This document shows, in pieces, positions 1-64,000 of a stretch of DNA of 64,000 bases. A model generated the notes under the pieces. That model saw nothing but the letters and a program-made list of their open reading frames with translations, did no database searches and was not told the origin of the DNA. This DNA is from Macrostomum hystrix. Taxonomy: Eukaryota; Animalia; Platyhelminthes. The stretch is taken from the NCBI GenBank assembly GCA_950097015.1, contig CATNEN010000003.1, positions 5,828,001 to 5,892,000 on the forward strand, read 5' to 3'. The translations under genes were made by a program, and so were the position numbers. Within the stretch, counting starts at the first letter, position 1, and every line of letters begins with the position of its first letter.

Positions 1-3000
1 TCACTCCGAGCCTGGTGCAGCACCTCAAGCGTCTGGTGAAGAAGAGACTGTTCAAGCTGCTGCTGCTGGCCAGTCCTCGCAATGCGCTCTCAGTCCTGAG
101 GCTGGCCAGAGAAGCTGCAGTCATGCAGCAGAACTACTTCTGGCTCATTCTCGACACTGGACTGTCCAAGGCGGATGTGCTCAGCGTGACGCCAGCGAAC
201 GCGAACGTTGCTCTGCTGAGAGGCAGCGTGTTCACTCACTGCACAGCAGCAGTGATGGATGTGTTTCCTCAGTGCCAGCTGGACTCAATTCGGGTGAGAC
301 TGTCACACTGCAGTGCTGCCTTGCTCACGTCTGTCATCAGCGTGAGTGAGTGACTCAAGCATCGCAGCTCAATCACCGCAACCCCACACTGACCGCTCCG
401 CACCACATTGAGCAGAGTCTGGACGCTCGATTCGTGGATGCGGTGGAAGCCGTGGCCAAGGCGCTGAACGACTCGCTGATGCATCCGGGATTCTCTCCGA
501 GCAACGCCTCCTGCTTTCCGCTGCAGCACTGGACATTGGGATCGACTGTGCTCAGCAAACTGCTCAGCGTGAGCTGCTCACATTTAGACATGATGTCAGA
601 GTCCAGTGAGTAGCTGCACTCACTCACTCACTCACCTGCCATGCACCCACTCGATGCTGCAGATGAGCAACTATGACACTCAGCGTGGCCTCATCTCGTA
701 CAACAGCTCAAGCAGACACTTGAGCTCACAGGGTGTCGAAGTGGTCGCGTCCTACAATGAGCTGCGATGGTCTCCGATCTCGATGCTGAAGTCCGCTGAG
801 TTCGATGTGTCGAGCGGCTCTCTGAGCAAGCAGTTTCGCTACAAGGGAGTGAGCCTGGCCTTTCCCAACACCTTCATGGGCTTCAAGAACCAGACTATTG
901 TCATTTGCGCTCCAGAGGTATTCTTATACTTATTTGCTCTGTCTGAACTTTAGTTCATAAAATTGTTAATTCCTGCTCAATATACTGCAGAGTCCACCAA
1001 TGACGAACTACGTGCAGAAGTTCGCCAACAGCACAGTAGTCATAAACGGAATGACTCTTGATCTACTGAACATTTTGGCTGCGAAGCTAGACTTCCAGTA
1101 TGCTCTTTAGATTTTATTCCAGTTCGGGTTATAGAGTCAAAATCATTCACAGGTAAAGCTTCCTTTCCGGTATTGCATCTTCAATAGGTACTACACCAAG
1201 GACTCGGACGACGGCAACTGGGGCGCTCCAGTTCCCGGTCAGCCGTACTTTAACGGATGCGTTGGAGAGCTTCAGAAAGGGGTGAGCCTTCTTGCCTTGC
1301 TGGATTCAACGAATTATGCTTCGAGGTTCAAGCAAGGTCATCCGTGACACAGACGTGAAGGGCTCTAGGACACTAAACTTATGCAATATTGATTGTTTCG
1401 CTTATTGTACAATTCAATGCCCCATTTTCAGTTAGTGACCATCGCAGCAGGACCGTTCACTCAGAGCACCCTGAGGGACTCTGTCATCGACTTCTCTGCT
1501 CCGCTATTTCAAGAGTCGAACGGCATGCTGCTCCCCAGACCTCCTCCCGCCTCCAAGCTGTGGAATGTGTACACACCTTTTAATTATGACGTGTGGATTG
1601 CCGTGATTGGTTTCCTGTTTGTCAGCTCGTTTTTCACCTGGATATTGGCATACTTCTCACCTTTCACTGCCTACAATTTGCAAGAAGATTACGCTATCGC
1701 TGATGAGGTGTGGCTCCAGGAGTACATCTGGAGCATTGTGGGCAGCTTCCTGCAGCAGGGCCAGGATTTCTATCCTTTCGCCATGTCGCCGAGAACCGTG
1801 CTAGCATTCTGGTGGATGTTTACAGTCATCATCTATGGAGCTTATACAGGTGAGTTGTACAGTAGTTGCTGAGTTCATTTAGCTTATTCCATGGATGACA
1901 GTCTATGCACAGTGATAGTGTTAACTACCTGATGCTGGCTGAGAAAATTAGGACAAGTGTGCAACTCCAGATATAAAATGTCTATACTAGTCTCGTAGGA
2001 ATATATTATGTGTACGGTATACGTCCCAAACGAAACGGTACGTTTCGGTGCACGACCAATGACTGGCACAGGTTGACTGACACACTCTTTGTCCACAGAC
2101 CTTTTGTGACTGTAATTTTGTGACAATCATTTTGTTTGCAGTCAGTCTAGTTGTTCGGGAAATTAGAATCAATCTATGACGATTAAAAACAGATTCTGTA
2201 TTAGAAAGTTAATTTACTGAGAATTTTTGCAAACGCAGGTGACTTGACGGCCCACCTGACGGTGACAATCACAGAATTTCCTATCAAGACTCTGTCAGAC
2301 TTGGTGTCGCAGAGTGTTATTAAACCTTACGTTCCAGCAGGTACTAATTTGTACACCTTGTTTAAAGAGTCGAACTCCGGTGTCTACAAGCAAGTCGCAG
2401 ATGCCATGGTTGAGTTGGGACCCTACGACTATTGTCCGGATTCAGTGAGTGCATGCCATGGGGTCCGACTTGGTAGTTACTGGACCCTTCAGTGCGTTTC
2501 TCTCAATTCAACTACTGATTTCAGATCTTTCGGCCCGACAGAGCATGCCTAAACGACTACACCTACCTGCTAGCCATAGCTAACAAGAACTGTTCGCAGT
2601 ACTATTTAGCTGAGGAAATCTTCAATAGCGGCACTGTGGCTTTTATGTTTCCAGAGGATGCGTACTTCGCGGAGTCCTTCGACTTCTAGTGAGTTAACGA
2701 GTTAAATGCTACTCAAAGAAGAGACACTGTCGGTGGGAGAGCGGCTAACGCATTTGCCTCTCGCACCACGGACCCTAAGTTCGATTCCGCAGCGAGGCCA
2801 CATTCATTTGGGGCGCAGCCGCAGAGAGAAGGTTTGGGGGCTTGTCGTGCAATTTACGCCCTTGTGGGCCAACCTCCAAGGCACAGTGAAATGTACACTC
2901 CCTAACAATGAGAAAATCAGGGCAGATGTACACACCTGTGTGAGTGTGTGCCTGCGCACGGTATCTGTGTGAGTGTGTGCTCAGGAGTCAGCGAAATGGG

Positions 3001-4034
3001 CAGAATAGCCTCCTGGCTGGCTGCTGGTCTAGTGTCACCAAATGATGTGCCATTGCCCGCAGCCGTCCTGCAATTGCTATTATTATCATTAGTTTATATT
3101 TATTGACTATAAATGATTGAGGTGTGGAACGGTAAATACTCCACATAATGTCCGAATCTCGCACCGATTTCCCTGATAACGAATCCGCGGCGAGGCCACA
3201 TTCATTTAGGAAGTAGCCGCAGAGAAGGCTTGTGAGCTTGTTCACAATTAGTAACAACCCCAAAGTCACAGTGGTAAGTGCATAATGTGTGCTCAGAGGT
3301 GCGCAGAATGAGCAGGAAAATGCCAACTGGCTAGCTGTGGGTTGGCTGTATTAATTATTACCTATTACCCAAAGACCACCTTCTAATGTATTTTTTATGA
3401 CTCGCATTTCCTGCTTTCCGTAGCACTGCTGATTTCCCAGCAATTCAGCATTAACTTTGTTCTGTTTTAAAACATACGTTGTTCAGATACTTAACCATCC
3501 CTATCTGTCTATTTTATTCCAAAGAAATCATTGCCCACAAAACATGCCTATTTTTTTTACATTATTATCCGCTGCAATCGAGGATGTTTTTGCGAATGTA
3601 CCAAATTAACTATCCCTTAATAAGGCCAACTAGGCAATAGCCAGTCTGCCCATTCCGCTAGTCCCTGAGCACATGTTTACAAACTACAAAGTCGCATTGA
3701 TATGAACACTTGGCCTGAATTTTGTATCAGAATAGCTTTTTTTCAACAGTGAATGTACATGTCCACGCTTCCTCAAACCTTTCTCCGCGACCTCAGCATG
3801 AAGAAACTGTCGGAGACTGGTCAGATGCAGCGGCTATTCAACAATTACTGGTCAAGTGACACAGTCTGCACGGCTGGCAAGTCAACCGAGGCCAGCTCCA
3901 TCACATTTGAAGGTGTTGGCGGCTGCTTCATTGTTACCGGCTGCATGTACACCGTAGGTCTTGTCATCCTCCTGTTTGAGCTCGTCTGGACTAAGCTGGC
4001 AAAAAAGCAGCCACTGGATTGCATTATCTACTAA
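1..4034 (+). CDS. Divergent ionotropic glutamate receptor-like subunit, paralogue 1 (5'-truncated by window edge)
   Basis: Spliced by hand using GT-AG sites: exons <1-293, 416-568, 663-917, 991-1097, 1188-1281, 1432-1849, 2239-2444, 2525-2688, 3797-4034. Motifs: S1 DGNWGAP and GPFTQSTLRDSVIDFS, pore GSFLQQG, M3 YGAYTGDLTAHLT, S2 GTNLY, M4 EGVGGCF. Frame is open across all junctions. Confidence 0.9.
2733..3090 (+). mobile_element. tRNA-derived SINE family A
   Basis: Pol III A-box-like ggcagagcgg-type head and B-box gttcgattcc, ~330-350 bp body, (att)n-like tail. More than 12 dispersed copies in the window. This one is in intron 11 of paralogue 1. Confidence 0.8.
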
Positions 4035-4077
4035 CAGCAGACTTTGCGCAATTACTCACACAAGTAGGGGGCTGAGA

Positions 4078-5210
4078 GGGGTGAGTGGCAGAGTGGTTAA
4101 CGCGTTTGCCAGACTTTGAGTCTCTCACACACCTCTCGCACCAAGGTCCCTAAGTTCGATTCCGTGGCGAGGCCACATTTATTTGGGGCGCAGCCGCGGA
4201 GAGAAGGCTTGGGGGCTTGTCGTGCAATTCACACTCTTGAGGGCCAACCTTCAAGGCACAGCGAGAAAAGTCAGGTCAGATGTACACAAATGTGTGAGCG
4301 TGTGCCTGTGAAGGTATCTGTGTGCATCTGTGCTCAGGAGTCAGCGAAATGGGCAGAATTGCCTCCTCGCTGGCTATGGGTCTAGTGCAGGGGTAGGCAA
4401 ACTTATTTGCTGGCGGGCCAAAGAGAGAACCTAAAAGACGATAGCGGGCCGCATTGACTGTATAAATATGAGATAGGGGAGAGATGAGACACGGGAGAGA
4501 TGAGACACGGGAGAGATTAGACACGGGAGAGATAAGACAGGGGAGAGATTAGACACGGGAGAGATAAGACAGGGGAGAGATTAGACACGGGAGAGATAAG
4601 ACAGGAGAGAAATTAGACACGGGAGAGATAAGACAGGGGAGAGATTAGACACGGGAGAGATAAGACAGGGGAGAGATTAGACACGGGAGAGATAAGACAG
4701 GAGAGAGATTAGACACGGGAGAGATTAGACAGGAGAGAGATTAGACACGGGAGAGATAAGACAGGGGAGAGATTAGACACGGGAGAGATAAGACAGGAGA
4801 GAGATTAGACACGGGAGAGATAAGACAGGGGAGAGATTAGACACGGGAGAGATTAGACACGGGAGAGATAAGACAGGGGAGAGATTAGACACGGGAGAGA
4901 TGAGACACAGGAGAGATTAGACACGGGAGAGATTAGACACGGGAGAGATAAGACACGGGAGAGATAAGACACGAGAGCGATGAGACACGGGAGAGATTAG
5001 ACACAAGAGCGATGAGACACAGGAGAGATTAGACACGGGAGAGATTAGACACGAGAGAGATGAAACAGGACACTGTAGATGTCAGAAGGGGCAACGGGCC
5101 GGATTTGGGAGCTTCGAGGGCCGCATCTGGCCCGCGGGCCGGAGTTTGCCGACCCCTGGTCTAGTGTCACCAAATGATTTGGCTATCGCCCACAGTCATC
5201 CTACAAGCAT
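4078..5210 (+). mobile_element. SINE family A copy interrupted by a hAT MITE
   Basis: SINE body to 4387, resumes at 5159 after duplicated GTCTAGTG. Confidence 0.8.
4388..5158. mobile_element. Non-autonomous hAT (Charlie-type) element carrying a 16-bp minisatellite
   Basis: TIRs CAGGGGTAGGCAAACT / AGTTTGCCGACCCCTG. Perfect 8-bp TSD GTCTAGTG (4380-4387 and 5159-5166). Internal (acgggagagatgagac)n array ~4470-5065. Confidence 0.88.
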
Positions 5211-6139
5211 ATTTTCTATTTTTTTTACTTACACAAGTAGTAAATGTCGGACTAAGTTTTGAAAGTACCTTGCACTGCCAGAATCAACAATTTTTGTTAC
5301 AACAGTTAGTCATCGTACAGAACGTCTAGTATCTTAAAGTAATGCACTCCTTCACTAAAAGCCGCAGTTTTACTCGTATTTAAACGCTAATGATTCCTAG
5401 AATGTAATTATTCTAATTTTTTATAACTAGCACATTAGACACGGTTCGTAGAAAAACTGTAATTTAAATAACTAGATCTATTTTTTCTACACAACAATGT
5501 GATCTATTTCGCCTCGTAATTATCTATCAAAGTTTGTCTCTTTTAGTTTTGCCAGCGAATTAAACATTGTATATTATTTTTTTACTTATTTATTTAGCAA
5601 ATTTTTTATTAATAATAATTATCTGTACATCTTGAAGGTCGGTGGTTCAATTCCTAACACTATAATAGCGAGTTAAAATTCTAGCCGGGCAGACAAAACA
5701 GGTAGATGGATTAAAAATTCAGAATATACGAGATAGCTAGCAGACAGGTGAGTCAGGTGTGCGGCCACCAAATTTGGAGACTGAATTTAATTGAGAACTG
5801 GGATGTGGGCAAAAGGTTGACTAGCAATTGCAGAAAGCCAGTTTTTGCTTAATTTTTCTAAACTGATGGGGTGATACTATTTTATCTGTCAGTTTTTGTG
5901 GATTGCTGGACAGCCACCATTGTAAAACGCTTTGAAGCATTTTGGATCAGATCAATATCTTACATATGCATGACATTTTTAACTAGATTAAGAATCGGAT
6001 GTGAAATCTCTTAATTTCAAGATGATAACTCTTAAAAATAGAAAATAAAAAGAAGCATTAAGAAGCTGAGCGAGAAATATTGCGACAGAAGGTCTTCAAC
6101 AGTTGTCGAAGAGAGAGATACTCAAAGACAGAGACGGAG

Positions 6140-7060
6140 GTCAGCGAGAGTCACAGAGAGGCAGAGAGAGAGGCAGAGAGAGGCAGAGAGAGAGGCAGAG
6201 AGAGAGGCAGAGAGAGAGGCAGAGAGAGATGCAGAGAGAGGCAGAGAGAGAGGCAGAGAGAGAGGCAGAGAGAGGCAGAGAGAGAGGCAGAGAGAGAGGC
6301 AGAGAGAGGCAGAGAGAGAGGCAGAGAGAGAGGCAGAGAGAGGCAGAGAGAGGCAGAGAGAGAGGCACAGAGAGAGGCAGAGAGAGAGGCAGAGAGAGAG
6401 AGGCAGGGAGAGGCAGAGAGAGGCACAGAGAGAGAGGCAGATAGAGAGGCAGAGAGAGAGGCAGAGAGAGAGGCAGAGAGAGGCAGAGAGAGAGAGGCAG
6501 AGAGAGAGGCAGAGAGAGGCAGAGAGAGAGGCAGAGAGAGAGAGGCAGAGAGAGAGACAGAGAGAGGCACAGAGAGAGAGGCAGAGAGAGAGGCAGGGAG
6601 AGAGAGGCAGAGAGAGAGGCAGAGAGAGAGGCAGAGAGAGAGGCAGGGAGAGAGAGGCAGAGAGAGAGGCAGAGAGAGAGGCAGGGAGAGAGAGGCAGAG
6701 AGAGAGGCAGAGAGAGAGGCAGAGAGAGAGGCAGGGAGAGAGAGGCAGAGAGAGAGGCAGAGAGAGGCAGAGAGAGAGGCAGGGAGAGAGAGGCAGAGAG
6801 AGAGGCAGAGAGAGAGGCAGAGAGAGAGGCAGGGAGAGAGAGGCAGAGAGAGAGGCAGAGAGAGGCAGAGAGAGAGAGGCAGAGAGAGGCAGAGAGAGAG
6901 GCAGAGAGAGGCAGAGAGAGAGAGGCAGAGAGAGAGGCAGAGAGAGTGAGGCAGAGAGAGAGAGGCAGAGAGAGAGAGGCAGAGAGAGAGGCAGAGAGAG
7001 AGGCAGAGAGAGAGGCAGGGAGAGAGAGGCAGAGAGAGAGAGAGGCAGAGAGAGAGGCAG
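6140..7060. repeat. GA-rich microsatellite (AGAGAGAGGC)n-like
   Basis: Nearly pure purine tract between the convergent 3' ends of paralogues 1 and 2. Confidence 0.95.
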
Positions 7061-7516
7061 GCAGCGAGAGTCAGAAAGGGAGAGATTTGGAGAGACATAC
7101 AGATGAGAGACGCAGTAAGAGATGCAGCTGAGAGTTTAGTTTATACCAGCCGCTTAGCTACCCTCTGGGTTGCCTAAATCCTCTTGTAATGAAGTTAAGC
7201 TAATTAAAACTAGGTGTGCCGATGCACACAAATTCGATTTCCTTTAGTTAAGAAGCAAGATCTGATCTTGCAATGCAAACAATCAAGCAAGATTTACATT
7301 TTTGTATATACTTACTCGTAGATATAAGTATAAGCAGAACATCTGGTGTATAACAGTTCAGCTGGAATATAAAATTACTATTTGTAAACCTTGTTATATT
7401 GTGGATACAGTTTTAGAAAAATGGTTTATAAAACCTGTTTTAGGAGTTTGCTCGAGCTGTTGTAAGTTTCAATTGCTAAAAGTTTGAAGACAAATGTGTC
7501 AAAAAAGTCAAGCCTT

Positions 7517-10500
7517 TCAAAAGATAATGCAGTCCAACGGCTGTTTCTTGGCCACCTTTGTCCAGAAGAGCTCGAAGAGCAGGATGAGTAGGCCAGCTGC
7601 GTAGAAAGCGAAGGCGACTATGCAGCAGCCGCCGATGCCTTCAAGATTGATGGGGTCGCCTTCCGACGTTAGGCTTCTCCTGCAGTCGGCATCGCTGGAC
7701 CAGTATTCCTGGAACCAGCGCTGAATGAGGCCAGTATCATACAACTTCTGCATCCTGAAGTAGGTTTTGTTAGCGATAAAAAGTTAGTTCTGCCCATTCT
7801 ACTGGCTCTCACAAAGGTGTGTGCACATCTGCCCTGAATTTTTCATCGTCATTCATCTCACAGTGTGCAACGAGCCCTAGCCTTCCCTACATGGTTCTAA
7901 ACTCAAATTACGATCACCATGGAGTCGAGTTCAGGGACTTTACAAACGATAAACGTTCTGCCAATCAACCCACATTTCTCAAATCAAGCAAATTTTGAAT
8001 AGATTAACAGCTCGTTGCTCACTGAAAGTTGAATAGTTCAGCGTAGGGCGCATCTTCCGGAAACATGAACGCTACGGTTCCCGTATTGAACTGCTCGTTG
8101 GCCATGTAGTACTGGCTGCAGTTCTTCAATGCTATGTCTAGAAGAAATGTGTAGTCGGAGATGCACGCCTGGTCTGATCTTGCTGGCTGCAATGGAAGAG
8201 CGAAGTAGCTCCTACATGTACCTCAGACGATTTCTGCTAGTAGTAAAATGCATACCTGCATAAAAAAAATAATAATTGTAGGAGGGCTGCGGGCCATGGC
8301 ACATTGTTTGGTGACACTAGACCCCCAGCCAGCGAGGACGCTGACTCCTGAGCACACACGCACACAGATACTGTACGCAGGCATTCGCCCACACAGGTGT
8401 GTACATCTGCCCTAACTTTCTCATCGTCAAGCAGTGCACACTTGCACTGTGCTTTGAATGTCAGCCCTCAAGGGTGTAAATTGCACGATAAGCCCCCAAG
8501 ACTTCTCTCCACAGCTGCACCCCAAATGAATGTGGCCGCGGAATCGAGCTCAGGGACCTTAGCGTGAGAGGCAAACGCGTTAACCGCTCTGCCACTCACT
8601 CCAGTCATCTCCATGTAGCTACTTCTACTATGCTTGCTACTTACATAAAACGGGCAGTTTTCAGAGGGCCCATAAACGACCATCTTGTCGGCGATCTGCT
8701 TGTAAACACCAGATTTGGATTCCGTGAGCAGTGTATAAAGATTTGTTCCATTTCGCACGTAAAGCTTTATAGCCGACTGTGAAACCAGTGAATTCAAGGA
8801 ATTTATAGGCTCTTCAGTTGTCGAAACTATCAGATACGCAGCGAGATTGCCTAAAAAATTTGCATTCGACATGCTGCAGACAGGCAATGATATTTTTAAA
8901 GTCAGTCAATAGCATAAAAAAACTCACCTCCGAAACAGCCATTTATGATGACAGTGAAGAACCACCAGAAGGCCAGCAGAATCCGAGCTGACGTTGCCGA
9001 TGGATAGAAATCCTGGCCTTGCTGCAGGTAGCTACCGATAAAAGTCCACATGTACTCTTGAGCCCACGTTTCATCTCCAATAGAATTTTCAAGACCTAGA
9101 TTAAAGGCCGTGAACGGAGAAAAGTAAGCCAAGAACCAAGTGATGAGAGCTGATACAAGCGTTGTACCGATGATCGCTATCCAAACGTAATTGTTGAATG
9201 GTGTAAAAATGTTCCACATCATGGACTTTCGTGGCGGCTTTGGAACCAAGACTGCATTCGATTCTTGGAAAAGCGGGCTAGAAAAGTCTATGACGGAATC
9301 TCGACCCGACGTTTTGGTAAAAGGTCCAGCTCCAATAGCCACTATCTACAAAGAGAGTTACCAATGACGACAATTTAGAAAAGGTGCTAAAAATTCTCCT
9401 TAACACACAGTGGCAAACCCACTCCACGCTGCAGCTCTCCAACGCATCCCGTGTAGTACTCAGAGTTTGGCTGGGGTGCACCCCAGCTGCCATCACTGGG
9501 ACTCTTGGTGGTAAATCTGAAAATGCAATGACAACGAAAGTCTTTCTTATTTCTAACGTCTGTAGGACGAGCTACAACTCAGGAAGGATATAAAGGGTTA
9601 CCGAAAATCTAACCGCTCGGCCAAATGATTCAAAATGTCTAAAGTCATGCCGGAAATTTCAACAGAGCTGTCTGGATACAACTTTAGGAATTTCGTCATC
9701 GGTGCACTCTGCAAAGCGGAAAAATGGACAGATAACAAGACACGAACTATTTAACAAAAACAATTCGAACTCTTGAACAACATCCTGTACCTCGGGCGTA
9801 CAAATGATAATAGTCTGGTTCTTGAAGCCCATGAAGGTGTTGGGAAAGGCCAGGCTCACTCCCTTGTAGCGAAACTGCTTGCTCAGAGAGCCGCTCGACA
9901 CATCGAACTCAGCGGACTTCAGCACCGAGATCGGAGACCATCGCAGCTCATTGTAGGACGCGACCACTTCGACACCTTGTGAGCTCAAGTGTCTGCTTGA
10001 GCTGTTGTACGAGATGAGGCCACGCTGAGTGTCATAGTTGCTCATCTGCAACATCGAGTGGGTTCATGGCAGATGAGTGAGTGAGTGAGTGCAGCTACTC
10101 ACTGGACTCTGAAATGATGTTTAAATGTGAGCAGCTCACGCTGAGCAGTTTGCTGAGCACAGTCGATCCCGATGTCCAGTGCTGCAGCGGAAAGCAGGAG
10201 GCGTTGCTCGGAGAGAATCCCGGATCCACCAGCGAGTCGTTCAGCGCCTTGGCCACGGCTTCCACCGCATCCACGAATCGAGCGTCCAGACTCTGCTCAA
10301 TGTGGTGCGGAGCGGTCAGTGTGGGGTTGCGGTGATTGAGCTGCGATGCTTGAGTCACTCACTCACGCTGATGACAGACGTGAGCAAGGCAGCACTGCAG
10401 TGGACAGTCTCACCCGAATTGAGTCCAGCTGGCACTGAGGAAACACATCCATCACTGCTGCTGTGCAGTGAGTGAACACGCTGCCTCTCAGCAGAGCAAC

Positions 10501-11527
10501 GTTCGCGTTCGCTGGCGTCACGCTGAGCACATCCGCCTTGGACAGTCCAGTGTCGAGAATGAGCCAGAAGTAGTTCTGCTGCATGACTGCAGCTTCACTG
10601 GCCAGCCTCAGGACTGAGAGCGCATTGCGAGGACTGGCCAGCAGAAGCAGCTTGAACAGTCTCTTCTTCACCAGACGCTTGAGGTGCTGCACCAGGCTCG
10701 GAGTGACAGAGGCGTTGGCAGTGTTGTCCACTTGGAATGTGAGACTGCTCACTCCGGCAGCGGTGAGGCCGCTCTGCAGGCTCTGCACAGCGGCGCTGCC
10801 TGCAGGCATTGGTGTGTTTGAATCGTCACAACTTGTACATCAGGACAGAGTTTGAGCAGTGTTTACTCACTCTGACGCCCGTCGAACAAGATGGCCACAT
10901 CACTGACCACCGAGTCGGCTGTGATGACGGACACTGCAGCAGCCACCATGTTGTCGGAGCTGTGACTGCCAACAATGGTGAAGTCTAAAAATCATAGAAA
11001 AGCAATTTAGGTTCATTCTCGACCCGAGATTTATGCACTTTTAGTCTAGTTACCTTTGAGCAGCTGGGCCGAGTCGCACAAGCCGGTGGGCAGTGCGATG
11101 AGCGGCAGCTGCAGAGACTTGCTGAGTGAGCCCACCTGATCGAGCAGAGAGCAGCTGCCGACACCAATCAGAGCTGACAGGCCGCTCCCCGAGCACACTG
11201 CGGAGCGAGACACACTTTTACAATCAGCACTGTGCTCAGCATTTTACAGGCATCGCACAGCAAATGGCGAATGCCAGCAGCAGCCAACTCACCAGTCCTG
11301 ACAGCCTGCTGTGAACTGCACCAGCTCACATTCACATGCACATATGAGAGTGTGTGACCCTGCAGCACTCTCCAGTTGGAGTTCACGCGTCTGGCGAACG
11401 CCTTCTCCATCAACGACTCGCTCACCTGCCCGTCTTCCGTGACCACGCCGACCTTCAGGTTGAGGGCAGAGACGGTACTGCTCAGAAGGATCAATGTTAC
11501 TAGTTTGAGTGTGGACTCAGCGCTCAT
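7517..11527 (-). CDS. Divergent iGluR-like subunit, paralogue 2 (12 exons)
   Basis: ATG at 11527 with signal peptide MSAESTLKLVTLILLSSTVSA. ATD exons near-identical to the other copies. GPFTKTSGRDSVIDFS, pore GSYLQQG, M3 NGCFGGNLAAYLIV. Ends KKQPLDCIIF* at 7517. Same intron positions as the paralogues. Confidence 0.9.
8272..8605 (-). mobile_element. SINE family A
   Basis: Reverse-complement match to 2733-3090. In intron 10 of paralogue 2. Confidence 0.8.
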
Positions 11528-11729
11528 TGCAAAGAATTTCGATCTGTGTTCAAGATTTTTAGTTTGAGATTGAGAATTCCTTCCTTTTTTAACTAAAAGC
11601 AAATAATTGCAAGTTGAAATTGCTGGACTTTTTCACAGTTTTTTTAATTGATTGAAATGCTTGATACCTTGAGCCGCTGAGAAAATGTCATGCTTATCCC
11701 GCAACGCAGAACTATGAGCAATGAGATCG

Positions 11730-11744
11730 CATCACTGCTATTGG
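11730..11744 (-). promoter_or_regulatory. CCAAT-containing 15-mer CCAATAGCAGTGATG upstream of paralogue 2
   Basis: Identical 15-mer at 17893-17907, at almost the same distance (~200-217 bp) upstream of the paralogue 3 ATG, in otherwise unalignable flanks. Confidence 0.5.
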
Positions 11745-14085
11745 CTGCCCGGAATCCAATGACTGCACAATAGTTTCCTTTGCTGGTGTACGCGATAAAT
11801 GAAAAGATAGACTTTTTGTTTTTCATTTTTTTATGATTAGGTTGGCTGGTATTTCATTTCATTTCATTTATATTGAAGAAATATATAATATATCTAATAT
11901 ATTTCCAGAGTTGCTTATGCATGGCCTTACGCGTGATATTATTGTTCTAAATAAAAATAAAAATGCAGGAGGGCACAGTGGGGCACTGGCGCAAAACACT
12001 TGGTGACAGCATTGCAGACATGCAGCCAAGAAGGAAGCTTATTTCACAGTTTCCTGAGCACATACACAGCTGCGGTTATCTGCCTTTACTTCTTTAATTG
12101 TCATTTCATTTTTCTTTGTGCGAGAGGCAAACATAAAGCTTGTGACCTACAGCTTCAGACTTCAGTCTTGGGTTCGAATCTCGTCCTAAGCAAAAGTTAA
12201 AGTTGTGCTCTTGAAGACGAAACGACGCAAAACTGTTTCAGTTAATACAGCTCTATATCATAGGAAAAAAATGAACTGATCGGAGTGACTTCAAAGTGTT
12301 AGTTTTTTGCTTTAATTGATGCAATTGATAGAGCAATTAATAAACCTGTGTTAATGCGATATCCCTAGAATTGGGACCTGCTTAGAAGTCATAAATTAAC
12401 CTAAAACAAATTAAGTAGATTGGTTTTACAATCTCTATTTGGTTCAAAGCTTCTCAGCTAATCTGCAATCGTAAACAATGCCCATCAAAAACAATGAGCA
12501 CGCGTGGTGACGCCCACGCACAAGTCATGGATAGTCATTTGTCACTGTCTTCCAGCGGCAAATCGTTTGCTGATTCCCGTTAGGTTAGAGAGGCCAATAG
12601 CCCAGCAGGTTTATTTATTATTCATTCATTTTATTGAGCTTTGATACCCCCGTAAAAGAGGAATCAACTGCAAATAAATTCAATTAGGTAATAAAAAACT
12701 AATCGCTTTTATATAAAATCTGCAAATTAATTTACTTATTTCTTCCAGCCGCAGATACAAAAGCAATCGATAAACTGAATTTAAAATAGCGGTTTAAGTT
12801 CAAGATTCATTCGTGCAGTTTTTTGTAATTGTTACCTAGTTATTATAGAAATAATAAATTTATAGTTTTTTTCTTCTTCAATCTTCGATACCCACAAGTA
12901 AAACCTAGAAGTAACTCACCAACATTTACAAGCATGGGTACATAAGATTAATTCAAAAATCTTAACTCAATATTTGATTTACTTAGTTGAATATTTTTAA
13001 CTTCCGTGTCATCCTCCGGCATTAAAAAATTATATTTTAAAAAGTTGCACGGCCTGTGCTTCACCTACTTTGGTACCTTCAGAGCTAAGCAAAATTTCAC
13101 TGTTGATTTTTTGCATATTGGGTCCTCCGAAATTCTTTGAAATCATTGAATACGAATACGGTTGTCTTGTGATGAAGTGATTATACAGGAATAGGATGCT
13201 GCTGTGTTAAAAATGCAGCATGGTAATCAGCGGAACTGTGAATCGCTTACTGCTCGAAGTTGGTCTGAAGTTGGTCTATATGACCTATAGTCTATGGTCA
13301 AGCCTATCTATGAGTGGTATGAAACAATTGTTTACGCCCTATCCGCAGCCCATTAGTATAATTTTATCCGGGCTTCAATTTGTTTGTTGGTCAAGAACGG
13401 GCATTTTTGGCCATAGACAACTTCCGATTCCGATCGAATCGAACGTAATTCGGCTTGACTTGCCAGAGACGATTATTGAATTGTCGCGGCCAATCAAATT
13501 ATATACACGACTGAGGAGACACATTGCTAGGCTATGGACCAAAGCGGGGAATAAATATTCGTTCGCGAGCGTCTGAGACAAAATCTCGAATACTGTTGCG
13601 AACCTACTCAATGGTTCCCGTCAAAGAGTACTGAACTAACAGGTTGTTCACGTCTACGCGAGTCGAAACCAGGCCGAAATAGTTGACACGCGCCCTCTGC
13701 GACTGCATGCAGAGGACCAATAAACAAAAAACGAAACACATATGCCGCACAAACACAGGCTCTGTATATATGTTAATAATTCAAATTATTAAGAGGTTTG
13801 TTATACTTATTAGAGGAAATGAGCGATCACTGTCTAGAAAAGTAAGGAAACATATCAATTGTGATCTTATTCGTGTTTGGTTACAAGAAGTATGAGAAAA
13901 AATATTATACTGGATGAACTATGTATCAGTAATAACAAGTTAGCATTCGATCTTGATATTGTTTCACTTTTTTCTGAAACAAATATTTAGCGAAGGCATG
14001 AATGTATAAAAAATTGTAAATTTTTGCACTTTTGATATTTCTGCTCAGAGTTTCACAAAAAAGCACACTTAATTAGGCCAAATAT

Positions 14086-17000
14086 CTAAAATATTGGACA
14101 ATCCAACGGCTGCTTCATTAACAATTTAGTCCAGAGTAATTCCACAAACAAAATAAGCAGACCAACACCATAAAGACCAAGACAGACAATGCAACTGCCG
14201 CCAATGCCCTCTAGATTAATCGGATCGGCGTCTGAAGTAATTTCAGTCTTGCAGCCGTTCTCGTTGGACCAGTAGAAAGAAAACCAACGCTGAATCTGAC
14301 CGGACTCGTGCAGCTTCTGCAGGCTGACATTAGGTGGTTTTTCAGTGTGCCAATAAAAAATCAATGCTCAAAACTAAAACTAACGAGACAGTGTTGACTG
14401 GTTATTATTTTGCAGATTGTACTCACTGGAAGTTGAACAAATCTGCGTATGGAGCATCCTCAGGAAACATAAAAGCAACCGAACCGGTATTAAACTGCTC
14501 CTCCGCCATGTAGTACTGGGTGCAGTTTTTCAGCGCTATCGCCAGCAATGCCGAGTGGTCGTCTAGACAAGCCTGGTTAGGCCTAGGAGGCTTGATAAGT
14601 TGATGATGAAGTGCAAATATAAACTTTATATCTTAGTCGTTAAATTCACAATAAATCTTTCTTAGACTAGAAGCCTCACATCAGACGGACAGGTCTCGTA
14701 TGGTCCAAAAGCCACCATCTTGTTGGCGATTTGTTTGTACACACCTGACTCGGCCCTCGCCAAGAGAGTGTACAGGTTGGTGCCGCTGGAAACATAAGGA
14801 ATGATGGCATCTTGGGAGACCAGATCCTCCAGCGTTTTTATGGGCAGGTTGGTGACAGACACAGTCAGGTAGGCAGTAAGAACAGCTGAAACGCAGAATT
14901 GTACAGTGTCGAGGACACACTTCAACGTGCTACCCCATAGATCGATTATGAACTCTCACCTGAATAGGTCGCGTACAGAATGATAATAAAGAACCACCAA
15001 AATGCCAAACTGGCACGCGCTGACATTGCGAACGGAAAGAAATCCTGTCCCTGCTTCATGAAGCTGCCAATGAAGGTCCAGAGGTACTCTTGCAGCCGGA
15101 TCTCATCAGATATAGCAAAATCCATGCCCAAGTTGTACGCACTGAAAGGTGAAAAGTATGCAAGCAGCCAGGCTATGAAGGAACAGCTAACAATAGTGCC
15201 GATCAGTATGCACCAGACTGTGCTTGTGAATGGCATGAATAAGTTCCATAGTTTAGACTCCCGATGCGGTTTGGGAATCATCACAGCATTCGACTCTTGA
15301 AAAAGCGACGTAGAAAAATCAATCACGGAGTCCCGGATAACAGTTTTTGTGAATGGCCCAGCTCCGAGAGTAGCGTTCTGCAAAATGATTGAAAAACTAC
15401 GTCCTACGTCAAAGAGTACAGTCGTGACCACGAAAAGCGCAGAATTATAAGTTAAGAGTTATTTACGCCTTGCTGCAACTCGCCGACGCAGCCAGTAAAA
15501 TATTCTGAATCCGCCTGAGGAGAGCCCCAGTTGCCATCTTCTGAATCCTTCGCGACAAAACTAAAATGTTTTGTGTACACGAATAATAAAAAACGTTCAA
15601 TTGTCCAAAATAGAAAAAAAACTCGTTCATATGCATGCAAATATTATTAAATTGAACAAAAAAAAACAAACCGAAACTCCATTTTGGCGGCAAGATAGTT
15701 CAGAATGTCGATTGTCATTCCGCTCATTACGTTTGACTTGTTGGGAAAAACTTCATTAAAAATGGTCATTGGCGGAGTCTAAAAACAGCACAAGACCATA
15801 AATAAAAGACGAATCACGATACGAAAAATGATTTCCGTTTAACGGTGAAAAACTATTTTTAAAGCGAACCTCTGGAGCACAGACAATAATGGTTTGATTC
15901 TTGAAGCCCATGAAGGTGTTGGGAAAGGCCAGGCTCACTCCCTTGTAGCGAAACTGCTTGCTCAGAGAGCCGCTCGACACATCGAACTCAGCGGACTTCA
16001 GCATCGAGATCGGAGACCATTGCAGCTCATTGTAGGACGCGACCACTTCGACGCCTTGTGAGCTCAAGTGTCTGCTTGAGCTGTTGTACGAGATGAGGCC
16101 ACGCTGAGTGTCATAGTTGCTCATCTGCAACATCGAATGGGTAAATGGCAGGTGAGTGAGTGAGTGAGTGCAGCTACTCACTGGACTCTGAAATCATGTT
16201 TAAATGTGAGCAGCTCACGCTGAGCAGTTTGCTGAGCACAGTCGATCCCGATGTCCAGTGCTGCAGCGGAAAGCAGGAGGCGTTGCTCGGAGAGAATCCC
16301 GGATCCATCAGCGAGTCGTTCAGCGCCTTGGCCACGGCTTCCACCGCATCCACGAATCGAGCGTCCAGACTCTGCTCAATGCGGTGGGGTTGCGGTGTTT
16401 GAGCTGCGATGCTTGAGTCACTCACTCACGCTGATGACAGACGTGAGCAAGGCAGCACTGCAGTGGACAGTCTCACCCGAATTGAGTCCAGCTGGCACTG
16501 AGGAAACACATCCATCACTGCTGCTGTGCAGTGAGTGAACACGCTGCCTCTCAGCAGAGCAACGTTCGCGTTCGCTGGCGTCACGCTGAGCACATCCGCC
16601 TTGGACAGTCCAGTGTCGAGAATGAGCCAGAAGTAGTTCTGCTGCAAGACTGCAGCTTCTCTGGCCAGCCTCAGGACTGAGAGCGCATTGCGAGGACTGG
16701 CCAGCAGCAGCAGCTTGAACAGTCTCTTCTTCACCAGACGCTTGAGGTGCTGCACCAGGCTCGGAGTGACAGAGGCGTTGGCATTGTTGTCCACTTGGAA
16801 TGTGAGACTGCTCACTCCGGCAGCGGTGAGGCCGCTCTGCAAGTCCTGCAGCAGTTTAACACCTTAGTAATGGGATTCGCGGATGAAAATGAGATATAAG
16901 TGAAATTTTGGTTACTAGGTTATGTAAAATAAAAGTTTCTGAATAATTAATGGCAGTTTCAAATCTTGTGCGAAATTGGTCCTTTCGCACAGTAAAAAAT

Positions 17001-17694
17001 ATTCTAAACGAATACCTACTTTGTATTCTGTCGAAGAAGATGGCGGCGCTGGAGACCACATTATCTGATCTTAGCAATGCGACGGCTGCATCCCTAATGT
17101 TCAGCGAACTGTGGCTGCCCATCACCGAATAAGCTAAAAAAGTTTTTTTCGCTTTACTGATTAACTTTCAAAACATTTCAACTTTTCATTTTTAAGTCAA
17201 TTATTTTTTAGGTCTACCTTTGAGCAGCTGGGCCGAGTCGCACAAGCCGGTGGGCAGGGCGATGAGCGGCAGCTGCAGAGACTTGCTGAGTGAGCCCACC
17301 TGATCGAGCAGAGAGCAGCTGCCGACACCAATCAGAGCTGACAGGCCGCTCTCCGAGCACACTGCGGAGCGAGACACACTTTCACAATCAGCACTGTGCT
17401 CAGCATTTTACAGGCAGCGCACAGCAAATGGCGAATGCCAGCAGCAGCCAACTCACCAGTCCTGACAGCCTGCTGTGAACTGCACCAGCTCACATTCACA
17501 TGCACATATGAGAGTGTGTGACCCTGCAGCACTCTCCAGTTGGAGTTCACGCGTCTGGCGAACGCCTTCTCCATCAGCGACTCGCTCACCTGCCCGTCTT
17601 CCGTGACCACGCCGACCTTCAGGTTGAGGGCAGAACCTGTTAAGATTAAACTGTTTACTAAAAAGAAATAAGCTAGATTGTGCCTACGCCCCAT
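14086..17694 (-). CDS. Divergent iGluR-like subunit, paralogue 3 (12 exons)
   Basis: ATG 17694 with signal peptide. Its own divergent exon 3 (17133-17020). GPFTKTVIRDSVIDFS, pore GSFMKQG, M3 YATYSAVLTAYLT. Ends MKQPLDCPIF*. Confidence 0.9.
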
Positions 17695-17892
17695 TCTTTG
17701 TGTTAACTAGTCTTTTTTAATAATCATGCTTATTGTTTAGTAGTTTAGTAATATTCTGTTCACTAAATGCAGCTTGATGTTCAGCAGCTGAGCTGTTCCA
17801 GAATTATCCTCTACTTAATGGGACCAAGTTAGAGAGTGTGCAGCTGAGGTGGTTGGGGCATTGTCAGAGGTGGGCACGAAATTTAGTCCAGT

Positions 17893-17907
17893 CATCACTG
17901 CTATTGG
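17893..17907 (-). promoter_or_regulatory. CCAAT-containing 15-mer upstream of paralogue 3
   Basis: Exact match to 11730-11744. Confidence 0.5.
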
Positions 17908-18019
17908 ACAAGCTTCTTTGTTTATCGGGAATGAGAGAACTATCTCCAGGTGATGGAAACTGGTTCAATGGGCTTGCCATTGTAACCGATTATGTGAAAT
18001 TCCACAAGATAGGAATTTC

Positions 18020-18122
18020 TAGGGAGGTTGTAGCCTTGTGTGAGGTTTTAGCCTTGTAGGGAGGTTTTAGCCTTGTAGAGAGGTTGTAGCCTTGTAGGGA
18101 GGTTGTAGCCTTGTAGGGAGGT
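18020..18122. repeat. ~19-bp tandem repeat (gggaggttgtagccttgta) x~5
   Basis: Directly visible. Abuts a family B SINE head at ~18126-18203. Confidence 0.75.
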
Positions 18123-18211
18123 AGTAGCGTCGGACTCACGTCTTGAAGGTTGGGGGGTTCAATTCCCGAATACACTGGAACTATTTGTGTTGTCTAGCAA
18201 AACACTTTATA

Positions 18212-18590
18212 TATTATTATCATACTTACATGAGGGCTGCTGGCAATGGCACATCATTTGGTGACACTAGACCCGCAGCCAGCGAGGAGGCATTTCTGCC
18301 CATTCCGCTGACTCCTGAGCACACACGCACACAGATGCCGTACGCAGGCATTCGCTCACACAGGTGTGTACATGTGCCCTGACTTTCTCATCGTCAGGCA
18401 GTGTACACTCTCACTGCGCCTTGGAGGTTGGCCCTCAAGGTCGTGAATTGCACGACAAGCCCCCAATCCTTCTCTCCGCTGATGCGCCCCAAATAAATGT
18501 GGCCTCGCAGCGGAATCGAGCTCAGGGACATTGCCTAAAATTTGGCTATGAACCTTCCATTGGTGCGAGAGGCAAAGGCTCTGCCACTCA
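18212..18590 (-). mobile_element. SINE family A
   Basis: Reverse-complement match to the family body. Confidence 0.78.
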
Positions 18591-18852
18591 AACCCCAACA
18601 CGTCCGTCTGTCAGACTGACCAATGTCCATGGACAAGAATCTTTGGGCTTGTGTTGCGATTTCCTCCTATGTGGACCAACTCCCCCAGGGCTCGGTGACA
18701 GTGTACACTGCCTGGCAGTGACAAGTCTCAACGTACGTTTCTACGTCAGTTCAACAATAGAGAATCTGTTATATAACATTCTTAGAGCTATGCATATGCC
18801 ACTTTGTTATCAAAGTCAATCGCAAATCAATAATTTATTTTTCTCCGCTTAC

Positions 18853-19564
18853 ATTTGGAGACGAAAAGGCACACCAAGGACTGCCAATTTTTCCACCTCA
18901 AAGTCGACACCGATGGTAGCTTTGTAGTCGCGTTGGAAAGTTTTGTGACAGAACCGATTGACTAGCGACGTTTTGCCGACTGCAACCTCGCCAACCACGA
19001 CACATTTGCAGGTTTTGAAGCAGTGTTTTGTTTTATGATTATGAATTATAAAGCAATTCAACACATGTTTTAAAAAAGTGATTATTAATAATTATTAATG
19101 GCATATAGGGTTATAAATACAGTTCTAACTAAGTATATGTCAATATTATACGTAACTTTATTCAACAGTAGAAAGACTGCCTCCATTTTTCAGTTGACTG
19201 AATGTCTCGATGGTGCTGAGTCGGATGGCTTTAAAAGTTTCTTCATTATAAAGTACAGAAAGTTTCTATTCAGGTGCTGGACTTGCTGGACAAAAATCTG
19301 TCAAAATAGCTTGGGAGCTATCGTCAATTAGGCAGTGGGTATTTGAAATACCCTGGGATTTTTCTCCCCAGGAGGAAATTGTGTTGTCTTCCAACTGGTA
19401 ATATATTTTTAAGGCATTTAGCATCATGTATATTTTACAAACTTTAGATGCAACACTTATATGATACTTGCCTGGCTGTAGAGCCACGCTTTGAAGAACA
19501 AATGGATTTTACAGCTGGGTGAAAGTCAATATCCTTGAATGGAGTGAACTCAGCAAGGTGTGGC
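18853..19564 (-). pseudogene. Rab34/Rab36-like small GTPase gene fragment (two exons)
   Basis: Exon ~19564-19473 PHLAEFTPFKDIDFHPAVKSICSSKRGSTA resembles the Rab34/36 N-terminal DFHP..C motif and has a GC donor. Exon ~19020-18853 FKTCKCVVVGEVAVGKTSLVNRFCHKTFQRDYKATIGVDFEVEK..LGVPFRLQ contains the P-loop and switch I. Its acceptor reads TG, not AG. No start exon and no WDTAGQE exon found. Confidence 0.75.
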
Positions 19565-19629
19565 TGAAATGCAAAGTATGTTTTTTATAAACAATTAAAA
19601 AATGACATTTACTGACTCTTCTATTTCAC

Positions 19630-19890
19630 TGGCGCACACACACAGATACCGTACGCAGTCACTCGCTCGCACAGGCGTGTACACCAGTCATGACTTTCTC
19701 ATCGTCAGGCAGTGTACACTCTCACTGTGCCATGGATGTTGGCCCTCAAGGGTGTAAATTATACGACAAGCCACCAAGCCTTTTCTTCGCGGCTGCGCCC
19801 AAAATAAATATGGCCTCGCTGCGGAATCGAACTTAGGGAGGGACCTTGGTGCTAGAGGCAAACGCGTTTACAGCTCTGCCACTGACACCC
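19630..19890 (-). mobile_element. SINE family A (3'-truncated)
   Basis: Reverse-complement match including the tRNA-like head. Confidence 0.75.
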
Positions 19891-20106
19891 TTAGTAAGAC
19901 ACTTACCTCTGCATTGCTTCAGTTCACCCAGCTGTTAAATGGGTGCCAGCATCAGCTGGATAACTGAGGGTGGACGTGGAGTCCCCCCAGTCTATGGACT
20001 GAACGCCCGTACGCAGCCTTCAGATGCGCCGCGCAATAGCTGCGGCAGTTCTGTTGGCTGCACATCTGGTCCAATCAGGGCAGGTGTAATCAACAAATTA
20101 TTATAA
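19888..20106 (+). mobile_element. SINE family B (CORE-like), headless copy
   Basis: Matches 50117-50345. Confidence 0.75.
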
Positions 20107-20733
20107 TTCAACTTGTACACTGGATCAAGGACCTAGTCGATTATTGATGTCAGTTGTTTTGGTTCGAGGTTTAACATCAGGATCCATTCTAGAGCCTTAA
20201 GTTGATGTCCCCATTATTTTTTGTTCTGCTATTTGCAGATATATTGCTACTAGAATTATTTTTAGGTAAATTAATCAAGTGGTCTAAGGCTTGGGAGGGA
20301 TGCACGTTCATGGTAACCTAGAAGCTGATCATTTGTCCGTGTTCTTAGGTTAGAATTCAATGGTAATTGAAATGGAAAATTTTAATAGCCAATTATTGTT
20401 CATCAATCTAGCTTAATTCAAGAAGGAAATTTGATAGGAACTGCCAAACCTTTCACTTAAATTTTACATCGCATTAAAACACAAATACACGCATGAATAA
20501 TTAGTGTAAACAGAACTAACTAACTAACTAACACAACTAACCTATTGACAAATCAGATAGGTTTGAATCTTGTGGGGGTTGTTCAAGTGCTACAGGGTAG
20601 AAACTGAGTAATTGAAGCTCTACTCAACTGGTTTGAAACTCGACTCTCGGCCAGAGCGAGGCAGTGGGAGAAAACAATAAAAAGTTCAAGGAAGCGGGAA
20701 AGACAGTCAGAGAATCAAGCTGCAATTTGAAAA

Positions 20734-23700
20734 ATGTACCTACAGCTGCACCTCATTCTTCTTTGTTTTGCCGTCAGTTCAGTAGCCCTCAACCTGAAGG
20801 TCGGTGTGGTCACAGAAGACGGGCAGATGAGCGAGTCGCTGATGGAGAAGGCGTTCGCCAGACGCGTGAACTCCAACTGGAGAGTGCTGCAGGGTCACAC
20901 ACTCTCATATGTGCATGTGAATGTGAGCTGGTGCAGTTCACAGCAGGCTGTCAGGACTGGTGAGTTGGCTGCTGCTGGCATTCGCTACTTGCTGTGCGCT
21001 GCCTGTGAAATGCTGAGCACAGTGCTGATTGTGAAAGTGTGTCTCGCTCCGCAGTGTGCTCGGAGAGCGGCCTGTCAGCTCTGATTGGTGTCGGCAGCTG
21101 CTCTCTGCTCGATCAGGTGGGCTCACTCAGCAAGTCTCTGCAGCTGCCGCTCATCGCCCTGCCCACCGGCTTGTGCGACTCGGCCCAGCTGCTCAAAGGT
21201 AACTGGACTAAAAGTGCACTTATCTCTGGTCGGGCATGAACCAAAATGCCGTGCTCTGTGATTTTCCAGACTTCACCATTGTTGGCAGTCACAGCTCCGA
21301 CAACATGGTGGGTGCTGCAGTGTCCGTCATCACAGCCGACTCGGTGGTCAGTGATGTGGCCATCTTGTTCGACGGGCGTCAGAGTGAGTACACACTGCTC
21401 AAACTCTGTCCTGATGTACAAGTTGTGACGATTCAAAAACACCAATGCTTGCAGGCAGCACCATTGTGCAGAGCCTGCAGAGCGGCCTCACCGCTGCCGG
21501 AGTGAGCAGTCTCACATTCCAAGTGGACAACACTGCCAACGCCTCTGTCACTCCGAGCCTGGTGCAGCACCTCAAGCGTCTGGTGAAGAAGAGACTGTTC
21601 AAGCTGCTGCTTCTGGCCAGTCATCGCAATGCACTCTCAGTCCTGAGGCTGGCCAGAGAAGCTGCAGTCATGCAGCAGAACTACTTCTGGCTCATTCTCG
21701 ACACTGGACTGTCCAAGGCGGATGTGCTCAGCGTGACGCCAGCGAACGCGAACGTTGCTCTGCTGAGAGGCAGCGTGTTCACTCACTGCACAGCAGCAGT
21801 GATGGATGTGTTTCCTCAGTGCCAGCTGGACTCAATTCGGGTGAGACTGTCACACTGCAGTGCTGCCTTGCTCACGTCTGTCATCAGCGTGAGTGAGTGA
21901 CTCAAGCATCGCAGCTCAATCACCGCACCGCACCGCATTGAGCAGAGTCTGGACGCTCGATTCGTGGATGCGGTGGAAGCCGTGGCCAAGGCGCTGAACG
22001 ACTCGCTGGTGGATCCGGGATTCTCTCCGAGCAACGCCTCGTGCTTTCCGCTGCAGCACTGGACATCGGGATCGACTGTGCTCAGCAAACTGCTCAGCGT
22101 GAGCTGCTCACATTTTGATATGATGTCAGAGTCCAGTGAGTAGCTGCACTCACTCACTCACTCACCTGCAATGCACCCACTCGATGCTGCAGATGAGCAA
22201 CTATGACACTCAGCGTGGCCTCATCTCGTACAACAGCTCAAGCAGACACTTGAGCTCACAGGGTGTCGAAGTGGTCGCGTCCTACAATGAGCTGCAATGG
22301 TCTCCGATCTCGATGCTGAAGTCCGCTGAGTTCGATGTGTCGAGCGGCTCTCTGAGCAAGCAGTTTCGCTACAAGGGAGTGAGCCTGGCCTTTCCCAACA
22401 CCTTCATGGGCTTCAAGAACCAGACTATTGTCATTTGTTCCCCTGAGGTTTGTGCTCTTTTGGCGCCGGCGTACGTATGTTTGACTTTAGTCCTTAATTT
22501 AGCGTATAAGGCTTTCGACTGCATATTATGAGTATTTAATGATGAACATAAGCCTAAATCAGGTTCATTTCGCATCGCTATATTTCTAGAGCTCGCCAAT
22601 GACTGTATTTGATCAGAAATTTTCCAACAATACCGTCGTAATGAGTGGCATGACTTTGGATTTGTTGAAGTTCTTTGCCAGTGAGCTGGACTTTCGGTAA
22701 ACAGTTTGTAGTTTGTACCTGATCAGACACGGCATCAGAGAAGCAATTGAGCCAAGTTTGTTCGAACGCGTGTATTTTTTCTGTATTTTCCAGTTTTGTT
22801 ACGAAGGATTCAGACGATGGCAACTGGGGCGCTCCTCAAAGTGGTTCGATGTACTTCTCTGGATGCGTCGGCGAATTACAGAGAGGAGTAAGTGAAAATC
22901 TGTTTTTCATGTCTGGACTGAATGCCGCATATAACTATTAATAACTAGTTATCCTCCCTATAGGAGGTGACTGTAGCTGCCGGACCCTTCACAAAGACAT
23001 GCGTTCGCGACGCGGTGATTGACTTCTCTGCCCCAATATTTCAAGAGTCGAACGGCATTCTTCTTGCCCGACCGCCCAGGCAGTCGAAACTGTGGAATGT
23101 TTTCACTCCTTTGTCCGTTGGCACCTGGCTCGTAACCGTGGCATTCGTTGTTACGGCTGCTTTTGTTACCTGGCTTTTAGCTTACTTCTCTCCGTTCACA
23201 GCCTACAATCTGAAAATTGATTACGCCATCGCAGACGAAATCTGGCTCCAAGAGTACCTATGGAGCATCATTGGAAGCTTCATGCAGCAGGGCCAGGATT
23301 TCTATCCATTCGCAATGTCCGCTAGAACTGTTCTGGCGTTCTGGTGGATGTTCACAGTTGTCATCTATGCCGCTTACACTGGTAAGCGCTTTTCATTAGA
23401 TGCCTGTTTGAAGCAAAAAAAAATTTAACGATATTTCACAGTACTGGACTTTGGGCTTAAATACAGCTTTGGACTTCAACTTTCAGGTGATCTGACGGCA
23501 CACCTGACTGTGACGGTCACGGACTATCCTATTAAGACGCTGCAAGATCTGGTGTCGCAGACCGCCATTACACCGCATGTAACAACTGGCACCAATCTGT
23601 TTACCTTAATGGCACAGTCAACATCGGGAATCTACAGACAAGTGGCTAACCGAATGGTGGAACTAAGTCCTAATGAAGACTGTCTGACTAACGTGAGTCT

Positions 23701-24899
23701 GTCAGTACATGCTCGTCATTATTTCATGTGGGAACTTGTAGTCTTCTTGATTAGTGACTTCGGCAAAGGCGTGTGCTCAGTTGTTCAGCGGAATAGACAG
23801 CTTTATCTTCTCACAGGATGAGGATCAGCCAAGTGTTGCGCAGTGACCACAGCCATAGGCAAATATGTGTTATGAATCTTTATGATTAATAAATGGAGCA
23901 CTAAACAAACCTGCTAGGAGGGTGAGTGGCAGAGCGCTTGCCACTCGCACCAAGGTCCCAGAGCGCGACTCTGTGGCGTTGCCACATTCATTTGGGGCGC
24001 AGCAGCGGAGAGAAGGCTTGTAGGCTTGTTGTGCAATTTACGCCCTTGAGAGCCAATCTGCAAGGTACAGTGAGAGTGTACACTGCCTGACGATGAGAAA
24101 TTCAGGGCAGATGTACACACCTTTGTGAGCTTGTGTGATCTTTGTGCGTGTGTGCTCAGGAGCCAGTGAAATAGTCAGAATTGTCTCCTCGCTGGCTGTG
24201 GATCTAGTGTCAACAAATAATGTACCATTGCCTGAAATTTCATATTGCTATCTTAAACAGCCGCCCAGTGCAAACCAGGCCTGCATGAACGACTACACAT
24301 TTTTGCTGGCGATTGCTAAGAAGAATTGCTCACAGTTTTACCTGGCTGAGGAGCTGTTTAACACTGCTACAGTGGCATTTATGTTTCCGGAGGATGCTGT
24401 GTATGCTGACGCTTTCGACTTCCAGTAAGTGATGCGGATTTAGAAATTTTGTCGCACTTCAGTATAACCAGGAGTAGAAATCTAGGGAAAAATGGTAGGC
24501 TTTTTATGGACCAAAAATACTCTGCGAAGTCGAGACTGATTTACGAGTTTTCCTTCATTCTACTCCTAGCGGTTCTAGTATATTACCGTACACACGTACG
24601 AGTGTGCGAGCCATGTTAAACTATGATTACAAACGGATGTATTTGTTCAAATTTATTTCAGCATGCAGAAGCTACACGAGTCTGGTCAAATCCAGCGCTG
24701 GTTCGAGCAGTACTGGTCTAGCGACACCATCTGTACAGTTGGCACATCAACTGAGGCGGAATCCATCAATCTGGAAGGCGCTGGTGGCTGCTTCATCATT
24801 TCTCTGAGTTTGTACCTGGCTGGGTTAGCAATTTTGCTGCTGGAACTGATCTGGACTAAGCTGGCGAAGAAACAGCCACTGGATTGCATCATGTATTGA
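20734..24899 (+). CDS. Divergent iGluR-like subunit, paralogue 4 (12 exons)
   Basis: Exons 20734-20959, 21055-21198, 21270-21383, 21455-21840, 21946-22098, 22193-22447, 22590-22696, 22794-22887, 22964-23381, 23487-23692, 24261-24424, 24662-24899. All GT-AG and in frame. Pore GSFMQQG, M3 YAAYTGDLTAHLT, ends LDCIMY*. Confidence 0.92.
20785..22420 (+). repeat. ~1.6 kb near-identical ATD block shared by all six iGluR paralogues (other copies ~1-890, ~9820-11468, ~15899-16841 plus ~17217-17631, ~31568-33170, ~37599-39202)
   Basis: Direct comparison: exons and introns match almost base for base from about ...gacgggcag(g/a)tgagcgagtcg to ...atgggcttcaagaac, then diverge abruptly. Confidence 0.95.
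23918..24232 (+). mobile_element. SINE family A
   Basis: Family match. In intron 10 of paralogue 4. Confidence 0.8.
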
Positions 24900-25167
24900 A
24901 AATTGTGTGATAGTGCGTTCTGATAGCAAAGTCTCGTAGACAGTTCATTTACTCGTAGTTTTTGTAGCACAATTAGAATACAAATCACTTTTTTAGCGAT
25001 CTTATTAACTCCACTGAATTTTCACTGTCGCACATATAAGTTATTTTTTTGCCCTAAAATTAGTTTTTTAGCTTAATGTAGACGGTTTAAGTTGAATAAA
25101 ATTACGATAATATCATACGACTAAAAAAATTCAATAGCAAAGACAAAAGTTAACATACCTCTCGAGA

Positions 25168-26047
25168 GGGTGGTCGGCAAACTCCGGCCAGCGGGTCAGA
25201 TGCCACCCTTGAAGCTTCAAAATACGGCCCTTGGCCCCTTTAATACCTACTCTCCCGGTGTCTCATCTCTCCCGTGTCTCATCTCTCCCGTGTCTCATCT
25301 CTCCCGTGTCTCATCTCTCCCGTGTCTCATCTCTCCCGTGTCTCATCTCTCCCGTGTCTCATCTCTCCCGTGTCTCATCTCTCCCGTGTCTCATCTCTCC
25401 CGTGTCTCATCTCTCCCGTGTCTCATCTCTCCCGTGTCTCATCTCTCCCGTGTCTCATCTCTCCCGTGTCTCATCTCTCCCGTGTCTCATCTCTCCCGTG
25501 TCTCATCTCTCCCGTGCCTCATCTCTCCCGAGTCTCATCTCTCCCGTGTCTCATCTCTCCCGTGCCTCATCTCTCCCGAGTCTCATCTCTCCCGTGTCTC
25601 ATCTCTCCCGTGCCTCATCTCTCCCGTGTCTCATCTCTCCCGAGTCTCATCTCTCCCGTGTCTCATCTCTCCCGTGTCTCATCTCTCCCGTGTCTGATCT
25701 CTCCCGTGTCTCATCTCTCCCGTGTCTCATCTCTCCCGTGTCTCATCTCTCCCGTGTCTCATCTCTCCCGTGTCTTATCTCTCCCGTGTCTCATATCTCC
25801 CGTGTCTTATCTCTCCCGTGTCTCATATCTCCCGTGTCTTATCTCTCCCGTGTCTCATCTCTCCCGCGTCGCGTCTATCCACTGTCTCATCTCTCCCGCG
25901 TCGCGTCTATCCACTGTCTCATCTCCATCTTGTCGCTTATTCAACTGAACTGAATGAAATTCTCATGTTCCATGCAACTCGCTGTCGTCTTTTTAAATTA
26001 ATTTGCATTTCCTTGGCCCGCGTGGCATCTCAGGTTGCCGAACTCTG
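25168..26047. mobile_element. Second hAT (Charlie-type) MITE with the same 16-bp minisatellite, opposite orientation
   Basis: Ends ggtggtcggcaaactccggcc / ggttgccgaactctg. (tctcatctctcccgtg)n array ~25250-25880. Degenerate TSD (ctcgagag vs ctctaaag). Confidence 0.75.
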
Positions 26048-26499
26048 CTCTAAAGCTGAGTTTTTTAAGAACTTAATATGTTTATACTACACAATATACT
26101 ATCACTCTATCACTCTATCATTACGTCACTCATAACCTTTAAAGCACTTTTGAAAACCATAGGAGTATTCATACGTAAGTTGAAGAATAGTTCTACTGTA
26201 AGCTACGAAGTGCAGGTGCGCATATTGGTACCACATATTGCGAAAAAATCACAATGAAGCAAAACTTAAAAATCCTTTGCAATCAGGTTGAACAAGTTTC
26301 TATGCGTTTTAAAATGTATAAAATGTGGAACACCCATGCCATTGCATAATCTTTTTATTGAACCACACCTAAAACTTCCATGCAAGATCTTCAAATATGT
26401 TTTGAATTTTAGAACTGACATCCACAGATCATATGGCTAATTAAATTTACAGTAACAGTACCAACAAGTTGAATTCACAAAGTATCTATGCAAAGCAGA

Positions 26500-26795
26500 G
26501 GGTTCAGTCGCAGAGCGGTTAAAGCGTTTGTATCTCGCACCAAGGTTCCTAAGTTCGATTCCGCGGCGAGGCCACATTTATTTTGGAAGGAGCCGCGGAG
26601 AGAAGACTTGGGGCTTGTGCAATTCACGCCCTTGAGGGTCAACCTCCAAGACATAGTGAGAGTGTGCACTGCTTGACGATGAGAAGTCAGGGCAGATCGA
26701 TGACGCTCCTGTGTGCGCGTGTGTTTAGGAGTCAACGGAATGGGCAGAATTGCCTCCTCACTGGCTGCGGGTCTAAGTGTCACCAAATGACACGT
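26500..26795 (+). mobile_element. SINE family A
   Basis: Family match with B box gttcgattcc. Confidence 0.8.
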
Positions 26796-28055
26796 AATTG
26801 CATTTGAGCATAGTCCATTTTTTCGTATGCAGTACTCACATACAACATCCCAGGCCCAGATGCTCACAAATTTTGTCTCACATCTCGAGAACGCTTGGCT
26901 CGCTAGACAACAGGCTAAAGAATACCGTGATATTGACTCAGCGCAAGACGTAACTTATCAAGTCTTCTGATTAAACTCTGGATTTGCAGACTGTACACGC
27001 TGTGCTTGCAAAGGCAAGGTCCACCAATAGTTATACTTGTAAAAAGATTGTGTCCCGTTGCATACATTTTCTATAGAAGCCTAAAAATATCAATCTAGCA
27101 TACGAGCTATTTACAAATGCTTTTATTGACACGTTATTAAAAAATATTATCCCTATTATCTGAGCTTCTTGTCGAAGGTTTCTTAAAATAACGCGCGTAT
27201 AGTATGTGATGTGTTAGCTAGTGATGACTAAAATATATATTATTGTGCCACAGTCGAGATTTAAGAAGTATAGTATGATATTAGATGTGTCCATTTTTGT
27301 ATTTTGTTAAGAATGAAGCTCGAAATCTCATAATCTACCTATAAAAATTTAACTTCTGATCTAATCTGACTACTTTCAGTAGAATCATAAATTTTACACA
27401 CGTCAAACGAACTTAAAATAAACAGTTAAAGCTATTAGCTACTAAACTAAAGCCAAATTATCATTTTTAAACAAAATAGAAGCCAGTTTCAAATTACAAT
27501 GAGAAATTCTATACTCGTAAGTGTCAACAATTGGTAAATTTTCAGCAAATTTGAGACAAGTTTTAAAAGATGCTAAGAGAAATTGGCAACTTCACAGCAC
27601 TGACCTGTGACTAAAAACTACAAAACACGTTTCTCGAAATCAATTTATGATGGACCATAGAAGAAAGTTGGGGAGGAAGTGCTTATGGCTTACTCGAAAG
27701 TCTCGCAACTTGAAACAACGTACGATCGATTTGCGAGCTCGTAACTTTGCCCAAAAGACCGTTTCTCGCAAGGAATTCTATATAATAGCATCTGGACTGG
27801 AAACGAGAAACAAATTTCATAACTATATTACCACATGAGGCCAATGTGTAGGTGAGCACAGCGGTTCTCCAGAGAAACATATCTACTTAAGCCGTCACAC
27901 ATCTCAAGGCGCCTACATTCCAGGCATGCACATTGAATTTGGTGGAAATCCTATGTTGTGGAGAGAAATGGAGTCTACTTTTTTTCGGAGAAGCATTTCC
28001 AATTGATTTCAATGGCGTTTCAAATTGGTATTCCATCGGTCCCCCAGCTGTTCAC

Positions 28056-29654
28056 CATAGACACTTGTTCCAGAACTGCCACGACTTATGGGCACGCAGT
28101 GGCACCAATTTGAATTGAATCAGATTTCCTACTTGTTTCATTTCATACTCAACGCAGTTTCCTCAGTTTTCTTTGCCAAGGATTTCTGCGCCATAAAAGC
28201 ATATCCTTCACTATGGTGAACAAGTGTTCCGCATTCGGTTGCAAGAGCGGCTTCGCTAATAGTTCAACGCCAGGTACTGTGACATTTCATTGCTATCCAC
28301 TCAACAACCCGAGTCTATTGAAAAAATGGAATAAGGCAAATCCGAGGAAGGCGTTTCAGCCCACCAAGTATTCTCGTATCTGCTCGCTTCATTTCACCAC
28401 TGAGGACTTCGTCGAAACAACTCGAGATAGCAATAGCACTCGCAGAGAGAAGAAGGGCCAGCTGACCAATCGTTATCTAAGGCAAGATGCGGTGCCAACT
28501 ATCTTTCCTAATGCACCTGCTTAACTTTCTACTGTCCGACAAGCAGCTCGGAGCACATGCTCTGCGATGTTATCTGCGCGTCTCGAGGCTGAAAACATGC
28601 GTCTCAATGATCAAATCGCCGACTTCTTTGCCAAAGATTCAATTCTCAGTTGCTCGCCACGAGAAATTCAAGAATTGCTCCAATCAGAGGAAACGAGACC
28701 AGATGGCTTTCAAACTGCAATTTGCAACGAGTTCCTATGCATCTTCATGCTGGAGGTAAAGCATGTCTGCCAGGTTGCGTGCTCCATCTGCATTGGACCG
28801 AATCACAAAGTCTCCGTTGGTCTGAATGGCACAGCACTGTTACAAGACCAGGTGGTAAAATTGGTTGGCACGGATGGAAAAGTTTCTTCCATCAGTGAAG
28901 CTGTAAATTTGATGGCTCCGTCAGATGTCCGGAGCCAACTACTTCATTTCTGCAAGGCAGCTAACTGAAAACAGTCGCAAAATTGCTGCGATCAGTCTGC
29001 TGAACTTTTCTCAGCTGTCACTGGCCGATATTGACAATGCCATTGAGTCTACAACAAATCTACGAATCTACAACACACTGCGCCAAGGATCAGCGCGTGA
29101 AGGAACTGGCGCGAGAGTTTGCAAGCAAGATGGAGATGAATATCCAGCCATTGAGCTCTGACTGCACCGTCATCTACTATATAAGTGGAGCAGTCGCTAA
29201 GAAATTCGTGCAAAGGAAGCGCAGGTGCGCATCTTGCCGCGAACTTCTGCTTGGCTCTGACAATCTGCCGCCTCTTGAGACTGATGACGGGATTCAGGCC
29301 ACGGCAATCGTCTTCTTGGAGGAGATCAACCGGGGTGGCCTGTCCAAGCCGTCTGATATCGCTTTTGGGCTGGCCCGACACTGCCGGCAGGTGTTCGAGG
29401 AGATCCGGCAGAGCAATGAACTGCGCAGACGGCTGCTGCATGTGCCCAACCAGATGCAGCTGTTCTGTCACATTGTCGATGAGATGATGGATCACAGCAA
29501 CTATCTGGAACATTTCATGGGTCAGACGATGTGCACGGATGGCCATGATGTGAAAGAAGGAATCGTGTGCATTTTTAAACTGCATGAAGTAACTTTAAAC
29601 GTCGTTAAAACGAAAAGATTACTCATACTGTGGTATAAAAAAAGTAATCAATAA
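28056..29654 (+). mobile_element. Internally deleted THAP-domain (P-element/THAP9-like) transposase remnant
   Basis: 28213-28524 THAP zinc finger (MVNKCSAFGC..FHCYP..W..ICSLHF..AVPTIF) ends in a stop. 28925 onward RQMSGANYFIS, and 29031-29654 YYISGAVA..CASC..INRGGLSKPS, match P-type transposase C-termini. The catalytic core is missing and there are frameshifts. Left boundary (catagac at 28056) is tentative. Confidence 0.8.
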
Positions 29655-29890
29655 TTGGTTACACCTGCCTCAAAGAGGCTATCGGCAGCACAGCCGCAGC
29701 TATTGCGCGGCGCCTCTGAATGCTGCATACAGCTGTTCAGTCCATGGACTGAGGATGTCACACCCACCCTCAATTACCCAAGCTGATCCTGGTATCCATT
29801 TAGCAGCTTAGTGAATTGAAGCAATGCGGAATTAAGTGTCTTGCTAAAGGACAATTTTCCAGTGCAATCGAGAATCGCACCCAAGATGTT
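29650..29890 (-). mobile_element. SINE family B (CORE-like)
   Basis: Reverse complement of 50038-50345. Confidence 0.75.
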
Positions 29891-31486
29891 TAAGTCTTGA
29901 GTACGACTCTAGAAATCTCGACTTCGGATTTGTTTAAAAGCAAGAAATATCGACAAGCTTTTTATCTGAAGAAGGCCTTAGATTTCTGAGCACTATGTGA
30001 CTAGAAAACAACCAAAAGACTTGGAATTTTAGAGAATACTTCCCGAAGGAAAATCGATTATTGATCCGAGTCCAGTTCGATACACCTAAACATATGCATC
30101 ATTGAGCCAAATCATTAAACTCCAAAGAAATGCTCTTTCTAACATTTCTAGTAACTTCAAAGAAAACCAAGTCCCCATAGTTGTTGTGGGCATTGACTAG
30201 CGTTCAAAGGCATTCATTTGAATGGCAAGGACAACTAACTATAGTTGAATGCTGAAATACTTTCGATTCGTTGAAAAATACTTGAGGGCCGATTACCAGT
30301 AAAAAATCAAAGGGGTATTTCAAATACCCACATTTTTGTAACTCCCAAACAAATCAGCCAATTGCCATGAAAATCCAGAACACAGCTCAAATTTTCGGCT
30401 CTATAATGAAACAATTTTCAGAATCATAAAACGTCGATTGGCATCGCTGAGATATTCAATGATTCTCGTCGAGGTGTCTGGTGGCAAAAACCACCAATAT
30501 AGGCATCATTTTTCTGCTTACAAAATTTCATTGTGTGACCATGTCGGCTATAGTTCTTGAGTACATTTGATTAATTAGATAGTTTATTTTTATCATTTTA
30601 CGGCTTTAAGAGTTTGTTCATCTATACATTTTCTTACGTTATTTAAAAAACGCATTGCAAAATATGATTGAGCCATAGATTAAAATCACGTAAAAAAACT
30701 CGCACTAAATAGTCTGTCTGCCTCAACAAAAATGATCAAAGCCCTTTCAAAATGCTAAGAGGCACTGAGATATTTTACAGCGCTAATCACCCTTTGGCTG
30801 AACCCGTGTATTCACGGCTGACTGACCACCAAACAGAATCACAGACTGGAGGCTCATCCAAACATCTGACTAAGCAATCTAAAAGAATTCGTTTCAGCTT
30901 TCAGCATAAGAGTTTTTAAATGATGTTGCTTTTTATGTTTTACAACGATCAGCCCACGACTACAACGATCGGCCTTACAAAGTAGCAATCAAAATAGATG
31001 CTGCAACATTTTTCAGACAAACAGCTTGTGAAAAGGCAATACTGCCCATTTTAGACTTCATGTCTTATTGATTCACAGCTAGCCAACAAGCCTCTTTTAA
31101 AAGATGATAAAATGCCACCCCAGTCCATGGACTGATTAGCTGTACACGTCCTAATGTGTGTATATATATTTATATTAAATTAGCTTCATGTAATCGAAAA
31201 TTGCTACTTCCCCAGCTAACGCTCATCGTGAAAAAATGCTTTAATTCAGTAGAGTTATTCAAGTTAAGCATTCAAATCCCACTACAAAGAAATCATTCTT
31301 CCACATTTACAAAAAACATTTGAAAGCAACTCATAGAACAATCACACAAATTTCAATCAACCAATCCGAAAGACTAGCCAATAGAAACTCAGCTATAGAA
31401 AAAGGGAAACTAAAACATAAGAATGCTCAGAAAAAGAAAAACTTTTTCCGAAAAAGCTATCAAACTCTACCAAAACTGTCTTTAAA

Positions 31487-34400
31487 ATGGTACTCAGACT
31501 GTTGCTATTCATTACGCTTTTCGGATGTACAATGCCCCTAAGTCTAAAAGTTGCGGTAATAATGGGGGACGGGCAGGTGAGCGAGTCGCTGATGGAGAAG
31601 GCGTTCGCCAGACGCGTGAACTCCAACTGGAGAGTGCTGCAGGGTCACACACTCTCATACGTGCATGTGAATGTGAGCTGGTGCAGTTCACAGCAGGCTG
31701 TCAGGACTGGTGAGTTGGCTGCTGCTGGCATTCGCCACTTGCTGTGCGCTGCCTGTGAAATGCTGAGCACAGTACTGATTGTGAAAGTGTGTCTCGCTCC
31801 GCAGTGTGCTCGGAGAGCGGCCTGTCAGCTCTGATTGGTGTCGGCAGCTGCTCTCTGCTCGATCAGGTGGGCTCACTCAGCAAGTCTCTGCAGCTGCCGC
31901 TCATCGCCCTGCCCACCGGCTTGTGCGACTCGGCCCAGCTGCTCAAAGGTAACTGGACTAAAAGTGCACTTATCTCTGGTCGGGCATGAACCAAAATGCC
32001 GTGCTCTGTGATTTTCCAGACTTCACCATTGTTGGCAGTCACAGCTCCGACAACATGGTGGGTGCTGCAGTGTCCGTCATCACAGCCGACTCGGTGGTCA
32101 GTGATGTGGCCATCTTGTTTGACGGGCGTCAGAGTGAGTACACACTGCTCAAACTCTGTCCTGATGTACAAGTTGTGACGATTCAAAAACACCAATGCTT
32201 GCAGGCAGCACCATTGTGCAGAGCCTGCAGAGCGGCCTCACCGCTGCCGGAGTGAGCAGTCTCACATTCCAAGTGGACAACACTGCCAACGCCTCTGTCA
32301 CTCCGAGCCTGGTGCAGCACCTCAAGCGTCTGGTGAAGAAGAGACTGTTCAAGCTGCTGCTTCTGGCCAGTCCTCGCAATGCACTCTCAGTCCTGAGGCT
32401 GGCCAGAGAAGCTGCAGTCATGCAGCAGAACTACTTCTGGCTCATTCTCGACACTGGACTGTCCAAGGCGGATGTGCTCAGCGTGACGCCAGCGAACGCG
32501 AACGTTGCTCTGCTGAGAGGCAGCGTGTTCACTCACTGCACAGCAGCAGTGATGGATGTGTTTCCTCAGTGCCAGCTGGACTCAATTCGGGTGAGACTGT
32601 CCACTGCAGTGCTGCCTTGCTCACGTCTGTCATCAGCGTGAGTGAGTGACTCAAGCATCGCAGCTCAATCACCGCACCGCACCACATTGAGCAGAGTCTG
32701 GACGCTCGATTCGTGGATGCAGTGGAAGCCGTGGCCAAGGCGCTGAACGACTCTCTGATGGATCCGGGATTCTCTCCGAGCAACGCCTCCTGCTTTCCGC
32801 TGCAGCACTGGACATCGGGATCGACTGTGCTCAGCAAACTGCTCAGCGTGAGCTGCTCACATTTAAACATGATTTCAGAGTCCAGTGAGTAGCTGCACTC
32901 ACTCACTCACTCACCTGCCATGCACCCACTCGATGCTGCAGATAAGCAACTATGACACTCAGCGTGGCCTCATCTCGTACAACAGCTCAAGCAGACACTT
33001 GAGCTCACAAGGCGTCGAAGTGGTCGCGTCCTACAATGAGCTGCGATGGTCTCCGATCTCGATGCTGAAGTCCGCTGAGTTCGATGTGTCGAGCGGCTCT
33101 CTGAGCAAGCAGTTTCGCTACAAGGGAGTGAGCCTGGCCTTTCCCAACACCTTCATGGGCTTCAAGAACGAAACCCTTATTATATGTACTCCTCAGGTCA
33201 TTTCCATATTGTTTCATTAGTGAAAATTTTTACCATCTTGGATAAAGTTAAAAAAGATTTCGATTCATGTTTTTTCCAATCGCTAATTATTTCAGTCTGT
33301 ACCGAAGACAATTTTCCTGCAGAAGTATGCCAACAACACTGTCGTTATAGCTGGAATGACCTTCGATATTCTGAACATCATGTCCAAGAAGCTAGACTTT
33401 AGGTAGCGACAAGTAGAATCGTGTTTTCATATAGAATAAATGTGGCACTGCCTTTCTTCTTTGCGTAATCGTCTCGCCTTTTAGGTTCATTACCAAGGAC
33501 TCAGATGACGGTAACTGGGGCACGCCCCAGCAAGGCCAGAGTTATTTCACTGGCTGCGTTGGCGAGCTTCAGAGAGAGGTGCGTTAGTTTGCTTACTTAG
33601 TCGATATGATTGGGATGCAATCGAATAGCCCATTGTTGAAAACATTTTAGCTGGTTACCATTGCTGCTGGGCCTTTCACGAAAACTTCAATACGAGATGC
33701 CGTCGTGGATTTTTCGACGCCGCTTTTTCAAGAGTCGAACGCCGTACTAGTTCCGAAGCGTGAGCCACCGTCCAAAGCTTGGAATGTGTTTGCGCCCTTT
33801 ACCTGGGATACATGGCTGGCTCTTGTTGGAACTCTGGCTGCTTGTGCAGTTGTAACTTGGATATTTGCCTATCTATGTCCGTTCTCAGCTTATAATCTTC
33901 AGCTTGAGTACGCTGTTGCTGATGAGGTCTGGCTTCAGGAGTACGTCTGGAGTGCCATCGGTAGCTTCCTACAGCAAGGTCAGGACTTTTATCCGTTCGC
34001 AATGTCACCCAGGACAGTCATGGCTTTCTGGTGGATGTTCACCGTCATCATCTATGGAGCCTACACTGGTAGGCTACTGAGCACCTACCTCTGTGCCTGA
34101 CTGTACCGCTCCCGATTTTCAGAACCTTCAAACCTGAGACCTAAATCTGAGCTTTCTAAAAAAGAGAATAACTTAATATCCTCTTTGACAAATCACAGGT
34201 GATCTGACGGCTCATCTAACGGTGACAATTACGAACTTCCCAATACAGACTCTCTCAGATCTTGCAGAACAAAATCAGATAAAGCCAGTGGTAAATGATG
34301 GCACCAATCTTTATTCATTGTTAACGGAAGCCAAGACTGGAGTCTACCAGCAGATATCAAACAAAATGCAGGTCATTGCGTCAAATTCTGACTGTCCAGA

Positions 34401-35422
34401 GAATGTATGGATCATGAACTTCATGCAGACTTATAAACTTGCAATTTTCCCATTTCTTTAATTGTTACAGAGAGGTACATTTCATCACCTTATTTTAGCC
34501 ACCAAAGCCAAATCAAGCTTGCATTGCTGACTACACAACACTGCTGGCCATCGCTATGAGGAACTGCAGCCAATACTACCTGGCTAAAGAGTTGTTTAAC
34601 ACCGCTACAGTGGCTTTTATGTATCCTGAGGACGCGTACTTTTCCAGTTTGTTCGACTTTTAGTGAGTAACGTTTTTTGGAAAGGTTTCTTTATTTTCAC
34701 AGACGTCGTTCTATCTCTTTTAGTAAAATGCTATGAGCGTACAATGCTTCGAATATAGTTTAATGATTTTCGCTGGCGAGGTTTAAACTAGTTGTAGAGT
34801 ACTTTTGATTGCAAGCGCTTCTCTCACATAAGTGGCCTAAATCGGCAAATCAACGGTGAGACCACATTTATTTGGGGCGCAGTCGCGGAGAGAAGGCTTG
34901 GGGGCTTGTCGTGCAATTTACACCCTTGAGGACCAACCTCCAAGGCACAGTGAGAGTGTACACTGCATCACGATGAGAAAGTCAGGGCAGATGTACCCAC
35001 CTGTGTGAGTGTGTGCCTGTGTTCGGTATCTTTGTGAGTGTGTGCTCAGGAGTCAGCGAAATGGACAGAATTGCCTCCTCGCTAGTATTGTTGGTGACGT
35101 TCCCGTGCCTACAGCCCTCCTAAAAATACAAATTTTATGAGTAACTTCAACAGAAAGTTATGGAAATTTCCATACACCTTCCAGCATGCAGAAACTACAC
35201 GAGAGTGGAGTCATGCAGCGCCTTTTTGATATCTATTGGTCCGACGATCAGCATTGCGGTTCGTCCACTTCAACGGATGCAAACACAATCGACATGGAGG
35301 GTGTAGCTGGGTGCTTTATTGTCACTAGTTGTCTGTACATCATCGGGCTGATGATTCTACTTCTTGAACTAGGCTGGACTCGGCTGTGCAAAAGGCGTCC
35401 CAGTGATTGCTTGATTTACTGA
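31487..35422 (+). CDS. Divergent iGluR-like subunit, paralogue 5 (12 exons)
   Basis: Signal peptide MVLRLLLFITLFGCTMP, shared ATD block, GPFTKTSIRDAVVDFS, pore GSFLQQG, M3 YGAYTGDLTAHLT. Ends RRPSDCLIY*. LBD-to-M4 splice junctions checked in frame. Confidence 0.9.
34855..35125 (+). mobile_element. SINE family A (5'-degenerate)
   Basis: Family match. In intron 11 of paralogue 5. Confidence 0.78.
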
Positions 35423-35904
35423 CACACCCTAGCCAGAGATAGAAATAAAAATTCATTATCTGCGCCAGGAAGAGATAATAAAACAAAAGGAAACTACTTG
35501 ACTTAAACTCGTACTAATAAGGACTATTAATCAATGCCGTAAAAAAACAAATTTCTACATTATGAGATAAACAAAATGCGGAAAAAAGTTTAAAAACAAA
35601 CGTATATTATTGAGTTATAAATAAAAAACATCACGCGTTCCTGATACAGTGACACCAAATCGATAATCCAAGAAATTGTGGATTCTGCTAAAAAATGCAC
35701 CCGATGTTTTAAATTCTGCAAATTCTGCACATACTGCCCGATTGAAAGTCTGCAAAATAATCTTGTGTGTCGTGAAAGCCTTTAAAAACTTGTTTTTTCA
35801 TATAAGTCTTATTTATCTTTAGAACAGTTTAACAATAACGTAAAACTGGTCCTTGCAAACATTATAGCAAAATATTTCAGCAATGCCCTAGTGGCACCAC
35901 AGGT

Positions 35905-36440
35905 GACTTGACTTACTTGACTTATCTGCAGGGCGGTCCGAAGGACACAGCGGGGAGGCGGGGGTCGCCCATTCCGCTAATCCCTGAAAGACCCGCTTCG
36001 GCCGATGGCGCGGGGCCAGTCAGGGAGGTCCGTAGCCGGTCCTTAACGCCCTGATGCTCGTCTGTTAGCCCTCAGGAACTGGACAAGCCGCAGGATGTTC
36101 TCGGATCTGCAAACGTCATCCATGGATGGGTTTGGTCCGAGGTGATTAAGCCTCTCCCTGGTAAAGAAAGGGCAGTGACAAACGAAGTGCAGGGCATCCT
36201 CGTTCTCAAGGTTACAGAATGGGCACAGCTCACTCCGGAGGTTTCCTCGGAGGAAAGTGTCTGGCGTAGCAGTGTCATCGTGAGGGCCCGGATGTCCTTC
36301 CAGGTTTGGTTTAGAAGGACCTTCCGGAGCCGAGTGGATGGCACCGGGACTGCCGCTTTGGATTGGCGGGAGTTAATGGTGCTTCTCCACCGGGTAAGAT
36401 GGAGGTTGGAGGCCCAGTCATTAATCGGACGATAAATCAG
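35905..36440 (-). mobile_element. 3' end of a 5'-truncated non-LTR retrotransposon (I/LOA-group-like)
   Basis: Minus strand encodes RQSKAAVP..LLNQTWKDIRAL then, frameshifted, CPFCNLENEDALHFVCHCP, the C-terminal CCHC knuckle of LINE ORF2. Followed by a 3'UTR and a (TAAG/TCAAG)n tail at 35905-35924. Confidence 0.7.
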
Positions 36441-36448
36441 AGGTCTTA

Positions 36449-36723
36449 GAGGTCATTCCACGCAATCTTCATAAGCGTGCAGCGTGAACTCATTTATTCA
36501 CACGATTTATCTTCTGCCTATGTCACCTGTGGCGCCTGCGCCGGGCCCCTCCCCCCGGTCCTAATTCCAAACACCGTCATCCAAACATTCCAACACCATG
36601 TTTGGAACTAGGACCGGGGGGAGGGGCCCGGCGCAGGCGCCGCAGGTGACATAAGCAGAAGATAAATCGTGTGAATATATGAGTTCACGCTGCACGCTTA
36701 TGAAGATTGCGTGGAATGACCTC
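36449..36723. mobile_element. Palindromic MITE (~125-bp inverted arms, ~25-bp spacer)
   Basis: GAGGTCATTCCACGC...GCGTGGAATGACCTC with near-perfect arms, flanked by TA on both sides. Confidence 0.85.
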
Positions 36724-36734
36724 TAATACTCGTA

Positions 36735-36965
36735 ATAATAATAATTGCAGGAGGGCAGCAGGTAGCGTACATCATTCGGTGACACCAGACTACACAATCA
36801 CCCACTCACACAGGTGTCTCTGCCCAGACCTTCTCATCGCAGAGCAGTTTACACCTTTTTCTTGCCTTGGAGGTTGGCTCTCAAAGGCGTAAATTGCACA
36901 AGCCACCCAAATGAATGTGGCCTCGTCGCGGAATCGAGCTCAGGCACCTTGGTGCGAGAGGCAAA
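36735..36965 (-). mobile_element. SINE family A (degenerate)
   Basis: Reverse-complement family match with internal deletions. Confidence 0.7.
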
Positions 36966-37512
36966 CTCACAAATTGTGAGCTTTACACGAAGCACGAAAG
37001 AATACAAAGCTAAAACTAAAAACTTTTGTGAAACAAATCTTTTTAGAAAAACTTGTTGATGCAATCAAGAAAACGTCAATTTAAATAAACATTTTTGGCT
37101 AATTAGGATTTTCTAAAGTCTTTCTTTAGAAAAGAAAGAAAGACTATCTGTCTAACAGATAGTTAGACAAAGCTGTTAGACACAAAATTTAAATTTCAAA
37201 TCTCAAATTCCATCTTCAAATTACATAATAAGGAATTTAATTTGCTCAATATGCAATCCTTCTGTCAACATTTTTGGACTTATAATTTACCATTCCATGT
37301 TAATGATACAAGCCAATTAAAAAGGTTTCAAATTCGAAGATTTTTGGCTGTTTTTTATAGCTTCACAAGTCATCAACATTTTTTTCAAACCCAGCTGTCA
37401 TTTGAGATTGTGAAATTTAATCCGTCATTGAATTGCCTCAAAACAAAGTATTATAAAAGAGTGAAATCTTGGCACCCAACGCAGATCAAGAGCAATTAAA
37501 AGCTACTTTAAA

Positions 37513-40500
37513 ATGGAAGCATTGTGCAGTCTAACGATTCTTTTGGTAATTATTCATGGCGCAACGACACTTGCTTTTAAAATTGGTGTGATCACGGAGG
37601 ACGGGCAGGTCAGCGAGTCGCTGATGGAGAAGGCGTTCGCCAGACGCGTGAACTCCAACTGGAGAGTGCTGCAGGGTCACACACTCTCATATGTGCATGT
37701 GAATGTGAGCTGGTGCAGTTCACAGCAGGCTGTCAGGACTGGTGAGTTGGCTGCTGCTGGCATTCGCCATTTGCTGTGCGCTGCCTGTGAAATGCTGAGC
37801 ACAGTGCTGATTGTGAAAGTGTGTATCGCTCCGCAGTGTGCTCGGAGAGCGGCCTGTCAGCTCTGATTGGTGTCGGCAGCTGCTCTCTGCTCGATCAGGT
37901 GGGCTCACTCAGCAAGTCTCTGCAGCTGCCGCTCATCGCCCTGCCCACCGGCTTGTGCGACTCGGCCCAGCTGCTCAAAGGTAACTGGACTAAAAGTGCA
38001 CTTATCTCTGGTCGGGCATGAACCAAAATGCCGTGCTCTGTGATTTTCCAGACTTCACCATTGTTGGCAGTCACAGCTCCGACAACATGGTGGGTGCTGC
38101 AGTGTCCGTCATCACAGCCGACTCGGTGGTCAGTGATGTGGCCATCTTGTTCGACGGGCGTCAGAGTGAGTACACACTGCTCAAACTCTGTCCTGATGTA
38201 CAAGTTGTGACGATTCAAACACACCAATGCCTGCAGGCAGCACCGTTGTGCAGAGCCTGCAGAGCGGCCTCACCGCTGCCGGAGTGAGCAGTCTCACATT
38301 CCAAGTGGACAACACTGCCAACGCCTCTGTCACTCCGAGCCTGGTGCAGCACCTCAAGCGTCTGGTGAAGAAGAGACTGTTCAAGCTGCTGCTTCTGGCC
38401 AGTCCTCGCAATGCGCTCTCAGTCCTGAGGCTGGCCAGTGAAGCTGCAGTCATGCAGCAGAACTACTTCTGGCTCATTCTCGACACTGGACTGTCCAAGG
38501 CGGATGTGCTCAGCGTGACGCCAGCGAACGCGAACGTTGCTCTGCTGAGAGGCAGCGTGTTCACTCACTGCACAGCAGCAGTGATGGATGTGTTTCCTCA
38601 GTGCCAGCTGGACTCAATTCGGGTGAGACTGTCACACTGCAGTGCTGCCTTGCTCACGTCTGTCATCAGCGTGAGTGGGTGACTGAAGCATCGCAGCTCA
38701 ATCACCGCACCCCACCGCATTGAGCAGACTCTAGACGCTCGATTCGTGGATGCGGTGGAAGCCGTGGCCAAGGCGCTGAACGACTCGCTGGTGGATCCGG
38801 GATTCTCTCCGAGCAACGCCTCCTGCTTTCCGCTGCAGCACTGGACATCGGGATCGACTGTGCTCAGCAAACTGCTCAGCGTGAGCTGCTCACATTTAAA
38901 CATGATTTCAGAGTCCAGTGAGTAGCTGCACTCACTCACTCACTCACCTGCCATGCACCCACTCGATGTTGCAGATGAGCAACTATGACACTCAGCGTGG
39001 CCTCATCTCGTACAACAGCTCAAGCAGACACTTGAGCTCACAAGGCGTCGAAGTGGTCGCGTCCTACAATGAGCTGCGATGGTCTCCGATCTCGATGCTG
39101 AAGTCCGCTGAGTTCGATGTGTCTAGCGGATCTCTGAGCAAGCAGTTTCGCTACAAGGGAGTGAGCCTGGCCTTTCCCAACACCTTCATGGGCTTCAAGA
39201 ACGAAACTATTGTTGTTTGTTCTCCATCGGTATGTTGTCTTTTTGTTACACAGACAAAGTTTTGTCTCCGACATCTGAATTGTTATTATTTTTAGACGAG
39301 CCCGGTGACGGTATTCCGACAGACTTTTTCCAACAGAACTGTTGTAATTTCTGGAATGACCCTTGATGTTTTAAATGTATTGGCTTCAAAACTTGATTTT
39401 AGGTACGTTAATCGTTTTTTATGATTTTAATGAAATTTATTGGTCTCATTTTTATCTTCAAAGATGGATTTGAGTATTATCGTTGATTTTTTAGATTTAT
39501 TACAAAAGACTCGGACGATGGAAAGTTCGGTTCTCCGCAGCCCGGTCTAAGCTACTTCTCAGGCTGTGTTGGTGAACTTCAGCGAGGTGTAAGTTGCAGA
39601 GTGCTATGCGCATTTTAATTTAGCATTTTAGTTTTCGGTTTTTCCTTTTCTGAATATTTTAGCTTGTGACCCTTGCGGCTGGCCCCTTCACTAAGACATC
39701 ATCGCGCGACGAGGTGGTAGACTTCTCGACGCCACTGTTTCAAGAGTCTAACGCCGTACTACTGCCGAGACCGCCGAGAGAGTCCAAAATGTGGAATGTG
39801 TATCGATCGCTGACTGTTGAAATCTGGCTACTGATTGTTGCTGCTTTATTTTTCATGTCTTTGATGACCTGGATCTTGGCCTATTTCTCACCGTTTTCGG
39901 CATACAATCTCAAGCTTGAGTTTGCCATCGCTGATGAGGTCTGGCTGCAGGAGTACATCTGGAGTGCCATCGGTAGCTTCCTTCAACAAGGTCAGGACTT
40001 CTATCCGTTTGCCATGTCGCCCAGGACTCTCATGGCTTTCTGGTGGATGTTTACTGTCATCATCTACGCATCCTATACAGGTGAGCATAGTCGCTTTTTG
40101 ATGGCATTTTCGACTATTATAAGATGTTTTATAGTGATGCAAAAAGACTACACTCGTACTTGTCCATTTTATTGGTGTTTAGGCGACCTGACGGCTCACC
40201 TGACAGTTTCCATGACCAATGTGCCAATTAAGAGTCTGTCAGATCTTGTCTCGCAGAGCCACATAAAGCCGAACGTATTTGGTGGCACGAATCTGGAAAC
40301 TCTCCTTCGGGAAGCAAAATCTGGTGTCTACAAACAGATCGCTGATCGAATGATCATTTTGGGTCCGAACGAGGACTGTCCTTCATCGGTAGGAATTCAA
40401 TTTTTTTGTTACTCTTTGCTGGAACTATTTATTCAATGAATTTCACATTTTAATTTTATCAATGTAAATCAATACCGCAGCCTCCAAAGCCTGAGCAGGC

Positions 40501-41649
40501 CTGTCTTGGAGACTACACACCCAGACTGTATATAGCCAGGAATAACTGCTCACAGTTTTACCTGGCTGAGGAGCTGTTTAACACCGCTACTGTTGCTTTT
40601 ATGTATCCGGAAGATGCTTACTATGGAGCGCTAATGGATTTCTAGTAAGTTTGCAAAATGTATGTTGTGTTTGGTCAGTAACAGACGAATGCATCAATTT
40701 ATGACTACTAGATGGTCATGTACTATTATCTGCTAAATTAAATAACTCTTACATGCTCTATCTGAGAAAGTAGCGTGACAACTTCTATACTCAGAAAGCA
40801 TGATGCATAAAGACGTTTTTCTAGGTGTGGCGTACTTCTTAGTCCATGGACTGAACTTGCTGTACGTAGCCTTTGAAAGGCTGCCACTCTCTGTACGTCT
40901 GGCCCAGCTAGGCTAGGTGTCATTAATTTCTTTGAATCGCTGTCTATCTATTGTCTGTGTTGGACGCGGGACCAAAAAAATTAACGGCGATGGCGGTAAC
41001 GATTGTTACCGACTATTTTTTAACAAAAAAATTGGGTAACGAGAAATACCAAAATAGTAACGATCGTTACTTCAAATCGTTACTTTCAGTTTTTACTATT
41101 TTACCATAAGCATGCTATTTTTAAATAAGCTTATTATAAAAACGTGTAGCTTTGTTTATCAATCATTACTCATATCATGTGTTGTAATCTCCGACATCGT
41201 CCACTTTTCAGACTTCGTTATCATTATCACTCTCACAGACTGTAGTCTGTCTATGGATTGAACAATAAATATTCGTTACCATCATTTTCGTTATCAGATC
41301 GCAAAAAAGTAAACGATCGTTACTAAATTGGTAACTAGTAACGAGTAACGCGCTTAACACTGTCTATAGTAAACAATTATTGTCTATTAACGAAATCGCG
41401 CTTCTCAGCATGCAGGAATTGCACGAGTCAGGCCTGATGCAGCGCCTTTTCAACATCTACTGGTCTAGTGACTCTGTTTGCTCAGTCGGTTCATCCGCTG
41501 AGGCTGATCCTATCAACCTGGAAGGTGTTGGCGGCTGTTTCATTATCAGCCTTTGTCTGTACGGCCTCGGACTGCTCATTCTGCTGGTTGAGTTCCTATG
41601 GACCAAGGGTGCCAAGAAGCAGCCATTGGATTGTCAGTACATCTACTGA
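37513..41649 (+). CDS. Divergent iGluR-like subunit, paralogue 6 (12 exons)
   Basis: Signal peptide MEALCSLTILLVIIHGATT, shared ATD block, DGKFGS, GPFTKTSSRDEVVDFS, pore GSFLQQG, M3 YASYTGDLTAHLT. Ends KKQPLDCQYIY*. Confidence 0.9.
40955..41362. mobile_element. hAT-type MITE in intron 11 of paralogue 6
   Basis: Ends c(t)gtgtt.. / ..aacactg, multiple GTAAC/GTTAC subterminal repeats, 8-bp TSD tctattgt / tctatagt (7/8 match). Confidence 0.7.
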
Positions 41650-42128
41650 GTACTGATCATTTTTTACATAACAAAATAAAAATTTACTATATTTCATAAC
41701 CAACCAATGCTATATGCTTCACTTTACTCAGCTTAAACTCCTGATATTTGCACTTTTTTCTGGGAAAAGAACATTTCTGGGAAAACTCCCAATTTCGCAT
41801 CCCAATTAACACCAGAAGAGAAATCTTAATACATAATGGCACAAGACGATTGGGAAACCACTGAAGCTTTAGCAAAGTACATCATAGAAATCTATACAAT
41901 CCTGGCGTCCCTTGTATTTTTGCTTCTCTTATTTTTAACACCTTTGCTTTCCCTTCCCAGCTCAATAGTTGATTCTTACAAAACTTCTCTTTTTTGTTAT
42001 TTTTGTCGAGTAAACTATTGTCAGAAAATATATAAAAGAAAAAATCAGCACCCATAGATAACGTGCGCGTTTTGTTAATAATAATAGTATATTATTACTC
42101 ATTTAAGATTGTACACTTAACTCATGTG

Positions 42129-43940
42129 ATTGTACCATAGACTATGTGGCTGAGTAGCAAGACAAACCATATCAACCATAGACAAAATGATTTAATGACA
42201 AACTATACAGTTCAATTATAAGAGAAATAATAATGAAGCAAAGAGAAGCTAGCAACTAGAGAAAGAAGCTAGACTTCTTTATTCTTCACCGTCATATGCT
42301 AGATCGACCATGCAGAACTACAAAGCAATTTTAGAGAAAGAAATTTCTGGTCTCTCATCGGACGAACTTCAATTCGTGACCACGCTTAGTGATGGACGGC
42401 GCGAGGAAGAAGCTGTATATCAGTCCACGGGACTGCCAGTACTTGAGACGGAAATGATTGAGAGTTTTCTGGCTGAAGTGTCCACATGTAAGGCTTTGAC
42501 TGACGAAGACCTGAATGAAATTGCCAAGGTGGAGGACTTAGGCAAAGTCTGGTCTACTGAGAAGGCAACATCTACGTACGCCGCTCGTTTCCGAAAATTT
42601 CTCGACGATCGAGGACTGCCATCGCAACTTGAGACAATACCGACCAATACATACCAATACATACCAATACCAATACATCGCAACTTGTGATATTTATGTC
42701 ACTATCTGCGCCTGTATTTTTCGGTTTTTAAAAAGGATGATGGAACGGCGTACAGTTGCAGTTCGCTGGTATGCATGCGCGCAGGAATCTACCGGTATTT
42801 GAAGAATTTACGAGGTTTGGATATCATCGGCATTGTTGAATTTAGCGCTTTTGAGAAGACTTTCAAAGCTGCTCTTACGTACTCACTGAAGAAACCTGTT
42901 TCGATGATGGATGGTAACAGTGCATGGGTATCGAGCATTGGAGCCTGAAGATTTGGCGTTGTTGCATGCGTACTTTGACCGGAGCTCGCCACAGAAACTG
43001 CAACAGGAAGTCTTCTTTGTCCTGAGCTCGCACTTTGCCTTTCGTGGACGTGAATGGATTCGAGCACTTGAGAAAAAAGATGTCATTCTACGGGAATCCA
43101 CCGGAGGTATGACGTGCGTTGACTTGCAAAAAGAAAAGAAAGAAAAGTGTGTGTCCGCTGATGTCCCTCGGTCCAATCGGGAGCGAGACAAATCCTGTGG
43201 ATTTTTCCTGTGCAAGACAAATCTGTGTGCCCAGTTGAAGGGATCAAAATGTATCTTTCGAAGCTTCCATCTGAGAACGGCTCTGTTTCCCAGGCCTGCC
43301 GTCAAGTGGCAGAATAGAGCATGGTATTGCCCAAAGGATGTATTGGGCAAGAACACATTGGCCAGTATGATGAAGACGATCTCGAAAGCGGCCAGGCTCC
43401 CGCGGGACTACACCAGCCATTCGATCCGCGCAACTGCAACCATAACAAACCTGTCCTCTGCTGGATTCAGTGCCGAAGCGATTCAAACCGTCTCTGGGCA
43501 CAAAAAGGTGGATAGTGTTGTCCGTTATGCAACGGTGGCCCAGAAGCGCGCGTTGTCTTCGGCTATCACAGATAGTCTACATGCCTCTACGTCGAGCGTG
43601 GTCAGTCATCAAGCACGAGCACTCTGCGAAAAGTCATCCAGCGTTCCAACTGCCGTCACAACTATTGGCCAGCCTGATAAATCCGGCCCGACGATCGTCT
43701 TGGAGAAGAACGGGGCTAAATGTTACGTTTATATGTGAGTGCAAAAACGTCGCTTTGCGAAATTAGACTTTGGCTCTGGACTCTAAACTGCTTTGTTTGA
43801 TGTTTTGTTTATTTTGTTGAAATTCGTTGAAATACACAAAAATAATCCATTATCGGCGCAACTTTTCGGGCCAAAATGACATCGTCTATGGCAATAATCG
43901 AATATCAGCCCGCCCGATAGCCACGTAGTCATGGTACAAT
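42129..43940 (+). mobile_element. Crypton-like tyrosine-recombinase transposon (DUF3504-type), frameshifted
   Basis: ORF pieces 42310-42690 and 42911-43738 carry YR catalytic motifs FAFRGRE, YTSHSIRAT and VSGHKKVDSVVRY. A local duplication near 42640-42690 breaks the frame. ~22-bp inverted repeats at 42129-42151 and 43919-43940. Confidence 0.85.
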
Positions 43941-44507
43941 AATGCTATAAAATTCACTACGCCATAAAAAACATAGACTACAAGGTATGCTTTCGGGACA
44001 GTTGGTAAAAAAGGAATGAGTAGCTGTGCAAGTAGCTCGAACAAAAGTTATCACCTGTAATTTCTTTGTATTTTTTCTTAAAGTCCTGTTTGCTACAAAA
44101 TGTTGTTACTTATCGTTGTAAATTTAATGTGTGACTGTAGTGAAATTCAGAGTTGCAATGAATTGCTATATACACGCTACTTACAGTAGTACGCATTTTT
44201 CAAAACGTTGAAATATAAACAGTGATTATCCTGAAAAATTGATTAATGACAAACGCTCTAAAAATAGGCTAGAAAGAAGGCATGACAGTTTTTTAAAAAA
44301 AGCACCAAAAAAATTATTGAGACAATGCAAAGTGAAACCTAATTACTTAGGAATCACGTCTAAATTGGAAAATGACGTATAATGACGTCTTAAAAACGCA
44401 CAGTATAGCTACACGTTCAAATAATGGGCATTAAAATCAAGCCAATTCGATATGTACACTACTAAAATGAATGCAAATAATCCAGACCAACCATCAGAAC
44501 TCGGACC

Positions 44508-47103
44508 TCAATTGCCATTGGTGAAGCGAGCCACAGCTGCATAGCAACCAATCAGAAGCAGTCCAGCTAGCAGACTGGGGCCTAGAAAGTAATTAGCTGC
44601 TGACGATTCGGCAACTCCTATAAACTGGTCCTGCGAGGAGTGTCAGTTTTAACGGGAATTATTGTTCCCCCAAGACACCCAATCCTGTCCACATTATCCT
44701 GTTCCCTCGAGACACCCCATACTGTCCAGCGTATCTTGTTCCCCTAAGACACCCCATTGTACACCATGCCCATATTCTGTTCTCTCGAGACACCCCATAC
44801 TGTCCACCGTATTCTGTTCCCTCAAGACACCCCATCCTGTCCACCGTATTCTGTTCCCTCAAGACACCCCATCCTGTCCACCGTATTCTGTTCCCTCAAG
44901 ACGTCCCATCCTGTCCACCGTATTCTGTTCCCTCAAGACACCCCATCCTGTCCACCGTATTCTGTTCCCTCAAGACGTCCCATCCTGTCCACCGTATTCT
45001 GTTCCCTCAAGACACCCCATCCTGTCCACCGTATTCTGTTCCCTCAAGACGTCCCATCCTGTCCACCGTATTCTGTTCCCTCGAGACACCCCATACTGTC
45101 CACCGTATTCTGTTCCCTCAAGACGTCCCATCCTGTCCACCGTATTCTGTTCCCTCGAGACACCCCATACTGTCCACCGTATTCTGTTCCCTCAAGACAC
45201 CCCATACTGTCCACCGTATCCTGTTCCCTCAAGACACCCCACACTGTCCACCGTATCTTGTTCCCTCATGACACTCTATACTGTCCACCGTATCTTGTTC
45301 CCTCAAGACACCCCATCCTGTCCACCGTATTCTGTTCCCTCATGACAACCCATACTGTCCAGCGTATTCTGTTCCCTCAAGACACCCCATACTGTCCACC
45401 GTATCCTGTTCCCTCAAGACACCCCATACTGTCCACCGTATCTTGTTCCCTCAAGACACCCCATACTGTCCACCGTATCCTGTTCCCTCAAGACACCCCA
45501 TACTGTCCACCGTATCTTGTTCCCTCATGACACCCCATCCTGTCCATCGTATTCTGTTCCCGCAAGAAACTCCGTACTGTCCACCGTATTCTGTTCCCTC
45601 GAGACACCCCATCCTGTCCACCGTATTCTGTTCCCTCAAGACAACCCATACTGTCCACCGTATCTTGTTCCCTCGAGACACCCCATCCTGTCCATCGTAT
45701 TCTGTTCCCGCAAGAAACTCCGTACGGTCTCCTCAAGACATTCCATTCAGTCCCAAAAGACACCCCATCCCTGCAGCCATGCTTACCCAGCCTCGCACAA
45801 CCACAATTGGAGCAATGTGACAGCAGCACAGCTGGCAGCACCAATTAACAATGATTGCCAGTGCCAGGCAATTGCACTGAACCACTGCTCGAATGCTGAG
45901 CTCGGCGCATAGCACCATCAGCAAGGCAACTCGGTGATGAGTTGAGTCTGAGCTGGCCAACAGGCTGTTTAGGCACTGGCCAAAGTCATTCAGACTGAGA
46001 GTTGGCGGTAGCAGCAGCTGAAAATTTGAGAAAAATGTGCTTCTCAGTTCACCCTCAGACATTTATCGATATGAGTTCATTGTCAGACTTGAACTCACAG
46101 CTCCAGCTCTTTCGATAGCAATTTCACCAGCTCTGGTGCAGCAGAACTGGTTGGCAAGGGAGGCTAATTTTCTAGCAATCGCTTGGTTGTCAAGACGGCC
46201 GCTAGCCCGGCAACTACTACCAGAATGACTCGTTTGAGTCTGGTCTCTGTAAGCGGTAAGTATAATTTTAAATAACTTAACTGACCGTTGAGGTATTCTG
46301 GACACTGGACAAATAAATCATAAATTTCTCAATCTTCAACACAAAATATAACGTAAACCATAAAAAACCATCAACTTACGACCACTACGAGTAGAGTGGC
46401 AGCTATTTCTTGGAAACAGTTAAGGCTGTATTCGCCGAAAAATGCACTACGGAAATCTACTTTTGATATCAAATCAAAAGCTTTTCGTTTGATGCAACTT
46501 ACCTGTTACCTAACACACATGCTGCTTAAACGAATCTTACTGAATGGAGAAAACAAAAAGCTTGTTTTTGAGTATTTTTGTTGCTTCAGGAGCTTAATGT
46601 ACTTTTATGCCTTCTTAGCTTAGCTAAAATGATTATAAGAAACGCAGTTTCCCGTCCTTGTACTCTTAGCGATCCTTGCTATTAACTTACGCAGCTAAGT
46701 ATTCGCACTCCCACGCCACAAAGTTGCCAGTGCTGACGTACTGTTCCGCCTGCTGCAGCATCTCTGCAGCTCGGGTGCGCATTTTCGGATCCAAGCGTTG
46801 GTTGAGCAAGAAACTTAGGCAGAGCTTTGCGATCTTCGCTGCACTATTCTCCTCCGAGTGAGCAAAGCAGACGGTCTGTGACATCGGCATCGATTCTTGT
46901 TGCTTCTGGTCTGGAATGTACAGCTTATTCAGATTGAATCCCGCACAAATGTCCTTGATAGAGGAGCCGGCGTTGCTGTTTGAGATTCGCGATCTTCTTC
47001 TTTGCAACAATGGGCTGTTAGACAGGCCTAAGCAACAGCTCAGTTGCTTGGCCCTGTTAAGGATCAGACTAAACTTATTGCTGCTTTTGTTCTCGAAAGC
47101 CAT
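44508..47103 (-). CDS. Divergent Bcl-2 family protein (304 aa, 4 exons, C-terminal TM anchor)
   Basis: Exons 47103-46691, 46246-46099, 46017-45787, 44630-44508 join in frame (915 nt). BH4-like AKLCLSFLLNQRL, BH3-like IARKLASLANQF, BH1-like THHRVALLMVL, and BH2 VRGW|DQFI with an intron exactly after the Trp as in Bcl-2/Bcl-x/Mcl-1. Hydrophobic tail SLLAGLLLIGCYAAVARF. Confidence 0.78.
44660..45775. repeat. 37-bp minisatellite (tgtccaccgtattctgttccctcaagacaccccatcc)n in intron 3 of the Bcl-2-like gene
   Basis: Period of 37 bp read directly. Explains the 37-aa repeat ORFs. Confidence 0.95.
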
Positions 47104-48361
47104 TTTTAAATGGTGCTCTGCAAAATCCAGAGCACGTGATCAACTAATTTAGAAGTGAAGCCAGCCAGAAAAACTGTTCTGCCTGTGCCTGTTGCTTTTG
47201 TTATCTTTTTACTAATGAGTGCTGTTGTTCGCTCGATAACCCCTAGACTATCATAGTTATATATATGCCTTAGTTTAGCTGTCTGACCAATGAGTGGAGT
47301 TGGCTGGGGTGGGTGTCAGTGTTTGCCGCCCTGAAAGCTATTTTTAGACTTTCCACATGCGCGGAAAACTCTAGCCCACTTTGACTTCAATCTTAAAAAT
47401 AGCAAATCGATCTTTTTTAAATGATAACGCCCTAGCTATTGATGTATCAAAGGTAATCATTTCCTATCTTATAGAGAAATGCTTCCCTACCGAATTACAT
47501 AAGTCCGTTACTGTCTGTAAATAGCTAGACAACTAAATTGTCCTATCGCATTGAATAATTTCTTTCAGAGGCAAATATTTGGGTAAACTGGTTCGTCAGG
47601 ACTCTGTTTTAGCTACTCAGCTGTTGATTAAAAGAGTTAAATAAATGAAAAAGCTGTTTAGCTAGCAGTGCGCAACCTTTAATTCGGAAGCTTTCGATAT
47701 TATTTTCCCGGAAAAAGACAATTTTCCCTAAAGATATCATTAGATATATTTTATCCTTTACCTTGATTCTTTCAAATCCTATATAATATATTCTAATAAA
47801 CAAATATTAAAACAGAAATTATTCGCGTCTTATTTCCAATTCGTACATTGGGGTTGCCAATCTGCAAAGTGTATTTATTTGTGGGGTTGTGGGACAGCCA
47901 GTCAGCTTCATCGAGTTGAGTGAAGGCTCGCTCAATTTATAAGCCACAGCTGCCCGCCTGTTCTGCGTGTGGCAACACGCGGCGGGCAGACAAAAACGAT
48001 CCCTCAACTTCGTCCCTCCCCTGTCAACCCAAGCCAACCCCACCCATAGAATTCTAGTTTATATGGAAGTGAAGAATTCCCTTCCGTATAATCTAGAACT
48101 CTGTGCCCCACCCCAGGTTCGGAGGCCCGAGATGTTTGTCAGCCAGGAGCAGACAGTCAAAACAAAAAGCATCTAGGGCATCAAGGGCATCTTTGTGTTT
48201 CTAGGACTGCCACTGAACTCTTAGACTGCAAAGTTCTCCAACTAGGCATTGCAATACTGGGTTGCCGGCAGTATGAATTCCCGGGGTTTTATGACATCTC
48301 CGGGCATTAGTCCCGGCTTTCTCTTTGCAAACTGGACATAAGTCATGTCGAGAAATGGGAT

Positions 48362-48710
48362 GGGGTGGCTGGCAGAGCGGTTAATGCATTGGACTCTCGC
48401 ACCAAGGTCCCTGAGCTCGAGGCCATATTTATTTTATTTTGAGAAGAAAAGACTTCGCGTGCAATTTACGCCCTTGAGGGCCAACCTCCAAGGCACAGTG
48501 AGAGTGTACACTGTACACTGCCGTGCGATGAGAAAGTCAGGGCAGATGTACACACCTGTGTGAGAGTGCCTGCGTACAGTATATGTGTGCGTGTGCGCTC
48601 AGGTCAGGAGTCAGTGAAATTGACAGAATTGGCTCTTCGCTGCCTGCGGGTCTAGTGTGACCAAATGATGCGCCATTGCCCGCAGCCCTCCTGCAAAATG
48701 TAATTATTAA
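48362..48710 (+). mobile_element. SINE family A
   Basis: Family match. A partial inverted copy follows at ~48770-48960. Confidence 0.8.
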
Positions 48711-49459
48711 TATAAAATCAAGATATTCGTTGTACAAACGTATGAAACGTTACGAAAATCTCATACGCACTCATACAGGTGTGTGCATGGGCCTCGAATT
48801 TCTCATCGTCAGGCAGTGTACTCTCTCACAGTGTTCTGGGTGTTGGCCCTCAAGGGCGTAAATTGCATGACTAAACCCAATGCAAGGCCCAATAAATGTG
48901 GCCTCGCCGTGGACCAGGGCTCATGGAACTTTCGCGCGAGACCCGGATGCGTTACCGCTATGCTAAGCACCACATTCTCTCACCTGAGTAGTTACCTGTT
49001 ACTGTGGATTGACTTATCTCACTGCTGATCCACAAATGACTCAAAATATGATTAACATCGAATGGGAAGTGTAAAAAACAATTGATTCAGGACTAAAACT
49101 TGAAGTAACTGCCGAGTTCCAAGTATTTTTAAGGCTAAATCACTAGCCCAAGCCATGCATCTGAAATTCGGTGTGCGTGTCCAAAGTCACTCATCCAGTG
49201 TAGTTGGCACTGGGCCAAACAGGGCGGCCGGTTTCACTTGTTATTCAATGATACTAGATGACTTATCTCTGAATTAAGCAGATAATGCAAGAAACTGTAA
49301 AACTAATTTAGAATTAAACTGAAGGCAAATGGTACAAAAAAGTTTTAAGCAGTTTAAGAACTGATAGACAAGATGAAAGTTAGGATTTTAGCTAGGATAT
49401 TAGGATGAGGAAAAACCTATAAGAGAGCTAACACTTTTCGAGAGGTAACTCGTGCATAC

Positions 49460-50003
49460 ATAACTGATAGATAGGTACATAACTGTTAGATAGGTACATA
49501 ACTGTTAGATAGGTAAATAACTGTTAGATAGGTACATAACTGTTAGATAGGTACATAACTGTTAGATAGGTACATAACTGTTAGATAGGTACATAACTGT
49601 TAGATAGGTACATAACTGTTAGATAGGTACATAACTGTTAGATAGGTACATAACTGTTAGATAGATACATAACTGTTAGATAGGTACATAACTGATAGAT
49701 AGATACATAACTGTTAGATAGGTACATAACTGTTAGATAGGTACATAACTGTTAGATAGGTACATAACTGTTAGATAGGTACATAACTGTTAGATAGGTA
49801 AATAACTGTTAGATAGGTACATAACTGTTAGATAGGTACATAACTGTTAGATAGGTACATAACTGTTAGATAGGTACATAACTGATAGATAGGTACATAA
49901 CTGTTAGATAGGTACATAACTGTTAGATAGGTACATAACTGTTAGATAGGTACATAACTGTTAGATAGGTACATAACTGTTAGATAGGTACATAACTGTT
50001 AGA
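49460..50003. repeat. 19-bp minisatellite (aactgttagataggtacat)n, ~28 units
   Basis: Directly visible, highly homogeneous, no spacers. Confidence 0.95.
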
Positions 50004-50037
50004 CATTCTAGTGCCTGCTTGATTATTAGATAGATTG

Positions 50038-50345
50038 TAGCATAGTGGATAGAGCGTCGGACTCACGACTTGAAGGTCGTTGGTTCGATTCCCGACTCCA
50101 CTGCAACAATTTGTGCCCTTAAGCAAGACACTTAACTCTGCATTGCTTCAGTTCACCTAGCTGTTAAATGCGTGCCAGCATTAGCCGGGGTTATTGGAGG
50201 GTGGGTGTGGCGTCCTTCCAGTCCATGGACTGAACAGCTACCGTACGCTGCCTTCAGATGCGCCGCGCAATAGCTGCGGCTGTGTTTTCGGCTGCACATG
50301 CGACCCAAATCGGGCAGGTGTAATAAATTATTATTATTATTATTA
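50038..50345 (+). mobile_element. tRNA-derived SINE family B with CORE-like central domain (full length)
   Basis: A box tagcatagtgg, B box ggttcgattccc. Central tgtgcccttaagcaagacacttaactctgcattgcttcagttcacctagctgttaaatg resembles the MIR/CORE consensus. (att)n tail. Confidence 0.8.
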
Positions 50346-53300
50346 AAAATTATTGTTGATAATTAAAAACCTGTTAGGCTGATAAATACCTGTTAGACAT
50401 ATAGTTACATGCCGATTTGACAACAGCAAGGACAGAATAAAGCAAACAGGTGAGAGATTAACAAATCCTTAACCCGTGAACAGGTGACAGCAGAAAAAAT
50501 GGTCTCAGATATGCTTGTCATAACGGAACATGAAAAAAGTACAGTGATCAGGGTCGCTATATTTTAAAAAACAGAATAACTTTTCCAGACCAGTTAGTAT
50601 ATGATTTCCGAGTGTTTTATGCTAATTACAATTGTAAAAGTTCCTACATTTTCACACCTGCCTATGAAATTATCTCTCTCTCACTTGCTGTAACAAATGG
50701 GCGTGTCCAACTTCGAATTGCAGTTCGAGTGAGTAATAACAGATTTTGTTGGAGCCGAATGGTGAGACATAAACGGAAATTCTGAAGATCAAGTTTCACT
50801 ATGGTAACGGCAGCAACCGCCATGTCCAGGTAGACAGCCATTTCAGCAGCAGCAGTACGAGACCAGCCTAATAAATGTTTCTTGATATTTAGATCCTGTG
50901 GACAATTCCTGGACCCCTGGACAAAAAGCGTAAATGACATCTGCTGGCCGTTTCTGAGGGACACGCTACAGAGAGGGAACTTCAGCAAGAATGTTGAGTC
51001 ATGAGTTAACATGACACACCCAAACTAATATTGCTTTATACGAGCGTATTTCTCCCGCTGCATATTAAGTAAATAAATTGATAAAAAAAACTTACTGTTG
51101 CTTCTTTCGCGTTTTATGAGTTTTCTTATTTTCCTCAATCGAATTCATGCTAGCTATTCATCCTACTAATAAGTAGACTATTGTGCCTATAACTCAGACA
51201 ACGGTTTTGTATTATATTTGAAGTGTAATTATGTAAATTTATGTAATTATCCGAGGCCATAGACATCGATGATTCAGGAAACCATATTATGCCGCTTACG
51301 TTAGCCAGCCTAAAAGAAGTGTCTATGGTCAAATTACTGTTCTCAAAGAAATACTTTCAGCCGCTTGATAATCCAGCTATTAATATCACAAAAGAACATA
51401 AAAGAGTTAAAAAATGGAGATTTACCATAGACAATTTACCATTTACCATATCAGAGTGCAATATTTCTTCTGTCTATGGCACAGCCCCACTGGTTCCTAC
51501 AGTTTGTTGCACTTACGAGCCGTGCACTATCTTTTTATTTCTACCGTGTGACAATGAAAAAAGCGTATTTTTGTAGTAAATAAAACAATATTGCACTTCG
51601 AAGTCAAGAGGCAGATCCCAATGATGAAAGAATAGTTCTACTACGAGTAATGCACAGTACAACGATCCACGTATCGATTGGCGTCTCATTCAAATGCATC
51701 ACTCATTATACTATTATTATAAAGACAAACAGTACTAGATGATGAGCACTCTCCAGCTAGGGCTCCAGGTAGGGATAGATAAATCAAAACGCATACAAGC
51801 GCACGCAATATTCTGCGAGAGAATTCTACAGGCCATTGCGCTGTTGGTTTTGCAGCTAGCCAGCAATGTTTCATTGAGTTTTAGGCAGAACAGAGGAGCT
51901 AGACTGCTAAAATGAAGCACTGGCACGGACCCCTCCACCACTAATTAGCATTTCTGTCGCGCCATCTCTTTCCCTCTCGCCACCCTCCCTGTGTCTCTTT
52001 CAGTGGCACTTCCATCAATCCCAAATCCCGGCGTGCAATGCAATGGGATTAGACAAATGTAAGCAAAAATGTCCTGAGTGGATGATTACTGAGCTGCGGC
52101 GGTTGCTGAGAACCGTGGAGTATTCCTACTCCATGGTCGCCCATACAATTGCTGCCAAAACGTTGGTCGCATAATTTTTTTGGCCAGCCAATTAGCAGCT
52201 GAGCGAGATCTCCTACCGATTGGCGGTCCAATCAGCAGTCTCTGGCCGATGCAGTTTTGAGTTGTCGGACAAAGAGAAGCCGGCGTTGATGATTTGACGG
52301 TGAGGTTTGTGTGGATCTTGGGATGATAACGGATCGCGTTTCTCAGTTTAAGTCGCGCCTAATCCAGCCCGATATCGGAGGCGGTTGTTAGTCTGATTAA
52401 AAGTCTGCAGCACAACTATCGGCATGGAGATGAAGAGTTTGAGCTAATCTCTCAATGCGCTGAATTTCTGACACGTCGTCGAAGTTTTCTAGCCAAGCAA
52501 ACACTGGTGAGTCTCTTGAATGATGCTGTAGCAAACCTTTGTTTTATGAAGAACAAAGACATCGACTTTTTTATTCTGTCTACTGGCTTTTGTAGCTTTG
52601 CTACATTCTCTATTGTTGCCGGTTGGGTAGCAGGCAGCAGGATTTCTGAAGTTCACGCGTGGGATCCGAAATCAAATCATCGACAGGGATTTCTCGAAGA
52701 TAAATAAGCTCCAACGTCACCGCAGCTGCAGCCCTTACAACAAAATTCCCGGACCCCGTCATCGCCTGCCATTGTCGTTTCTGCTGAAGCAGCATAAAAA
52801 CGCTGCATGCTATGACGTACGCGTTTGCATTTTAGCTTGGCAGTCAGCCGCCTCTCCCGTTACCTTAATCTGAGAAGCAACAGGCAGAAAACAGGTGAGC
52901 GAAAATTCCCCAACCTGTTACTGACCGAGGCTGGCTAAACCATCTCCCATCAATTTTTATCACCCTTAGCGTCTCTGTCCCAGCCCACTCAGTACCTCTT
53001 CACGTTTCATTTGCTCTCAAGCTTAGCATAGCCCCCTTAGTCCGTCTCATTTACAATGTGCTCCTGCACTGCAGGGTTAGACCTGCCTGTTAGCAGCGTC
53101 ATATCCTTGCTGCCACAGTCATTCTGAATTGTTCTATTTAATGTTGCGGGGGGTGAGTGTAGGAAAGGCCAGAGCAGACCGACTGCCTTCCTAGCTGCCG
53201 GCTGGATGTATCTCTGCCCACCCAAGCAGTTGTTTGCAAAGCAGAGCGCTAACCGGTTCGTCTTGGCGTCCAATGCAATCTAAACCGACCGTCCTCGATA

Positions 53301-55072
53301 ATGGCCTTTTAACCTTCCCTGAAGTCGTTGGCAGCGTTTCAATAATGCAGCCACCACCTGGAACGGGGCAGTGCTCTCACACTCTAAGGCTATGGAGAAG
53401 GTACAGGCTTGACTACCTCGTCAAGCTGAGAAACCCAAAAAATCAACGATCAATAAGTTCTCGCCCACGAAGAAGGGGAATTTTTCGCGTGCTTCGCATC
53501 GCATAGCCCTGTGACTCATCTACATTTTTCAACATTTTCTTCGTCTTGAGTCTACAACTAGAAGGGGTAGATAATAGTACAGTCTCCAGGATGAATACAG
53601 TGGTTCCGCTAGAGTCAGCGAACGGTTAGCTTTTTTATAAGGATAAAATAACATACCATTTCCCTTCTCAAATGCCAAGACTATGTTTCCTTAATCCCTG
53701 GAGAGAGTCAAGGGTAAGATAGAGGGGAATTCAAGTGTCCCAGAGCCCATGATAATCCTATTTGAAGGACAGTTATACAGTACACGACCTGAGTGGGGTA
53801 GATTTAATTGCGAATTCTTTAAATGAAATTCGATTTCATTTTCTGCAATAATGAGCAACATGATGGGCTTGGCTCTTCAATTTTAACATTCTGTAGAACT
53901 ACTGGAAACACGTAATTCGCATTTTACGGAGCGTTTTTATGCAAAACAGATTTCTAGAAAAGTGTTGTTTCCCCTGAAATTTTATCCTTAACATCACCAT
54001 GATTTTGGTCACTCACGCGAAATCAGTTTCGTGAATAAGCTGCGTATAAGATGAACACCGTCATATTTCCGAAAATCATAAAAGAAACATTTTAACGATG
54101 TTGCATGACTCGTGGGTATAATTTTTCCTAGCCATATGTAAATACAAACGTTAGACTTTTTATTCGAACGAGGCTCAAAACTGCTTGCTTCCGTGAGACG
54201 GGTTGAGTACATGGAGACCTGTTTGGGTGGGGTCTCACCTGTACTAGGCGATAGACTGCAGCATGGGACTTGTCGCTCTCCCCCGGTTGATGAAGGAGAG
54301 GACGAGCAGAACAACAAGAAATTATTTAGAAGTGAGCACGACAGCTTATTATATTTTCTTTTCCTTGGCCTGCCGCAGACCGATATTAATTTTATTGATC
54401 GAAACTGCACATGGCCCGCGGGTAGTAGGCAACGGATCTCTGCGACAGAAAGCAAATCATTTCAGAATCAAATAATGACTAACTGGGGTTGAATTGTATA
54501 GTCTCAGTATGATTCTTTGTCAAAATCTTACTTACCTGTTGACGCTGGTGTGACATTCACCTGTGCTACACGACTCCAAGCAGCTTTCGGTCGCACCTCT
54601 CACAATCCTTGCCGCCAAAGTTGTAAGCTGAACAGGCCAAATGAACAATTAGGCCTATGTCAGTCTCTGCATACTTCTTAATGAGAGCAACAACAATAGG
54701 GTGTGTAGGTTGTTTAGAAGGCGAGACTCATCATCTTTTCATTCCTAGCCAGGTAGATCACAGTGGATTGCTAAGGAGTGACGAACTTCATTTGCTACTA
54801 GATAGTTTTTTGCTGAAAGATTCTCTCGTAAGGGGTAGAGAAAGTTAGCATATAACTAATAACGAAATGCTCTTACAAATAAGTGCTTTATAGATCTGTT
54901 TGTAAAAGTGGCTCACCGTTAAAGTCCAGCCCTTTAATGATTCATATTGTGAATGAATGACTTGTGACTGAGTGAGATAGGAAAAAACTGTTGTTCATTT
55001 GAAATCTTACACAATATTATTTGACAATCTGCACCAATTTCAGCGAAACTAGCAATTAAGACAGCCTATCAA

Positions 55073-58000
55073 ATGTCCTCCTTCATGTGTGCTCCACGCG
55101 ACGATCCATTCGTCCTTTCGTCAACACCTTCGCCAGCTGCAGCCACCAATTCCGCCACGGTAGCAGCCACAGCTGTAGCAGCGACGCCATCTGCAACAAG
55201 CTCTTCACCAGCCATGATGTCGACAAAATCGGCTTCGTCCCGCTCAGCTAGACAGTGCTCAGCCACCTCGACAGGTGTTGCTGGACCCGCGCTATCTCAC
55301 TGCTCATGCAATGATTCTGCCTACTCCAGCCTTTATGGAACAGGATCTGCTGGTCATGTAAGAAGTCGATTCGGTGTTGGATTTTTTATTAAACCGAATA
55401 GTTTCTTACAAGGCTACTTCCCAATAATCCTTTACCCAGGAATATCCAGAAAATCCACCACAGAGAAAAATTCACTGCTCTTTACTCACATATAATTCGA
55501 TAATCCATCAGATTGTGAATATTCAATATTTCTTCGCCCAGCTGCCATTCGATAATTAATACCCAGATAAAATTTCCCTGTTTCAGCGATAAAAAAATAA
55601 AATAAGCAGACAATCCTACCTCTTGTCTTACCTTGGTTTGTCTTAATATTTAAAAGTAAAATTTTTTTATTCGATAACACGCTTCAGTTGGGTCAGATGT
55701 GCAGACACAGCTCAGCCGCAGCTATTGCGCCGCGCATCTCTAAAGGCTGTAGACGGCTGTTCAGTCCATCGACTGGTGTGACGCCACAGACACCCTCAAT
55801 TAAGCCCAGGTAGTGATGGTACCCGTTTAACAGTTGGGTAAACTGATGCAGTGCAGTTGCTGGTTAAATGATGCGAATTTTTCCAGTGGAGTTTTGAATC
55901 GAACCCCTGACCTCAAGTGAGTGTTACGCTCTAAACACTAGGCTATAATCCCATAAATTTCATTATTTGTACCAAAAAAGGCCAAATTAGTAGGCTAAAT
56001 ATATGTAATAACAAAATTTCTTTTTAAACGTTTCTAGACTGTTGACCAGTGCCCAGTAAATTAGCGAAAAAATGCTGTCAAATTTTATAGCACTGGGTAA
56101 AGTAATCTAGTGAAATGGAATATTAGCATCTGCTTAATCCGGAAAGGACAGCGTTTTTGTTGGCCATCGGACTTCTCAAATCCTTCCATTCTATTTGATT
56201 AACTGCACATGACGAATCGCAAGCTCAATAAATCTATTGTACCAGCAGCAATGTACTATTGCCAATCATTTTTAGAAGGCGACCAAGAAGGTTTTTAAAC
56301 ATCAGGATTAGAATAAAAAAAATTAAAAATTCAAAACTGAGCAAACACCATACGGTTTGGCTGTCTTTATGGCTGTGTCGCAGTACTCAACTCTCTGTCC
56401 CGAGCAGCTGGAGAAGGAGACTTACCTCTTTCCGCTGCATTTGGGTTTCTATCTTTCTGACTGCGCTGTCTTCCGCTACATGTATAGGACTGGAAGCAAC
56501 TGGTCCTCGCCATTCAGCTCTTTCCACTGGCGGAGATTTCTCCCGTGCTGCGTCCCGAAAAAAGAAGCAAAAAAGTCGAGTCTTCTTCCTTCTCCCCTAC
56601 GTCAATGCCGGGCGGTTGGAGTCCATGTAGCTATACTCACTCCTCGGCACAAAAACCGGTACACGATGGCGAGAAGAAAGAGATACACCACAGCCTTTTC
56701 TGTGCCAGAACAGTGTTGCATGCTTTTACATTCAGTGGCAAAACAACTCTCTGGACAATTGCCTGCCTCTCTGTCTGTCTACGTGGCCATCAGGGCCAAA
56801 GAAATTTGCTTCTCTGACAAAAGTTTATTGTTTGTGTTGTTGCAACTGTGAGTTAGCGCAATCTGCTACAATGGTGGATTTCGCGAAACGGAACAAACCA
56901 AACTGTTCATATCTTCGTGCCATCTATCCTCACTTTGCTCACCGCCCATTCCTACGCATGTTCAAACCTCATTCTGTCGTCGATTCATTTTTTACTGTTT
57001 TTACTATTGAGCCATCGCGAAAGACAACCATTTTTCTAATATTTAAGATAGCATTCCTTCTGCGATGCTTTTGCGTCTCGGAAAAAAAATCTGTGATTTC
57101 ATCGATACATTCCTTCCGTAGATTAGCTCGTAGTCGAGTCTAGTCAAAATGTTTTTGAGCCAACAAAAATACTCGATTGGCTTTTCGCCATTCCATACAA
57201 ATCACCTCCATCTGCCTTCACTCTCGGGGCCTTTGAAAAGTCAATTTCTTGATTTTTCTAGCCTGGCTTTCAACATCGATCCTTAACATTGCAGAGAGTC
57301 CCCCAGTTTTTGCAAATCGATGCAGGCAGCCTAGAAGGCTGTGGATGCAGAACTCAGACATCCGCGGGTATGAGTACTACTGTATATACCTCAACGTCGC
57401 TAAAAAGTGACCTTCGCAACTTTCAAAGCTCCTGGAGTTCGTTGAAACCCACTTCTATTTTCGTACTTTTCTCAGGCGTAAATAGCGGGAAAAAATAGCG
57501 TATCAGGCCGAATCACCGGTGGAGAATAGACCCCAATTGCCAATGACAGTTCCCTGTTAATATTAGCTTCTTTTCTCCCTTCTCGCCTATCCCTTCTCAA
57601 ATCCATGCAGTTTTCCCTTCAGTTGAAATCTTGACATACACACACACACACACAGGAATACACGTCAGAAAAATGGAGAGATTTAAAAGAGGAAGAAAGT
57701 TATCGAACACTCGAGTCTCATCCCACGTCTGTCCATCCCACAGTCCGCTCAGATTAGTTGGTCCTGGCCGTATTCGCCATGTGCAGCGTAAAGTCATCAC
57801 TCGCCCTATGCCGACCAGCTCACGGGGACCCCCGACTATCTCGAGACTCAACTTGGCCATCCCACTCTGTACTGCGTGGAACCTCTTAGCCTTCTTAAAA
57901 TTATGCGTATACGCTCGTACGTTCATGTATATAAGAGCTGTGTGTGTAAGCATTACATGCCGCTTGGCAAATGCAAGCTACCAAAGAATACACAAAACTG

Positions 58001-61000
58001 CCCGAACACACCCACGCACACACACAACACCTTTATCCGCTCGCTCCGTTATTTAGTCCCCGCGGGGCAAGTCCATCGAGAGCTCGCCCGACTCCCCGAG
58101 TTTTCCAATTCCTTTCATCCCTAGCTTTGGGCCGCCGTGCGAGTCCCAATTTCTTCTCCTGTGCAATTTCTCATTGCGCAGATCCCTTCTCATCATTATA
58201 CTTCTTATCTCCTTGCTGCGATGTAGTTGTGAGCGTACAAGTACAAAGTAGTTGGAACACTAGTGGGCGCAATATCGATCAAAACTTATTCGATCACAAA
58301 CAAAGTTTATAAGTATCAAAATTTTACTTTTGTGGAAGGTATTAAACAAGTCGTTGAAATTTCATGCTCAAATAATCCGATTTTTCTATGGGCTGAGCTT
58401 CATGGGTTTGCAGCCTAGTGGTTAGTCGGCCTCACGACTCGAAGGTCGCGGGTTTGATTCCCGACATGAACGCATAACTAGAAAAGTTATAAATTAAGTA
58501 AGTTAAAAAAACTATCGATGCACAATATCTACCATTGCTGAGCAAATTTATAAGCCTTAGGATTGAAATTTTATTCTATCCGCCCATTTCCTTTTCGGAA
58601 GCTGATTTATCTATTCCTTTGTATCTGGTAGATTATCATTAAGGTCAGTCCAGGGTCAATCTCTGTGTCAGCGGTGCATTCCCAACAGAATTTCATCACA
58701 CACTCAGCACTGAAATTTTTCCGGAGTCGAACTTCCTGATCCTAATCCTCTAATTAGTCTGGATTAGCCCATTGCTGAGAGATGCTTCCATAAGAGTTCT
58801 GTTCGTCTTGTTATCTGTAGGACAGAGAAAAAATTGCTTTCTGCAAATATCAATGCAAAGAATTGCTCTAATTTATATAAATAATAATCATATACAATTA
58901 AGGGCAGCATGTTGAATAAGAAAATGTTCCGCTCTTTTTTAGCCAAAAGAAATTTCTTTGTTTTTACATACAGACTCATTGAAAAATTTTATATAGACGA
59001 GATGCATATTTCCTACGAAGTCTCCACTGATTGCTAGACTATAAGTCTAAGATCGGGTAATGCGCCTCTCGCACCAAGGTCCCCTCAAGCAGCCGCGGAG
59101 AAAGGATTGTCGTACAGTTTACACCCTTGAAGGTCGACCTCCAAGGCACAGTGAGAGTGTACACTGCCATGAGAAAGTCAGGGAAAATGTACACACATGC
59201 GTGTGAGTGTGTGCCTATGTACAGTATCCGTGTGCCTGCGTGCTCAGGAGTCATGGGAATGACTGCACCAAATGATATGCATCCGGAAATATTAACATGA
59301 TTACTCCTCAGACGCATCAGATGCAGCAGAAACCGCAACAACAGCAGCAGCAGCAGCAGCTGGAAAAGTCTTGTCAGCACGCGCCGCAGAGGCGCAGACG
59401 CAGCCGACCTTCGGCCAGTCAGGAGTACGTCGACCAATTGCTGCTGCCGCAGTGCCGAACAACTACATCGTTTCGCGCTGTCTACGACTTATCTCCTGGA
59501 TCCTCGGAGGCAGCAACCGCCAGTGGTGCACCAGCATCAACTGTGAGTGCTGGCATTAGTGCAACAGCTGCAGCGGCGGCGGCGGCGGCGGCGGCAGCAG
59601 TGGCAATGCCTGCTGGCACATCAGGCACCGAAGGCTCGATGACCAGATCAGAGCGAAGGGACCAGAATTTACTGCTGGATACAAGCGACGCCGAGAATGA
59701 AGATGAGGAGACGAATTTTAATGTGAGTAACATAAGTTTTTCTTTTGTGTTCATCCATAGGTAGTAAATATTGTTTAATCTTCGCTGGGCTGCTAGGTTG
59801 CGACCTAAAAATGAAGACTCACTCCTGTAAGCTAAGAACAACTTTTTGTTGCTTATTCTCACAATTTTGCCACTTGATAAAATTAGACGATCGACGAAAT
59901 TGGCGAGTGGCGACTTGAGAGCTGGAAGAGCTACAGACATATCCACTACAGTCGTTGCAATGACTTGTTAGGCAAGTGAAGTGCAAGTGAGAAAGTCAGA
60001 TCGATAATAGCGGGTTAGCAATGGGTCCACATTTGGTGTACTAGCACTAAGCAAAGCAGAATCGTTCTTTATCTAGCAGTTACGAGACAAAGCGAGTTAA
60101 TTTCCTACATTATTATTACAATTACACACTAAATTCAATTCTGAAATGTACTGGCACTGTCAGGTAAAATTTAAGACAGAACAGTGCAGCAATAAAGCTT
60201 CAAGTTGACGCGCAAAGACACTTTAGAGGCCGGTCATTGTAAGCATGTAACTGGATTAAAGTGGAACAAATGCAACTTTAGTATCCACGAAAAACTTTAA
60301 CAAAACACCGAGTTTATTAATACAACCGTAAATCGAGCGGATTGCACTCAGCTTCATGATAAACTGTCTAGCGAAAAGTAACGAAAATCTTTTTTTTAAT
60401 CTGGTCGTCGTCCTTTCTTTGGCAACTGGTTCTGGTTCACAGACCGGTGCAGTTTAGCTCAGGCTAATCTTCTGCAGTCTTCAGATGCCATGGCTTGCCA
60501 TCAAATGGCTGTCGGGCCAATTAAAGTTGATTGATTTTCACTTCCCACTGAAGTCCCCCCCGAAGGAGTGGAAAAGCGTCCCGTGAATATTGAACGGTGC
60601 AAGCTCCTTTTTGACGTGGAGAATGAGTTTTTTGTTTGAAAAAAAGTGAAATGAAACCACGTAACAGTTAAAGTCTTAGCTGACAGCAGCTCGCCTATAG
60701 ACTGATTGGTATTCACTGCTTAGAAGGCTCACAACCGTTGTGGTGGTCTCTTTGGCAGTGAAACGGGCGCGGAGGCCTAGGGCCAAAGAAGCGGGAAGCA
60801 AAGACGGTGAGAGGTGGCGGGGAATCACCCCAATTTCAAGGCGGTCTCTCTTCTGTCTGACCCGCAGCCTAGCCCCCTAGACACTTGCAATCTAACCCAG
60901 GGTGATCTCGCCTTCCTCTCGCGTTGTGGTCAATCGCTCACATTTCTTATGCTAATTGGAAAGCAGTGCACGACCACTTGGTCTTGGGACAGCATTGGAG

Positions 61001-64000
61001 GGCTCCGTGTGGACTGTTGGGGTTGGGGCTTCTGATCTCATCATCGCTAGCCAAACAGATACACTCGCAGACACGCGTGAGCCCTGGGGGCGGCTCCCCT
61101 CCCCACTTTAGCCAAGCGCTCACTGTGTGTTTGGACGTCTCCTTAGACTGTCAGGGGGGGCAGTCGCGGGACTAGTCGTGAGCCAGTGAGGACGAGGAGG
61201 AACGAGCGACGCAACGAGCCCGGGAAGAAGGAATGATAGCAGCGGCGTTGATTGATACGACTGCGGGGTGGCGTTAGTCGAGAGACGGAATCAGACGAGA
61301 CTTCTGCAGGCCTTGGAGCAGCAAGTGGCTAGCCTAGCCTCGCATAGAGAAGAGTGTTTAGGAGAGGCAATTGGATTGTTTGCGGCTCTGGCCCCAAAGC
61401 AGCCCAATTAATTAAGAATCTGTGTGCGCCCTGGCCCCAGCTCCCTGTCTCTTTCTCATTTTTCTTTTCTTTTCTTTCTCTTAAGCATAGTCTAGCAGCT
61501 AGAAAGAGTTTGAATTACATTCCGGATCAAAGAGTTCGGAATCAATTTTTCTCTCCCTCAAAAATAAATAAACCACCGATAGTTTGCTATAACCAAGGGT
61601 TAATTTGAATGATGTGTGTGCTCCGTGTTAATTAGATTGTATATAATATGCGATTTACACTGAATCGGATGCAAAAATTCTTCATACTTGCAGAACCAAG
61701 AACTTCAGTAATTTTCCATAACCTTCAGTTCATAAAATGATGAATTACAAAGTATTCGAATTTGTTTCCGTACTAAAATACTGACGGTTGTTTATAAACA
61801 AGAGCTTTTTGACTGACAGACCTGTTACTAAAGTGAAAATCTGTGCAGACTTGATGGAGTTAGTCAAGATGCATTAGGGAATTTCCCAGTGAGTCCACAC
61901 TCTCCCGGTGAGTCCGCTGTTGTTATCAGTACTCAAACGAGTTACCAATTCCTATCTCGTATGCCTCTAATCTTTGGAATGATAAGCTATTATCCCCTCG
62001 GCTAATTCGCATTTCCCTGCCTGTCTGTCCCCCTGTTAGCTCTTGACTCGAGTTAACATCCAGTAAATCTTGAGGCTTATTGCATAATATCATATTTTCC
62101 TATTCAATCTGCTGGTTCTAGCTTCCCGACATGCTTGCACTCAGTTTAATGAACTCTGATTCAAACCGCAGGTGTTTGATAGCACAGAAAGACTGTCAGC
62201 AACCAGTACACTGTACTCGACTGTGCGTCGGGCTCGTAATTCTCGAGTTCAAGAGTTTTACAATCAGGTAAATAAATAGTTCGTTCAAGCTACAATATAC
62301 AAGTGCACACTAAACCATCTGCAAACCTGTCCAACAACGCACAGTGCACATGCACTTTTAAATATTGAGTCGTGACATTATACTCGTCTACTGGCGACTG
62401 TATTTTTTTTAGTTTTTTTTAACGATTACATAGCTTGTACTAGTAGTGAATGAGCTTGGCATTAAGTGTTGCCACTTTTGAAATACATCTGTCGCTTAAA
62501 TTAACAAAGGCATCTAACAATTTTGCTTTGTGAATTGTAAATGATTAACACTAATTAATCGCACTGAAGCACCATCTTGACAATTAATTACGACCAAATT
62601 AGTAAGTTGCATTCCGAATCGAACTGATATGAAAAATACAAATAGGCCATACTGCAAGCTGGGAAATGAGCCACTTTTCTAGGCTTACCAGATTGCTCGA
62701 AACGTTTGATTGCTTCACTAATGCTCTAGCTTGTAGGAGCTACTGCCCATTGTCTAAAAAAGTCTTCAGAAGTGGGTGCTGTCCATTACTACCGGGAATT
62801 CCAGTCCTATACCTGCCTTCTCACCCGTGTTCCTCAACAGCACTCTCCCCCCCTACTCTAAGTTGGAGAGCGAGACTATCCCAGAAGCAAGATCTGGCTT
62901 CTCTGCTTCCATCCGCTCTCTCTCTCTCTTTCTGTTGGAGATGGAACAACTCAATAGACTGGTTAAATATTCATCCGCCAATAGCTACCTCATACCTGTG
63001 GCAATCGTGCGACTCTCTTGGCCTACCTTAGAGAGCCATGGTGTGAGCTGGCCTGCATTGCTTCAGAAGCATATAACCAGCTTTATGCTAAAGCCTAACA
63101 CTAAGGTGGAGCAGTTATGGCAGCAAAATTAGTGAAAAGGCAACATACATCACAACTGACAGTCATTATCTTTCTGTGCATGAGTTCTATTCTGTAAATT
63201 CCCCAACGCTTGAAAAAATGTTTTGTTTAATTTCTATTCCTAAATGTTTTCTTTAGCCAAACAACTCAATTCTGCTCACAATTCCAGATGCACAAACTGT
63301 TGTTGTGCATAAATTGGCATTGTGTTTCTAGTTTTTCTGAGTCCCACACTGAAAAATTCTGAGAGACTTTCATTTTTTTGCTTGTCTAAAATTATTTCAG
63401 TCTTGTGCACATCTAAGCAATTGAATAAGGGATTTTTAGCAAATTATGTACAAATCTTGTGCATACGATCAGATTATACAAGTAGAATTCGCTAACCAAA
63501 AACAATTTTTCTACTAATTTTTTGTTGATATCGATAAAATATTTTACAGCTTTAGCAAATTACCCTCTTTCAGTCGCGAAGTGTGGCCTGCACACCAACC
63601 CTGGTCATTCAGAACCAGGCCCGAGGATCACCGTATACCTATACCACCGCCTCTACTGCACCTTGTCGATCCCGGCGTCACTGTCGTTGCCATGCCAACC
63701 AGCAGCTGCATCTGCTGCCACCGCCACCGTCACCTCTGGAAACTGCCCAACCAGAGCTGATGTTTGAACTGATTCAGCAGCAGCAGGAGGCGCCAGTTTT
63801 TGAAAACCCTGACGGCGATGATGATGAGGCTGTGGGGGGCTGGCAGTTACAAAGGCGCAGCCTTCAGCGTCAGCAACACGGAAATCAGCTTCAAGGTCGG
63901 CTGCAGCAGCGCTGCTGGCAGCATGACAGATCCAGTCTGAGCCAGACCAATCACTTAGCTTTCGGTGGAATGGCATCAAACGAAATGGCAATTGCAGGCA
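55073..64000 (+). CDS. Multi-exon low-complexity (Ala/Ser/Gln-rich) protein, 3'-truncated by the window; function unknown
   Basis: Exons 55073-55357 (cat|gtaag), 59312-59722 (cag|..aat|gtgagt) and 63574->64000 (ttttcag|, open to the window end) all join in phase 0. PolyQ and polyA tracts. Confidence 0.6.
55695..55947 (-). mobile_element. SINE family B (degenerate)
   Basis: Reverse-complement match to 50038-50345. Confidence 0.7.
59060..59280 (+). mobile_element. SINE family A (deleted)
   Basis: Family match just upstream of the 59312 acceptor. Confidence 0.72.

Follow-up and report, generated by a model that had tools for sequence, protein, structure and literature searches.

Gene conversion is itself a well-known process, and the closest known case to the locus described here is regional conversion in the protocadherin (Pcdh) clusters of teleosts. 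In AMPA and kainate iGluRs, the ATD drives subfamily-specific dimer and tetramer assembly; in vertebrates, the iGluR subunit genes are scattered singly and their ATDs are distinct, and most IRs have no ATD and depend on ATD-bearing co-receptors. Regional gene conversion is described for the clustered Pcdh genes of fugu and zebrafish (PMC1852091, citing Noonan et al. 2004), and classical concerted evolution for the gamma-globin genes HBG1/HBG2, the opsins and RHD/RHCE (review PMC3966226). In the literature we found no report of domain-restricted conversion in the iGluR family. The best explanation of the locus analysed here, which we regard as very probably correct, is that nine intact iGluR paralogues with LBD and pore halves older than the species have had their ATD block repeatedly copied from gene to gene.

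As in the teleost Pcdh clusters, tandem receptor paralogues here combine one homogenised region (>99% identical at the nucleotide level in Pcdh) with a divergent one that determines specificity, the boundary falls within coding sequence at a domain (EC4/EC5 in Pcdh), and homogenisation is lineage-specific, with converted regions that mislead phylogenies (PMC1852091). Unlike Pcdh, the genes encode ion channels, and what is converted is the N-terminal assembly domain. The block takes in six exons and five introns per gene instead of part of one large variable exon, and its copies occur in both orientations, split between two sub-clusters that are separated by 400 kb. Nor, in contrast to clustered Pcdh and UGT1A, are shared constant exons joined by splicing: each gene has its ATD block continuous with its own 3' exons, and RNA contigs join the block exons in cis. 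Interlocus conversion, bounded tracts, mosaic variants and within-species paralogues closer than orthologues are common to this locus and to HBG1/HBG2, the opsins and RHD/RHCE (PMC3966226), which differ from it in that nine genes are involved here, the pattern recurs across five clusters, its edge matches a domain border precisely and the homogenisation persists across a species split. The locus also resembles the variant IRs of insects and protostomes in being a lineage-specific tandem expansion derived from iGluRs with diversified LBDs, and by this likeness a chemosensory role is plausible; unlike variant IRs, each of the nine subunits has a complete ATD, and the ATD is the constant part.

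The window, meaning the whole stretch of DNA analysed, comprises 64,000 nt of Macrostomum hystrix (GCA_950097015.1, contig CATNEN010000003.1, forward strand 5,828,001-5,892,000). The sequence-only reading had described a set of six genes; these six (c1-c6) are indeed in the window (Table 1), but the full set is nine, with three further carriers of the block (c7-c9) 400 kb off at C3:6262978-6279953. Every copy is in frame and flanked by its own distinct sequence, and each of the nine intact genes retains its own promoter and signal peptide. They belong to an iGluR-derived, lineage-specific, tandemly expanded family with at least 36 loci in the genome. In the c4 reference model, the e1/e2, e4/e5 and e5/e6 junctions were fixed directly by spliced RNA contigs, and the e2-e3-e4 junctions were bounded by an RNA-contig skip from 21198 to 21476.

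Table 1. Coordinates of the six genes, their homogenised ATD blocks and the unconverted islands (window positions unless another label is given)
Feature	Position	Strand	Description
Gene c1	1..4034	+	Intact frame; exon lengths as in c4; exons 5-12 run to the stop at 4034
c1, 5' part			Window opens inside exon 4; exons 1-3 and start of exon 4 in the preceding 0.9 kb
c1 homogenised ATD block	reaches 890		
c1 unconverted exon-3 island	L051:7571-7907		Just upstream of window
Gene c2	7517..11527	-	12 exons, intact; start codon position approximate
c2 homogenised block	9818-11467	-	
Gene c3	14086..17694	-	12 exons, intact
c3 block	15897-17631	-	Broken by island 16863..17217
c3 unconverted island	16863..17217	-	Intron 2, exon 3, intron 3, first bases of exon 4
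Gene c4	20734..24899	+	Reference model, 834 aa; GT-AG sites, one open frame
c4 exons 1-6	e1 20734-20959, e2 21055-21198, e3 21270-21383, e4 21455-21840, e5 21946-22098, e6 22193-22447		
c4 exons 7-12	e7 22590-22696, e8 22794-22887, e9 22964-23381, e10 23487-23692, e11 24261-24424, e12 24662-24899		
c4 homogenised ATD block	20782..22420	+	Six exons and five introns, post-signal peptide to FKN codons
Gene c5	31487..35422	+	12 exons, intact
c5 block	31562-33169	+	Latest 5' edge of all copies, at GACGGGCAG
Gene c6	37513..41649	+	12 exons, intact
c6 block	37582-39202	+	

Profile and structure comparisons identified the genes as iGluRs. The pore exon (c4 exon 9) matched PF00060 Lig_chan, covering M1, the pore loop and M3 (E = 9.9e-15; 55 bits against a cut-off of 30.8 bits), and aligned to GluA2 residues 469-607 (E = 9e-19), the QQG pore loop included. 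The exon-10 profile matched a kainate-receptor S2 (E = 5e-4), the exon-11 profile had no match in the PDB, and the S1 motif GPFT.T..R with its carboxylate-binding Arg was present in all nine copies. A Pfam search with single window exons gave no ATD (PF01094) match; in P0017, the Macrostomum lignano orthologue of c1, whose ATD shares 79-83% identity with the block, PF01094 ANF_receptor fell on residues 30-338 and PF10613, the bilobed S1/S2 LBD, on residues 401-512. The order ATD, S1, M1-M3, S2, M4 is that of GluA2 and GluK2, at an identity of only about 30-35%, and several sites differ: the gate motif is AYTGDLTAHLTV here and SYTANLAAFLTV there, the S2 contact residues are GTN instead of GST, the acidic alpha-amino contact is judged by eye to be A, D or Y, and the tail is short and ends in PLDCxxY. 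At the position homologous to the canonical M3 gate SYTANLAAF, the copies read (A/S)YT-G-(D/N/V)L(T/A)A(H/Y)L, which is diverged yet aligns to NLAAFLTV of GluK2/GluK5.

BLAST self-comparison and alignment confirmed that the ATD-coding blocks of the six window genes are near-identical, introns included, beginning just past the signal peptide and ending at TFMGFKN, as had been claimed from the letters alone. The block spans about 1.65 kb, the whole ATD, and is 95.5-98.6% identical among the six genes, with most 50-nt windows at 97-100%; at both ends, roughly 10 nt suffice for identity to drop to about 25-60%. Its 5' edge varies slightly by copy (20775-20812 in c4 coordinates), while its 3' edge lies in every copy at the FKN codons inside exon 6, 27 nt before the exon-6 donor and at the first LBD residue; in the c1 orthologue, Pfam Lig_chan-Glu_bd begins at this point. 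The reported divergence beyond this point was also found: downstream exons are 66-77% identical at the nucleotide level and downstream introns fail to align. Substitution rates calculated per domain gave a dS of 0.029 and a dN of 0.007 in the block, compared with a saturated pS of 0.76 and a dN of 0.30 in the 3' half. Block introns differ by 3.3% between copies; because divergence in the block exons is threefold lower, with a dN/dS of about 0.24, the ATD is functional. The block has a higher GC3 (0.74) and intron GC (0.55) than the downstream part (0.51-0.63 and 0.33-0.44, respectively), but other, unconverted family members have a GC3 of 0.7-0.8 throughout, so that GC3, the signature relied on for Pcdh, gives no clean mark of GC-biased conversion here.

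Comparison with M. lignano showed that the two halves of these genes have different histories. Separate trees of ATD and LBD halves, set in advance as a check, grouped the ATDs by species and the 3' halves by orthologue. Whichever of the nine copies it is compared with, each M. lignano ATD has an identity of 77-83%, and the ATD tree falls into two species clades (SH-aLRT 100% each). Post-ATD halves instead pair across species: c1 is 83% identical to P0017 (other copies 58-68%), c2 75% to P0001, c4 77% to P0004, c6 72% to P0002 (pairing support 98/94), and c7 and c8 79% and 75% to P0021. Species monophyly of the 3' halves was rejected by an AU test (lnL difference 305, p = 3.9e-7), and was not rejected for the nine 3' halves when the outgroup species was omitted (p = 0.16). 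These results showed that the LBD and pore halves are ancient and diverged before the split from M. lignano. The same contrast exists within M. lignano, where ATD and post-ATD identities are 96% and 54% for P0015 and P0017, and 98% and 60% for P0017 and P0021. The M. lignano set consists of UniRef models, some of them fragmentary; the species is polyploid, and some of its near-identical ATDs could be homeologues.

Within the block, the four mutually conflicting variant groupings noticed by the sequence-only reading were all present in the alignment: T at 21657 is common to c2 and c6, an indel at 21852 to c2, c3 and c5, A at 22296 to c3 and c4, and a longer intron-4 end to c1 and c2. That these groupings are not tree-like and span inverted copies was likewise upheld, since 97 of 276 informative site pairs failed the four-gamete test, the Hudson-Kaplan Rm indicated at least nine exchanges in 1.3 kb and a PHI-like permutation gave p = 0.003, although polishing error could account for some of the mosaic, the copy-specific variants being read from assembly contigs. 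Some variants were common to copies on both sides of the 400 kb gap and to copies in opposite orientations. The block is shared by all six copies but is not uniform among them as had been assumed, because exon 3 and introns 2-3 of c1 and c3 are only about 50-60% identical to the rest. The c3 island is AT-rich (intron GC 0.28), and its exon 3 has saturated dS and a dN of 0.45-0.55 against all copies; the c1 exon-3 island has the same low identity and saturated dS. A genome search for other copies of the two islands found none, and since they are unique in the genome we take them to be remnants and not imports. In c7-c9, the exon-3 segment is of intermediate age (dS about 0.1).

The pattern was also found in four other clusters, a trio (C34), an inverted pair (C1) and two further pairs (C15 and C24), in which ATD dS is 0-0.055 and S1/S2 dS ranges from 0.43 to infinity. 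In the three of these that were aligned (C34, C1 and C15), the 3' edge falls at the same codon, give or take about 40 nt. The pore exon is partly homogenised too in younger pairs, and the other clusters carry different 'constant' ATDs.

Near-identical repeats of 1.65 kb are difficult to assemble, and the block identity could in principle have been produced by collapsed or copy-pasted sequence, or by polishing. Evidence from Logan contigs (DNA unitigs and RNA) makes this highly improbable: independent short-read unitigs reach a depth of 394-692 over the block against about 78 on unique flanks, a ratio of 5-8.8x that agrees with the nine-copy expectation and falls to 5x at exon 3, a segment in which the copies differ; the exons of the block are also covered by spliced RNA contigs. 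The in-frame copies with flanks of their own, the M. lignano proteins of the same architecture and the recurrence with different block sequences also contradict an artefact. The difference of only about 1-3% between block copies might equally suggest nine recent whole-gene duplicates whose LBD and pore halves were sped apart by positive selection, a reading that we consider practically untenable: the saturated synonymous sites of the 3' halves and the AU test on them rule it out, and their unalignable introns, their one-to-one M. lignano orthologues and the ancient exon 3 inside the blocks of c1 and c3 contradict it as well. Reciprocal unequal crossing-over, or exon shuffling, is known in tandem arrays and its outcomes cannot always be separated from non-reciprocal conversion by sequence alone; that it swapped the 5' halves here is nevertheless very unlikely, because crossovers between inverted copies or copies 400 kb apart would invert or delete the intervening DNA, whereas nine genes remain intact with their own promoters and signal peptides, and the internal islands and at least nine exchanges indicate short patches. 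Domain-restricted gene conversion, the earlier proposal, is thus strongly supported by the ATD and 3'-half trees, the AU test and a dS of 0.03 against saturation. Copying acts in patches of a few hundred bases, between inverted copies and across the two sub-clusters, and stops where homology stops, on one side just past the signal peptide and on the other at the first LBD residue.

Whether conversion has been put to use is a separate matter. The constant ATD may have no adaptive role, being a self-sustaining by-product in which identity and conversion promote each other while the LBD exons escaped because their homology was removed by selection or by early divergence; we give this slightly less than an even chance, and a variant wording, that conversion is tolerated in the ATD and selected against in the LBD, fits the same data. 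In its favour, the block ends exactly where homology is lost, 5' edges vary among copies as expected of eroding tracts, the partial homogenisation of the pore exon in younger pairs suggests conversion wherever it is tolerated, and the ATD, at about 81% amino acid identity between species, is not unusually conserved. Against it, the 3' edge lies at a domain border and not at an intron and recurs across clusters, M. lignano paralogues have the same contrast at the protein level, and the block exons are constrained relative to their introns; neither the domain-border edge nor the exon constraint proves selection for uniformity. We infer that the sharp 3' edge would be maintained by selection against overwriting of the LBD, because it sits at the domain border instead of a splice site, recurs across clusters and has its protein-level counterpart in M. 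lignano. It is conceivable, as a tentative proposal, that ATD uniformity is itself useful, for example as a common dimer or assembly interface or for a shared partner. More doubtful is the full scenario, which extends the assembly-compatible, combinatorial system proposed by the sequence-only reading: the homogenised ATD would be a selected 'constant region', a common interface through which the nine subunits, each with a promoter, signal peptide and LBD of its own, could co-assemble freely into heterotetramers. The resulting combinatorial, probably chemosensory repertoire would have been kept by conversion together with selection, not in one cluster alone but in several, and in two or more Macrostomum species.

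Domain-limited concerted evolution is seen unusually cleanly at this locus, with sharp edges at a protein-domain border, unconverted internal remnants that date the genes, exchange between inverted copies and over 400 kb, and persistence through speciation. ATD sequences of this family are unfit for orthology assignment or trees, and short-read assemblies are expected to collapse these genes. It also provides a natural experiment on the iGluR ATD, in which at least nine subunits with LBDs 50-70% identical carry one ATD, and the different 'constant' ATDs of the clusters predict cluster-specific assembly groups. If the constant ATD is indeed selected, the system would be an ion-channel counterpart of the constant/variable logic of protocadherins.

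The window spans C3:5828001-5892000 of a eukaryotic genome that is 220 Mb in size and holds at least 36 iGluR-family loci. The sequence-only reading had placed six paralogues in the window, and these six (c1-c6) stand, while block matching extended the full set to nine genes, the other three (c7-c9) carrying a block 96-97% identical to the window version. The gene model of c4 was built from spliced RNA contigs placed on the DNA, GT-AG sites and a single open frame, and its exon lengths and open frames recurred in all other copies, with the sole gap of the c7 last exon, which was not found within 4.8 kb of downstream DNA. The closest database proteins to the window genes were all from the flatworm Macrostomum lignano. 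Database searches used single exons or database proteins, and joined coding sequences entered local dN/dS and tree computations only. Pfam searches with single ATD (amino-terminal domain) or S2 exons as queries gave zero matches, PDB searches with exon 10 alone or exon 11 alone returned nothing, and an exon-11 profile had no iGluR match. Exon 9 of c4 matched Pfam Lig_chan and aligned to GluA2, and the full-length protein P0017, which is orthologous to c1 in M. lignano, carried ANF_receptor (the ATD), Lig_chan-Glu_bd and Lig_chan, features by which the window genes are recognised as iGluRs. A tenth iGluR 3' half, with exon 9 interrupted by ~1.1 kb, frame shifts in exons 8 and 11, no block and no ATD exons detected in 4.7 kb upstream, is probably a truncated pseudogene.

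Within the block, identity among copies was 96-100% and dropped at both ends within about 10 nt, with differences of 1.06% in exons and 3.3% in introns, a dS of 0.029 and a dN of 0.007. Downstream of the block, the proportion of synonymous differences was 0.76 (saturated) and dN was 0.30, and introns gave no alignment between copies, as the sequence-only reading had described. The 3' edge lay inside exon 6 directly after the FKN codons in 9/9 copies, with the splice donor 27 nt further, and coincided with the residue at which the Pfam ligand-binding-domain model starts on P0017. The 5' edge lay directly after the signal peptide with a copy-to-copy spread of up to 37 nt; c8 and c9 had an extra ~100 nt in common upstream of it, and apart from this extension the signal peptide and upstream DNA were particular to each gene. 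Alignment and the Pfam domain start bore out the limits first proposed, after the signal peptide and at FKN before S1.

The claim that the block is nearly identical in all six window copies held for most of its length and failed at the exon-3 segment of c1 and c3, where exon 3 and its flanking introns were not homogenised. These islands, whose sides were ~98% identical to the other copies, had saturated dS and a dN of 0.2-0.55 against every other copy, and their sequences had no further occurrence anywhere in this genome, indicating that they are remnants of old ATDs rather than imports. The same segment in c7-c9 was of intermediate age (dS about 0.1). Taking copy-specific variants as read in the assembly, we recovered every one of the incompatible groupings listed earlier, and 97/276 informative-site pairs in the block failed the four-gamete test. 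Within 1.3 kb a minimum of nine exchanges was required, compatibility was higher between neighbouring sites than after shuffling (p = 0.003), and some variants were common to both sub-clusters, such as 20910 in {c5, c8, c9} and 22041 in {c4, c7}. Examination for a signature of GC-biased conversion was not diagnostic. Judged from the islands, the intermediate c7-c9 segment, the mosaic and the variants common to both sub-clusters, the block is overwritten rather than inherited.

Comparison with M. lignano dated this overwriting. Each M. lignano ATD was equally close to all nine copies, at 77-83% identity, and the ATD tree consisted of two species clades (SH-aLRT 100% each). The post-ATD halves paired by orthologue: c1 with P0017 (83% over 417 aa, versus 58-68% for other copies; support 98), c2 with P0001 (75% versus 55-63%; 99), c4 with P0004 (77% versus 59-69%; 87), c6 with P0002 (72% versus 52-67%; 96-98), and c7 and c8 with P0021 (79% and 75% versus 56-62%; 100). 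Grouping the nine post-ATD halves apart from M. lignano was rejected (lnL difference 305, AU p = 3.9e-7); tree incongruence within the genome alone, with no outgroup species, was not significant (AU p = 0.16). The tree comparison suggested at the outset thus sorted ATDs by species and post-ATD halves by orthologue, indicating that the paralogues predate the species split and that their ATDs were homogenised afterwards. An equivalent architecture exists inside M. lignano, where P0015 and P0017 were 96% identical in the ATD and 54% after it, and P0017 and P0021 98% and 60%.

An artefact of assembly, by which the near-identity of the copies would be spurious, was ruled out by the unitig depth of one DNA run, which was 394-692 in the block versus about 78 in the unique flanks of c4 (5-8.8x), the lowest block depth coinciding with the exon-3 segment where copies differ. 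Spliced contigs over block exons in three other runs indicated that the genes are transcribed; the c4-specific 3' exons had low depth. Run X2, labelled as a different organism (B), held a 1 kb unspliced piece identical to c4, intron included, with spliced contigs beside it; either the run is loosely labelled or this species is present in the sample.

Four other clusters (C34, C1, C15 and C24), analysed over loci of 3.4-4.7 kb, had ATDs whose amino-acid identity with the block described here was only about 45-65%, yet showed an equivalent ATD/post-ATD pattern, with an ATD dS of 0-0.055 versus 0.43 to infinity in S1 and S2 exons. The block of the C34 trio was 99-100% identical and began 10 nt ahead of the ATG, the members of the C1 pair lay on opposite strands, and the C15 and C24 pairs likewise had a homogenised ATD. 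In the three clusters aligned (C34, C1, C15), the edge fell about 40 nt or less from the equivalent codon. Unhomogenised neighbours also exist, with an ATD dS of 1.9 (C15 104k/127k) and 0.74 (C24 5635k/5621k). ATD homogenisation is a property of this iGluR family. Partial homogenisation also reached the pore exon (dS 0.1-0.36) in c7/c8 and in the younger pairs of the four clusters, so that the ligand-binding domain is the part consistently left unconverted. The pore-exon patches, a second and weaker zone of homogenisation seen in c7/c8 exon 9 and likewise in C34, C15 and C24 pairs, had 88-94% nucleotide identity, with the adjoining S1 and S2 exons still diverged.

In the ligand-binding domain, the S1 carboxylate-binding motif GPFT.T..R was kept in 9/9 copies, and S2 contacts departed from canonical residues. 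By-eye alignment suggests a substitution of the acidic alpha-amino contact; such S2 departures are compatible with non-standard ligands, which we regard only as a lead. Prediction of an ATD homodimer (two copies of P0017 residues 14-398) scored 0.00 and is evidence neither way. Exon 12 of every paralogue encoded a short C-terminal tail ending in the motif (K/R)(K/R)(Q/K/R)P(L/S)DCxxY/F-stop, conserved although the paralogues are ~60% identical elsewhere; it is a candidate signal for trafficking or anchoring.

The window also contains tandem arrays and a short interspersed repeat whose copies are 70-85% identical and whose summed unitig depth reached 1.4 million, versus about 78 for unique DNA, an enormous copy number. 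One ORF in the interval from c4 to c5 opens with a THAP-type zinc finger (C..C...CSLHF), has two more ORFs after it, and may be what is left of a P-element/THAP9-like transposase; a 275-aa ORF downstream of c6 has a tyrosine-recombinase-like motif (HSIRATA ... GH ... Y).

Coordinates of the features described (window positions unless contig C3 or a fetched locus, L, is named)
Feature	Location	Strand	Remarks
iGluR genes c1-c6, one family	1-41649	c1 (+), c2 (-), c3 (-), c4 (+), c5 (+), c6 (+)	
Gene c4	20734-24899	+	12 exons, 834 aa
Homogenised block (c4)	20782-22420		exons 2-5 and introns 1-5, with most of exons 1 and 6
iGluR genes c7-c9	C3:6262978-6279953	-	400 kb away
Tenth iGluR 3' half	L055:4771-7594 = C3:5924771-5927594		33 kb past window end
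Pore-exon patch, c7/c8 exon 9	L052:6095-6511 vs L053:2099-2515		
Tail motif, exon 12 (example)	24860-24899		
Unspliced c4 piece, run X2	22400-23423		
Short interspersed repeat	23844-24299		c4 intron 10; about 250-300 bp
Relatives of this repeat	~2728-3057, 8292-8602, 18242-18533, 19635-19890, 26499-26788, 34858-35083, 48370-48680, 59089-59253	both orientations	
16-bp-unit arrays	4340-5100; 25111-25950		downstream of c1; downstream of c4; mutual reverse complements, ~88%
10-12 bp unit array	6032 to about 7000		strong GC and AT skew
37 bp unit array	44659-45846		
19 bp unit array	49324-50140		
THAP-type ORF	28213-29654	+	
Recombinase-like ORF	42911-43738	+	

These cumulative results show repeated, patchy, non-reciprocal sequence transfer that is limited to ATD-coding DNA, works between direct and inverted copies and across 400 kb, and has continued to act after the divergence from M. 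lignano. Among described systems, the clustered protocadherins of teleosts come closest: their paralogues share >99% identity in the 3' part of the variable exons, and EC1-EC3 remain diverse (PMC1852091). Regional gene conversion is common to both, whereas the genes described here differ in gene family, in the multi-exon block and in the domain involved. Our literature search found no paper joining gene conversion with iGluRs or an amino-terminal domain, and the Macrostomum glutamate-receptor papers it returned did not treat this iGluR family.

The transfers would arise from double-strand-break repair with a paralogous block as template, and tracts would be confined to the block because homology stops at its ends. 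The recurrent edge at a protein-domain border would reflect selection against erasing ligand-binding differences. A by-product model, in which ATD uniformity arises without selection for it, fits equally well as one in which the uniform ATD may itself be selected, for example as a common assembly interface or for a shared partner.
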